Part shown: positions 1-25,674 of the stretch, piece after piece
How positions within the stretch are numbered: position 1 is the stretch's first letter
Layout of the letters: each line of letters opens with the position of its first letter
Source: Vicinamibacterales bacterium
GTDB lineage: Bacteria; Acidobacteriota; Vicinamibacteria; Vicinamibacterales; 2-12-FULL-66-21
Length of the DNA: 25,674 bases
Direction of reading: 5' to 3'
NCBI GenBank assembly: GCA_035620975.1
Contig: DASPFV010000150.1
Span: 1 to 25,674, forward strand
Program-made: the position numbers and the translations under genes
Notes under the pieces: generated by a model
Told to the model about the DNA's origin: nothing
Databases searched by the model: none
Seen by the model: only the letters and a program-made list of their open reading frames with translations

Positions 1-73
1 CGATAATTGGCCCTCCGAAGGCCAGGGCTTCCTCGAGCAGCGGCGGGCGTGGCGCAGGCTGTCGACTGGCCAT
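1..73 (-). CDS. Partial ORF (N-terminus only). ATG at 73-71 overlaps the mlaE stop in an ATGA arrangement. The peptide begins MASRQPAPRPPLLEEALAFGGPII and continues off the window. Product unknown; possibly a downstream component of the Mla-like transporter.
   Basis: Manual reverse-complement translation of 1-73. A start overlapping the upstream stop suggests translational coupling. No recognisable motif in the 24 aa available. Confidence 0.25.
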   Translation of the reverse strand, partial: MASRQPAPRPPLLEEALAFGGPII

Positions 74-846
74 CAGTACATGAGGACGATCAGGAGCTGC
101 GTCACGAAGTAGTCCACCGCGATGACGGCGACCGAGCTGGCCACGACGGCATTCGTGGTCGCCCGCCCGACACCCTGAGTCCCGCCCCGCGCCCGCAGCC
201 CCACGTGGCAGCCGATGCTCACGATGGTGAACCCGAGGAAGAATGGCTTGATGATCCCCATCCAGACGTCCTGCATGAAGAGACCCTGGACGACGGCATT
301 CCAGTAGACCGAGGAGGCAACCCGCAGCAGGTTGGTCGTGACGATCCAGCCGCCCACCATCCCGACGCCGCAGGAAATCACGGTCAGGAGGGGCACCATG
401 ATGAGCCCGGCGAGGATCCGGGGTACGACCAGCTTCCGGACGGGATCCGTCCCGAGCGCGCGCAGCGCCGCGATCTGGTCCGTCACCATCATCGATCCCA
501 GCTCGGCGGCGATGCCGGACCCCACGCGCCCGGCGACCATGAGCCCGGTCAGCACCGGGCCGAGCTCCTTCACCATCGAGGCGCTGACGAGGCGGCCCAC
601 CATCGAGCGGGCGCCGAACTGGTCGAGGGTCATGCCGGACTGCAGCGCGAGCACCATGCCCGTGAAGAGCCCGGTGAGAAGCACCACGGTGAGCGACCCG
701 ACGCCGATGGCCTCGAACTGCTCGATCACGTCCCGGTAGTAGAACGGCCGCGTGGTGAGGCCCCGGCCGAACCTGCCGATCAGGATGACGTACTCCTGGA
801 CCTCGAGCAGCGCCGACTTGAGCCACTCCTGGAAGCGGCCCGCCAC
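73..846 (-). CDS. mlaE: ABC transporter permease of the MlaE/Ttg2B (phospholipid/organic-solvent ABC) family, 257 aa
   Basis: The ORF 73..846 translation is a multi-TM hydrophobic protein. It has the characteristic MlaE N-terminal region (FGRGLTTRPFYYRDVIEQFEAIGVGSLTVVLLTGLFTGMVLALQSG) and the family's full length of about 260 aa. Confidence 0.8.
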   Translation of the reverse strand: MAGRFQEWLKSALLEVQEYVILIGRFGRGLTTRPFYYRDVIEQFEAIGVGSLTVVLLTGLFTGMVLALQSGMTLDQFGARSMVGRLVSASMVKELGPVLTGLMVAGRVGSGIAAELGSMMVTDQIAALRALGTDPVRKLVVPRILAGLIMVPLLTVISCGVGMVGGWIVTTNLLRVASSVYWNAVVQGLFMQDVWMGIIKPFFLGFTIVSIGCHVGLRARGGTQGVGRATTNAVVASSVAVIAVDYFVTQLLIVLMY

Positions 847-847
847 G

Positions 848-2854
848 TCAGCGACGGCTCCCCGCGAGCCCGAGCTCGCGCGTGCGCAGCTGCTTGATGC
901 GATCCCGCAGCCCCGCCGCCTTCTCGAACTCGAGGTTGGCGGCAGCCGCCTTCATCTGCGCCTGCAGGCCCGCGATGTGGGCGTCGAGCTCCGCCTGCGT
1001 CCGGAACGGCTGGTCCTCCGGCGCGACGGTCACGTAATCGCGCTCGTAGACGCTCGTCAGCACCTCGTCGATGCTCTTCACGATGGAGGCCGGCGTGATT
1101 CCGTGCTCGCGGTTGTAGGCCTCCTGGATGGCGCGCCGCCGCTCGGTCTCGCCGATGGCGTGGCGCATCGAATCGGTGATCGTATCCGCGTACATGATGG
1201 CCCGGCCGTTGATGTTGCGCGCCGCGCGGCCGACGGTCTGGATGAGCGAGCCCCCTGACCGGAGGAAGCCCTCCTTGTCGGCGTCGAGGATGGCGACGAG
1301 CGACACCTCGGGCAGGTCCAATCCCTCGCGGAGCAGGTTGATGCCGATGAGCACGTCGAACTCCCCGCGCCTCAGATCGCGCAGGATCTGGATGCGCTCC
1401 AGCGTGTCGATATCCGAGTGCAGGTAGCGGACCTTCACGGCCAGCTCCTGATAGTACTGGGTCAGATCCTCCGCCATGCGCTTTGTCAGCGTCGTGACCA
1501 GCACCCGCTCGTGTCGGCCGGCGCGCAAGCGGATCTCCGCCAGCAGGTCGTCGACCTGGCCCTTCACCGGCCGGATTTCGATCTCGGGATCCAGCAGCCC
1601 CGTGGGCCGGATGATCTGCTCGACGACGACCCCGCCGGACCGGTGCAGCTCGTACGGCCCGGGCGTGGCCGACACGAACAGGAGCTGCCCCACCCGGTGC
1701 TCCCACTCCTCGAAGTTGAGGGGCCGGTTGTCGAGCGCCGACGGCAGACGGAACCCGTAGGCCACCAGCACTTCCTTCCGCGACCGATCCCCGTGGTACA
1801 TCCCGCGGATCTGCGGCACGGTCTGGTGGCTCTCGTCCACGATGGTCAGCGCGTCGGGGGGCAGGTAGTCGAGCAGCGTCGGCGGCGGCTCACCGGGGGC
1901 GCGCCCCGTGAGGTGCCGGGCGTAGTTTTCGATCCCGTGGCAGTATCCAATCTCCTTGATCATCTCGAGATCGAACATCGTCCGCTGGTGGAGCCGGTGC
2001 GCCTCGAGGACCTTGCCCTCCGACTCGAGCTGCCCGCGATACCACGCCAGCTCTTCCTTGATTGTCTCGACGGCGCGCTTCGTCCGGTCCCGCGAGGTCA
2101 CGAAGTGGGTCTTTGGATAAATCGCCACCTTGTCGCACCGGCGGATCGTTTTGGCCGTCAGCGGGTCGAACAGCACGAGCTCGTCGACCTCGTCGCCAAA
2201 CAGCTCGATCCGGACCGCCTGATCCTCGTAGGAGGGATAGACCTCGACGATGTCGCCGCGGACGCGGAAGACGCCGCGGGTGAACTCGTAGTCGTTCCGC
2301 TCGTACTGGATCTCCACGAGCTTCCGCAGGATCTGCTCGCGGTCGATGCGCTGCCCCCGCTCGAGCGGCAGCATCATCCCGTAGTAGGCCTCGGGCGATC
2401 CGAGGCCGTAGATGCAGGACACGCTCGCGACGATGATGACGTCCCGGCGCTCGAAGAGCGACCGGGTAGCCGAGAGGCGCATGCGGTCGATCTCGTCGTT
2501 GATGGTCGCTTCCTTCTCGATGTACGAGTCGGTGCTGGGCACGTACGCTTCGGGCTGGTAGTAGTCGTAGTAGCTGACGAAATACTCGACGGCGTTCTCG
2601 GGGAAGAAGCGGCGGAACTCCTGATAGAGCTGCGCAGCGAGGGTCTTGTTGTGGGCCATGACGAGCGTCGGCCGGTTGACCCGCGCGATGCAGTGCGCCA
2701 TCGTGAAGGTCTTCCCCGATCCGGTGACCCCGAGGAGGACCTGCGCCGCGTCGCGGCGGTCGAGCCCTTCGACGATCTCGTCGATCGCGCGGCGCTGGTC
2801 GCCCCGCAGCTCGAAATCCGTCACCAGACGGAAGCGGTCGTATCTGGAAGACAT
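848..2854 (-). CDS. uvrB: Excinuclease ABC subunit B (UvrB). ATG at 2854 gives [24 protein letters not shown], matching the canonical UvrB N-terminus. An upstream GTG at 2866 is an alternative start.
   Basis: The translation carries the Walker A motif [10 protein letters not shown], helicase motifs, the [13 protein letters not shown] beta-hairpin region and a C-terminal UvrB/UvrC interaction domain. The stop at 848 sits 1 nt before the mlaE start. Confidence 0.95.
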
Positions 2855-2905
2855 GGCGCTCGGCACGCCCGCGGCCGCGGACGTTTAACCGCCGATCGTA
2901 CCATG

Positions 2906-2984
2906 CCACGGACCCACACGGAAGGGGCCACGGACGAACACGGCTCCACACGGAAGGCGGCCACCGACGAGCACGGCGAGGGGG
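2906..2984. repeat. Degenerate copy (forward orientation) of the dispersed CACGG-motif repeat family: CCACGGACCCACACGGAAGGGGCCACGGACGAACACGGCTCCACACGGAAGG...
   Basis: Seen directly. It contains the 16-mer CCACGGACGAACACGG, which is identical to 17441-17456. It is intergenic, upstream of uvrB. Confidence 0.7.
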
Positions 2985-3164
2985 CGTTCCAAACGCTCGC
3001 CGCGGAGCAGCAAGCACTGCCCGCCGCAAATGCGGCGCATCTCGCGCCGGTCTCGAGCATGCTCGGCTTTGTGTGCCAAGTGCGTCCGGCCGTCCGTCAT
3101 CTTCGTAATCTTCGCGTCGGGATCCTCATTTCAGGTAGGGGGTCAGTTTTCAAAACGGCCGACG

Positions 3165-3195
3165 TTGACACAATGGCGCACGGTGTAAGATGGCG
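3165..3195 (+). promoter_or_regulatory. Possible sigma70-like promoter for the VOC gene (TTGACA ... TAAGAT). A perfect 11-bp palindrome GTTTTCAAAAC at 3147-3157 lies just upstream and is a candidate operator.
   Basis: Hexamers read from the sequence in the AT-richer stretch 3100-3310. The spacing is about 15-16 nt, which is sub-optimal. Confidence 0.3.
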
Positions 3196-3310
3196 GGCCG
3201 AGCCTTCCCGAACGAGCAAAAATGAAACCGAAGAGCATCGACACCACGCCGCCGCGGCTGAAAAGTCCCACCGGTGGTCAACGAAGGTTGTTTCTAGGAC
3301 GGGCATCGCG

Positions 3311-3718
3311 ATGAAGCCGCGAGTGACCTCTCTCGCGCCGCAGTTCCTTGTCGATGACCTTGAACGCTCGATCGCATACTACAAAAAGCTCGGTTTTACG
3401 TTCGGCGAACCATGGGACGGTTTTTACGCCATCGGCGAGTTGAACGGACTGGAACTCCACCTAAAGGAAGCACCCCACAACCAGGCGGAGCGTCGCTGGC
3501 GGCGCGACTGTGAGCATCTTGACGCCTCGGCCGGCGTCGACGGCATCGAAGCATTTTACGAACAGTGCGTCGCCAACGGCGTCACGATCATCAAGGCGCT
3601 TGCTGGGACGGCCTGGGGGACGAAGGACTTCTATATCGAGGACCCCGACGGCTACATCATCTCCTTCGGCGGCAGCCCAGCGGCCGGGCCGTTGGAATCA
3701 CGCAGGGAGTCAAGCTGA
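3311..3718 (+). CDS. VOC (glyoxalase / bleomycin-resistance / dioxygenase) family protein, about 135 aa
   Basis: Translation MKPRVTSLAPQFLVDDLERSIAYYKKLGFTF...GTKDFYIEDPDGYIISF is the typical paired beta-alpha-beta-beta-beta VOC fold signature. An AGGA lies about 11 nt upstream. GC content and third-codon-position usage are visibly lower than in neighbouring genes. Confidence 0.8.
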   Translation: MKPRVTSLAPQFLVDDLERSIAYYKKLGFTFGEPWDGFYAIGELNGLELHLKEAPHNQAERRWRRDCEHLDASAGVDGIEAFYEQCVANGVTIIKALAGTAWGTKDFYIEDPDGYIISFGGSPAAGPLESRRESS

Positions 3719-3875
3719 CCGACCACCATGGCTCAGCGTTTCACTGCGGGCTGCTCTGGCCCCCTGACCATCTTGGGAAATGCGGTTCAGCCCTTCGGGT
3801 CGAGGCACAACGGGTCAGGATGATCTCTCCGCTGGCCCAGTGCCCTGCCCAGTCGTAATCCGCACGCCTGCTCTG

Positions 3876-3948
3876 TCCGTGTCTCGTCCGTGTTCTTCCG
3901 TGGCGTGGTGTGGCGTGGTGTCCGTGTCTCGTCCGTGTTCTTCCGTGG
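3876..3948. repeat. Two copies of the 27-mer CCGTGTCTCGTCCGTGTTCTTCCGTGG separated by CGTGGTGTGGCGTGGTGT. This is the reverse-orientation member of the CACGG-motif repeat family.
   Basis: Seen directly. It is intergenic, between the convergent VOC and VWA genes. Confidence 0.8.
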
Positions 3949-3960
3949 CCTGGCGCGGGG

Positions 3961-4881
3961 TCAGTGGCCCCCTTCGCGATACGGCGCGAAGTAGCCGGCC
4001 CGCGTCCGCAGCTTCGCCTGGCGCAGCTCGGGCCGCTTGAGGCGGATCTTGACGTCGCGCCACGATCCGTCGAAGCGCGTGTCCGACGAGATGTAGCCGA
4101 GGCTGTACCGCGCGCTGATCTCCCGCTGGATCGACTCGTAAATCCTGTCGAGCTCCTTGACGCTCGTCGGGAAGAACGCCTGTCCGCCCGTGGCGCCCGC
4201 GATGCGCTGCAGCTGCATCCGGGCCTCGTTCTTCGCCGAACTGGAATAGCGCTCCAGGTAGCCGATGGCGTAGAGCGTGACGTCCGACGCCTTCAGGAGG
4301 TCGAGCAGATCCGAATAGGTCAGCGAGCTGCGCGTATCCCCGCCGTCGGTGTACACCAGCAGGATCTTCTGTCCCAGCTGCGAGGCGGCGCCGTTCAAGT
4401 ACACGCCCAGCGCGTCGTAGAAGGCCGTCCAGCCGTCCGGCTTCCGCATCCGGATGCGCTCGATCAGCCGCGCGTACTCGCCCGACGAGTACCGCGCGAC
4501 GCGCACTTCCGTGTCGAAGTCGACGAGCGTGACGTCCACGGCCGTCGTGTTGGCGTTGAGGAACTTGACGACCGCCGAGCGGACGACGTGGATGTCCTTC
4601 TCCATGCTCCCGCTCGTGTCGAGCGCCAGGCCGAGGTGCAGCGGCAATGCACCGGCCTGGGGCCCGTCGTCACCCGCCGTGAAATAGCGGACCGCCTGCG
4701 CCTTGCCTTCCTCGAGGACCTCGAAGTCCTCGACCGAGAGGCCGGTCACGGGCGTGCCCTGCTTGTCAGTGACGACCACGGCGAAGTGGACGAGATCCAC
4801 GCCGGCGCGAAACGGCTGCTGCGCAGCTGGCGCCGCGACGGCGATCACCGCGGCCACGGAAAGCAGCATCGCTGAGCGCAT
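3961..4881 (-). CDS. Secreted von Willebrand factor type A (VWA) domain protein. ATG at 4881 gives MRSAMLLSVAAVIAVAAPAAQQ, a signal peptide. A longer GTG start at 4908 is possible.
   Basis: The translation has a signal peptide followed by a VWA domain with a MIDAS-like DTSGSM motif (LALDTSGSMEKD) and a C-terminal extension. Confidence 0.75.
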   Translation of the reverse strand: MRSAMLLSVAAVIAVAAPAAQQPFRAGVDLVHFAVVVTDKQGTPVTGLSVEDFEVLEEGKAQAVRYFTAGDDGPQAGALPLHLGLALDTSGSMEKDIHVVRSAVVKFLNANTTAVDVTLVDFDTEVRVARYSSGEYARLIERIRMRKPDGWTAFYDALGVYLNGAASQLGQKILLVYTDGGDTRSSLTYSDLLDLLKASDVTLYAIGYLERYSSSAKNEARMQLQRIAGATGGQAFFPTSVKELDRIYESIQREISARYSLGYISSDTRFDGSWRDVKIRLKRPELRQAKLRTRAGYFAPYREGGH

Positions 4882-5009
4882 AGGCCCCCCCGGATTCCGG
4901 CACGACACGGCCGGCGTCGCATCGGGTCATGATACGCGGATCGGCGCCTGCGGGTACCCCCGTGGCGGGCCCGGCGCAGCCGCCACGCCGCTTCCGTCGT
5001 ATAATGGGA

Positions 5010-6493
5010 TGTTTCGGCCATGGAAAGCCTGCGGACTGCGGGATCCGGCGAAAGGCTCGACTGACGTGCGCGTCTTCGCCTTCTGTCAGGACGAGCTCCT
5101 GATTCGCTCCCTGCAGGACGTGCTGCTGCCCAGCTTCGACGTGGACTTCCTCGTGGAGAGCGCCCCGCTGGCGCGCAAGCTCCACGACGCCGGCCTGCCG
5201 GTCATCACCGGCGACCCCCGCCGCGTCGATACGTACCTGAAGGCCGATATCTCCCCGAGCACCTGCTTCATCCTCGAAGACAACGGACGGCGGACGCTGC
5301 GCAAGGTCCTGTCGGCCATTCGCGACGCCGGCGGCACGCTGATCTATGTCGTCCACACGGGCCGGCGGCCTGCGCGCGCCTCGGAGGCCGCGCGCGCGGC
5401 CATGCCCGACGTGCTCCACATGGACCTCGCCGAGCTCATCCGCCCGACGCTCGTCCCCGAGCTGAGCCGCTCGATGACGCGCGCGCGCGTCCAGCAGTAC
5501 CAGCGGTACTTCGCCGACGCGGATCGCGTGCTGATCCTGCTCCACAACGATCCGGATCCCGACGCGCTGGCGAGCGGCCTGGCGCTGCGGAACCTGCTTC
5601 GCCGCACCAAGACCACGGCTATCATCGGCGCCATGCAGGGGGTCACCCGGCCCGAGAACCTGCGCATGGCCAACATGCTCGACATCCACGTCGAGCAGAT
5701 CACGCCGGCGTCCTTCGAGGAGTTCGAGCGAATCGCCACTGTCGACGTGCAGCCCCACTACTTCGGCGGCCTGCTGTCCCGGGCCGACCTCGTGATCGAC
5801 CATCACCCCGAGCAGCCCGGCTACAGCGCCGTCTTCAAGGACATCCGCGCGGACTACGGATCCACCTCGACGATCCTGACCGAGCATCTCCGGGCCGTGG
5901 ACGTGAACATCTCGGAGCGCACGGCGACCGCCATGCTTTACGCGATCAAATCGGACACGCTCTTCTTCGCGCGGCACACCAACCGGGTGGATCTCGAAGC
6001 GTTCACGTTCCTGTACCCGCTCGCCGACGCGGCGCTCATCCGCAAGATGGAAGGAGCGGAAATCACGCTCGAACGGCTCGACTACGTGACCCGGGCCAGC
6101 CAGGGCGGGATCCTGCGGGAGCAGGTGTTCAGCGCCTTCATCGGCGAGGCCCCACGGGAGGACTTCATCCCCTACACGGCCGACTTCTTCCTGCAGCTCG
6201 AGGCCGTGAAGTGGACGATCGTGGCCGGAGTGGTGGGAGGATCGCTCATCGTGAGCGTCCGCAACCTCGGCTACTCGCGCAACGCCGGGGAGTTCGTCAG
6301 GCGGTGGTTCGGCGACATCGGCAGCGCCGGGGGCCACCGCTCGATGGCCAAGGCCGTCGTCCCGATGGAGAAATTCCGCGAGAAGTTCGGGGACCTGTCA
6401 GGGCCGGCGATTACGGCGCGGATCGCGGAGATCGCCGGGCAGTTCCTCCACGAGCCGGCGGCCGAGAAGCGGCGCGACTACGCCAAGGCCTGA
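5010..6493 (+). CDS. DHH/DHHA1 family phosphoesterase (NrnA-like) with an additional ~170-aa N-terminal Rossmann/KTN-like domain. The start is uncertain: ATG at about 5010 or GTG at about 5066.
   Basis: DHH motifs LLHNDPDPDA and VIDHHPEQPG are present, plus a DHHA1 region with a GGH motif (GSAGGHRSMAKA). The N-terminal region shows a VFAFCQDELL...DFLVESAP...GLPVITGDP pattern. TATAAT lies immediately upstream of the 5010 ATG. Confidence 0.8.
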
Positions 6494-7638
6494 TCCAGGT
6501 CGGCAATCAGGTCTTCGGGATCCTCCAGCCCGACCGACAGGCGCGCCATGCTCGGCGTGACGCCCGCCCGCTGGAGCTCCTCTTCCGAGTGCCCCCATTG
6601 CGACGTGAGCACGGGCAGACTGCAGAGGCTCTCGACCCCGCCGAGGCTGGCGGCGCGACGGAAGACGCGCAGACGGTCGAAGAACCGCGCGGCGCGCTCG
6701 TACCCGCCGCCCAGGTCGATGCAGATCATGCCGCCGAAGCCGCGCATCTGCCGGCGGGCTACGTCGTGATCCGGATGTGACGGCAGCCCCGGATAGTAGA
6801 CCGTGTGGAGCCGCCGGTCACGGCCGAGCCACTCGGCAACGGCCTGGGCACTCGCGTTGTGGCGCTGCATGCGGACCGCCAGCGTCTTCAGGCCCCGTCC
6901 CAGCGCGTAGGCCGCCGAGGGGTCGAGCACCGTCCCGAGCAGCTTGCGCGCCTCGAGCATGGGCGCGAGGTGCCGCGACGACCCCATCAGGACGCCCGCG
7001 GTCACGTCGCTGTGTCCGTTGAGGTACTTCGTGGCGCTGTGCATGACCACGTCGACGCCGAGCGCGATGGGCTGCTGGTTGATGGGGCTGGCGAACGTGT
7101 TGTCGATGACGGAGATCACTCCGCGGGCGCGGCAGGCCGCAGCCACCGCCGCCACGTCCACGCACCGCAGCGTGGGATTGATCGGGGATTCGAACCAGAG
7201 GAGCCGCGTCGACGCCGAGCAGAGGCGGTCGGGCTCCGACAGCTCCTCGAGCGTCACGAAGCGCGCCGCCACGCCGAACTTCGGCAGTAGATCCGCCATC
7301 AGATGAAGGGTGCCACCGTAGATGGCCGACCCGCACACGATCTCGTCGCCCGACCGGGCGAGCGCCAGCAGCGCCGTCGTGGTCGCGGCCTGGCCGCTCG
7401 AAAGCACGAGCGCCGACTCCGCTCCCTCGAGCGCAGCCAGCGTGTGCTCCACTTCCATCACCGTCGGGTTCGCGTAGCGCGAGTAGAGGAACTTCCCCGA
7501 GCGCCCCTCGTTGTACTCGCGCACCTGGCTGGCGCTGTCGAAGACGAAGGTCGTCGTCTCGTAAATGGGCGTCGTGAGCGGTGCCGCGTCGCGGCTGACG
7601 GCGTCTGTGCGCTGAACGAGATCGGTGGACGGTTTCAT
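6478..7638 (-). CDS. PLP-dependent Cys/Met-metabolism enzyme of the cystathionine gamma-synthase / methionine gamma-lyase family, 386 aa
   Basis: Translation MKPSTDLVQRTDAVSRDAAPLTTPIYETTTFVF... has the PLP-lysine motif SATKYLNGHSD. A GGAG RBS sits 8 nt upstream of the ATG at 7638. The 3' end overlaps the convergent DHH gene by 16 nt. Confidence 0.85.
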   Translation of the reverse strand: MKPSTDLVQRTDAVSRDAAPLTTPIYETTTFVFDSASQVREYNEGRSGKFLYSRYANPTVMEVEHTLAALEGAESALVLSSGQAATTTALLALARSGDEIVCGSAIYGGTLHLMADLLPKFGVAARFVTLEELSEPDRLCSASTRLLWFESPINPTLRCVDVAAVAAACRARGVISVIDNTFASPINQQPIALGVDVVMHSATKYLNGHSDVTAGVLMGSSRHLAPMLEARKLLGTVLDPSAAYALGRGLKTLAVRMQRHNASAQAVAEWLGRDRRLHTVYYPGLPSHPDHDVARRQMRGFGGMICIDLGGGYERAARFFDRLRVFRRAASLGGVESLCSLPVLTSQWGHSEEELQRAGVTPSMARLSVGLEDPEDLIADLDQALA

Positions 7639-7700
7639 CGGCTGCTCACTCCGGACTGCGGGCGAGTCTACCGCCCCGGCGAGCCCGCCGGGTCTCCAAT

Positions 7701-9152
7701 TCAGCGGTGGACCGCCTCCGTGCGCTCGGCGCTGCCCGCCACGATCGGCTCGATGAACTGGCGGTAGGCGTCCTCGTAGCCCCGATCGAGCTGTTCGCCG
7801 AGCGTGTGCACCCGATCCGACCGCTCGTCGTAAATGCCGGCGAAATCGAGCGGGCCGAGCGGGTTGTGCAGGGGGCGGATGACGAACAGCCCGGCGTAGC
7901 GGCCGGCGGCGTGCTCGACGACGTCGCGGAGCGCTGCGGCCTCGAAGCTGGCCAGCTGTTCGGCGGCGTAGCCCCGCAGATCCGCGCGGCCGGCGCTGAG
8001 CTCGTGGGGTCGGCCTGCGGCCGGCGTGGCCGCCGCGAGGATAATCTGCTCGGCGCCGGCGGCGGTGACCTCTTCGATGACGCGCGCGAGCGAGCCCGGA
8101 CGATCGCAGAGCCGGTGCGACTCGCCCCGCCACGGGCCCTCCGGCGCGAAGTGCACCAGGTGGGGCTCGGTGCCGATGGGAAGCGCGAGCGAGGCGATCA
8201 CCGCGTCGAGCGCGTGGTCGCGGGCCACACCCGTCAGATCGAATGCCTCGACGGCCCGCGCCGCCGTGTCAGGTGCCTGGCGGTTGAAGAACCGCCCCCG
8301 GTACGGGCCTCCCAGCAGCGCGAAGACGAGATCGCGCCGCGCATCGAGGTCGTGGACGATGATGAGCAGCTCGCGGAACCCGGGCTGCCCGAGGTTCTCG
8401 GTCAGCAGGTCGATGAAGCGCCGGGCCAGCTCGGCGCGCGGCGGCGCGCCGAGCGGGGCCGCGCCCCGAATCAGGTTCCACAACTCCGAGGTGCACCGCT
8501 CGGCGAGGGATGCGGCCGCGAGAGGACCACCCAGCACGCGGCCGGCCAGCCCCCGCTGCGCCCGGCGCCTCCCGCCCCCGCGCCGGGACGGCAGCAGCGT
8601 CGTGAACCCCGCCGCAATCGCGACGAGCACTGCCAGCAGGGCCAGGCGCGGGATCACGGTCGGCAGCGCGTGCGGCGCGAACGCCGCCGCAATCACACGC
8701 GCGTACCCGCCCGCGATCGCGGTTCCGGCTCCGGTCAGCCCCACGAAGGTGAGGATCATCCCCGCCATCGCGGCGATGACAGCGGCGACCAGGAGGACCA
8801 GGGGCACGGCGACGATGGCCCCCGCAGCGACGACGCTCCATCCGGCGGCGCGAAGGGCGGGCCGCCACGCGTAGTACTTCTGCGATGCCGCGCCGCGCCA
8901 CAGACCGCCAGGCTCCCACAGGCGGGCCCCGCCATCCATGGCGGCGAACGCCGCGCCCACAGACCCAATCCCCCGGGCCGCCACGAGATCGATCCGGATG
9001 CCGGCTTCGTGCAGGGCCCGCAGCACGCCCGCGTGATACGCGCCGGCGGTCCCCGTGCCGGTGAGCACGAGCGCCGTCCGCAACCGGGTGGAATACTGAC
9101 GATCGGGACTCTCGGGGGTGACGGCCACGGCAGTCAACGGGAGCGCTGACAA
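7701..9152 (-). CDS. Membrane-associated patatin-like phospholipase family protein. The start is uncertain: TTG at 9152 or a downstream GTG.
   Basis: A glycine-rich oxyanion motif (LVLTGTGTAGAYHAG), a GxSxG-type nucleophile (RGIGSVGAA) and a DGG/A catalytic Asp motif (MDGGARL) are present. Several predicted TM helices follow. Confidence 0.75.
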   Translation of the reverse strand: MSALPLTAVAVTPESPDRQYSTRLRTALVLTGTGTAGAYHAGVLRALHEAGIRIDLVAARGIGSVGAAFAAMDGGARLWEPGGLWRGAASQKYYAWRPALRAAGWSVVAAGAIVAVPLVLLVAAVIAAMAGMILTFVGLTGAGTAIAGGYARVIAAAFAPHALPTVIPRLALLAVLVAIAAGFTTLLPSRRGGGRRRAQRGLAGRVLGGPLAAASLAERCTSELWNLIRGAAPLGAPPRAELARRFIDLLTENLGQPGFRELLIIVHDLDARRDLVFALLGGPYRGRFFNRQAPDTAARAVEAFDLTGVARDHALDAVIASLALPIGTEPHLVHFAPEGPWRGESHRLCDRPGSLARVIEEVTAAGAEQIILAAATPAAGRPHELSAGRADLRGYAAEQLASFEAAALRDVVEHAAGRYAGLFVIRPLHNPLGPLDFAGIYDERSDRVHTLGEQLDRGYEDAYRQFIEPIVAGSAERTEAVHR

Positions 9153-9171
9153 CGGCGGGACAGGACGGCCA

Positions 9172-9636
9172 TCATTCGTCGTGAATCGTGAGCAGCTTGA
9201 CCAGCTCGAACCGCTTGCTGCCGAGCGGCGTCTGGACGGTGACCTCGTCCCCCTCTTCCTTGTTGATCAGCGCACGACCGATGGGGGACGCCGTCGAGAT
9301 CAGTCCGCTCTCGACGTCAGCGTCCTCCGGCATGACGAGCTGGTAGACGATCACTTGATCGGCTTCGCCCTTGAGGTGCACGGTGGAGCCGAACGCGGCG
9401 CGATCCTTCGGCAGCTTCTCCAGGTTCATCAGAGCGATTTCGCTGACGCGCTTTTTCAGGAGGCTGATCCGCGACTCGACCAGGCGCTGGCGCTCCTTGG
9501 CGGCATGGTACTCGGCGTTCTCGCGCAGGTCTCCCAGCTCTCGCGCGCGCCTGATCTCCTGCGGCAGCTCCTTCTTGAGCTCCTTCTCGAGCTGCTGGAT
9601 CTCGTCCTCGAATTTCTTCAGTATCTGCGCCTTCAT
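9172..9636 (-). CDS. greA: Transcription elongation factor GreA, 154 aa
   Basis: MKAQILKKFEDEIQQLEKELKKELPQEIRRARELGDLRENAEYHAAKE... is the canonical GreA N-terminal coiled-coil, followed by the FKBP-like C-terminal domain. An AGGA RBS lies upstream of the ATG at 9636. Confidence 0.9.
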   Translation of the reverse strand: MKAQILKKFEDEIQQLEKELKKELPQEIRRARELGDLRENAEYHAAKERQRLVESRISLLKKRVSEIALMNLEKLPKDRAAFGSTVHLKGEADQVIVYQLVMPEDADVESGLISTASPIGRALINKEEGDEVTVQTPLGSKRFELVKLLTIHDE

Positions 9637-9650
9637 CGCCGCTGATCCTA

Positions 9651-9780
9651 GCACGGCCGCGGACACACACGGCCACGGAAGAACACGGCCACGGAAGAAC
9701 ACGGCCACGGAAGAACACGGCCACGGAAGAACACGGAAGAACACGGCCACGGAAGAACACGGAAGAACACGGACATACAA
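9651..9780. repeat. Tandem array of the CACGG-motif repeat family: the 16-mer CACGGCCACGGAAGAA four times, then mixed 10-mer (CACGGAAGAA) and 16-mer units, ending ...CACGGACATACAAT
   Basis: Seen directly. The units abut one another with no unique spacers. The array lies in the divergent intergenic region between greA (-) and the trmH-family gene (+). Confidence 0.9.
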
Positions 9781-9781
9781 T
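9776..9781 (+). promoter_or_regulatory. Perfect -10-like hexamer TACAAT formed by the 3' terminus of the repeat array, 8 nt before the GTG start of the methyltransferase gene. Implies a leaderless or near-leaderless transcript.
   Basis: Seen directly. There is no obvious -35 element; the tandem repeats occupy the upstream region. Confidence 0.35.
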
Positions 9782-9789
9782 ACTCGTCT

Positions 9790-10584
9790 GTGGAGCGCGT
9801 CTCGAGCCGCCACAATCCTCTCGTCAGGGAGTTCCGCGCGCTGGCGCGCTCGGGCGGGCGGGACGGCCGCGTGCTGCTCGACGGCGAGCACCTGCTGACT
9901 GAAGCGCTCGCGAGCGGCGTGGACGTGGAGGTCGCGGCGGCGCTCGACGGAGCCCTGCCCGAGCGCATCGTGCAGGACCTTCGGTCGCACGGTACACGGG
10001 TCATCATCATCGCGCCGGCAGTCCTGGCCGCGGTGAGCCCCGTGCGCCAGCCGTCCGGCGTGGTCGCCATCGCGCGGCTTCGTTCCACCGCCCTGTCGGG
10101 CGTGATGGAGCGTCCCCCGCAGCTCGTGCTGCTGCTGGCCGGCGTTCAGGATCCCGGGAACGTCGGCGCGATCGTCCGCGCCGCCGAGGCCTGCGGGGCG
10201 ACGGGTGTGGTGTGTACGGCCGGCTCGGCCGATCCCTTCGGGTGGAAGGCCCTGCGGGGGTCGATGGGCAGCGCGCTGCGCGTGCCGATCGCGTCGAAGG
10301 CCTCCGCGGACGCAGCGCTCGAGACGGCGCGCGCGTACGGCCTGGCGCTCGTTGCAGCCGTCCCGCGGGGCGGGACGCCACTGCCCGTGTGCGACCTGCG
10401 GCCGCCGGCGATGATCCTCCTGGGCGGAGAGGGTCCGGGACTCACCGGAGCCGCCCTGCGAGCCGCGGATGCGCGTGTGACAGTTCCGATGCGCGCGCCG
10501 GTCGAATCCATGAACGTCGCGGCCGTGGCGGCCATCGTGCTCTACGAGGCGGCCCGCCAGCGCGCGGGCGAAGGGATCGCATGA
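9790..10584 (+). CDS. TrmH/SpoU-family RNA 2'-O-methyltransferase (RlmB-like), GTG start
   Basis: The SpoU_sub_bind-like N-terminus (SRHNPLVREFRAL) and SPOUT motifs (LLLAGVQDPGNVGAIVRAAEACGA; ILLGGEGPGL; ESMNVAAVAAIVLYE) are present. The stop overlaps the rarA start (ATGA). Confidence 0.85.
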   Translation: MERVSSRHNPLVREFRALARSGGRDGRVLLDGEHLLTEALASGVDVEVAAALDGALPERIVQDLRSHGTRVIIIAPAVLAAVSPVRQPSGVVAIARLRSTALSGVMERPPQLVLLLAGVQDPGNVGAIVRAAEACGATGVVCTAGSADPFGWKALRGSMGSALRVPIASKASADAALETARAYGLALVAAVPRGGTPLPVCDLRPPAMILLGGEGPGLTGAALRAADARVTVPMRAPVESMNVAAVAAIVLYEAARQRAGEGIA

Positions 10585-11867
10585 CGCTCTTCGACGACCC
10601 GGAACCCGGGGAGACGCCCGCGTCGGCGCCGCTCGCCGAGCGTATGCGCCCCCGCACCCTGGACGAGTTCGTCGGCCAGTCGCAGCTCGTGGGCCCCGGC
10701 CGACCGCTGCGTCAGGCCATCGAGCAGGATCGGCTGCAGTCGATCATCCTCTGGGGGCCGCCTGGCACCGGCAAGACGACGCTGGCCAGGGTGATTGCGC
10801 GCGTGACCAGGGCGCAGTTCATCGCGTTCAGCGCGGTCCTTTCGGGCATCAAGGAGATCCGCGCGGTCATGGCGGAAGCCGAGGAAGCCCGGCGACGCCG
10901 GGGACGGCGGACGATCCTCTTCGTCGACGAGATACACCGGTTCAACAAGGCGCAGCAGGACGCCTTCCTGCCGCGCGTCGAGGCCGGCGACATCGTCCTC
11001 ATCGGCGCGACGACGGAGAACCCCTCGTTCGAGGTCAACTCGGCCCTGCTCTCCCGATCCAAGGTCTACGTTCTCCAGCCGCTCGGGGCCGAGGCCATCG
11101 TAACCATCCTCGAACGCGCACTGGCGGACCACGAGCGCGGACTCGGGAGCACGGGCGCCGTCGCGACGCCTGAGGCGCTGGCGGCAATGGCGCGCTTCGC
11201 CAACGGGGACGCACGCATTGCCCTCAACCTGCTGGAGATGGCGGCCGCGGCGGTCGGCCGCGGCACGATCGAGGCTCCGCTCGTCGCCGAGATCGCGCAG
11301 AGCCGCGCGCTGCTGTACGACAAGACGGGTGAAGAGCACTACAACCTGATCTCGGCGCTGCACAAGTCCATGCGCAACAGCGACCCCGATGCGTCGGTGT
11401 ACTGGCTCGCGCGGATGCTCGAAGCGGGCGAGGACCCCCTCTACGTGGCGCGGCGCCTGGTCCGGTTCGCATCCGAGGACATCGGCAATGCCGATCCTCG
11501 CGCGCTGTCGGTGGCCGTGGCCGCGAAGGATGCCGTGCACTTCATCGGCATGCCGGAAGGCAACACGGCACTGGCCCAGGCCGCCATCTACCTGGCGACG
11601 GCCCCCAAGAGCAACGCCGTGTACAAGGCGTATCTCGAAGCGGCCGAAGCCGCGGCCACGGAAGTCGCCGAGCCGGTGCCCCTCCACCTCCGGAACGCGC
11701 CTACTCGCCTGATGAAGGAACTGGACTACGGCAAGGGCTACAGGTATGCGCACGACGAGCCCGGCGGGGTCGCCGACATGGAGTGCCTGCCGCCGGCGCA
11801 CCGGGGACGCCGGTTCTACAAACCCACCGAGAGGGGCTACGAGGGAAAGCTGAAACGAGACGCCTAG
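10581..11867 (+). CDS. rarA: Replication-associated recombination protein A (RarA/MgsA), AAA+ ATPase
   Basis: MTLFDDPE...PLAERMRPRTLDEFVGQ..., Walker A GPPGTGKTTLA, Walker B ILFVDEIHRFNK and the MgsA C-terminal helical domain are all present. Confidence 0.9.
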   Translation: MTLFDDPEPGETPASAPLAERMRPRTLDEFVGQSQLVGPGRPLRQAIEQDRLQSIILWGPPGTGKTTLARVIARVTRAQFIAFSAVLSGIKEIRAVMAEAEEARRRRGRRTILFVDEIHRFNKAQQDAFLPRVEAGDIVLIGATTENPSFEVNSALLSRSKVYVLQPLGAEAIVTILERALADHERGLGSTGAVATPEALAAMARFANGDARIALNLLEMAAAAVGRGTIEAPLVAEIAQSRALLYDKTGEEHYNLISALHKSMRNSDPDASVYWLARMLEAGEDPLYVARRLVRFASEDIGNADPRALSVAVAAKDAVHFIGMPEGNTALAQAAIYLATAPKSNAVYKAYLEAAEAAATEVAEPVPLHLRNAPTRLMKELDYGKGYRYAHDEPGGVADMECLPPAHRGRRFYKPTERGYEGKLKRDA

Positions 11868-11875
11868 CAGGAGGC

Positions 11876-11897
11876 AGCGTCGGCAGACTGCCAGCGC
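11876..11897. terminator. GC-rich imperfect hairpin GGCAGCGTCGGCAGACTGCC between the convergent rarA and protease genes. Possible bidirectional terminator with no U-tract.
   Basis: Inverted repeat read from the sequence. Weak. Confidence 0.2.
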
Positions 11898-11905
11898 GGA
11901 GGCGG

Positions 11906-12784
11906 CTACTGTTTCAGGTGCTCGACCTTCCGGAACATCTCGGGCCTGAGCGGCAGGATGAACGAGAAGCGGTAATCCCCCTGCATCCGGCCGATGGGAA
12001 TGCCCACGAGCTCGCCTTCGCGGTTCAGGACGCCGCCGCCGGACACGCCCGGGTGTCCGTCAGTGAGGCACGTCACCAGCTTGTTCGATGTCTTCTGGCC
12101 CACGTAGCCGGTCGACAGGATGATGCCCTTCGAGTAGTCGTTGCCCAGCCGGAAGATGGGATCGGCGAAATCAAAGCCGTACGCCAGATTGGTGTTCAGG
12201 GCCGGCAGATCGATCGGCTCCTTCACCTTCACGATCGCCCAGTCACCCGGATCGACTTCGACCCTGGCGTCGCCGGCGTCGACGACGCGCGCGTTCAGGA
12301 GGCGGCCCCCGTACATCAGTTTCACCGAGACTATCCGGCGGGGGTCCGTGAGGCCGTCCTGGCCGAGCGCGACCACGCCGTGCTTGACGGTGATGAAGTA
12401 GCCGGCGCCGAGGTAACCCGCCGTGCCGTAGCTGCTCGAGCCACGGTCATCGTAGGAGTACAGCTCGACGAAGCTCTCGCGCCGCTCCCGAAGGAGGTTG
12501 AGCGGCAGGAGGCCCATCTCGTCCTGCAGCTGGCGTTTGATGTCGGCCACGAGCGCGGCGCGGTTGGCGTCGGCGACGGCGACGGCCGGCGGAGGCGTGT
12601 CCGTGTGGCCGGCGGTTCCCGTGCTGTCCGCCTGCCGCCGCTTCAGCAGAGCAATCTCGGCGCGGAGGGCGGCCAGCTGCTGATCGCTGTCGGCATTGCG
12701 GGCGCCGAGAAAATTCCCCAGGCCAAAGAAGACCAGCGCACAGACCGTGGCGATGACTGCAGGAACGGCGCGACGAGTAGACAT
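11906..12784 (-). CDS. Membrane-anchored trypsin-like (S1/chymotrypsin family) serine protease: N-terminal TM helix, a coiled-coil segment and a protease domain
   Basis: The active-site Ser motif is CLTDGHPGVSGGGVLNREGELVGIP, where GDSGG is replaced by GVSGGG. A GGAG RBS lies 8 nt upstream of the ATG at 12784. Confidence 0.75.
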   Translation of the reverse strand: MSTRRAVPAVIATVCALVFFGLGNFLGARNADSDQQLAALRAEIALLKRRQADSTGTAGHTDTPPPAVAVADANRAALVADIKRQLQDEMGLLPLNLLRERRESFVELYSYDDRGSSSYGTAGYLGAGYFITVKHGVVALGQDGLTDPRRIVSVKLMYGGRLLNARVVDAGDARVEVDPGDWAIVKVKEPIDLPALNTNLAYGFDFADPIFRLGNDYSKGIILSTGYVGQKTSNKLVTCLTDGHPGVSGGGVLNREGELVGIPIGRMQGDYRFSFILPLRPEMFRKVEHLKQ

Positions 12785-12910
12785 GGCGACTCCAAGTTCG
12801 GCAGCTAAACCACCCCGCGCGAGCGGGGCTTACAGCTTTGCGCACCCCCGATGAGGGGGTTGCCTTTTCGCTTGGAAAAAGTTACAGGCCCGAGTTGCTG
12901 GGATAGAAAA

Positions 12911-12939
12911 ATTGTAGGGAGCAGCCCTGAAAGAGTCAA
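12911..12939 (-). promoter_or_regulatory. Sigma70-type promoter on the minus strand: -35 TTGACT (12939-12934), 17-bp spacer, -10 TACAAT (12916-12911). It drives the serine protease gene through a ~120-nt leader.
   Basis: Consensus-quality hexamers with ideal spacing, seen directly in the AT-richer intergenic region 12785-13026. Confidence 0.5.
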
Positions 12940-13026
12940 GGGTAAATCTTGCGCGGTCAGCCGGTTATGGATGAGTTCGCGGCCCTGCACGCCGGTGCGT
13001 GCCCGTGCGCCGGCCCCTCCCGTGCG

Positions 13027-14601
13027 CTAGTCGTTTCGAGGGTTCCCCTCCGGAATGCCGGCCGGCGAGCCGGCCACGGAGCCCGCCGCGCCGACGCCCA
13101 GCTGCTGCATGACGGCCGGCAGATTCAGGCCGAGCGCCTCGAGCTGCTGCAGCAGGCTGAACACCACCGCGGGGCCGGTCTTGGCGATGCGGCCGAGGCC
13201 GCTGCTCCCGCCCTCGCCGTTGCCGGAGCCCTGGTCGATCACGACGAGCTTGTCGATGTTACCGAGCGGGGCGGACACCGCGCCGAAGATGCCCGTGGAC
13301 GCCTGGAGGATCGCGGGCAGCTTCTCGAGGATCGTCTGGAGCCGGGCGGCTTCGTTGAACTGCTGCCAGGCTTCGGCCTTCCGCAGGATGGCGGCCGCCT
13401 CGGCGATCCCCTGCGCCTCGATCGCCTTGGCCTGCGCCAGACCGATGGCCTCGATCTTGGCGGCCTCGGCCCTCCCTTCGGCCTCGACCGCCGCGGCGCG
13501 ACCGACCCCTTCCTTCCGCAGCTTCTCCTGTTCGGCCTCGGCGAGCGCGATGAGCGCGGAGCGCCGGCCCTCAGCTTCGAGGATGGCGGCCTGCTTGGCA
13601 GCCTCCGCGCGGACGACGGCCGCCTGACGGTCGGCCTCGGCGGGCTTGATGACGGTGGCCTCCAGCTCTTTCTGCTTGCGCAGGACCTCCTGCTCCTGGA
13701 CCGAGATGAGCTCCTGCGTGCGCGTCCGTTCGATCTTCACTTCCTCGGCCACGACGAGCTGGCGCGCGCTGGCCTCCGAGAGCGGACCCGCCTGCTCCGC
13801 CTTGGCCTTCTGGGTCTCGATCTCGGCCTGATACTGCGCCTGGCGGATCATGAAGTCGCGCTGCGCCTGCGCTATTTCGGCGTCGGCCTGGAACTTCGCG
13901 CGCTCCCCGTCCTGCAGCGCGAGCGACGACTTGATCTTGGCGTCGCGCGTCGCCTCGGCTTCGCCGATGGCGGCATCGCGCTTCACCTCGGCCGTCCGCT
14001 TCTTCCCGAGCGCGTTCAGATACTCCTCGTCGTCGCTGATCTCCTGGATGGTGAGCACGTCGACGCCGAGCCCCATCTTCTCGAGGTCCGCTGCCGCCTC
14101 GCTCGTGAGCTTCTGCGCGAAGCTCTGACGATCGCTGTTCACCTCTTCCACCGTCAGCGTCCCGAGGATCGAGCGCAGGTGCCCTTCGAGCGTCTGGAAG
14201 ATGACCTTCTGCACCTCGACGTGCGTCATGCCGAGGAAACGCTCGGCGGCAGCCTGGAGCGAGGTCTCGTCTCCGCGGATCTTCACGTTGGCGACGGCCT
14301 TGACCGAGACGGGCACGCCCTTGAGCGTGTACGCCCGCCGGATCTCGAGCGGGATCGTCATCACGTTCAGGTGGAGGTACTCGACCTTCTCGAGGAGCGG
14401 AATCCGCAGCGCCGCGCCCCCACGGACCATCCGGTACCCGACCGTCCGGCCGTCGGGCAGCTTGCGGCGGCGTCCGCTCAGAACGGCCACGGCGTTCGGA
14501 GAGACCTTGATGTAGTTGCGGCTGATGAGGACGAAGCCGGCGAAGAGCGCGATCGCCACACCGAGAGCGATCGCGGGGATAGTGAGGAATTCGAGTTCCA
14601 T
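13027..14601 (-). CDS. floT: Flotillin-family protein (SPFH/band-7 domain, FloT/YuaG-like), 524 aa
   Basis: An N-terminal membrane anchor and SPFH domain are followed by a long A/E/Q-rich coiled-coil (flotillin domain) with repeated AEAEAA segments. A GAGG RBS sits upstream of the ATG at 14601. Confidence 0.85.
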   Translation of the reverse strand: MELEFLTIPAIALGVAIALFAGFVLISRNYIKVSPNAVAVLSGRRRKLPDGRTVGYRMVRGGAALRIPLLEKVEYLHLNVMTIPLEIRRAYTLKGVPVSVKAVANVKIRGDETSLQAAAERFLGMTHVEVQKVIFQTLEGHLRSILGTLTVEEVNSDRQSFAQKLTSEAAADLEKMGLGVDVLTIQEISDDEEYLNALGKKRTAEVKRDAAIGEAEATRDAKIKSSLALQDGERAKFQADAEIAQAQRDFMIRQAQYQAEIETQKAKAEQAGPLSEASARQLVVAEEVKIERTRTQELISVQEQEVLRKQKELEATVIKPAEADRQAAVVRAEAAKQAAILEAEGRRSALIALAEAEQEKLRKEGVGRAAAVEAEGRAEAAKIEAIGLAQAKAIEAQGIAEAAAILRKAEAWQQFNEAARLQTILEKLPAILQASTGIFGAVSAPLGNIDKLVVIDQGSGNGEGGSSGLGRIAKTGPAVVFSLLQQLEALGLNLPAVMQQLGVGAAGSVAGSPAGIPEGNPRND

Positions 14602-14613
14602 GGGGACCTCGGA

Positions 14614-15153
14614 CTAGTGTCTCCTGACGACGACGACCTCCCCGAGCACCTCCTCGACCCTGACAGAAGCGTGCTCGGGGATCGTCTGCCCATCGTGGGC
14701 ACGGGCAATCTTGTCGATCAGCTCCTCGCCGAGGCGACAGCGAACCTGGCCGACGCCATCGGCGGGAATCGTCACGATCACGCGGGCCGTCTGCCCGACG
14801 AGCTCCGCGGCCCGCACTTCAGAGCTCGCCTGCTGACCATAGAGGAACCGCGCGAACGCGTAGACGGCGCTGCCGAACGCGAGGCCGCTCGCGAAACCGA
14901 CTCCGGAGGCCGGCAGGGGCGAGAGCCCGTAGTGCGTGGCTATCGCACCGAACCCGCCGAACGCCGTGATGAACACGCTGATCACCCGCGAGCTGAAGAA
15001 GCCCGGCCCGCCGTGATCCAGGTCGTGGTCGAGGCTCGCATCGAAGAAATCGAAGATGCCTCCGAACACGAGCGAAATCAGGAGCAGGGCGAACCCAAGA
15101 CCGCCAATCACGAGGAAGACCGTGAAGGCGCTCAGCGAGGAGAGGAATGCCAT
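14614..15153 (-). CDS. nfeD: NfeD-family membrane protein (flotillin partner), 179 aa
   Basis: The N-terminal half is polytopic and hydrophobic; the C-terminal half is an OB-fold-like soluble domain. The gene sits 12 nt upstream of the flotillin gene, the classic nfeD-floT arrangement. Confidence 0.8.
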   Translation of the reverse strand: MAFLSSLSAFTVFLVIGGLGFALLLISLVFGGIFDFFDASLDHDLDHGGPGFFSSRVISVFITAFGGFGAIATHYGLSPLPASGVGFASGLAFGSAVYAFARFLYGQQASSEVRAAELVGQTARVIVTIPADGVGQVRCRLGEELIDKIARAHDGQTIPEHASVRVEEVLGEVVVVRRH

Positions 15154-15177
15154 TCCACCGGTTCAGGGAGTGTGCTC

Positions 15178-15206
15178 ACTCTAGGGAACACTCCGACGGA
15201 AGTCAA
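15178..15206 (-). promoter_or_regulatory. Sigma70-type promoter for the nfeD-flotillin operon: -35 TTGACT (15206-15201), 17-bp spacer, -10 TAGAGT (15183-15178). The inverted repeat GGGAGTGT...ACACTCC (15166-15193) overlaps the -10 region.
   Basis: Seen directly on the reverse complement of 15154-15247. Confidence 0.45.
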
Positions 15207-15247
15207 ATGCCGCATGGCCTTCCGCAACCGGCGGCTCGGAATCCGCC

Positions 15248-17413
15248 CTACTTCGCGAGCGGGTCCGGCCGGAGCTGGACCTTCATCACCTTGGGCGGCG
15301 TGCCCTTGCCCCCTTCCATATGGAACGGCGTACGCGTGCTCACGGTCGTCCACAGGCCGCGGCCCTTCCAGCCCGCCTTCGGGTCGTCGATGCGGCCGTC
15401 GAGCCATTTGGTGTAGTAGCCCATCGGGTACGGCACGCGCAGCACGACCCACGCACCGTCCTTCAGCACGAGCAGGCCTTCGGACGCATTCCCGGTGTTG
15501 ATCGGCACGTTGCGCCCGAGCCCCAGCGTGTCGAACTGGTCGACCCACGTGTAGTAGCTCGCCTCCGCGCTCCCCGGATCGGTCACGCCCTTCAATTGCG
15601 GGAGCGGCTCCTGATAGAGGGTCCACCCTTCGGGGCAGTGCTGGCCCGTCGCCTTCGGCCCGTTCAGCGGACCCTTGCACTTGCGGCGGTCGAAGCTCGC
15701 CAGGTGGCCGCTCGCGAGTGCCACCCAGGCTACGCCATCGCGATCGATGTCCATTCCGCGCGGCGAGAAGCCCTGGACTCGCGCGCCCGGATTGTTGAAC
15801 GGCGGCTCGTATACTTCGACGAGTGTCGTCTCCGGCGGGTTCGCGCCCGGCACCAGGCGCACGACCGCACCGGGGAAGCCCAGTACCGATCCCCAGACCG
15901 ACCCGTCGGGTGCTGGTGACACGGCGTAGAATCCTGCGCCGTACCGCTTGTCCTTTGCCGGATCGACGGGCTGGTCCGGCTCCACGTAGGCGTCACGCTT
16001 ACCGTTCCCGTTGGTATCGATGACGAGCGCCGTCCATCCCTGCGACTTCTCCTCGTCGCCGGTCTCGTCGAACATTCTCGTGTTCAGCCAGCCCACGACC
16101 TGTTGCCCGCCGCTCGTCCAGAGCGTGTGGTTCGCGTCCTCGGCAAACATGAGGTGATGCGTGCTGAAGCATGTGCTGATGTGGGTCAGCTTCTGCGTCT
16201 TCGGGTCGTAGACGGCGAGGTGGCGGCCGGCTCTCGCCAGCGGATAGAGCTGCGCCGACGGGTGTGCCGACCCTGCCTTGCAGAAATCCGGGTTGTCGGG
16301 AGGCCTGACCGTGGAGGTGATCCAGACGCGGCCCAGATGATCCAGCATCGGGTTGTGCACGTTGTTCTTGCTCGTCCAGATCACTTCCGCGCCCCAATAC
16401 GGCGATGGCTGCACCATCAGGGGCGAGGTGGGTGCGGTCGCTGGATCGCGGACCGTCAAGGGCACCCTGCCTGCTCGGTGTTGCACGGGGTCGAGCACGG
16501 GCAGGTAGTCGGCGCTCAGCTCGAGCGCGCCGTAGAGTGGGCCATCGGCGTTCAGGGTCGGGTTCCGCCGATCGGTCGAAACCAGGTCGTGGAGATAATG
16601 CCGGGGATCCGCCCAGTCCCAGATGGTGATGACGACGTTCCGCTCCAGTCCCTGCGGGCGCGGCGGCGCTGGCGGCACTTCTCCGGCGGCGATGCGGTCG
16701 GTCCAGTCAGCGAACATCGCCAGCGCGCGGTCGCGGCCGAGCGAGTTCAGCCCGTTGATCATCTGGGCGCCGGCCTGGCCGGACTGCAGGCGCCGCTCCC
16801 AGGCTGCCGTCGACGACGGGAAGACCCCCAGCTCCTTCGGAATCTCCCGCGTGCCTTTGGTACCCAGTCCATGGCACGCGGTGCACTGTCCCGACTTCAG
16901 CAACCGGAGCCACTCCGCCTGCGTCTTCAGATTGGGCGAGACGCCGTTCTCGGCCGTCCCCGGGAACTCGCTCTTGTCGGGCACGCGCATCAGCGAGAAC
17001 CAGTAGCCGGACGGATAGTACTCCGCCGCCGCACGCGGCGACGGCGCCGGGACGGCCTTCAGATCGAGGCTGCGTCCTGGCTGGACCTTCTGCCTGGGCG
17101 AATCCACGAGGCCGTAACCGCGTACCCACACCTCATAGCTGGCCTTCGGGAGGTCCGGAACCAGGTACCGGCCGCGATCATCGGTCACCACGATCCGCGC
17201 GAACTTCGTCGGCAGATCCGTGGTCTCCGCGATCACCCACACGCCGGCTTCCGGTCCTTGTGGACCGGAGACGACGCCGGTGATGTCGTCCGGGTCGACT
17301 GGAACCTGAGCCCCGGATCCCTGTCCGCGGAGCGCCGTTCCCGAGATCATCAGGCCTCCGCCGCAGGCTGCTGCCACGAGCGCCGCCGTTGCCATCCTGG
17401 TCATTCGACGCAT
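15248..17413 (-). CDS. Secreted 722-aa protein with an N-terminal CarboxypepD_reg-like domain and a single CXXCH heme-binding motif (c-type cytochrome-like), followed by a large uncharacterised domain
   Basis: A signal peptide MRRMTRMATAALVAAACGGG is present. The CarboxypepD_reg-like stretch is VVTDDRGRYLVPDLPKASYEVWVRGYG, and the CXXCH motif is KSGQCTACHGLG. A strong GGAGGGAAG RBS sits upstream of the ATG at 17413. The ORF-track N-terminal extension, 17414..17527, runs through the repeat element and was rejected. Confidence 0.7.
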   Translation of the reverse strand: MRRMTRMATAALVAAACGGGLMISGTALRGQGSGAQVPVDPDDITGVVSGPQGPEAGVWVIAETTDLPTKFARIVVTDDRGRYLVPDLPKASYEVWVRGYGLVDSPRQKVQPGRSLDLKAVPAPSPRAAAEYYPSGYWFSLMRVPDKSEFPGTAENGVSPNLKTQAEWLRLLKSGQCTACHGLGTKGTREIPKELGVFPSSTAAWERRLQSGQAGAQMINGLNSLGRDRALAMFADWTDRIAAGEVPPAPPRPQGLERNVVITIWDWADPRHYLHDLVSTDRRNPTLNADGPLYGALELSADYLPVLDPVQHRAGRVPLTVRDPATAPTSPLMVQPSPYWGAEVIWTSKNNVHNPMLDHLGRVWITSTVRPPDNPDFCKAGSAHPSAQLYPLARAGRHLAVYDPKTQKLTHISTCFSTHHLMFAEDANHTLWTSGGQQVVGWLNTRMFDETGDEEKSQGWTALVIDTNGNGKRDAYVEPDQPVDPAKDKRYGAGFYAVSPAPDGSVWGSVLGFPGAVVRLVPGANPPETTLVEVYEPPFNNPGARVQGFSPRGMDIDRDGVAWVALASGHLASFDRRKCKGPLNGPKATGQHCPEGWTLYQEPLPQLKGVTDPGSAEASYYTWVDQFDTLGLGRNVPINTGNASEGLLVLKDGAWVVLRVPYPMGYYTKWLDGRIDDPKAGWKGRGLWTTVSTRTPFHMEGGKGTPPKVMKVQLRPDPLAK

Positions 17414-17427
17414 CGGCTTCCCTCCGC

Positions 17428-17490
17428 CACGGAAGAACACGGACGAACACGGTGCCACGGAAAAACACGGACAAACACTGACAGATACAA
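17428..17490. repeat. Forward-orientation copy of the CACGG-motif repeat, CCACGGAAGAACACGGACGAACACGGTGCCACGGAAAAACACGGACAAACACTGACAGATACAA. It directly abuts the RBS of the cytochrome-like gene.
   Basis: Seen directly. Its terminus ...CACGGACA.ACA...ATACAA is shared with the array at 9651-9780. Confidence 0.85.
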
Positions 17491-17615
17491 GAGGCCGGAG
17501 GACCTGGAACTCTGCGCCGGCACTCACCCTGAGGTCGAGCGATCGAGCCGGTTGGATCAGCCGGAGTATGCCACGTAATCCTCCAGGCGGGTGTCCTCGA
17601 CCTCCGGATCTGAAT

Positions 17616-17734
17616 CCGTCCGTGTCCGTCCGTGTTGTTCCGTGGCCTCAACGTCCGTCCGTGTTCTTCCGTGGCCTCAACGTCCCGTCCGGGTTGTTCC
17701 GTGGCCTCAACGTACGTCCGTGTTGTTCCGTGGC
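17616..17734. repeat. Reverse-orientation tandem array: about 4 units of ~30 bp (CCGTCCGTGTTCTTCCGTGGCCTCAACGT). It runs up to and overlaps the mutL stop codon.
   Basis: Seen directly. Together with 17428-17490 it forms an inverted-repeat pair around a 125-bp core. Confidence 0.85.
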
Positions 17735-19507
17735 TCAAATCCGCTGGAAGTTGCGCTCGATCTCCCGGCGCGTCATCCGCAGGACGACCGGACGGCCGTG
17801 CGGGCAGACGCTGGAATACGCCGTCCGTCTGAGCTCGTCCAGGATGTAGCGCATCTTCGCGAGCGTCAACGGGTAGTTCGCCTTCACCGCGGCGTGGCAG
17901 GCCATCGTCGCGGCGATTCGGCGCAACGCATCTTCCACGCGCGAGCCGCCGTCGAGGCCTTCGAGGTCGTCGGCCAGCGCGCGGATCGCCGCCTCGCAGT
18001 CGGCGGGCTCCAGTATCGCGGGCACGGCGACGAGGCGGAGGCTGTTGCCGCCGAACTCCTCGACCTCGAGGCCGAACCGGTCGAGGGTCGAGTTGTGCCG
18101 CGCGACCACCTGACGCTGCGCGGGCGAGAGCTCGATCAGGATGGGGGTCAGGAGCCGCTGGCTCTCGAGCCGGCTGGCGGTCAGCTTCTCCATCATCTGC
18201 TCGAACAGCACCCGCTCGTGTGCCACGTGCTGATCGACGATCGCGACCCCCTCGTCGTCCACGGCGATGATGAACGTGTCGCGGAACTGCCCCAGGGGGA
18301 TCATCGGGCGGATGTCGGCCGCGGAAACGGCCGGGGCGACGCCGCCAGTGGAGCCCTCCGGCAGCGCGTCCGCCGGCGCTGTGCCGGCGAACGCACGGAA
18401 CGCCGCGTCGTGCTCGGCGCTCCACCGGCTCCCGACCGACGCGCCGGACAGGACCCCCGGCAGCGGCGCGGCGCGCGGCGCGTCCGCTCGCGCGGCGAAC
18501 GGCGTGAACTGCAGCTCGGGGACGCGCCCCTGCCCGAGCGCCTCTCCGAGGGCCCGGCGCAGCACCTCGTGCACCAGCGACTGTTCGAGGAAGCGGACTT
18601 CGGCCTTGGTCGGGTGTACGTTGACGTCCACGCGGTCCGGCGCCAGCTCGACGAAGAGGTGCACTTCCGGGCTGCGTTCCTTGATGGTCGCCACCGTGTA
18701 CGCCTCACCGATCGCGTGCGCGATCGTCCGGTCGCGCACGATGCGCCGGTTCACGAAGACGTTCTGGGCTCCACGCACGGGCCCTTCGTCGCCCAGTGCC
18801 GCGATGTAGCCGTGCAGGCGGATGCCGCCCGCCTCCTTGCGCACCTCGATCAGATCGGGGCGCTCGCCGAAGAGCTGGAAGAACCGCTCGGCGAGGCCGC
18901 GGGCAGGCGGGCACTCGAGCAGGCGGCGGGAACCGCTCGTCAGCGTGAACCCGATCTCGGGATAGCCCAGGGCGAGCTGGGTCACCAGTCGTGAGACCTG
19001 GGCTGACTCCGCCGTGTCCGACTTCAGGAACTTGCGGCGCGCCGGCAGGTTGTAGAAGAGGTCGGCGACGTCGATGCAGGTTCCTTCCGGCGCCCCCACT
19101 TCGCGCTCGGAGGTGACCGTACCGCCGCTCACCCGGATCTCGGTCCCGCTCGCCGCGCCTCTCGCCCGGCTGCGGAGCACGAAGTGAGACACGGACGCGA
19201 TGCTCGGGAGCGCCTCCCCTCTGAACCCGAGCGTTCGAATCGCGGCGAGATCCTCGGGTGAGGCGATCTTGCTGGTTGCATGCCGCTCGATGGCGAGCCG
19301 CGCGTCGTCGGGCTCCATGCCATCGCCATCGTCCTCGACCCGGATGAGCTTCTTGCCGCCGAATTCGATGACGACGGCAACACGGCGCGCGTGAGCATCG
19401 AGCGCGTTCTCGACCAGCTCTTTGACGACCGACGCCGGACGCTCGACGACCTCGCCGGCGGCTATCTGATTGGCCAGGTGCGGCGGCAGGCGGTGAATCA
19501 CAGCCAT
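17735..19507 (-). CDS. mutL: DNA mismatch repair protein MutL, 590 aa, starting at MAVIHRLPP
   Basis: The GHKL ATPase N-terminus is LPPHLANQIAAGEVVERPASVVKELVENALDA, with transducer and C-terminal dimerisation domains. The ATG at 19507 overlaps the corA stop. Confidence 0.9.
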   Translation of the reverse strand: MAVIHRLPPHLANQIAAGEVVERPASVVKELVENALDAHARRVAVVIEFGGKKLIRVEDDGDGMEPDDARLAIERHATSKIASPEDLAAIRTLGFRGEALPSIASVSHFVLRSRARGAASGTEIRVSGGTVTSEREVGAPEGTCIDVADLFYNLPARRKFLKSDTAESAQVSRLVTQLALGYPEIGFTLTSGSRRLLECPPARGLAERFFQLFGERPDLIEVRKEAGGIRLHGYIAALGDEGPVRGAQNVFVNRRIVRDRTIAHAIGEAYTVATIKERSPEVHLFVELAPDRVDVNVHPTKAEVRFLEQSLVHEVLRRALGEALGQGRVPELQFTPFAARADAPRAAPLPGVLSGASVGSRWSAEHDAAFRAFAGTAPADALPEGSTGGVAPAVSAADIRPMIPLGQFRDTFIIAVDDEGVAIVDQHVAHERVLFEQMMEKLTASRLESQRLLTPILIELSPAQRQVVARHNSTLDRFGLEVEEFGGNSLRLVAVPAILEPADCEAAIRALADDLEGLDGGSRVEDALRRIAATMACHAAVKANYPLTLAKMRYILDELRRTAYSSVCPHGRPVVLRMTRREIERNFQRI

Positions 19508-20463
19508 CGGCGCCGCCGGAACCACGACAGCATCAGCAGGCTCGTCGCAACCATGATGCCGGCGATCCACCAGAACTGGCTGGACTCGCCGCCCGGCAGG
19601 TGCGGGAGAGGCACGTTCATCCCGTAGAGGCCGGTGAGCACCGTCAGGGGCATGAAGATGGTCGCGATGACCGTCAGCACCTTCATCACGGTGTTCAGCT
19701 GGTTGGACACGGCCGAGAGATGCGCGTCCATCAGGCTCGTGATGCGATCGGCGAAGAACAGCGCCTCGTCCGAGAGGCGGACCAGGTGATCGTAGACGTC
19801 GCGGAAGCGGTACGACATGCCCTCGGAGATCTGCCCGAACTCCCGCCGCGCCAGCCGGCTCACGACGTCGCGCTGCGGCATGATCACCCGGCGGAGCGAG
19901 CTGACGTCGCGCTTGAAATCCAGAATCCTCCGCGCGAGCCTCGGATCCGGCCGCTCGAACACCTCTTTCTCGAGCTGGTCGAGGCGAGCGCCCAGCTTCT
20001 CGACCTCAGGGCGGTAGTTGTCGACCATCGTGTCGACGATGCGATGGAACAGCGCGACGGGGCCTTCGCCGAGCGCGCGCTCGTTGCGGACGCAGATGTC
20101 CGACACCCGCGCGATCGAGCGCGACGTGCCAGCGTGAACGCTGACCAGGTACTGCTGCCCGAGGAAGAAATCCACGTCCTGCGTCCTGAACTCGTGCTCC
20201 CGCGCCTTGAAGTCGATCCCGTGGAGGATGACATACAGATGGTCGCCGTACAGCTCGACCTTGGGGTGGTGGATCTCCATGAGCGCATCCTCGATGGCGA
20301 GCTCGTGGAAGTGGAACACGTCGGCAAGGACGCGGGCGTCCCCGGGCGCGGGATCGCTGATATCCACCCACACCCATGCTCCGCTGCCCGGGCGGAGCCA
20401 GTCGGGGTCCACCCGCTCGGCATGGCGGGTGGCCCCGTTCTGGTGGACGAAAATGGTGGTCAA
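19498..20463 (-). CDS. corA: Magnesium/cobalt transporter CorA. A TTG start overlaps the ppdK stop (TTGA).
   Basis: The YGMNV signature (GLYGMNVPLP) and two C-terminal TM helices are present, and the length is typical at 321 aa. Confidence 0.85.
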   Translation of the reverse strand: MTTIFVHQNGATRHAERVDPDWLRPGSGAWVWVDISDPAPGDARVLADVFHFHELAIEDALMEIHHPKVELYGDHLYVILHGIDFKAREHEFRTQDVDFFLGQQYLVSVHAGTSRSIARVSDICVRNERALGEGPVALFHRIVDTMVDNYRPEVEKLGARLDQLEKEVFERPDPRLARRILDFKRDVSSLRRVIMPQRDVVSRLARREFGQISEGMSYRFRDVYDHLVRLSDEALFFADRITSLMDAHLSAVSNQLNTVMKVLTVIATIFMPLTVLTGLYGMNVPLPHLPGGESSQFWWIAGIMVATSLLMLSWFRRRRWL

Positions 20464-23273
20464 TCCCCGACCTTGACCGACAGCGCCGCCTGCGCGGCCG
20501 CCAGCCGCGCCACGGGGATTCGATACGGCGACGCGCTCACGTAGTCGAGTCCAACCTTCTCGAAGAAGTGGATGGACGACGGGTCGCCGCCGTGCTCGCC
20601 GCAGATGCCGACCTTCAGGTCGTGGCGGGTGCTGCGGCCCTTCTGCACCCCCGTCGCGACGATCTGGCCCACCCCGACCGTGTCGATCGTGGCGAACGGG
20701 TCCTTGTCGAGGATCTTCTTGTCCTGGTAGGCGCCGAGGAACTTACCGATGTCGTCGCGGGAGAACCCGAAGGTGAGCTGCGTGAGATCGTTCGTCCCGA
20801 ACGAGAAGAACTGCGCCTCCTTCGCGATCTCGTCGGCGGTGACCGCCCCGCGCGGAACCTCGATCATGGTGCCGACCAGGTACTGGATCCTGACTCCCTG
20901 CTCTTTCATCACGTCCCCGGCGACGCGATCGACGATGGTCTTCTGATCCCGGAGCTCCTTCACGTGACCGACGAGCGGGATCATGATTTCCGGAACGACC
21001 TTGATGCCCTCCTTCGCGAGCTGGCAGGCGGCTTCCACGATCGCCCGCGTCTGCATCTCGGTGATCTCGGGATAGGTGATCCCCAGGCGGACGCCGCGAT
21101 GCCCGAGCATCGGGTTGAACTCGTGCAGCTGCTCGACCCGCCGCAACAGCGATTTCTTCTCTCCCAGCTCCCGGCCCGCGGCGCCCCTCGCTTCGAGGGT
21201 GGCGATCTCGACCATCAGCTCCTCGCGCTTCGGCAGGAACTCGTGCAGCGGCGGATCGATCGTCCGGATCGTCACCGGCGTGCCGTGCATGGCCTTGAAG
21301 ACCCCGTAGAAATCGCCGCGCTGCAGCGGCAGCAGCTCGTCCAGCGCCTTCCGGCGGTCGGCCTCGTTGTCGGCCAGGATCATGCGCTGCACGATCGGGA
21401 TGCGCCCTTCGCCGAAGAACATGTGTTCCGTGCGGCACAGGCCGATGCCGCGCGCGCCGAAGGCGTAGGCGGTCTCCGCCTGATCCGGCTGGTCCGCGTT
21501 GGCCCGGATCCCGAGCCGGCGGAACTTGTCGGCCCAGCCGAGCAGCCTCTCGAACCGCTGGTACACGTCCGACTCGGCCGGTTTCATCTCGCCGGCGATC
21601 ACCTGCAGAATCTCGCTGGGCCGCGTCGGCACCTGGCCGATCTTGACCTCGCCGGTGAGCCCGTCGAACGAGACGAAGTCCCCCTCGCGGACCGTCTTGC
21701 CGTTCACCGAGAAGCTGCGCCCGTGCTCGTCGATCTCCAGCGCCCCGGCGCCGACGATCGACGGCTTGCCCATCTGCCGACCCACGACCGCCGCGTGGGA
21801 GGTCATGCCGCCGGTGGCGGTGAGAATGCCCTGCGACACGAACATGCCGTGGATATCGTCGGGGACCGTCTCCTTGCGGACGAGGATCACCTTCTTGCCC
21901 TGGCGCGTCCATTCGACCGCGTGGTCCGCCGTGAAGACCACCTCACCCGACGCGGCCCCGGGCGACGCGGGCAGGCCCTTCGTGGTGACCGGCAGTGCCT
22001 TCCAGGCTTTGGGCTCGAACACCGGGGCGAGCAGCTGGGAGACGGATTCGGGCTCCACCTGCAGCACGGCCTCCTTCGGCGTGATCAGCTTCTCGGCCAC
22101 GAGATCCGTCGCAATCATGACCGCCGCGTAACCCGTGCGCTTCCCGTTCCGCGTCTGGAGCATGAACAGGCGATCGTCCTGGATCGTGAACTCGAAGTCC
22201 TGGACGTCGTGATAGTGCCTTTCGAGCCGGGTCGTAATCTGCCGCAGCTGGCGGTATGCGTGCGGCATCACCTTCTCGAGCTCGGCGATCGGCTGCGGCG
22301 TGCGAATACCCGCGACGACGTCCTCGCCCTGCGCATTGACGAGGAACTCGCCGTAGAACTCCCGGGCACCCGTCGCTGGATTCCGGGTGAAGCCGACGCC
22401 CGTGGCGGAGCGGTCGCCGGTGTTCCCGAAGACCATCATCTGCACGTTGACGGCAGTGCCGATCGCGTCGGGGATCTCATAGATGCGCCGGTACTCGATC
22501 GCCCGGGCGTTGTTCCAGGACCGGAAGACCGCGTCGCGCGCGCCGCGAAGCTGCTCCAGCGGATCCTGCGGGAAGCTGCGACCCGCGCGCGACTGCACGA
22601 CTTCCTTGTACCGGGCGACCACGTCGCGCAGCGCGCGCTCGTCGAGGTCGGTATCGAGGTGCGCCCCGAACGCCTCCTTGACGTCCTCGAACTTGCGCTC
22701 GAAGGCGTCCTTCGGGATCTCGAGAACGACGTTCCCGAACATCTGGATGAAGCGGCGGTAGCTGTCGAACGCGAAGCGCCCGTTGGAGGTCCGCGCCTTC
22801 AACCCTTCCACCGTCTCGTCGTTCAGCCCGAGATTCAGGATGGTATCCATCATTCCCGGCATCGAAAACTTGGCGCCCGACCGCACCGACACCAGCAACG
22901 GGTTCTTCACGTCTCCCAGCTTCGCGCCGGCCGCCTTCTCCAGCTTCCGGAGGTTCTCCACCATCTCCGCGTCGACGACGGCGGGGACCTTCCGGCCCTC
23001 CCGGTAGTAGAGCGTGCAGGCCTCGGTCGAGATCGTGAAGCCCGGGGGCACGGGCAGACCGGCGTTGGTCATCTCGGCGAGCCCGGACCCCTTCCCTCCG
23101 AGCAGATCCTTCATCGTCCGGTCGCCATCGGCCTTGCCATTGCCGAAGAAGTAGACGAACTTCCGGGTGCGGGAGGACTTCCTGCCGGCCGCCTGCCGGC
23201 CGGCCGGCTTCTTCGCGGGCCTGCGCTTCGACGAGACCTTCGTCGTGGACTTGCGTGCGAGCTTCTTCGACAT
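20460..23273 (-). CDS. ppdK: Pyruvate, phosphate dikinase (PPDK) with an unusual 37-aa Lys/Arg-rich N-terminal extension
   Basis: The conserved PPDK core begins KFVYFFGNG...LLGGKGSGLAEMTNAGLPVPPGF. The phospho-His region GGMTSHAAVVGRQMGKPSIVGAG and the PEP-utilising C-terminal TIM barrel are present. A GGAG RBS overlaps the glyS stop upstream of the ATG at 23273. Confidence 0.9.
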   Translation of the reverse strand: MSKKLARKSTTKVSSKRRPAKKPAGRQAAGRKSSRTRKFVYFFGNGKADGDRTMKDLLGGKGSGLAEMTNAGLPVPPGFTISTEACTLYYREGRKVPAVVDAEMVENLRKLEKAAGAKLGDVKNPLLVSVRSGAKFSMPGMMDTILNLGLNDETVEGLKARTSNGRFAFDSYRRFIQMFGNVVLEIPKDAFERKFEDVKEAFGAHLDTDLDERALRDVVARYKEVVQSRAGRSFPQDPLEQLRGARDAVFRSWNNARAIEYRRIYEIPDAIGTAVNVQMMVFGNTGDRSATGVGFTRNPATGAREFYGEFLVNAQGEDVVAGIRTPQPIAELEKVMPHAYRQLRQITTRLERHYHDVQDFEFTIQDDRLFMLQTRNGKRTGYAAVMIATDLVAEKLITPKEAVLQVEPESVSQLLAPVFEPKAWKALPVTTKGLPASPGAASGEVVFTADHAVEWTRQGKKVILVRKETVPDDIHGMFVSQGILTATGGMTSHAAVVGRQMGKPSIVGAGALEIDEHGRSFSVNGKTVREGDFVSFDGLTGEVKIGQVPTRPSEILQVIAGEMKPAESDVYQRFERLLGWADKFRRLGIRANADQPDQAETAYAFGARGIGLCRTEHMFFGEGRIPIVQRMILADNEADRRKALDELLPLQRGDFYGVFKAMHGTPVTIRTIDPPLHEFLPKREELMVEIATLEARGAAGRELGEKKSLLRRVEQLHEFNPMLGHRGVRLGITYPEITEMQTRAIVEAACQLAKEGIKVVPEIMIPLVGHVKELRDQKTIVDRVAGDVMKEQGVRIQYLVGTMIEVPRGAVTADEIAKEAQFFSFGTNDLTQLTFGFSRDDIGKFLGAYQDKKILDKDPFATIDTVGVGQIVATGVQKGRSTRHDLKVGICGEHGGDPSSIHFFEKVGLDYVSASPYRIPVARLAAAQAALSVKVGD

Positions 23274-23282
23274 GTCGCGTGG

Positions 23283-25481
23283 TTACTCCGTCTGAGGAAC
23301 GATTTCCGAGATGTCCGCGAGCCCGAGAATCAGGTCCCGCAGCTCCGCCAACAACGTCAGCCGGGCGGTCCTCACCCGCTCGTCCTCCGCCATGACGAAC
23401 ACTTCCGTGAAAAACCGGTCGACCACCGGCCGCAGACCCGCGATCTCGATGAACGCCCGGCGGTAGTCGGCTGCGCCCATCGCCTGCGCGATGCGCGGCC
23501 GCCGCACCTCGAGCTCGGCGAGCAGGGTGCGCTCGGCCGGCTCGGTGAGCGCCGCCGCGTCGAGCGCTGCCCGCGCCTTCAGCTCCCGCGCGATGTTCTT
23601 GACGCGCTTGAAGAGGACGGCGAGCGCCTGGAAATCGTCCGAGCCGCGCATGCCCTGCAGCGCCTCGCCGACGCGGCGGGCGCGGAGAGGACGCAGATCG
23701 TCGCCCCTGTGAACCACCGCCCGTGCTTCCTCGATCCGCAAGCCGCGCTGCTCCAGAGCGAACTTCAGGCGATCCAGCCAGAACCCTTCCGCGTGCCGTT
23801 CGGCCCCCGGATCCTCGGCGATGGAGGTGAACGCCTCCCGCGCCGGCCGGAGCACGTCGCCCAGGCCGACCTCCCGGTCGACGCCGGTCAGCTCGGGCAG
23901 GTCCATCAGAATGCGAATCGCGCCGTGCACGTTGCGCCGGATGGCGAACGGATCCCGCGACCCGGTGGGGCGCTCACCGGCGGCAAAGAGACCGGCCGCC
24001 GTATCGACCTTGTCGGCGAGCGACACGGCCGCCCACGTCACGCCGGCCCGGCCCAGCTGGGCGCGCGCGGGCGGCGCATCGGCCTCCACGCCGACCGGGA
24101 GATAGTGATGGTAGATCGCCCTCCAGACCGCCTCGGGCTGACCCTCCTCCCGGCCGTAGATCCCGCCCATCGTTCCCTGCAGCTCTGGGAACTCGAACAC
24201 CATGTCGGTCGTGAGATCCGCCTTGGCCAGGCGGGCAGCGGCCGCCGCCGGCGCCGCGTCCTCGGGGCGCCCGAACACCTCGCCGGCGATCCGACCGGCG
24301 AGCCGGGAGATTCGCTCGGCCTTGTCGCGGTAGCTGCCGAGCTTCTTGTGGAACAGCACGGTGTGGAGCCGGTCGAGCCGCGACTCCAGCGTCGCCCTGC
24401 GGTCCGAGGTCCAGAAGAAGCTCGCGTCGCGCAGGCGGGCCGCCACCACCCGTTCCGCATTCTTCGCGATGACACGCTCGTCGGCCGGCCTCGTGTTGAC
24501 GACCGCGAGGAACGCCTCCTTGAGCTCACCCTGGTCGGTGACGACCGGGAACCAGTGCTGATGGTGCACGAGCGTCGTCGAAAGGACCTCGACGGGAAGC
24601 GACAGGAACGCGCGATCGTAGAAACCGGCGACCACTCCCGGGTACTCGACGAGGTCGGCCACCTCTTCGATGAGCGACGCGTGCTCCTTGAGCTGCACGC
24701 GGCCGCCCAGCCGCCGCGCGTGCCCCTCGAGCTCGCGCGCGATCCGATCGCGCCGCTCGTCGTGGTCGATCACGACGAAGTGCTCGGCCAGCTTCGCCTG
24801 GTATTCGTCGAAGCTGCGGACCTTGATCGACCGGCCCGCCCGGCCGCTCGTCGCGAGGAACCGGTGCCCGTACGTCAGCGCGCCCGACTCGACATCCTGG
24901 ACCTGCCCTCCCGCGGCCACGGGCAGCCGCCCGATGCTGAAGGGAACGACGCGCCCGCCATAGAGGAACAGCAGCCAGCGGACCGGCCGGCCGAACAGCA
25001 GCTCGCCACGGCCGTCGTCGAGCTGCGCGTCCCAGTGCATCTGCTTCGGGAACGCGAGGTCGCGCAGCACGCCGGTGAGGATGTCGGGCAGCGTATCGAC
25101 GGCGCTCCGGCCTCGCTGCCGCTTCTGCACGGCGAGATACGTCCCGCGCGGGGTCTCGACGCGCGTGAGCTCCGCGAACGACACCCCCTGTTTCTTCGCG
25201 AAGCCCAGCGCGGCTGCTGTCGGGGCTCCGTCCGAACCGAGCGCAGCGGAAACGGGCGGCCCCGTGATCGTCTCGTCGAGATCCTCCTGGCGGTCGGCGA
25301 TCCCGGCCACACGAGCCGTGAGGCGCCGCGGCGTCGCGAAGCTCTCGACAGGAGCCCCGGGCGCAATCCGGTACTCGACGAGGCGGGCTTCCACCCGCTC
25401 GCGAAGCTGCCGGGTGAGCGCCGGCAGCCAGGACGCAGGCAGCTCCTCGACCCCGATTTCAATCAGCAACTCTCGGTCCAT
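23283..25481 (-). CDS. glyS: Glycine--tRNA ligase beta subunit (GlyS), 732 aa
   Basis: MDRELLIEIGVEELPASWLPAL... is the canonical GlyS N-terminus, the length is typical, and a DALR anticodon-binding region lies near the C-terminus. Confidence 0.9.
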   Translation of the reverse strand: MDRELLIEIGVEELPASWLPALTRQLRERVEARLVEYRIAPGAPVESFATPRRLTARVAGIADRQEDLDETITGPPVSAALGSDGAPTAAALGFAKKQGVSFAELTRVETPRGTYLAVQKRQRGRSAVDTLPDILTGVLRDLAFPKQMHWDAQLDDGRGELLFGRPVRWLLFLYGGRVVPFSIGRLPVAAGGQVQDVESGALTYGHRFLATSGRAGRSIKVRSFDEYQAKLAEHFVVIDHDERRDRIARELEGHARRLGGRVQLKEHASLIEEVADLVEYPGVVAGFYDRAFLSLPVEVLSTTLVHHQHWFPVVTDQGELKEAFLAVVNTRPADERVIAKNAERVVAARLRDASFFWTSDRRATLESRLDRLHTVLFHKKLGSYRDKAERISRLAGRIAGEVFGRPEDAAPAAAAARLAKADLTTDMVFEFPELQGTMGGIYGREEGQPEAVWRAIYHHYLPVGVEADAPPARAQLGRAGVTWAAVSLADKVDTAAGLFAAGERPTGSRDPFAIRRNVHGAIRILMDLPELTGVDREVGLGDVLRPAREAFTSIAEDPGAERHAEGFWLDRLKFALEQRGLRIEEARAVVHRGDDLRPLRARRVGEALQGMRGSDDFQALAVLFKRVKNIARELKARAALDAAALTEPAERTLLAELEVRRPRIAQAMGAADYRRAFIEIAGLRPVVDRFFTEVFVMAEDERVRTARLTLLAELRDLILGLADISEIVPQTE

Positions 25482-25487
25482 TGATTA

Positions 25488-25674
25488 CCGGGGGACTTCG
25501 TCCCCCGGACCCCCTTACACGGGCGCTCGCGGGGACCCCCTCCGCCCCGCGCCGCGCCCGTGGCTCACTCGCTCTCGCTCGTTCGCTCCCCACCCCGCCC
25601 CGCCTTCGTCCCCCGGACCCCCTTCCACGGGCGCTCGCGGGGACCCCCTCCGCCCCGCGCCGCGCCCGTGGCTC
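25488..25674. repeat. Direct repeat of a ~70-bp GC-rich element at a 108-bp period (25497-25567 and 25605-25674), each containing a 16-bp nested stem-loop. It lies upstream of glyS and is truncated by the window end.
   Basis: Seen directly. The two copies differ at a single position (A/C). There is an additional hairpin CCGGGGGA-CTTC-GTCCCCCGG at 25488-25508. Confidence 0.85.

Follow-up and report, generated by a model that had tools for sequence, protein, structure and literature searches.

Outward-facing pairs of CACGG arrays form an apparently undescribed family of intergenic, REP/MITE-like repeats in distant bacterial phyla

Tandem arrays of CACGG sub-units in a 25,674-nucleotide stretch of acidobacterial DNA from the order Vicinamibacterales (the window) belong to a family of intergenic REP/MITE-like repeats that is apparently undescribed. 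The true unit of this family is a pair of inverted arms with GCCACGG tips pointing outward, and the window contains three elements (E1, E2, and E3; Table 1) rather than five copies. Members of the family follow a polarity rule, lie between genes, are absent from syntenic relatives, have tips that coincide with insertion boundaries, change in copy number by whole units, and are distributed across phyla.

We searched both strands of the window for CCACGGAAGAACACGG, allowing up to two mismatches, and obtained 17 matches, compared to 0.03 expected from shuffled sequences. Arrays were defined by clustering of CACGG/CCGTG pentamers, which returned exactly five, at the places given by the initial annotation; TRF assigned periods of 10, 16, 26, 29, and 32 bp at the same coordinates. 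The five arrays account for 39 of the 150 CACGG/CCGTG pentamers of the whole window, and Pfam annotation of the window places all of them between genes. One strand of the repeat unit lacks T and the other lacks A, which precludes a stop codon in every frame, and open reading frames that seem to cross the arrays are thus artefacts.

Table 1. Arrays, elements, and adjoining host features in the window.
Feature	Position	Strand	Description
Array 1	2907-2976	+	6 cores (pentamer clustering)
Array 2	3877-3947	-	6 cores (pentamer clustering)
Array 3	9652-9772	+	14 cores (pentamer clustering)
Array 4	17428-17470	+	5 cores (pentamer clustering)
Array 5	17620-17732	-	8 cores (pentamer clustering)
uvrB extended -10 box TGGTACGAT	2895-2903	-	host feature at E1 edge; common to L231-L234
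E1	2905-3949		1,045-bp block bounded by inverted arms (comparison with relatives)
E1 left arm	2905-2984	+	outer tip GCCACGG at 2905-2911; 6 CACGG cores, ~32-bp units
E1 cargo, VOC/glyoxalase-family gene	3311-3718	+	GC3 0.74 versus 0.92 in neighbouring genes
E1 right arm	3876-3949	-	outer tip CCGTGGC at 3943-3949; 6 cores
greA extended -10 box TGCTAGGAT	9645-9653	-	host feature; conserved in L122 and L123
E2	9652-9772	+	solo array with 14 cores (units of 16 and 10 bp); occupies the whole greA-spoU divergent spacer
spoU -10 box TACAAT	9776-9781	+	host feature; conserved in relatives
E3	17426-17734		complete 309-bp element; folds as one long hairpin
E3 left arm	17426-17490	+	tip GCCACGG at 17426-17432; 5 cores by pentamer clustering
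E3 spacer	17491-17615		unique sequence; small terminator-like hairpin 17505-17492, minus strand
E3 right arm	17616-17734	-	four 29-bp units, 8 cores; tip CCGTGGC at 17728-17734

The architecture of the family emerges from 120 sequences. The arm is modular, opening with the tip GCCACGGAA; CACGGA cores then follow at intervals of one helical turn. The consensus of the tip is GC followed by CACGGAA, and the GC is present in ~90% of arms. As first proposed, the family is a dispersed intergenic one with CACGG sub-units at helical spacing: successive cores lie 10 bp apart in 112 of ~190 cases within the Acidobacteria, and outside them 266 of ~310 distances are 9 or 10 bp. Neighbouring arrays no more than 300 bp apart are arranged “+ then -” in 73 cases and “- then +” in 2 (binomial p = 1.5e-19); the two exceptional cases fall where elements adjoin in tandem. 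This strict polarity replaces the initial picture of equivalent copies in random orientation. The interior between paired arms is variable (15-250 bp) and occasionally comprises a whole gene. A terminus thought to be shared by the forward copies is only partly genuine: CACGGAC(A/G) is indeed a common inner end, whereas ATACAA belongs to the -10 box of the host gene spoU. In Marinobacter we found variant modules with co-varying cores, CGCGG and CACGA, the latter without GGA.

Phased protein-binding sites are the best reading of this sub-structure, with binding suggested by the pattern of the arms. Inter-core identity is 0.77 within an element versus 0.72 between elements, the two arms are in the same register in only 16 of 68 pairs, and complementarity is lacking at inter-core positions. 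Arms track the family consensus and not their own partner, which favours sequence-specific recognition over hairpin stability. The three-unit form (CACGGAAGAA)3 is a suggested bait for the putative binder.

Strongly structured DNA, the other reading first offered, does not apply to single arrays: single arms fold no better than shuffled sequences (z 0 to +1.5), the MFE of a 31-nt consensus arm is 0, and only inverted pairs fold (z -7.85 and -11.5), with E3 reaching -168.5 kcal/mol as RNA (z = -7.85). The strong folding of complete elements raises the question of a role at the RNA level, in which long hairpins formed by transcribed pairs would terminate transcription or would serve mRNA processing (as RNase III sites) or stabilisation (by 5′ or 3′ protection). 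Two window arms do lie after stop codons in sense orientation, and elements show a mild preference for convergent and tandem gene contexts (38 tandem, 18 convergent, and 7 divergent, with divergent promoter regions mildly avoided). Also in keeping with such a role, in the orthologous acidobacterial loci L117 and L112 the array makes up the entire spacer between stop codon and ATG, with the last GGA at Shine-Dalgarno distance from the start codon. Nevertheless, we regard this explanation as improbable. Consensus scans detected neither a hairpin plus U-tract terminator nor a promoter within the arms, and the flanks of Marinobacter elements, with a T-run before and an A-run after, have the opposite order to a terminator. 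Lying upstream of -10 boxes, E2 and the E1 left arm are probably untranscribed, and solo arrays are mixed relative to co-directional neighbours (14 sense, 8 antisense). Most pairs are out of register with non-complementary inter-core positions, and there is no Rfam match. In a variant of the RNA-level explanation, a protein that recognises GGA, such as CsrA, might bind CACGGA arrays in single-stranded form, as ACACGGAAGA would fit the published consensus (A/U)CANGGANG(U/A). We rejected CsrA/Rsm sites, given arrays upstream of -10 boxes, their mixed orientation, the GGA hidden in pair stems, and the variants without GGA.

Evidence for insertion comes from E1, between VWA and uvrB. In relatives at 80-81% VWA identity E1 is missing, and the two genes are adjacent across a gap of 222-248 bp that holds the conserved uvrB -10 box, also present in the window. 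The E1 block sits exactly between this box, which the left arm directly adjoins, and the VWA stop codon (3961-3963), 11 nt from the right tip. Since VWA and uvrB are adjacent in the relatives, the tips of E1 coincide with the ends of inserted DNA. We did not find a target-site duplication at E1, where the flanks read ACCAT on the left and CTGGC on the right. Copies of the enclosed glyoxalase gene with 87-90% DNA identity occur in four other, unrelated contexts, all without arms, and their homology ends ~25-35 nt beyond the open reading frame. Movement of arms and gene as a single cassette was rejected on these grounds. A TTGACA...TAAGAT pair upstream of the gene was discarded as a promoter (15-nt spacer, not called by the scan). 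Gene-carrying pairs number two, the other being a pair at L053 that encloses a PDDEXK_3 gene, and both interiors are compositionally foreign.

E2 has its tip side toward greA. Its first CACGG (9652-9656) is host sequence, part of the conserved greA promoter word CCGTGCTAnnAT. On the other side, the spoU -10 box, 8 nt ahead of the GTG start, is outside the repeat, and ATACAA near 9776-9781 is also present in relatives without the array. In relatives at 80-81% GreA identity the spoU-greA spacer measures only ~55-90 bp and has no array, and degenerate TCCGTG-like words are present in these array-free spacers. From these sequences, E2 may have arisen by in-situ expansion from a seed word. Short-read contigs with identical greA end within the E2 array, as a multicopy sequence would cause.

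E3 occupies the interval between mutL and the CarboxypepD_reg gene. Its left arm immediately precedes the latter's ribosome-binding site and start codon (17413), and its right tip abuts the mutL stop codon (17735-17737). Relatives carry a 159-aa gene in place of E3; because the site holds a different gene, it does not provide a precise empty-site comparison.

The syntenic comparison anticipated in the initial annotation thus yielded absence: the window elements are missing from relatives at 80-85% protein identity, and ~69 kb of syntenic sequence from relatives contains 5 phased core pairs, compared to 21 in the window. Contrary to the absence elsewhere that would have refuted the initial annotation, the arm occurs far beyond this genome: a 16- to 30-nt module, with the same 16- to 20-mer, is present in at least six bacterial phyla, with Gammaproteobacteria and Acidobacteriota among them. 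The density of extra arrays is 1 per 15 kb in Marinobacter; in other acidobacterial MAG loci it is 1 per 124 kb, no higher than the 1 per 103 kb of chance controls, and the hundreds of copies first implied are at most a conjecture for the source genome. Intergenic location holds for 122 of 128 elements, and in 29 of 40 solo arrays the tip side is the one closer to a gene (p = 0.006). The arm was not found among 72,556 plasmids, and E. coli genomes gave no match. We rejected a phage-borne origin, as all 20 of 20 viral matches were single in-frame coding matches, which served as a control. Rfam covariance models, applied to the window and eight loci at gathering and permissive thresholds, gave only spurious sub-threshold miRNA-hairpin matches, and the literature searched contained no description of this repeat family. 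The early impression that it is not a described REP, BIME, or MITE family therefore stands. Several further leads (MraZ GTGG repeats, LexA GTTC-N7-GTTC, the sigma-54 -24 box, DnaA boxes, and the RNase P CR-V region) were discarded for misfits of spacing or sequence.

Could the arrays be neutral mini- or microsatellites, produced by independent slippage of short GC-rich seeds and neither mobile nor functional? Whole-unit variation in copy number at orthologous sites (4.5 versus 1.5 units of 31 bp in L117 and L112, with flanks ~88% identical) would be expected, as would several unit lengths within one window, the host-derived CACGG at the edge of E2, and the seed-like degenerate words in relatives. 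However, slippage cannot give an identical module in six or more phyla, and it leaves unexplained the 73:2 polarity, the constant GC tip, and the location of tips where 1 kb of foreign DNA begins and ends. We consider this explanation very improbable and strongly disfavour it.

The explanation we judge best, at about even odds of being correct, is that the arrays are the arms of a non-autonomous REPIN/MITE-like element, with putative phased binding sites and expansion by slippage. Two inverted arms, tips outward, would bound a variable interior. The phased cores would present sites on one face of the duplex to a multimeric, trans-encoded protein, most likely a recombinase or transposase that mobilises the element. 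Insertion would take place into intergenic DNA without target-site duplication, after which arms may gain or lose whole units by replication slippage or unequal exchange, the proposed cause of the 10-, 16-, 29-, and 32-bp periodicities. Solo arrays would be half-elements. Against this explanation, we found neither a recurrent transposase nor a target-site duplication, and plasmids and phages supplied no vehicle for spread across phyla. In the flanks of 73 elements there was no direct repeat, no transposase or other protein family recurred beside the elements across the 120 sequences, and no parental IS or transposon with matching ends was detected in the loci examined, the 72,556 plasmids, viral contigs, or E. 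coli genomes. As for a RAYT-like or transposase neighbour, the PDDEXK_3 gene between the L053 arms is a single case, and this candidate was set aside.

Among known systems, REP sequences and the REPIN-RAYT system, mobilised by RAYT tyrosine (HUH Y1) transposases, offer several likenesses. They are short intergenic repeats in high copy; two inverted copies around a spacer of variable length form the unit, and singlets resemble remnants; target-site duplications and an internal transposase are absent; and elements persist for a long time at orthologous sites. Clustering in intergenic regions is shared with REP/BIME. On the other hand, a REP is an imperfect palindrome of 20-40 bp, whereas a single CACGG arm is non-palindromic, does not fold, has no GTAG or CGTC tag, and consists of direct pentamer repeats at helical spacing. 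REPs are species-specific, while the CACGG arm is common to several phyla, and no RAYT gene, which in that system is single-copy and flanked by the repeats, was seen among the 120 sequences. Spacers at gammaproteobacterial loci often hold classical GTAG REPs, which are sequences separate from the arms.

MITEs such as Correia of Neisseria, and ERIC, likewise are intergenic, non-autonomous, hairpin-forming elements of 80-310 bp with terminal inverted repeats, MITEs being by definition non-coding and 50-500 bp long, and the occasional passenger genes between ends (glyoxalase; PDDEXK_3 in L053) recall mobile insertion cassettes. CACGG elements differ in having no target-site duplication, no conserved interior in long elements, and terminal inverted repeats that are themselves tandem arrays of variable length; a parent IS with matching ends was looked for without success in loci, plasmids, and phages. 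A MITE with a conserved body was rejected: neither spacers nor interiors of the window elements match any other sequence, and longer elements share no internal sequence. The pneumococcal BOX (A-Bn-C), mycobacterial MIRU, and cyanobacterial STRR repeats are comparable in that unit number varies between orthologous loci and in their modular organisation between operon genes, sometimes filling the stop-to-start gap (as in L117/L112); the CACGG family has another sequence, a shorter core period of 10 bp, strict inverted polarity, and cross-phylum spread. As no more than a working analogy for the way in which arms may be recognised, multi-site transposon ends (Tn7 TnsB, Mu L1-3/R1-3, IS21, Tn402) and arm-type integrase sites (lambda P'1-3) have several protein-binding sites in direct repeat at each end, with the ends inverted. 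In those systems the sites are ~20 bp long, ends start with TG, the target is duplicated, and the genes for the enzymes lie between the ends, all features unseen in CACGG elements.

Some elements are retained at the same site across species (L012/L033 in Marinobacter, L117/L112 in Acidobacteria), and long residence or a host function fits this as well as mobility does. The arrays may accordingly be viewed as host cis-elements at the DNA level, not mobile today, with phased sites for a conserved chromosomal protein, nucleoid-associated or regulatory, that recognises direct repeats at helical-turn spacing, and proposed roles as architectural, decoy, or promoter-upstream sites. In line with this, retained arms are better conserved than linkers, the 9-10 bp phasing of cores is conserved rather than arm complementarity, cores are near-identical across phyla without a plasmid or phage vehicle, and two window arrays are immediately upstream of the uvrB and greA extended -10 boxes. 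Yet absence from syntenic regions at 80-85% protein identity is unexpected for a conserved host function. The neighbours are unrelated housekeeping genes with no shared theme, elements of either orientation are found between genes as well as at 3′ and 5′ ends, and the CGCGG and CACGA variants of Marinobacter would imply several cognate proteins. We give this possibility a low, though appreciable, probability.

A bolder form of the mobile-element reading, which seems unlikely to us, is that a widespread but so far unrecognised DNA-insertion system uses the arms as its recognition ends, together with a trans-encoded, putative CACGGA-binding protein. If so, hairpin-forming elements, and occasionally genes between arms, would be inserted intergenically without target duplication. 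Gammaproteobacteria, Acidobacteriota, Planctomycetota, Verrucomicrobiota, and Chloroflexota would share one conserved specificity, and the CGCGG and CACGA modules of Marinobacter would represent sister specificities of the protein family.

Dispersed bacterial repeats such as REP, BOX, MIRU, and Correia are as a rule confined to one lineage, and few have a protein known to read or move them. The CACGG module of ~20-30 nt, with its simple grammar (a GC tip, then CACGGA every helical turn), is common to distant phyla and missing from close relatives. Its occurrence across phyla, its position at the ends of inserted DNA, and its absence from relatives mean that a trans-acting factor should be findable. 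In practical terms, the arrays break short-read assemblies and, being free of stop codons, inflate predictions of open reading frames. At housekeeping genes of the window, they directly precede two promoter -10 boxes (uvrB and greA) and one ribosome-binding site (the gene downstream of mutL).

The five CACGG arrays that the initial annotation had placed between genes were recovered independently. Up to two mismatches allowed, the 16-mer CCACGGAAGAACACGG has 17 matches in the window against 0.03 expected; TRF returned array periods of 10, 16, 26, 29, and 32 bp at the same five places; and clustering of CACGG and CCGTG pentamers yielded exactly five arrays holding 39 of the window's 150 pentamers, all five intergenic (Table). 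The window is an entire contig (25,674 bp, 68% GC) of a Vicinamibacterales MAG, encoding housekeeping genes (mlaE, uvrB, VOC/glyoxalase, VWA, DHH, Cys/Met PLP enzyme, patatin, greA, SpoU methylase, mgsA, trypsin-like peptidase, flotillin, nfeD, CarboxypepD_reg, mutL, corA, PPDK, and glyS). One strand of the repeat unit lacks T and the other lacks A, which makes a stop codon impossible on either and accounts for the spurious ORFs across the arrays; mechanical ORF calls cross them and over-extend gene starts (two examples in the Table, among others). Directly upstream of the trypsin-like peptidase gene, a candidate c-di-GMP-I riboswitch (RF01051; 40.2 bits, E = 8.5e-5) appeared in a permissive scan only and was not returned in gathering mode.

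Coordinates of arrays, elements, and associated features (window positions unless a locus is named)
Feature	Position	Strand	Remark
Array	2907-2976	+	CACGG/CCGTG clustering
Array	3877-3947	-	CACGG/CCGTG clustering
Array	9652-9772	+	CACGG/CCGTG clustering
Array	17428-17470	+	CACGG/CCGTG clustering
Array	17620-17732	-	CACGG/CCGTG clustering
E1	2905-3949		1,045-bp pair around glyoxalase gene
E2	9652-9772	+	solo array, 14 cores
E3	17426-17734		complete element, 309 bp
uvrB extended -10 box	2895-2903	-	TGGTACGAT
Glyoxalase gene	3311-3718	+	
greA extended -10 box	9645-9653	-	TGCTAGGAT
spoU TACAAT box	9776-9781	+	
Mechanical ORF call	9172-9990	-	crosses array
Mechanical ORF call	15248-17527	-	crosses array
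Trypsin-like peptidase gene	11906-12784	-	
Candidate riboswitch	12797-12874	-	RF01051
E3 place	17414-17734		relative's gene at L228 3305-3784
Tandem repeat	L228 3255-3304		GCTGGACGCTGGAATCTGGAAGCTGG
Tandem repeat	L229 9896-9986		33-bp unit x2.8
PDDEXK_3 ORF	L053 5637-6155	-	
Marinobacter sister modules	L012 5613-5840, L033 7284-7479, L030, L038, L003		
GTAG REP-containing spacers	L004, L023, L039, L080, L101, L106		

An exact 16-mer scan with one genome per species returned at least 119 loci. In the window and the loci among the matches listed, array neighbors up to 300 bp apart are ordered "+ then -" 73 times and "- then +" twice (p = 1.5e-19), both exceptions being tandem-element junctions in one locus (L083). 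The element is therefore GCCACGGAA...arm, spacer, arm...TTCCGTGGC, with its GC-CACGG tips outward. Spacer lengths cluster at about 25, 35, 100, 145, and 190 bp. On this reading the window's arrays form three elements, E1, E2, and E3. The E3 spacer measures 125 bp when counted from one annotated arm to the other and 147 bp when the outermost CACGGA cores are taken as its limits. On the right, the tip of E3 abuts the mutL stop codon; on the left, 13 nt separate the tip from the start of the next gene. Solo arrays behave like half-elements, since the tip side is nearer a gene in 29 of 40 (p = 0.006). The strongly structured DNA proposed initially applies to complete elements, which fold very strongly (z = -7.85 for E3, -11.5 for the element of locus L021), and not to single arms, whose folding does not exceed that of shuffles (z 0 to +1.5). 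Action at the RNA level through such a hairpin is, in our view, quite unlikely; the two arms share a register in only 16 of 68 pairs, and scans found no canonical promoter or terminator inside the arms.

The helical spacing first claimed for CACGG was borne out: cores lie 10 bp apart in 112 of about 190 intervals in Acidobacteria, and 9 then 10 bp apart in 266 of about 310 elsewhere. In about 90% of arms, the first core follows a GC. The consensus arm reads GCCACGGAATCCACGGAAGAACACGGAAAAA in Gammaproteobacteria, and the acidobacterial module, GCCACGGAAGAACACGGAnnAACACGGAT..., frequently forms tandem repeats of its own. Identity between cores averages 0.77 inside one element and 0.72 across elements of different genomes; an arm is closer to the consensus of the family than to its partner. 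These identities, with the few pairs in register, indicate that phased cores and the tip are conserved, not perfect complementarity. Phased sites might instead belong to a resident host protein-binding array, which we judge improbable, though less so than action through RNA.

At the VWA-uvrB junction (E1), relatives with 80-81% VWA identity (L231-L234) have VWA directly followed by uvrB across a gap of 222-248 bp containing a conserved uvrB extended -10, TGGTACGAT nGGCGGTTAAC. The window keeps this box, and its DNA from there to the VWA stop is the E1 block, so each tip marks one end of the extra DNA. No target duplication was found at the flanks (ACCAT before, CTGGC after). The enclosed glyoxalase gene has a GC3 of 0.74 (0.92 in neighboring genes). 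Its relatives in the database number about 4,300, many of them with 80-90% identity as proteins, and are spread over several acidobacterial classes. DNA-level copies (87-90% identity) occur in four unrelated contexts, none with arms; the relatives' neighborhoods are unrelated, with toxin-antitoxin pairs and small ORFs adjoining. Judged by these comparisons, it resembles an orphan gene that travels widely, and it either landed inside the element or arrived with the whole block; arms and cargo need not have moved as one unit, because DNA homology ends just outside the ORF and the other copies lack arms. In another Vicinamibacterales MAG (L053), the ORF between inverted arms is a PDDEXK_3 (GxxExxY-type) nuclease with a GC3 of 0.58 (0.74 in its neighbor), a single case that recalls RAYT genes flanked by REPs.

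At the greA-spoU junction (E2), the spacer in relatives with 80-81% GreA identity (L122, L123) is about 55-90 bp long, lacks an array, and retains both -10 boxes, TATTGTA and GTGCTAnnAT; the window's array sits exactly between them. Insertion and seeded expansion fit E2 alike, since the relatives' spacers hold degenerate TCCGTG-like words and the first E2 core is host promoter sequence. Two independent short-read assemblies of the window's organism (Logan SRR25158314 and SRR25158315), with identical greA, break off inside the array, 60 bp upstream of greA, which is what a multicopy repeat would be expected to cause. The greA extended -10 box is common to relatives, and the spoU box, merely 8 nt ahead of the GTG start, suggests a leaderless spoU mRNA.

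At the mutL junction (E3), relatives carry a 159-aa predicted membrane-protein gene between mutL and CarboxypepD_reg at E3's place, of which no remnant was detected in the window. Taken together, syntenic relatives have 5 phased core pairs in about 69 kb (one lacks them throughout its 21.8 kb), whereas the 25.7-kb window has 21. In two close relatives without CACGG arrays, other intergenic tandem repeats occupy comparable places, straight behind the mutL stop (L228) and between corA and mutL (L229).

Same-site elements also persist. Two acidobacterial MAGs whose flanks are about 88% identical keep an array at the orthologous site downstream of leuS, one with 4.5 copies of a 31-bp unit and the other with 1.5. 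Two Marinobacter species retain, at one shared site, an element of nested arms, the CACGG module outside and a CACGA module inside, whose arms are far better conserved than linkers and loop. That the arrays are a neutral satellite seems to us very improbable. Marinobacter also carries sister modules whose three cores all co-vary (GCCGCGGAATCCGCGGAAGGACGCGG; GCCACGAAAACCACGAAAAGACACGAAA) and which sit within or around the CACGG arms, onion-layer fashion, and GTAG-type classical REP hairpins (e.g., GTAGGGTGCGTTTTACGCACC) often lie within the spacers of gammaproteobacterial elements.

True elements (arrays or hairpins, as opposed to chance or coding matches) occur, among the matches listed, in many Gammaproteobacteria (Marinobacter, Oceanisphaera, Thioalkalivibrio, Ectothiorhodospiraceae, and numerous soil MAGs), one betaproteobacterium (Gallionellaceae), one alphaproteobacterium (Telmatospirillum), Acidobacteriota, Planctomycetota (Phycisphaerales), Verrucomicrobiota (Spartobacteria), Chloroflexota, and Thermodesulfobacteriota. 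Chance or coding matches that have just two cores make up about a third of the loci and account for all 20 viral hits; plasmids and E. coli gave no match. Additional arrays occur about once per 15-30 kb in gammaproteobacterial loci and once per 124 kb, the density of chance controls, in other acidobacterial MAG loci, making the window's lineage unusually array-rich. Intergenic position holds for 122 of 128 elements, the six apparent gene overlaps being over-extended ORF start calls. Genes around pairs are tandem (38), convergent (18), or divergent (7), and no recurrent protein family was found beside elements in the window and the loci of the scan. The family was at first not recognized as a described one, and indeed Rfam gave no match, and no description turned up in the literature searched, which took in a broad survey of REPs and a MITE survey of 183,000 genomes.

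The best-supported reading, ahead of its rivals and held with roughly even confidence, is that of a non-autonomous REPIN/MITE-like element whose arms would consist of helically phased putative binding sites for a trans-acting protein. Such an element would insert between genes without duplicating its target and then be remodeled by slippage. The element behaves like both REP/RAYT and MITE systems and resembles BOX and MIRU in variable unit number. Its single arms are non-palindromic and lack the GTAG tag, which places it outside the REP/RAYT family; nor is it a canonical MITE, since there is no target-site duplication and the search of the loci, plasmids, viral contigs, and E. coli genomes found no parent IS. 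What is unusual in the CACGG element is its 73:2 polarity, a pentamer core phased at one helical turn, and a module conserved across phyla.

Follow-up and report, generated by a model that had tools for sequence, protein, structure and literature searches.

A VOC gene of probable integron-cassette descent inserted between uvrB and a VWA-domain gene in a Vicinamibacterales genome

The window, by which we mean the whole 25,674-nt stretch of DNA analysed here, contains an insertion relative to related genomes: ~1.0 kb of foreign DNA that carries a VOC gene and occupies the intergenic region between uvrB and a VWA-domain gene. From the sequence comparisons described below, we consider it likely that the VOC gene belongs to a cassette-derived unit that was inserted between these two host genes, and that the CACGG repeats on either side of it were not the vehicle.

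Results

An insertion in the uvrB–VWA intergenic region

The host belongs to the Vicinamibacterales (Acidobacteriota), as the UvrB protein of the window is 86–91% identical at the amino acid level to proteins named Vicinamibacterales. The inserted segment and its flanks contain the following features.

848–2855, minus strand: uvrB (Pfam UvrB domains), the left flank of the insertion
2895–2903, strand not given: ATCGTACCA motif upstream of uvrB, the final conserved stretch ahead of the inserted DNA
2906–2984, plus strand: forward CACGG-type array (Tandem Repeats Finder 2907–2977, period 32), absent here in related loci
2985–3110, strand not given: left spacer, with no match in any compared locus
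3111–3310, plus strand: upstream block common to the attC-less VOC subclade (alignments with loci L006, L007, L008, L213 and L214)
3311–3718, plus strand: VOC gene (glyoxalase/bleomycin-resistance/dioxygenase fold), from ATG (3311) to TGA (3718), 135 aa
3719–3752, plus strand: 3′ tail of the transferred unit, conserved in other subclade copies as far as 3752 and not beyond
3753–3873, strand not given: right spacer, carrying the second TCGTAATC copy, without attC and with no match in compared loci
3874–3966, minus strand: reverse CACGG-type array (Tandem Repeats Finder, period 45), with a core that reaches 3947, 13 nt short of the VWA stop codon
3961–4908, minus strand: VWA-domain gene (Pfam VWA), the right flank, with synteny in L086–L089, L211 and L212

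The uvrB start is probably the ATG at 2855, and the ORF tool instead calls a GTG at 2866. The ATCGTACCA motif is also located upstream of uvrB in the relatives L086, L090 and L211, and the forward CACGG array begins 2 nt past it in the window.

We compared this region with L086–L089, L090, L211, L212 and one further contig. The distance between uvrB and the VWA-domain gene is 0–237 nt in five related Vicinamibacterales lineages, and neither a VOC gene nor CACGG arrays lie in between. The gene found upstream of uvrB at this distance is the VWA-domain gene in five of six contig sets, and that of the further contig is without a Pfam match. The nucleotide identity of uvrB to L086, L090, L211 and L212 is 82–85% and stops at window position 2854–2857 (2840 for L090), so that homology to these relatives is lost at ~2857 and regained at ~3980. 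The synonymous distance (dS) of uvrB to the insert-less relatives is 0.63–0.74, and that of the VOC gene within its own subclade is 0.27–0.42.

The segment also differs from the host in composition. Its GC content is 61.2% (2985–3873), and that of the VOC coding sequence 60.3%, compared with 68.2% for the whole window. The GC3 of the VOC gene is 0.743, while the host mean is 0.903 (sd 0.042; 523 windows of 136 codons), and only 1.1% of the host windows are equally low. A CAI-like index behaves in the same way (0.49 for the VOC gene versus 0.76 for the host, with 1% of windows equally low). The original prediction had described a VOC gene between inverted repeat copies, a lower GC content over ~1 kb and atypical codon usage, and had read them as horizontally acquired cargo, and these observations agree with it. 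Because of the atypical composition, the absence from five related lineages and the near-identical proteins across four phyla, horizontal acquisition of the VOC gene is strongly supported at the sequence level.

A conserved VOC protein shared by four phyla

The VOC protein matches Pfam PF00903 over residues 12–119 (41.6 bits, cut-off 20.6), and an exact-sequence look-up of its 135 residues returned no record. The AF2 model (pLDDT 77) has a generic VOC fold with the expected order of strands and helix in paired β-α-β-β-β units. A PDB fold search with this model gave 182 matches at E ≤ 1e-3, and the best 50 of the 182 all have the VOC fold; among the closest structural neighbours are 1ecs (TM 0.66/0.73) and others with TM 0.58–0.63. 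The fold search cannot discriminate binder from enzyme subfamilies, since FosA/FosB and glyoxalase I, which are metallo-enzymes, match about equally well. The original prediction had pointed to possible bleomycin or fosfomycin resistance. The NCBIfam models for bleomycin-binding proteins (bleO 29.2 bits versus a cut-off of 275; BLMT 19.8 versus 210) and for fosfomycin thiol transferases (FosA/FosB/FosX; best 26.2 versus 250) scored far below cut-off, as did those for glyoxalase I (TIGR00068 16.4 bits versus 120; GloA 19.5 versus 165). Judged from these scores, the function appears assignable no further than the VOC fold. Most likely, the gene encodes a dimeric VOC protein that binds or detoxifies small molecules, and is expressed from its own putative promoter. 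The gene is under purifying selection, with a dN/dS of 0.14–0.31 in its subclade.

More than 4300 homologues were found at E ≤ 1e-3, and the best 120 listed are 76–90% identical. We confirmed 186 genome loci with a VOC homologue; the best 80 of the 186 encode proteins that are 74–90% identical and come from four phyla (Acidobacteriota, Gemmatimonadota, Planctomycetota and Actinomycetota), with a different gene neighbourhood each time. Some of these homologues lie on long contigs (6.3 Mb in Planctomycetota, 1.2 Mb in Acidimicrobiia and 0.47 Mb in Thermoleophilaceae). Identity across phyla does not scale with taxonomic distance, and the phyla are intermixed in the tree. The family shows a dN of ~0.1 across phyla and a GC content of 0.53–0.65 in hosts of 0.49–0.74, and the DNA similarity among the loci is restricted to the coding sequence and short flanks. 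No homologue locus has uvrB adjoining the VOC gene, and a VWA match, distant and 5 kb away, was seen only in L042. Searches of plasmids, phages and viral contigs gave either no relative or relatives with an identity not above 33%.

The CACGG arrays flanking the insertion

The CACGG arrays, or CACGGAAGAACACGG arrays, are built of sub-repeats 10, 16 or 26 nt apart, and their 16-mer core occurs in contigs of 41–70% GC. The two arms around the VOC gene are divergent, not identical, and are reverse-complementary beyond chance (local alignment score 25 versus 13.3 ± 2.5 for shuffles, maximum 22). The window contains a second inverted pair.

17398–17738, forward array 17398–17487 and reverse array 17597–17738: second inverted CACGG pair, same layout, no cargo, ~110 nt between the arrays

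At both sites, the reverse array follows a stop codon and the forward array precedes the next start. The spacers of the two pairs (2985–3110 and 17488–17614) show chance-level similarity except for CGTAATCC. In metagenomes, 61 inverted pairs have a median inner distance of 71 nt (90th percentile 223 nt) and enclose no genes; such pairs normally span 14–400 nt inside, and, besides the pair around the VOC gene, long inner distances are limited to an IS256 remnant and a chance match. The family is widespread and typically forms inverted pairs with nested copies, and we found nothing on it in the searched literature or in Rfam, which gave no match across the window or the segment.

The original prediction proposed that the repeat family had mobilised or captured the VOC gene, in which case the inverted repeats would bound a composite or MITE-like mobile element. 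The inverted and significantly complementary arms fit this proposal, as does the joint absence of the arrays and the VOC gene from the uvrB–VWA interval of the relatives, and a repeat family that is widespread, paired and nested probably is, or was, mobile. However, none of 86 other loci of the VOC family carries CACGG arrays, the pair at 17398–17738 has the identical layout with no cargo, and the metagenome pairs enclose only short distances. In addition, neither a transposase nor a recurrent protein family was found near the arrays, no target-site duplication was found at the outer array ends, and the similarity of the VOC region to other genomes stops at 3111 and 3752, short of the arrays by more than 100 nt on each side. 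A mobile element bounded by the repeats is thus unlikely, and the arrays are most probably ordinary intergenic repeats of the host genome and not the vehicle of the VOC gene. The relatives have neither the arrays nor the VOC gene, so the arrays need not have been in place first.

We also noticed an 8-nt direct repeat, TCGTAATC, whose first copy is at 3103–3110 (the end of the left spacer) and whose second copy is at 3853–3860; the copies are located inside the CACGG arrays, not at the array ends. It was considered as a target-site duplication and rejected: the left copy fits the edge of the transferred unit, but the right one is 100 nt too far out, and the unit has no terminal inverted repeats.

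VOC homologues in integron cassette arrays

Many genomes of Acidobacteriota, Gemmatimonadota and Planctomycetota carry the VOC gene within arrays of attC sites. An alignment of 34 attC sites has compensatory changes in 12 of 21 pairs, and 92.6% of its cells are paired versus ~30% when it is slid. A covariance model (R1) gave 85 attC matches at E ≤ 0.01 in 27 of 83 VOC loci and none in three uvrB-relative control loci. The VOC strand carries 84 of the 85 matches, and 15 of the 27 positive loci were outside the training set of the model. A regex and folding detector, which in its relaxed version gave 0.27 matches/kb versus 0.19/kb in shuffled DNA, was replaced by this model.

In 14 loci, an attC starts −11 to +11 nt from the VOC stop and in most of them overlaps the stop codon; R1 gives 45–95 bits on this attC in most of the 14. 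The preceding attC ends 34–45 nt ahead of the ATG equivalent to that of the window in 10 loci, and the cassette-borne 5′ ends read GTTAGCC or GTTAGTC, ~18 nt, and then ATG ACT ACG ACC ACG ATG. At no fewer than 27 of the 83 homologue loci, the VOC gene is set in arrays of textbook attC sites, which makes it an integron gene cassette there, and its family is one of very widespread integron gene cassettes of soil bacteria. This is in line with a report of VOC cassettes as ubiquitous and as over-represented in integron cassette pools (PMC10661359), and with the view of the original prediction that VOC genes are typical mobile cargo.

A scan limited to the tyrosine-recombinase box-II motif found no integron integrase in the 6-kb flanks of the VOC loci or in the window, so the homologue arrays may be attC clusters without a nearby integrase. 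Some long ORFs on the minus strand, close to the first attC, were considered as integrase candidates and looked spurious.

The window copy itself is not in a cassette array, and its neighbours are uvrB and the VWA-domain gene. R1 with filters off found no attC in 2880–3990 (best 7.9 bits, E 0.15 in 1.1 kb) and no credible attC anywhere in the window, where a single 19.8-bit match lies within a coding region (7881–7964); no intI or attI was found in the window either. Because of this, the case for cassette ancestry of the window copy is built on the tree and on short relics, and not on a functional site.

An attC-less subclade with its own upstream block

In a midpoint-rooted neighbour-joining tree, the window copy falls in a subclade with 97% bootstrap, and the grouping of this subclade with its attC-bearing sisters has 78%. 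If the root were instead placed on the branch leading to the subclade, the association with attC would become the derived state. The members of the subclade have probably lost the attC hairpin and have a reading frame that runs on for 9 more codons. In each genome, the VOC gene stands alone in a different chromosomal context, and at least six members have a promoter-like block upstream. No attC was found in ten other subclade loci. Since the whole subclade is without attC in 11 different contexts, the loss of attC most likely preceded the transfers.

The part shared with other subclade copies is a unit of ~640 nt (3111–3752), which consists of the promoter-like block, the VOC gene and a short 3′ tail. 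The promoter-like hexamers that had been predicted are present in the upstream block: TTGACA (−35-like, 3165–3170) and TAAGAT (−10-like, 3186–3191), separated by a 15-nt spacer. A consensus promoter scan of the segment found none, the 15-nt spacer being below the range of the scan. The block is kept with a 16-nt spacer in L006, L007 and L008; L213 and L214 have blocks that are related to it. The palindrome GTTTTCAAAAC exists as well, at 3146–3156, one base off the position first given, and ~1 such 5+5 palindrome per kb is expected by chance. An ORF upstream of the VOC gene (3223–3298) was rejected, as its ATG is not conserved in L006.

The 3′ part of the upstream block contains possible traces of a cassette boundary. 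Positions 3248–3280 resemble the 3′ half of an attC (L′-R′), including the core relic GTGGTCA at 3274–3280, just upstream of the ribosome-binding-site region of the VOC gene. The corresponding relic in L006 is GTTAGTC, and both are at cassette-like spacing from the ancestral ATG. This ancestral start is mutated to AGG at 3296–3298 in the window; the ancestral form is 140 aa long, with 5 more codons upstream. R1 gave no significant attC on the upstream block (best 5.8 bits, an inner fragment at 3156–3260).

These relics would also be expected if an integron integrase had inserted a circular VOC cassette at a secondary site, other than attI or attC, with later decay of its attC. Cassette insertion at secondary sites is described for the class 1 integrase, and the family is cassette-borne elsewhere. 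Such an event would, however, have to account for a subclade that was already attC-less as a whole, for ~200 nt of predicted promoter-bearing DNA beyond the cassette boundary that a cassette circle does not carry, and for a 3′ side with no attC remnant, and we regard it as improbable.

An assembly artefact, in which a VOC fragment of another organism was mis-joined at shared repeat arrays, would be consistent with the repeats on both sides of the segment and with the occurrence of the repeat family in many lineages. It is very unlikely, since the collinearity of uvrB and VWA is restored exactly on either side, no VOC locus elsewhere has the arrays needed for a mis-join, and the array arms are divergent. 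Least likely of all is vertical inheritance, with an ancestral VOC gene deleted in the sampled relatives and an odd composition due to low expression: the gene is indeed intact and under purifying selection, but five independent related lineages have short intergenic regions without it, no other genome has it adjoining uvrB, its GC content is ~0.60 whatever the host, phyla are intermixed in its tree, and its dS to the nearest relatives is smaller than the uvrB dS to VOC-less relatives.

Discussion

As an event, the insertion is of an ordinary kind, but its history is instructive. In the reading that we favour, insertion of a cassette-derived unit, the subclade would descend from an integron cassette, as suggested by the tree and by the GTTAGTC/GTGGTCA core relic at the cassette 5′ boundary. 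The VOC unit would have reached the uvrB–VWA site by attC-independent recombination, and a hairpin-forming CACGG inverted-repeat element would already have been present at or next to the point where it landed. CACGG elements of this kind would be generic intergenic furniture of the host, and they seem to tolerate or attract nested insertions. A flanking repeat pair need not be the vehicle of the gene that it encloses.

More tentatively, the subclade might be an escaped cassette that lost its attC, gained a promoter and is still dispersing without attC, as a ~640-nt unit, to unrelated places in the chromosomes of different soil bacteria, possibly with a preference for CACGG elements. The CACGG inverted-repeat elements may then represent a widespread, undescribed intergenic repeat family. 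That the VOC family is unusually conserved and very widely shared in soil implies a strong and common selective agent.

The CACGG arrays resemble REP/BIME or MITE elements in that they are short, strictly intergenic and multi-copy, form inverted, hairpin-capable pairs with nesting, and immediately follow a stop codon or precede a start codon. They differ from these elements in their 10/16/26-nt sub-repeat spacing and in the absence of a GTAG-type REP signature, and no RAYT or transposase partner was found for them. As for the protein, the drug-sequestering VOC proteins (Tn5 BLMT, 1ecs; TnmS1/2 and TioX) and the Vibrio cassette proteins 3ey7 and 3ey8 are close structural neighbours, although the sequence identity to them is only 14–25%.

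CALIN and SALIN, as used in IntegronFinder, are attC sites without an integrase, and these categories are defined by detectable attC. Like cassettes fixed outside integrons in this way, the window gene is probably cassette-derived and is located away from an integron platform; unlike them, it has no detectable attC in the window, and its whole subclade is attC-less.

The closest comparison is with the VOC integron cassettes (COG0346/PF00903) of Ghaly et al. (2023, iScience, PMC10661359), which belong to the same protein superfamily as the window gene. Like these, the homologues of the window gene (75–87% identical) are single-ORF cassettes with canonical attC sites in arrays, and they share the wide environmental distribution and the enrichment among mobile genes. 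The window copy differs in that it is without attC or array, has its own promoter-like block and occupies a housekeeping intergenic site. It may thus offer a traceable example, from uncultured soil phyla, of a gene leaving the integron cassette pool and becoming an ordinary chromosomal gene that is expressed from its own putative promoter.

Genomic context and composition of the VOC gene

The VOC gene is located between uvrB and a VWA-domain gene, both assigned by Pfam search, and is enclosed by two CACGG arrays.

Features in and around the inserted segment
848-2855/2866, minus strand: uvrB, left of the VOC gene
2906-2984, plus strand: forward CACGG array, between uvrB and the VOC gene
2985-3110 and 3753-3873: spacers between the CACGG arrays and the VOC unit
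3111-3752: VOC unit, the part common to the window copy and its subclade
3165-3170 and 3186-3191: −35-like TTGACA and −10-like TAAGAT, with a 15-nt spacer
3311-3718, plus strand: VOC gene from ATG to TGA, 135 aa, Pfam PF00903 (Glyoxalase/Bleomycin resistance/Dioxygenase)
3874-3966, minus strand: reverse CACGG array, between the VOC gene and the VWA gene
3961-4908, minus strand: VWA-domain gene, right of the VOC gene
9644-9788, 17398-17487 and 17597-17738: further CACGG arrays

The protein matches PF00903 at 41.6 bits (cut-off 20.6). The AT-richer segment with atypical codons that had been noticed by eye was confirmed: GC content is 61.2% between the arrays and 60.3% in the VOC coding sequence, compared with 68.2% for the window. 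GC3 is 0.743 against a host mean of 0.903 (sd 0.042), a value as low being found in 1.1% of 523 windows of 136 codons drawn from 14 host genes, and the codon-adaptation index, trained on genes of the window, is 0.49 against 0.76 for the host (1% as low). This shows that the composition of the VOC gene is foreign to the host. The smaller signals that had been described in this segment stood only in part. The palindrome GTTTTCAAAAC exists, at 3146-3156, but is alone no more than chance would give, and the promoter-like hexamers are present but are not reported by a consensus scan, which requires a spacer of 16-18 nt. We also noticed, at the window's right end, two GC-rich 71-nt copies (25496-25566 and 25604-25674; 99% identical, 108 nt apart), the second truncated by the window end and neither related to the CACGG family.

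We compared the uvrB-VWA interval with contigs carrying the closest UvrB proteins; the window UvrB is 86-91% identical to proteins named Vicinamibacterales or Acidobacteriota.

Gene order beside uvrB in the relatives
L086-L089 (a single lineage): DHH - VWA - uvrB - mlaE, with a VWA-uvrB gap of 63 nt
L090: gene weakly matching the window VWA gene, ~100 nt upstream of uvrB; DNA homology gap of 237 nt
L211 (the closest, uvrB 84.7% identical in nucleotides): VWA at 103 nt from uvrB
L212: VWA directly abutting uvrB
One further contig (protein level only): 357-aa gene without a Pfam match, ending 1 nt before uvrB

Neither a VOC gene nor a CACGG array was found in this interval of the relatives, and the homology of the window to these loci ends at ~2857 and restarts at ~3980, indicating an insertion of ~1.0 kb particular to the lineage of the window. 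The motif ATCGTACCA, a possible operator or promoter element for uvrB, lies upstream of that gene at 2895-2903 in the window and at ~6990, ~760 and ~3570 in L086, L090 and L211, respectively, 12-49 nt from the start codon in the window and these three related lineages. The forward CACGG array of the window begins two bases past it.

Distribution across phyla

More than 4300 homologues match the VOC protein at E ≤ 1e-3, with 76-90% identity for the best 120. Searching one genome per species gave 186 VOC loci, and the best 80 (74-90% identical) fall in Acidobacteriota (Vicinamibacteria, Pyrinomonadaceae/Blastocatellia and Thermoanaerobaculia), Gemmatimonadota, Planctomycetota (including a 6.3-Mb contig) and Actinomycetota (Acidimicrobiia on a 1.2-Mb contig and Thermoleophilaceae on a 0.47-Mb contig). 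Identity does not track taxonomic distance, and the neighbour-joining tree mixes phyla. In none of the homologue loci does uvrB adjoin the VOC gene; all that L042 has is a distant VWA match, 5 kb off. DNA similarity to the window is restricted to the VOC coding sequence, to which the closest copies add short flanks. The GC content of the gene is 0.53-0.65 across loci and that of the flanks 0.49-0.74, the gene being below its flanks in GC-rich hosts and above them in GC-poor hosts. No close relatives were found on sequenced plasmids, phages or viral contigs. Taken together, the insertion, the composition and the spread across phyla make horizontal acquisition of the VOC gene well supported, as the original prediction had proposed; neither a host-like GC3 nor synteny in relatives without the repeats, which together would have spoken against it, was observed.

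Predicted function of the VOC protein

All curated resistance and enzyme models score the VOC protein far below their cut-offs: bleO at 29 bits (cut-off 275), the best Fos model at 26 bits (cut-off 250) and the glyoxalase I models at 16-20 bits (cut-off 120-165). Among PDB sequences, only the uncharacterised Atu1872 (2qnt, E 6e-4) matches. The AF2 model (pLDDT 77) has a standard VOC fold, with the best TM-scores to the Tn5 bleomycin-binding protein (1ecs, 0.66/0.73), followed by TioX, TnmS1/2 and two Vibrio integron cassette proteins; FosA/B and glyoxalase I are nearly as good. The family is strongly conserved, with 44 invariant columns among 34 VOC sequences and a dN of ~0.1 even at saturated dS. 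The sequence gives no indication of bleomycin or fosfomycin resistance, and our working view is that the protein serves to bind or detoxify some small molecule commonly found in soil.

The CACGG arrays as a generic intergenic feature

The original prediction had the CACGG repeats mobilising or capturing the gene. The two arms around the VOC gene are indeed reverse-complementary beyond chance (score 25 versus 13.3 ± 2.5, maximum 22, in 1000 shuffles). The same layout recurs without cargo at 17.4-17.7 kb, where ~110 nt separate a reverse array abutting the stop of the upstream minus-strand gene from a forward array just before the start of the next gene, and the 86 other VOC loci contain no CACGG arrays. 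At least 120 metagenome contigs carry the exact 16-mer core CCACGGAAGAACACGG; among the matches listed, ~35 are apparent chance single matches and the other 85 have real arrays, in host contigs of 41-70% GC. The sub-units are spaced by 10, 16 or 26 nt and are typically arranged as forward-then-reverse pairs with 14-400 nt of unrelated sequence in between, the inner distance over 61 pairs being 71 nt (median) and 223 nt (90th percentile). Besides the window, the only long pairs among the matches listed are in L155, with an IS256 remnant, and L197, a chance intra-coding case. In L155, fragments of an IS256-type transposase lie inside the array region (69-1000). One subfamily has 33-nt ends AATGGCCACGGAATCCACGGAAGAACACGGAAA around unrelated interiors, and L112 and L127 contain nested copies. 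No protein family, transposases included, was found to recur near the arrays among the array contigs, and neither an Rfam family nor, in a literature search, a paper with the repeat sequence was found. The CACGG repeats are a widespread, apparently undescribed intergenic family. The arrays are thus a generic, REP/MITE-like feature normally without genes, and they are not the vehicle of the VOC gene.

Most likely, the VOC unit landed inside or beside a CACGG element. We infer that this element was already present at landing; the relatives are without the arrays as well as without the VOC gene. An 8-nt direct repeat, TCGTAATC, at 3103-3110 and 3853-3860 brackets 742 nt including the VOC unit, its left copy coinciding with the left edge of the unit and its right copy lying 100 nt past the right edge; CGTAATCC is found at 17574-17581, 20-40 nt ahead of the second reverse array. 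Junction microhomology, membership of the repeat element or chance (about 0.03) could each account for the repeat.

The VOC gene as an integron cassette and an attC-less subclade

An all-against-all comparison of flanks revealed repeats of 70-110 nt every 500-700 nt around the VOC gene in several loci, together with other modules of 350-550 nt that are upstream of it in one locus and downstream in another. By sequence, the repeats are textbook attC sites, for example GCCTAAC-AA-GCGCATG-CAGCTG-G-CG...CG-CAGCTG-ATGCGC-GGTCC-GTTAGGC, with core sites RYYYAAC and GTTRRRY and a stem from which two bases bulge. Aligning 34 sites revealed compensatory changes at 12 of 21 pairs, and 92.6% of cells are paired versus 27-36% with the partner slid by 1-3 columns. 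A covariance model built from this alignment found 85 sites at E ≤ 0.01, distributed over 27 of the 83 VOC loci that it was run on (15 of the 27 outside its training set); 84 of the sites share the strand of the VOC gene, and three uvrB-relative control loci gave zero matches. In 14 loci an attC starts at −11 to +11 nt from the VOC stop, and in most of them the stop TAA lies within the core xxxTAAC; in 10 loci an attC ends 34-45 nt upstream of the ATG. These loci belong to Acidobacteriota, Gemmatimonadota and Planctomycetota. The VOC gene is thus an integron gene cassette across a large part of its range. This agrees with published work, in which VOC cassettes turned up in all environments that were sampled and were enriched in cassette pools (PMC10661359) and attC types were described for Acidobacteria and Planctomycetes (PMC8352920). 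A motif scan, the sole check, found no integron integrase in the 6-kb flanks of VOC loci, so the attC arrays may belong to long chromosomal integrons or be clusters that lack an integrase.

Run with every filter off, the attC model finds nothing at 2880-3990 of the window, where its top score is 7.9 bits (E 0.15 for 1.1 kb), and no credible attC elsewhere in it. Its lone match with E < 0.01, at 7881-7964 (19.8 bits), is intra-coding with several broken pairs and most likely chance. The ten other closest copies (L001, L004-L008, L014, L015, L213 and L214) are also without attC. The window and eight of these (all but L213 and L214) form a subclade with 97% bootstrap, and this subclade groups with attC-bearing copies at 78%.

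Cassette-borne copies begin with GTTAGCC or GTTAGTC, ~18 nt with AAGGAGG, then ATG ACT ACG ACC ACG ATG AAG, which places the real start five codons upstream of the window ATG and gives a cassette form of 131 aa. The subclade retains this layout (resulting form 140 aa), and L006 keeps GTTAGTC at cassette spacing; the window counterpart of the core is GTGGTCA (3274-3280), preceded by a stretch at 3248-3273 (CGCCGCCGCGGCTGAA...) that resembles the L'-R' half of attC. The ancestral ATG, after AAGGA/AAGGAGG, has become AGG in the window (3296-3298), and translation must therefore start at 3311, at an internal Met that is conserved family-wide but is served by a weak ribosome-binding site, and expression may be lowered. 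At the 3' end of subclade copies, the frame runs nine codons past the cassette stop position with no hairpin after it. We infer that the window copy descends from a cassette.

An upstream block with −35/−10-like hexamers and GTTT(T/G)(C/A)AAAC is common to the window, L006, L007, L008, L213 and L214, the hexamer spacer being 16 nt in L006-L008. In L008 (5937-6010), this block abuts the coding sequence with the ATG ~12 nt past the −10-like hexamer, which suggests a leaderless transcript. The subclade members have eleven different contexts. The VOC gene stands beside IS701-like and IS630-like transposases in L005 (6458-9019; N-termini judged by eye), a MazE/PemK toxin-antitoxin pair in L001 (6722-7220) and sua5 in L213. 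Within the subclade, dS is 0.27-0.42 and dN/dS 0.14-0.31, so the gene is functional; the dS compares with 0.63-0.74 for uvrB between the window and its insert-less relatives, consistent with the gene having been acquired once those lineages had diverged. The VOC unit would move by an attC-independent route. The event, itself of a known kind, is of moderate interest as a documented case of a cassette escaping the integron system.

Follow-up and report, generated by a model that had tools for sequence, protein, structure and literature searches.

A lineage-specific decamer repeat array lies between two predicted leaderless-type promoters of greA and a TrmH-family gene in Vicinamibacterales

Several described systems come close to the repeat array presented here. 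REP and REPIN sequences are repetitive extragenic palindromes that are mobilised by RAYT transposases (PMC3116915, PMC3733652). Arrays of the heptamer TAACTGA have been found in Beggiatoaceae, Cyanobacteria and Bacteroidetes, and an RNA-level role has been proposed for them, with ribosomal protein S1, cold-shock proteins and CsrA as the candidates (PMC4679880). The operators of MraZ in diverse bacteria consist of GTG(G/T) boxes placed 6 nt apart, and that of M. genitalium terminates in a GTGG box (PMC12957436). As for promoters, a TANNNT box located about 12 bp before the start codon has been described as the signature of leaderless genes (PMC3160421).

The window, that is, the whole stretch of 25,674 nt that was analysed, is a contig of a Vicinamibacterales bacterium in which greA (minus strand) and a gene for a TrmH/SpoU-family RNA 2´-O-methyltransferase (plus strand; hereafter trmH) are divergently arranged. 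The greA gene (9172–9636, 154 aa; ATG at 9636–9634) encodes a protein with the Pfam domains GreA_GreB_N and GreA_GreB, whose N-terminus, MKAQIL, aligns with its orthologues from residue 1; the identical GreA protein is present in two further assemblies. The trmH gene (9790–10584, 264 aa) begins with GTG, and its product carries the Pfam SpoU_methylase domain and the substrate-binding domain. A Vicinamibacterales protein at NCBI matches this product over the same 264 aa with 100% identity. Judged by the consensus N-terminus of its homologues, MERISSRQNPLV, and by the length of the NCBI protein, GTG 9790 is the true trmH start.

The intergenic DNA between the two genes measures 153 bp, 121 of which (9652–9772) correspond to an array with 14 CACGG motifs, as delimited by Tandem Repeats Finder and parsing. 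The initial annotation had described a tandem array of 130 bp as the only DNA between these genes; the array is real and fills most of the spacer, with a length of 121 bp instead of 130. Tandem Repeats Finder resolved a 16-nt unit, CACGGCCACGGAAGAA (7.3 copies, score 152), with a 10-nt unit, CACGGAAGAA, interleaved; the latter occurs 17 times in the window at no more than one mismatch, versus 1.2 occurrences expected. The degenerate first "unit", CACGGCCGCGGACACA (9652–9667, plus strand), mostly matches ancestral sequence flanking the greA −10 element, and gCACGGCCACG is found at this position in array-free orthologues (loci L118 and L124–126). Since this first "unit" is largely ancestral promoter flank, the array proper starts at about 9668 and runs to 9772 on the plus strand in the CACGGA orientation, with its canonical GCCACGG end towards greA (Tandem Repeats Finder and parsing). 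It can be parsed as four copies of CACGGC CACGGAAGAA, one CACGGAAGAA, one CACGGC CACGGAAGAA, another CACGGAAGAA and a final CACGG(ACA). All six of the 6-bp motif spacings in an 829-kb data set belong to this array.

The array is a singlet, a solo direct array without an inverted partner, and its predicted fold is not significant against shuffled sequences (z = −1.15 on the plus strand and −2.3 on the minus strand). Independent assemblies that are 99.8–99.9% identical to the window also carry it, and their contigs break within it. As a side observation, decamer arrays break short-read assemblies.

The sequence confirms that TACAAT (9776–9781, plus strand) lies 8 nt before GTG 9790, the intervening nucleotides being ACTCGTCT, and it constitutes the predicted −10 hexamer of a leaderless or near-leaderless trmH promoter. 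On the minus strand, the extended −10 element TGcTAGGAT (9645–9653) is found 8 nt before the greA ATG and is likewise assigned to a predicted leaderless promoter; the commonest form of this element among orthologues is TGcTACCAT. A TAnnAT hexamer is located 6–10 nt before the trmH start in 19 of 30 non-redundant orthologues, with two hexamers in the other 45 upstream positions, and 6–10 nt before the greA ATG in 24 of 32, with nine elsewhere. No Shine–Dalgarno sequence is present in the upstream region of trmH.

Both promoters resemble those of leaderless genes (PMC3160421): TACAAT and TAGGAT each lie 8 nt before their respective start codons in a high-GC genome, the position of the hexamer is conserved across orthologues, and a Shine–Dalgarno sequence is lacking. 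They differ in that the distance between hexamer and start exceeds the modal value by 1–2 nt, so a leader of 1–2 nt is possible. TACAAT is very probably the working −10 element and the trmH mRNA very probably leaderless or nearly so, as initially annotated. Judging from conservation only, greA and trmH both appear to be leaderless and driven by ancestral −10 elements. This likeness is a property of the flanking promoters and not of the array.

The relationship of the array to these elements differs from that first proposed. The end of the array was thought to create TACAAT, but the hexamer lies 3 nt past the last unit, and orthologues that have no array (L111, L112, L113 and L115) keep it with unchanged spacing to the start codon. 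The comparison shows that both of the putative −10 elements are ancestral. The array had also been taken for the 5´ region of the greA transcript; the conserved greA −10 element is placed between the array and the ATG, and the array, being upstream of the predicted start sites of both genes, is not a greA leader.

Orthologues of greA(−) and trmH(+) are paired in the same way in about 74 loci. The spacer of every one of them contains at most two CACGG/CCGTG motifs, versus 14 in the window, and no true array was detected in the 215 kb of orthologous greA/trmH loci. The array is therefore absent from all of the sampled orthologues and is lineage-specific. The two −10 hexamers of the orthologues are 15–180 bp apart (median 49), with 15–37 bp in the compact ones, and the array occupies the 125 bp that separate them here. 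Unrelated tandem repeats are present in 12 of the 74 orthologous spacers. As the length of the spacer varies so widely in relatives, nothing in it looks essential. Even the most similar orthologue at hand has a TrmH of only 63% identity, which is too distant to tell when and how the array was inserted.

An alternative is that the repeat was co-opted as promoter architecture, with the end of the array supplying the trmH −10 element, the units substituting for a −35 element as activator sites or UP-like sites, and the array serving as the greA leader. The array does adjoin both genes and fill their spacer, the position of TACAAT suits a leaderless start, and a second array of the contig (A1, below) also adjoins an extended −10-like site. 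However, TACAAT and the greA extended −10 element exist in orthologues without the array, and the latter element stands between the array and the ATG. Nor does the array provide a TTGACA-like hexamer 16–18 bp upstream of either −10 element or an A+T-rich region at −40 to −60: it matches TTGACA in at most 3 of 6 positions for trmH and 1 of 6 for greA, the −40 to −60 regions are only 43% A+T, no sigma-70 promoter was found by a consensus scan, and no −35 element is conserved in the greA/trmH orthologues, the compact ones having only 15–37 bp between their hexamers. Moreover, the repeat is also found after stop codons and occurs in convergent, co-directional and divergent spacers alike, and relatives tolerate unrelated sequence of freely varying length and content between the two promoters. 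Co-option, in this form, is very unlikely.

Two further candidates for a role of the array were rejected. The two matches of an intrinsic terminator scan within it are 5-bp stems that need G–T pairs and have no true T-run; the paired gammaproteobacterial elements of the same family have a T-run before the hairpin and an A-run after it. The elemental pause consensus (G−10 Y−1 G+1) is matched on both strands by any 10-nt repeat with a YG step.

The reading that we favour, with a probability of about 0.68, is that the array represents one lineage-specific copy of a 10-bp intergenic repeat of high copy number and sits in a length-tolerant spacer between two ancestral −10-only promoters that do not seem to need it. 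The back-to-back promoters would work from the −10 element alone, TGcTAGGAT for greA and TACAAT for trmH, each 8 nt from its start, and leaderless mRNAs are predicted for the two genes. The array would have expanded locally in head-to-tail 16-nt modules, most simply via replication slippage or unequal exchange. Filling the 125 bp upstream of both predicted start sites, the array would now be spacer DNA and not leader, and its likeliest effect would be passive, the competing divergent promoters having been moved further apart. We infer leaderless transcription, amplification by slippage and the dispensability of the array for promoter function from these comparisons.

The same repeat is found elsewhere in the contig (25.7 kb), which holds five arrays of the family; the four besides the greA/trmH array lie in divergent, convergent and co-directional spacers. 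A1 (2905–2977, plus strand) is located between uvrB (−) and a glyoxalase-family gene (+), and its outer GCCACGG end is 1 nt from TGgTACGAT, the extended −10-like site, which faces uvrB. A2 (3874–3949, minus strand) lies where the glyoxalase gene (+) and a VWA gene (−) converge; it has the same sense as the latter gene and begins 13 nt past the stop codon of that gene. A cargo transposon formed by the inverted arrays A1 and A2 around the low-GC glyoxalase gene was considered and rejected, as long-range pairs display no polarity bias (4 versus 8) and enclose unrelated genes; A1 and A2 probably mark merely two adjacent spacers. A3 (17426–17483, plus strand) lies directly upstream of the ribosome-binding site and ATG (17413) of a CarboxypepD_reg gene (−), and A4 (17615–17734, minus strand), with a 29-nt super-unit, starts exactly at the mutL stop codon (TGA followed by GCCACGG on the minus strand). 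A3 and A4 form an outward-facing inverted pair of about 320 nt, and the RNA fold of this region (17414–17745) has a z-score of −7.2.

A survey of the 829-kb data set shows that the decamer arrays are a dispersed family, with 142 arrays versus 5 in shuffled sequence. Outside called genes lie 131 of the 142, although counts of gene context are approximate. The family unit is A-CACGGA-NN-A with a 10-bp period, this spacing accounting for 325 of the roughly 560 intervals between motifs, with GCCACGGAAGAACACGGA as the canonical module of the array ends. Across phyla, 7–8 of the 10 positions of the unit are conserved, and one and the same 18-mer module is found in multiple copies in Acidobacteriota, in several genera of Gammaproteobacteria and in Planctomycetes; family-bearing genomes include Marinobacter nauticus CP085245, Oceanisphaera (including O. 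ostreae), Tamilnaduibacter salinus, Vicinamibacterales SMAG_U15588, U2373, DATJKH and DASTVZ, and Acidobacteriota JBKPSH. Long head-to-tail arrays reach about 20 units, and the number of units differs between arrays at orthologous sites (L074 versus L079).

The polarity of the family is fixed, with the GCCACGG termini pointing outward: 37 short-range pairs face outward and none inward. The arms of inverted pairs have the motif in common, but their spacers are not fully complementary. Unrelated genes (VOC/glyoxalase, PCMT-like, GxxExxY and HisG) lie between the arms of the four long pairs that face outward. Solo arrays beside the 3´ end of a gene carry CACGGA in its sense in a ratio of 19:5, seven arrays of Acidobacteriota begin 1–3 nt past a stop codon, and several arrays of the family stop 2–10 nt short of the next start codon. 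Against a purely passive reading, the conservation of the unit, the fixed polarity and the 19:5 orientation bias speak for recognition of the family by some factor, and not for neutral filler.

Searches for a known counterpart gave the following results. None of 4227 Rfam covariance models reached its gathering score in the window, and a single chance match (E = 1.8) lay outside the array. The window contains no tRNA or tmRNA, and Rfam returned tRNAs only for 16 other family-bearing loci. The array sequence has no match in 2.9 million viral contigs or in the PLSDB plasmids, and a phage or plasmid origin of the repeat was rejected on this basis. No match to the repeat was found in E. coli, and a literature search by unit sequence and keywords retrieved no description of the decamer family.

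In comparison with REP and REPIN sequences (PMC3116915, PMC3733652), the decamer family is equally of high copy, strictly intergenic and non-coding, consists of both singlets and inverted doublets of fixed polarity (37:0), and has copies that persist at orthologous sites between species; within it, the greA/trmH copy is a singlet. However, REP sequences are stem-loop palindromes of 20–40 bp, whereas the decamer unit has 10 nt and is not palindromic. The decamer termini, (T-rich)GCCACGG, bear neither the GTAG nor the CGTC tag (PMC3733652), arrays in which as many as about 20 units follow one another head to tail are not a feature of REP elements, and the 18-mer is common to several phyla whereas REP families are lineage-specific. 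No RAYT-like gene is flanked by any of the four long outward-facing pairs.

The TAACTGA heptamers (PMC4679880) are similar in that they, too, are short, non-palindromic direct repeats that form many intergenic arrays, often within a few nucleotides of gene boundaries, and in their patchy occurrence over distant phyla, which suggests horizontal spread with no evident vehicle. In contrast to the 7-nt heptamer, the decamer has helical-turn periodicity; it is often arranged in outward-facing inverted pairs, while only one indirect repeat has been reported for TAACTGA, and it favours sites just after stop codons besides those before starts. With MITEs, the family shares its short, non-coding and intergenic nature, and many members are bounded by terminal inverted repeats whose outer end is defined, (T-rich)GCCACGGAA, and combine lineage-specific interiors with common termini. 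Unlike MITEs, the 23 paired decamer elements have no target-site duplication at their flanks, no cognate transposase was found among the genes enclosed by pairs, and many members are solo direct arrays, the greA/trmH array among them having no terminal inverted repeats.

A different reading is that the array consists of phased binding sites for a conserved DNA-binding protein that co-regulates both of the divergent promoters, MraZ being the candidate. The complementary strand of the array reads GTGT-TCTTCC-GTGT...GTGG-C, which places MraZ-type boxes at the published 6-nt gaps in direct repeats of 10-bp period, with GTGT boxes inside and, across the family, a GTGG box (CCGTGGC) at the outer end, as at the end of the M. 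genitalium operator (PMC12957436). The upstream region of E. coli mraZ has GTGG at the exact 10-bp spacing, and the MraZ protein is near-universal in bacteria. Further points in favour are the dominance of the 10-bp interval in the family and the preservation of the unit in unrelated phyla, which calls for a conserved trans-acting partner, together with inverted arms that keep the motif more faithfully than their complementarity, which suggests that the motif, rather than pairing, is the main target of selection.

This match is nevertheless low in information, since an estimated 15% or so of random 10-mers hold GTGG or GTGT on either strand. Conservation in the family extends well beyond the 4-bp core, for example to TCC before GTG, and the flanks are unlike those of the E. 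coli operator; natural operators have 3–4 boxes at one locus upstream of the dcw cluster, against 14 here and up to about 20 at very many loci in the family. Moreover, simple DNA binding gives no reason to expect a preferred orientation with respect to the gene upstream, the GTG core did not stand out in the way that degenerate units have decayed, and no mraZ gene was present in any retrieved family-bearing locus. Co-regulation of the two promoters through binding by MraZ or another such protein is judged unlikely. Extended to the whole family, the idea would be that decamer arrays are an undescribed cross-phylum class of in-phase MraZ boxes, GTG(T/G)-N6, acting genome-wide as sites that bind, or serve as decoys for, the cell-division regulator MraZ or a relative of it with the AbrB/SpoVT fold, or else a mobile element using an MraZ-type host protein; this we regard as quite improbable. 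If the recognising factor does bind DNA, about 13 sites between the two promoters would probably influence both.

Finally, a transcript that runs through the array towards trmH, in the CACGGA sense and from a promoter within the array or further upstream, could act at the RNA level, either as a multi-site platform for an RNA-binding protein (for example, of the CsrA type, A-N-GGA) or as a translation-coupling leader. The SELEX consensus of CsrA contains ACA-R-GGA-U-G, which resembles ACACGGA(U/A)G. The sense bias beside gene 3´ ends and the arrays that begin just past stop codons are consistent with such a role, as is the proximity of other arrays to start codons, where ribosomes could bind weakly to ACGGA; for the analogous TAACTGA arrays, the candidate proteins listed above have been proposed (PMC4679880). 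At the greA/trmH locus, however, the conserved −10 elements imply start sites on either side of the array and not within it, no promoter-like site is directed into the array, and it has no significant structure. In inverted pairs the GGA motifs would be base-paired, no csrA gene is present in the retrieved DNA, and no paper was found linking the motif to CsrA. An RNA-level function of this array is rated as highly doubtful.

The expansion of a repeat between two ancestral leaderless-type promoters, without being needed by them, is a simpler account that replaces the co-option story. The orthologues also provide comparative evidence for leaderless greA and TrmH-family genes in Vicinamibacterales. 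The decamer family itself merits a dedicated study, given its cross-phylum 18-mer, helical-turn periodicity, strict end polarity and preference for sites after stop codons; its cross-phylum conservation implies a conserved partner. If true, the reading as MraZ boxes would tie the housekeeping promoters of greA and trmH to an MraZ-type regulator, and the identification of the partner, for which MraZ is a concrete candidate, would explain a sizeable share of the intergenic DNA of these genomes.

The window, 25,674 bp long, is a complete contig from the metagenome-assembled genome of a member of the Vicinamibacterales (Acidobacteriota). A CACGGA repeat array separates greA (9172-9636, minus strand; domains GreA_GreB_N and GreA_GreB) from the divergent SpoU/TrmH-family methyltransferase gene trmH (9790-10584, plus strand). 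Tandem Repeats Finder places this plus-strand array at 9652-9772, with the 16-nt unit CACGGCCACGGAAGAA in 7.3 copies (score 152) and the 10-nt unit CACGGAAGAA interleaved; the initial annotation gave its coordinates and sequence correctly, but its length is 121 bp, not 130. It is parsed as G CACGGCCGCGGACACA (CACGGC CACGGAAGAA)x4 CACGGAAGAA CACGGC CACGGAAGAA CACGGAAGAA CACGGACA TACAAT. As reported initially, TACAAT occupies 9776-9781 and is followed by 8 nt and the GTG at 9790, which is the true trmH start, since 24 homologues share the N-terminus MERISSRQNPLV. The NCBI start is the same GTG, because the protein is 100% identical to a Vicinamibacterales entry of equal length.

An open frame of 272 codons (9172-9990, minus strand) starts at a GTG within trmH, antisense to that gene, crosses the entire array and continues into greA. 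This frame was rejected as an artefact of repeat composition, since MKAQIL is the start in both orthologues and identical proteins. The array is real in nature, as it is carried by two independent short-read assemblies (Logan contigs from SRR25158315 and SRR25158314), which are 99.8-99.9% identical to the window. Both contigs stop 60 nt upstream of greA, within the array; repeats of this family fragment short-read assemblies of the lineage.

The gene order Cys/Met-PLP enzyme, patatin, greA (minus), trmH (plus) and rarA is kept in relatives and in 80 metagenomic loci. Each of about 74 orthologous spacers contains at most two CACGG/CCGTG motifs, compared with 14 in this one, and no true CACGGA array was found in 215 kb of orthologous greA/trmH loci. 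The first four array-free orthologous loci to be retrieved all keep TACAAT 8-10 nt before the trmH start; their upstream sequences are gcgTACAATacccagcgATG (L111), gcaTACAATcaccacaaATG (L112), gggTACAATcaccaccgggATG (L113) and gagTACAATcaccggctgATG (L115), against acaTACAATactcgtctGTG in the window. The hexamer is thus older than the array, rather than a product of its terminus as first proposed. TAnnAT lies 6-10 nt before the trmH start in 19 of 30 non-redundant orthologues, with just two such hexamers across the other 45 upstream positions, and 6-10 nt before the greA ATG in 24 of 32, typically as the extended -10 TGcTACCAT. The window greA has its own TGcTAGGAT (9653..9645), 8 nt from the ATG. 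No Shine-Dalgarno sequence precedes either gene in the window, and, in published work, a TANNNT this near the start codon marks genes as leaderless, above all in high-GC bacteria (PMC3160421). Both greA and trmH are predicted to be leaderless, in line with the initial view of TACAAT as the trmH -10. Since the conserved hexamers adjoin both starts, the array is located upstream of both predicted start sites and would not form the 5' region of the greA transcript. The first unit called by Tandem Repeats Finder (9652-9667) covers the TG that belongs to the extended -10 of greA and resembles a native gCACGGCCACG present at the same place in four array-free orthologues (L118, L124-126).

The distance between the two hexamers is 15-180 bp (median 49) in the 14 orthologues that have both, a range that includes the 125 bp of the window. 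In 12 of 74 spacers there are tandem repeats whose units are unrelated, among them TCAATGT, GATGCGGGATCCGC and AATTGTG; repeats have landed or expanded in this divergent promoter gap repeatedly. The repeats differ from relative to relative in six loci (L119, L120, L121, L132, L141 and L171), with 7-nt (TCAATGT, ATTGCTG, AATTGTG), 22-nt and 46-nt units. The spacer of L115 (2360-2485) is filled by another short repeat, CCCGGAT / GCGGGATCC, which also directly adjoins CACGGA arrays in the Acidobacteriota genomes L005 and L079 and may represent a related or co-occurring family.

No -35 is conserved among the greA/trmH orthologues. In compact ones, the -35 position of each promoter coincides with the -10 or coding start of the other, and the two RNA polymerase binding sites overlap. 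The suggestion that the repeats replace a -35 or UP element is not supported by the array itself: the best -35 match on the trmH side is 3/6, A+T content is 43% at -40 to -60, and a consensus promoter scan detected no promoter within it. RNA folding of the array is not significant on either strand (z of -1.15 and -2.3). From these comparisons, the spacer would hold nothing essential.

Allowing one mismatch, CACGGAAGAA occurs 17 times in the window (1.2 expected) and forms five arrays. Besides the greA/trmH array, these are A1 (2905-2977, plus), in the divergent spacer between uvrB and a glyoxalase-family gene; A2 (3874-3949, minus), in the convergent spacer between the glyoxalase and a VWA gene; A3 (17426-17483, plus), just upstream of a CarboxypepD_reg gene; and A4 (17615-17734, minus), which begins at the mutL stop codon (TGA, then GCCACGG, on the minus strand). 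Divergent, convergent and co-directional spacers thus all carry the repeat.

Nearly the whole spacer from mutL to the next gene (17414-17745) is taken up by A4 and A3, which face outward as an inverted pair. The RNA fold of the pair is a hairpin of ~320 nt (-170.8 kcal/mol, z = -7.2), and A3 runs up to the GGAGGG ribosome-binding site of the downstream gene. On the minus strand, an extended -10-like TGgTACGAT (2903..2895) sits 1 nt from the outer GCCACGG end of A1 and about 40 nt before the probable uvrB ATG (2854..2852). This geometry is that seen at greA, with the outer array end abutting an outward-reading extended -10. The glyoxalase/VOC-family gene between A1 and A2 (2990-3870) has a G+C content of 0.57-0.62, below the 0.68 of the contig, which suggests possible acquisition; its flanking by arrays is probably coincidental, because long-range array pairs elsewhere enclose no consistent cargo.

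In an 829-kb data set, 142 arrays were found, compared with 5 in composition-matched shuffles, with 10-bp spacing in 325 of ~560 intervals and the unit logo A-CACGGA-N-N-A. Outside called genes lie 131 of the 142, in DNA that is ~80% coding; by approximate gene calls, 26 are in divergent, 27 in convergent and 55 in co-directional contexts. Opposite-orientation pairs less than 400 bp apart have their GCCACGG ends outward (37 vs 0; 23 vs 1 under a stricter definition), while long-range pairs show no polarity bias (4 vs 8) and enclose unrelated genes. Array termini read T-rich GC followed by CACGGAA, with no target-site duplication. Solo arrays beside a gene 3' end favour the CACGGA sense (19 vs 5, p = 0.007), and seven Acidobacteriota arrays begin 1-3 nt past a stop codon. 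Unit number varies while arrays persist at orthologous sites (L074 vs L079, flanks 80-86% identical).

The best-supported reading of the greA/trmH array is passenger expansion. A family module would have landed in, or been copied into, a length-tolerant gap between two -10-only promoters and then been amplified as 16-nt modules; the 16-nt unit is the canonical module repeated head to tail, and all six 6-bp spacings in the 829 kb come from this array. Microhomology from the native gCACGGCCACG, which resembles the module, may have helped, although this is speculative. The likely effect would be passive, moving two RNA polymerase binding sites apart. Co-option as promoter architecture fits poorly with a repeat present in all spacer contexts and an orthologous spacer of 15-180 bp and variable content. 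The initial annotation was largely correct as an observation, and right on the -10 and the leaderless start, but wrong in deriving the box from the array, in assigning the array to the greA leader and in proposing co-option. There is nothing unusual about the locus itself, where a tolerant spacer contains a dispersed repeat.

An exact scan for GCCACGGAAGAACACGGA, with one genome per species, returned at least 110 stretches. Once a handful of isolated coding matches had been set aside, the module was multi-copy, among the matches listed, in Vicinamibacterales and other Acidobacteriota metagenome-assembled genomes, in Marinobacter, Oceanisphaera, Tamilnaduibacter, Thioalkalivibrio and Ectothiorhodospiraceae (isolate genomes and one complete genome included), and in Planctomycetaceae, with single examples in several other lineages. 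It was not found in viral contigs, PLSDB plasmids or E. coli, matched no Rfam family, and was absent from the literature searched. In seven Thioalkalivibrio loci (L010, L018, L019, L034, L047, L089, L110), the CACGGA hairpin sits within a conserved palindrome of larger size (...ccacccctgacgatgaaaa..GCCACGGAA ... TTCCGTGGC..ttttcatcgtcaggggtgg...), a lineage-specific composite element around the shared module. Three Oceanisphaera loci (L011, L014, L082) have a conserved stretch (gtaggcgaacgcttgctctcgcatttc...) in common, about 40 nt before the module, and the interior sequence AAAATAGAGAT(T/C)AGATC recurs in several loci; these common sequences suggest a genus-specific miniature element carrying the module.

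The copy number, location and polarity of the family are like those of REPINs and MITEs, but it lacks a palindromic unit, a GTAG/CGTC tag and target-site duplication, and the four long outward-facing pairs enclose no cognate transposase. Among published systems, the TAACTGA heptamer arrays common to Beggiatoaceae, Cyanobacteria and Bacteroidetes come closest (PMC4679880). That 7-8 of the 10 unit positions are conserved across phyla implies a putative conserved partner. MraZ is a concrete but unlikely candidate: the complementary strand of the units reads GTGT-N6-GTGT-N6-...-GTGG, which matches the consensus layout of MraZ boxes (PMC12957436; E. coli operator as reference), but such a match is low in information. 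As a variant of bacterial intergenic repeats, the family is apparently undescribed and merits follow-up.

Follow-up and report, generated by a model that had tools for sequence, protein, structure and literature searches.

The region between mutL and the gene downstream of it carries two inverted arrays of short CACGGA-box repeats, and we conclude with moderate confidence that it belongs to a family of non-coding palindromic repeats of a REPIN/MITE-like kind, of which copies are dispersed over many sites. The hallmark of this family are 10-bp AACACGGA boxes arranged in tandem arrays that pair head-to-head. Such arrays are found at further sites of the window, i.e., the whole stretch of 25,674 nucleotides analyzed here, and on more than 100 contigs from soil metagenomes. 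Short intergenic repeats of this CACGGA-box type have apparently not been described before; searching the literature for the motif string returned a primer coincidence only, and no paper connecting Vicinamibacter with intergenic tandem repeats was found.

Architecture of the palindrome between mutL and cyt

The palindromic region comprises 313 bp, is located between two genes of the same strand and is non-coding, as its only ORFs either derive from the repeats or extend the reading frames of the flanking genes upstream. Its right outer end directly adjoins the mutL stop codon (TGA, 17735–17737, − strand), its left outer end the ribosome binding site and start codon of the downstream gene (17411–17425, − strand; RBS CTTCCCTCC / GGAGGGAAG at 17417–17425, ATG at 17411–17413), which encodes a 721-aa CarboxypepD_reg/CxxCH protein and is called cyt in the following. 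The outer flanks read ...TTTGA up to one end and GGAGG from the other. The left arm (17426–17483, + strand) consists of two units of 28 and ~30 nt, each opening with GCCACGG, and contains five CACGGAnnAA boxes in a 10-nt phase, with the motif boxes on the + strand being located at 17428–17442, 17438–17452, 17456–17470, and 17466–17480. The right arm (17615–17734, − strand) is made up of four 29–30-nt units of the form TTGAGGCCACGGAAsAACACGGACGnACG, with boxes at 17620–17732 on the − strand; Tandem Repeats Finder reported it as 17624–17738 with a period of 29, 4.0 copies and 90% matches. The native mutL end, TTGAGCC, is repeated at the start of every unit of the right arm, as would be left by tandem duplication in place.

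The two arms align along 84 nt with ~80% identity, and a repeat search returned two inverted pairs, namely 17454–17489 with 17611–17646 (36 nt, 83% complementary) and 17426–17452 with 17620–17646 (27 nt, 93%). Folding of 17414–17745 as RNA (− strand) gave −170.8 kcal/mol in comparison to −130.4 ± 5.6 kcal/mol for shuffled sequences (z −7.2), and folding as DNA gave −86.3 kcal/mol (z −7.2). The long imperfect palindrome with inverted arms that had been predicted from the letters is thereby confirmed, as is its predicted ability to fold, the fold being far more stable than those of shuffled sequences. Some details of the original prediction have to be revised. The left arm was placed 14 nt from the RBS, but in fact abuts it directly, with 12–14 nt being the distance to the ATG. 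The right arm was described as running into the mutL stop codon; its last clean box ends at 17734, so that the overlap with the stop is confined to the degenerate end of the outermost unit. A further short inverted match just inside the arms does exist between CCGGAGGACC, which is located at 17495–17504 and not at 17494–17503, and 17590–17607, but 150 of 1000 shuffles scored equally well, so that this match is not significant on its own.

A dispersed family of phased boxes

In total, the window contains five arrays, distributed over three intergenic spacers as two convergent pairs and one single array, and the motif CACGGAMRAACACGG occurs 22 times with at most two mismatches, compared to 0.24 expected occurrences. 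A solitary array (9652–9775, + strand; periods of 16, 10, and 26 nt) fills the spacer between the divergent greA and rlmB-like genes. The second pair consists of an array at 2907–2977 (+ strand), whose outer end abuts a conserved TGGTACGAT upstream of uvrB, and an array of two 45-nt units at 3874–3949 (− strand), which lies 12 nt downstream of the stop codon of a VWA gene. These inverted arrays at 2907–3949 form the left and the right boundary, respectively, of a ~1-kb segment absent from the orthologous spacer of three relatives and bracket ~0.9 kb of cargo (2978–3873, + strand) that has a GC content of 0.61 and includes a VOC/glyoxalase gene (3311–3718). Exact-protein look-ups for the cyt and VOC proteins of the window yielded no match.

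The repeated module has a length of ~26–33 nt and consists of GCCACGG followed by two or three (A)ACACGGAnn boxes in a 10-bp phase. A signature suited to searching is GCCACGGAAGAACACGG, and in short form the array repeat can be written as (AACACGGAAG)n. Each box combines a conserved 8-mer with two variable positions, and the 10-bp phase is exact. A spacing of 10 nt between successive CACGG motifs was counted in 450 cases vs. four in ~1 Mb of control loci. A 17-mer of the repeat is present in at least 120 metagenome stretches, many of which carry arrays with up to 23 matches of the two-box motif; the repeat-bearing contigs originate from soil metagenomes. Viral contigs contained four single motif matches alone, which corresponds to chance level.

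Single units possess no palindrome of their own, as GCCACGG is followed by direct 10-nt boxes, and hairpins form solely between opposed arms. The usual arrangement is a CACGG array and an opposing CCGTG array that converge around a locus-specific spacer, the loops being unrelated between copies. The outer end facing the neighboring gene is defined by the profile W-W-T-n-n-R-G-C directly followed by CACGG; among 99 unique outer ends, G was found at position −2 in 75% and C at position −1 in 78%, while TAG was located 1–2 nt upstream in 16 and the full GTAG occurred in two listed flanks alone. None of the classified metagenome copies is intragenic, and the neighbors of the arrays are unrelated genes of all kinds. 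Genes for GxxExxY, Uma2 and Rpn proteins adjoin hairpin copies in three contigs (L098, L153, and L158), although without enrichment.

Strain variation and in situ expansion

Even between strains that are nearly identical, the number of units varies. One array has a length of 625 bp in L116 and of 227 bp in L160, with flanks that are 98–99.7% identical, and at another site L191 carries ~13 units and L194 one, with the unit of L191 taking in 8 nt of the flank; overall, the range among close relatives is 1 to 13, or 6 to 17 units. It has to be considered that assembly of a MAG from short reads may collapse arrays and thereby change their apparent length. Furthermore, L093 and L119 carry the loop in opposite orientations, i.e., the arms recombine.

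Such a strain-variable copy number is what would be expected of a VNTR. An unlikely explanation for the mutL-cyt region is that two independent minisatellites face each other by accident, without any mobile palindromic unit, and that arrays owe both their origin and their spread to slippage, to gene conversion or to repair from a template. This is in line with the uptake of native flank into the units, the occurrence of solitary arrays, the different higher-order units of the two arms (28 vs. 29 nt), and the native-looking DNA between them. What independent arrays do not lead one to expect is the orientation of close neighbors: of the opposite-orientation arrays lying at most 160 nt apart, counted over all gene contexts, 15 are convergent and none is divergent. 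In addition, the same 15–17-mer together with the defined outer end is shared by contigs whose GC contents span 0.56 to 0.72, at non-homologous sites, so that a mechanism of dispersal beyond in situ slippage is needed. We thus prefer a dispersed REPIN/MITE-like family whose arrays also change in length locally.

Absence of the repeats from orthologous sites

In L081 and three other contigs, the gene order is CorA-MutL-ORF-cyt, with the ORF encoding 159–170 aa, and the DNA of L081, the one of these four contigs that was read as DNA, does not contain the motif. The spacer between VWA and uvrB measures 63–100 nt in L209, L210–212 and L213 vs. 1094 nt in the window, where it is composed of an array, the VOC gene and the second array, and the greA-rlmB spacer measures 69 nt in a relative vs. 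153 nt in the window. At three orthologous sites, the repeats are thus missing from relatives with ~80% nucleotide identity, in agreement with the gain of an element that is probably mobile. Gain cannot be separated from loss with certainty on the basis of 25.7 kb of genome sequence and of closest relatives with available DNA that are ~80% identical. The uvrB site of L213 contains a minimal CCACGG-N6-CCGTGG hairpin, suggesting that this site could be older than the arrays. The motif was also absent from 80 species-representative loci; since these had been chosen by the cyt protein and the cyt-mutL order is not conserved among them, they serve as motif-free controls only. The original prediction had proposed a comparison with related genomes in search of a ~310-bp insertion with a target-site duplication (TSD). 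The comparison bears out the absence of the repeats from orthologous sites, but there is neither a simple insertion of 310 bp nor a TSD.

The same comparisons bear on two further explanations. The exact 10-bp phase of the conserved 8-mer with its two free positions would also suit a regulatory role for the flanking genes, with a DNA-binding or nucleoid protein of the host recognizing boxes that follow each other at every turn of the helix. Divergent, promoter-containing spacers hold 17 of the 53 classified copies, and in the window arrays abut the −10-like TGGTACGAT of uvrB as well as the translation starts of greA and cyt. However, the orthologous spacers of relatives keep their genes while lacking the arrays, the number of units varies too widely among close relatives to suit this role, the neighboring genes are unrelated, and promoter scans found no sigma-70-like promoter in or beside arrays. 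A regulatory role of the arrays as such binding sites therefore appears highly improbable. An assembly artefact, i.e., a mis-join or a repeat collapse in a short-read MAG, might be suspected since the window is a whole MAG contig ending inside another repeat and tandem arrays are prone to collapse. Yet the gene order on both sides is that of the relatives (CorA-MutL ... cyt-NfeD-Band_7), a simple collapse of inverted repeats cannot delete the intervening ORF, and the same architecture is present on contigs from independent projects and assemblers, which makes such an artefact extremely doubtful.

The core between the arms

Between the inverted arrays lies a core of 125 to ~130 nt. Next to the left arm, unique sequence containing CCGGAGGACC (17484–17530) comprises the inner flank and the left part of the core; this is followed by a part resembling an ORF remnant (17531–17589, − strand) and by the inner flank of the right arm (17590–17614), which consists of GGTGTCCTCGACCTCCGG at 17590–17607 and subsequently ATCTGAA. 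No other sequence of the window and none of ~200 fetched loci matches the core (17484–17605), apart from the alignment of 17531–17589 with the 3′ end of the 159-aa ORF of L081 and the spacer downstream of it (3751–3807), which is at a collinear position. This alignment reached a score of 16 (shuffles: 10.8 ± 1.5), a value attained by one of 300 shuffles. As judged from the sequence, 17531–17589 is probably a native remnant of the ORF that relatives carry and, if so, there is no element-borne core. With a core that is apparently native, two separate arm insertions fit better than the transposition of one palindromic unit.

The original prediction had also suggested that the core could encode a small RNA. 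In favor of a small regulatory RNA flanked by the arms as structural elements, the core is a unique sequence between structured arms, and the sole match to the terminator consensus is located at 17505–17492 on the − strand. This match is, however, a weak 5-bp stem, and the intrinsic-terminator test found the large stem to have no U-run 3′ of it. The promoter scan did not detect any promoter-like site at the core, and Rfam 15 yielded no match at the gathering score in the whole window and none at E ≤ 1 in 17380–17780. Moreover, the core is not conserved in the fetched loci, and the loops of other family members are unrelated to each other. A small RNA at this position is thus hardly credible.

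Target sites, parent elements and a putative mobilizing enzyme

Neither the mutL-cyt palindrome nor 16 other palindromic copies are flanked by a TSD, the mean best direct match of all 17 copies being 1.47 nt compared to 1.34 nt for mismatched flanks used as control. This observation weakens the MITE reading of the original prediction, which is supported in part. As a classical MITE, the region would be a non-autonomous deletion derivative of an IS with the arms as terminal inverted repeats (TIRs), inserted as a single 310-bp unit and mobilized by a DDE transposase acting in trans. Several features do agree with it: the terminal repeats are inverted over 84 nt, the palindrome is small (below the ~600 bp typical of MITEs) and non-coding, its arms are multi-copy and absent from relatives, and the inverted arrays at 2907–3949 bracket their cargo in the manner of mobile insertion cassettes. 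On the other hand, apart from the lack of a TSD, no shared core was found within the 25.7 kb of this genome and ~200 fetched loci, as the one at mutL-cyt is unique there and shows partial homology to the remnant of the native ORF, and the internal sequences of other copies are unrelated; arms also occur as solitary or long direct arrays; and relatives carry the 159–170-aa gene at the site, which does not agree with a simple insertion. An autonomous IS with array ends was not found in ~700 kb of repeat-bearing contigs either. Considering both sides, a classical MITE seems rather unlikely. IS256-like transposase fragments between inverted arrays were considered as parent IS and rejected, as they have TIRs of their own (GTGTCAG..TTGTGTGT.GGGC); they represent nested insertions, and the four contigs carrying them are versions of a single locus from strains related to each other.

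No transposase or other enzyme associated with the repeats was detected in the ~700 kb of repeat-bearing contigs, and all-against-all clustering of the ORFs near arrays revealed no recurrent transposase. The sole match of a HUH/Y1 motif search, an IS200-like TnpA in L153, is flanked by a different repeat, and no RAYT or TIRYT gene flanked by CACGGA repeats was seen in the repeat-bearing metagenome contigs. A CsrA-type GGA sponge, DnaA boxes, attC sites, uptake sequences and telomerase-like break healing were considered by reading and dropped because of their poor fit to the density, the orientation, the defined outer ends or the heterogeneous boxes.

Under the REPIN/MITE-like explanation favored here, the family would spread as a non-autonomous element that is mobilized in trans by a putative enzyme leaving no TSD, for which the leading candidate is a RAYT/TIRYT-type HUH/Y1 enzyme. 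The arms themselves grow or shrink through local tandem duplication, with units taking up a few nucleotides of the native flank. At mutL-cyt, one arm is located right after the mutL stop codon, where the 159–170-aa ORF has been lost, and the second arm right before the downstream RBS, with a short, probably native stretch between them. The family accounts for the absence, at this locus specifically, of the mutL-downstream ORF that relatives possess. If the region is co-transcribed with mutL, an ~85-bp imperfect stem (−171 kcal/mol) may hinder RNA processing or stabilize the 3′ end between mutL and cyt, and it would put a strong helix directly against the Shine-Dalgarno sequence of cyt.

Comparison with known repeat systems

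Dispersed minisatellites of bacteria, such as the MIRU-VNTRs of mycobacteria and the STRR heptamer arrays of cyanobacteria, form direct arrays only. Like the CACGGA family, they consist of short tandem units at many intergenic loci, vary in number between strains and lie hard against the stop or start signals of flanking genes; in contrast to it, they follow no head-to-head rule and have no polar outer end, and their unit size and sequence are unrelated. With MITEs and mobile insertion cassettes (Correia/NEMIS, Nezha, MIC231), the family shares its shortness, the lack of coding capacity, the TIRs and the intergenic position, which can be a few nucleotides from start or stop codons, and also inverted ends that are able to bracket a passenger gene (2907–3949). 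Unlike these, it has no TSD, and its arms are tandem arrays of variable number; neither an internal sequence conserved between the copies compared nor, in the ~700 kb of repeat-bearing contigs, a parent IS was found.

REP/REPIN elements are mobilized by RAYT Y1 transposases and TIR families flank TIRYT genes (Di Nocera et al. 2013, PMC3733652; Bertels & Rainey 2011, PMC3116915), the latter being known in Acidobacteria. Both REP/REPINs and the CACGGA family are high-copy, strictly extragenic and free of TSDs, show lineage-specific blooms, occur predominantly as inverted head-to-head hairpin dimers with other orientations being rare, have a conserved short motif at their outer foot, and are also found as singletons and clusters. 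Nevertheless, two attributes of REPs are missing, as the single CACGGA unit is not palindromic but composed of direct 10-bp boxes, two or three in number, and a clear GTAG/CGTC tag is absent. Instead of the GTAG or CGTC of REPs, outer ends carry the tag R-G-C, often as TAGGC or TGAGC. Furthermore, clusters are direct tandem arrays, whereas BIMEs alternate, and in contrast to REPs the family often occupies promoter spacers between divergent genes.

Interspersed repeats of the REP and REPIN kind have been investigated extensively in Proteobacteria, but hardly described in Acidobacteriota, which are among the most abundant soil phyla. The signature, strict orientation and strain variation of the arrays and their position at start codons, stop codons and a promoter −10 element make effects on operon expression, on genome rearrangement (inversion of loops, deletion of adjacent DNA, nesting of IS insertions) and on breaks in MAG assemblies likely. 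Moreover, the arrays are a potential marker for strain typing and a concrete target in the search for a new repeat-mobilizing enzyme. Tentatively, one may go further and consider the repeats an undescribed class of mobile palindromic minisatellites widespread in uncultured soil bacteria, possibly combining all of the following: an occurrence in Vicinamibacterales, in further Acidobacteriota and in one or more lineages that lack named relatives; a ~30-nt module of 10-bp-phased AACACGGA boxes that is arranged head-to-head and inserts without TSD beside T-R-G-G-C; the bracketing, and perhaps the movement, of passenger genes (VOC, 2978–3873); and the need for a putative trans-acting enzyme that reads multiple phased boxes. 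On one contig of the hairpin type (L103), the nearest named matches of the encoded ProS are ~45% identical.

Results and Discussion

The window is a complete contig of 25,674 bp with a GC content of 68%, from a MAG of the Vicinamibacterales (Acidobacteriota). It carries the palindrome in a run of minus-strand genes encoding CorA (19498-20463), MutL (17735-19570; Pfam MutL_C, DNA_mis_repair and HATPase_c) and a secreted protein of 721 aa that bears a CxxCH motif (cyt; 15248-17413). Boxes matching CACGGAMRAACACGG occupy 17428-17480 on the plus strand (left arm) and 17620-17732 on the minus strand (right arm), the latter overlapping a tandem repeat at 17624-17738 (Tandem Repeats Finder: 29-nt unit, four copies, 90% matches). 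Aligned with each other, the arms are ~80% identical across 84 nt; a repeat search returned two inverted pairs, one of 36 nt at 83% complementarity and one of 27 nt at 93%. The sequence thus bears out the inverted structure, with its boxes and arms, that the original prediction had placed between a cytochrome-like gene and mutL. The same applies to its folding, as 17414-17745 is far more stable than dinucleotide shuffles both as minus-strand RNA (-170.8 kcal/mol) and as DNA (-86.3 kcal/mol), with z ~ -7.2 in each case. Some details have to be revised: the inner inverted match CCGGAGGACC is present, but at 17495-17504 instead of 17494-17503, and its pairing with 17590-17607 was equalled by 150 of 1000 shuffles and is alone not significant. 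The left arm directly adjoins the RBS of cyt (17417-17425, minus strand) and does not end 14 nt from it, and the last box of the right arm ends at 17734, flush against the mutL stop codon (17735-17737, minus strand).

If mutL and cyt share a transcript, an imperfect stem of ~85 bp is predicted in the RNA, starting ~58 nt past the mutL stop codon and ending immediately ahead of the Shine-Dalgarno sequence. As with REPs, such a stem would be expected to stabilise the upstream message or to terminate it, and it could also modulate the start of downstream translation. A scan of the mutL-cyt region found no sigma-70-like promoter and one weak terminator-like site only, the whole window contained neither a tRNA nor an Rfam family, and the core matched nothing elsewhere in the window (25.7 kb of genome) or in the other fetched loci. 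That neither a promoter nor an Rfam match was found and that the core is not conserved speaks against the proposal that it encodes a small RNA.

The arms belong to a dispersed repeat family. The motif CACGGAMRAACACGG occurs 22 times in the window (0.24 expected), and a box-cluster scan delimited exactly five arrays, namely 2907-2977 (+), 3874-3949 (-), 9652-9775 (+) and the left and right arms at 17426-17483 (+) and 17615-17734 (-), compared to 0.2 clusters in shuffled sequence. All five are intergenic and lie tight against gene boundaries; a further, weak cluster within cyt, the sixth, can probably be put down to chance. The 17-mer CACGGAAGAACACGGAC matched at least 120 metagenome stretches, and many of the contigs bearing it (GC 0.56-0.72) hold arrays in which two-box motif matches number up to 23. 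The box reads (A)ACACGGA followed by two variable positions; a CACGG-to-CACGG spacing of 10 nt was counted 450 times in repeat-bearing contigs versus four times in ~1 Mb of control loci. Higher-order units measure 16 to 37 nt and begin as GCCACGG, those of short hairpin forms as GGACACGG. A gene for the ADOP permease, a typical acidobacterial protein, is present on several array-rich contigs, and the hairpin-type contig L103 encodes a ProS without close named relative. In the phage contigs scanned, only single motif matches at chance level were found, and a literature search for the motif string yielded no paper containing it. Interest in the family stems mainly from its wide occurrence in soil metagenomes, its unusually clear rules and its apparent lack of any earlier description.

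Neighbouring arrays of opposite orientation that lie at most 160 nt apart were convergent (CACGG-> <-CCGTG) in 15 cases and divergent in none, in co-directional, convergent and divergent gene contexts alike. While the variable unit number is reminiscent of minisatellites, this 15:0 rule argues against two independent minisatellites as origin of the arms. Loops span 7 to 160 nt and are unrelated from locus to locus; on contig L098 one loop is common to three copies. Among 99 unique outer ends, G at -2 (75%) and C at -1 (78%) predominate, and the sequence ahead of them is A/T-rich; 16 ends have TAG at a distance of 1-2 nt upstream and seven have TGA there (nine at 1-3 nt). Based on rough gene calls, 29 copies reside in co-directional, 17 in divergent and seven in convergent spacers, with none being intragenic among the classified copies. 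Solitary arrays in co-directional spacers mostly lie towards the stop codon of the upstream gene (19 to 6).

Array length differs between otherwise nearly identical loci: with flanks 98-99.7% identical, the array of L116 measures 625 bp and that of L160 227 bp, and at the same site L191 has ~13 units of 33 nt and L194 a single one. Since the L191 unit moreover contains 8 nt of native flank, arrays grow by local tandem duplication. In the window, right-arm units start with TTGAGGCC, which copies TTGAGCC from the end of mutL. That end is native, as L081, a repeat-free relative, also has TGAGCC; judged from these units, the right arm likewise grew by local tandem duplication. The same palindromic element is found in L093 (2651-2727) and L119 (1498-1574) with reverse-complemented loops, a pattern indicating a flip by recombination between the arms. 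In L093 it adjoins an unrelated 330-bp MITE-like insertion (2752-3080; perfect 22-bp TIRs, CTAGGAGCCTGTCGGACTTAGG) that L119 does not have.

For the four closest homologues of the cyt protein (85-87% amino-acid identity), a hydrophobic 159-170-aa ORF without Pfam or NCBIfam match lies directly upstream of cyt, following mutL where this is identifiable (L081 3305-3784 and the contigs of P0003, P0004 and P0005). CorA-MutL precedes it on two contigs; the remaining two contigs end within the preceding gene. In the window this ORF is missing and the arrays occupy its place; therefore, the locus is not a simple 310-bp insertion. L081, the relative compared as DNA, is ~80% identical to the window on both sides of the locus and contains no motif even at three mismatches. 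Core positions 17531-17589 (-) align, in collinear position, with the final codons of the L081 ORF and the spacer behind it (score 16 versus 10.8 +/- 1.5, reached by one of 300 shuffles), so that native DNA probably lies between the arms. The MITE reading of the original prediction is partly supported, as terminal inverted repeats able to bracket cargo are a MITE-like trait; against a classical MITE, 17 palindromic copies showed no target-site duplication (mean best direct match 1.47 nt versus 1.34 nt in a mismatched-flank control). An assembly artefact is argued against by conserved gene order and by the same architecture in independent assemblies, though in this short-read MAG array lengths may be underestimated.

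In three independent relatives (UvrB 89-90% identical), the VWA gene and uvrB are separated by 63-100 nt without array or VOC gene, whereas the 1094 nt of the window comprise an array (-), ~0.9 kb of DNA lower in GC that includes a VOC/glyoxalase gene (3311-3718), and an array (+). Block 2907-3949 as a whole therefore appears to have been inserted, much like a mobile cassette. TGGTACGAT (2886-2894), which looks like an extended -10 element, precedes uvrB in the window and is conserved in the relatives L209, L210 and L213; the uvrB-side array stops exactly there, in place of whatever previously occupied the -35 position. At the same site L213 (~4340-4370) carries a minimal hairpin, TGA-CCACGG-cctctg-CCGTGG-TACGAT, which could be a relic or seed of the family. 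The UvrB homologue of L208 (10001-12700; P0241) is 899 aa long and has its UvrB_inter and UvrB_3rd domains in duplicate, which probably reflects duplication within the gene or a mis-assembly. The divergent spacer between greA and an rlmB-like gene (9637-9789) measures 153 nt, 124 nt of which are array, versus 69 nt in a relative; both promoters must lie inside or beyond the array. TACAAT is found 8 nt upstream of the GTG start of the methyltransferase gene at this spacer.

None of 80 species-representative loci (~1 Mb, Vicinamibacterales included) contained the motif. Taken together, the comparisons at these loci and at the mutL, uvrB and greA sites fit a family gained, or having bloomed, in particular lineages and speak against conserved regulatory DNA. 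Phased protein-binding sites of host regulation are likewise argued against by the absence of arrays from relatives and their variable unit number.

The feature belongs to the interspersed palindromic repeats. Most likely the arrays are a selfish palindromic repeat that is non-autonomous and behaves most like REP/REPIN elements, with which they share extragenic location, high copy number, one preferred inverted dimer, a short outer-foot motif, lineage-specific blooms and the lack of target-site duplications. Unlike in REPs, the unit is not a palindrome and the GTAG or CGTC tag is absent. The lack of duplications, together with conservation of the nucleotides immediately beyond the end, also matches the products of single-strand HUH/Y1 enzymes (IS200/IS605, RAYT). 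TIR-associated Y1 transposases are known in Acidobacteria, and by analogy an HUH/Y1 enzyme is a candidate mobiliser; no such gene was found beside repeats in the repeat-bearing contigs searched. IS256/Mutator-like fragments lie between inverted arrays in L142 (560-1580), L157 (1705-2285), L171 (535-1095) and L160 (13135-13870). These contigs overlap, sharing one flank or the other, each with a different deletion derivative, and look like a single locus in related strains. Since the fragments also have their own TIRs (GTGTCAG..TTGTGTGT.GGGC), differing from the arrays, they were rejected as parent IS and are considered nested insertions.

Short hairpin forms flank small genes in L098 (1-2149), L153 (4426-4924) and L158 (135-988), among them Rpn-like (weak NCBIfam match, below the curated cut-off) and GxxExxY genes and one without NCBIfam match that we take to be Uma2-like. 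These families are highly paralogous in some genomes, and no enrichment of them beside hairpin forms was seen in the sample examined. A different GC-rich repeat with a 108-bp period, containing GGGGACCCCC, occupies the extreme end of the contig (25496-25674) and probably caused the assembly break; a related 30-mer lies at 11428-11457.
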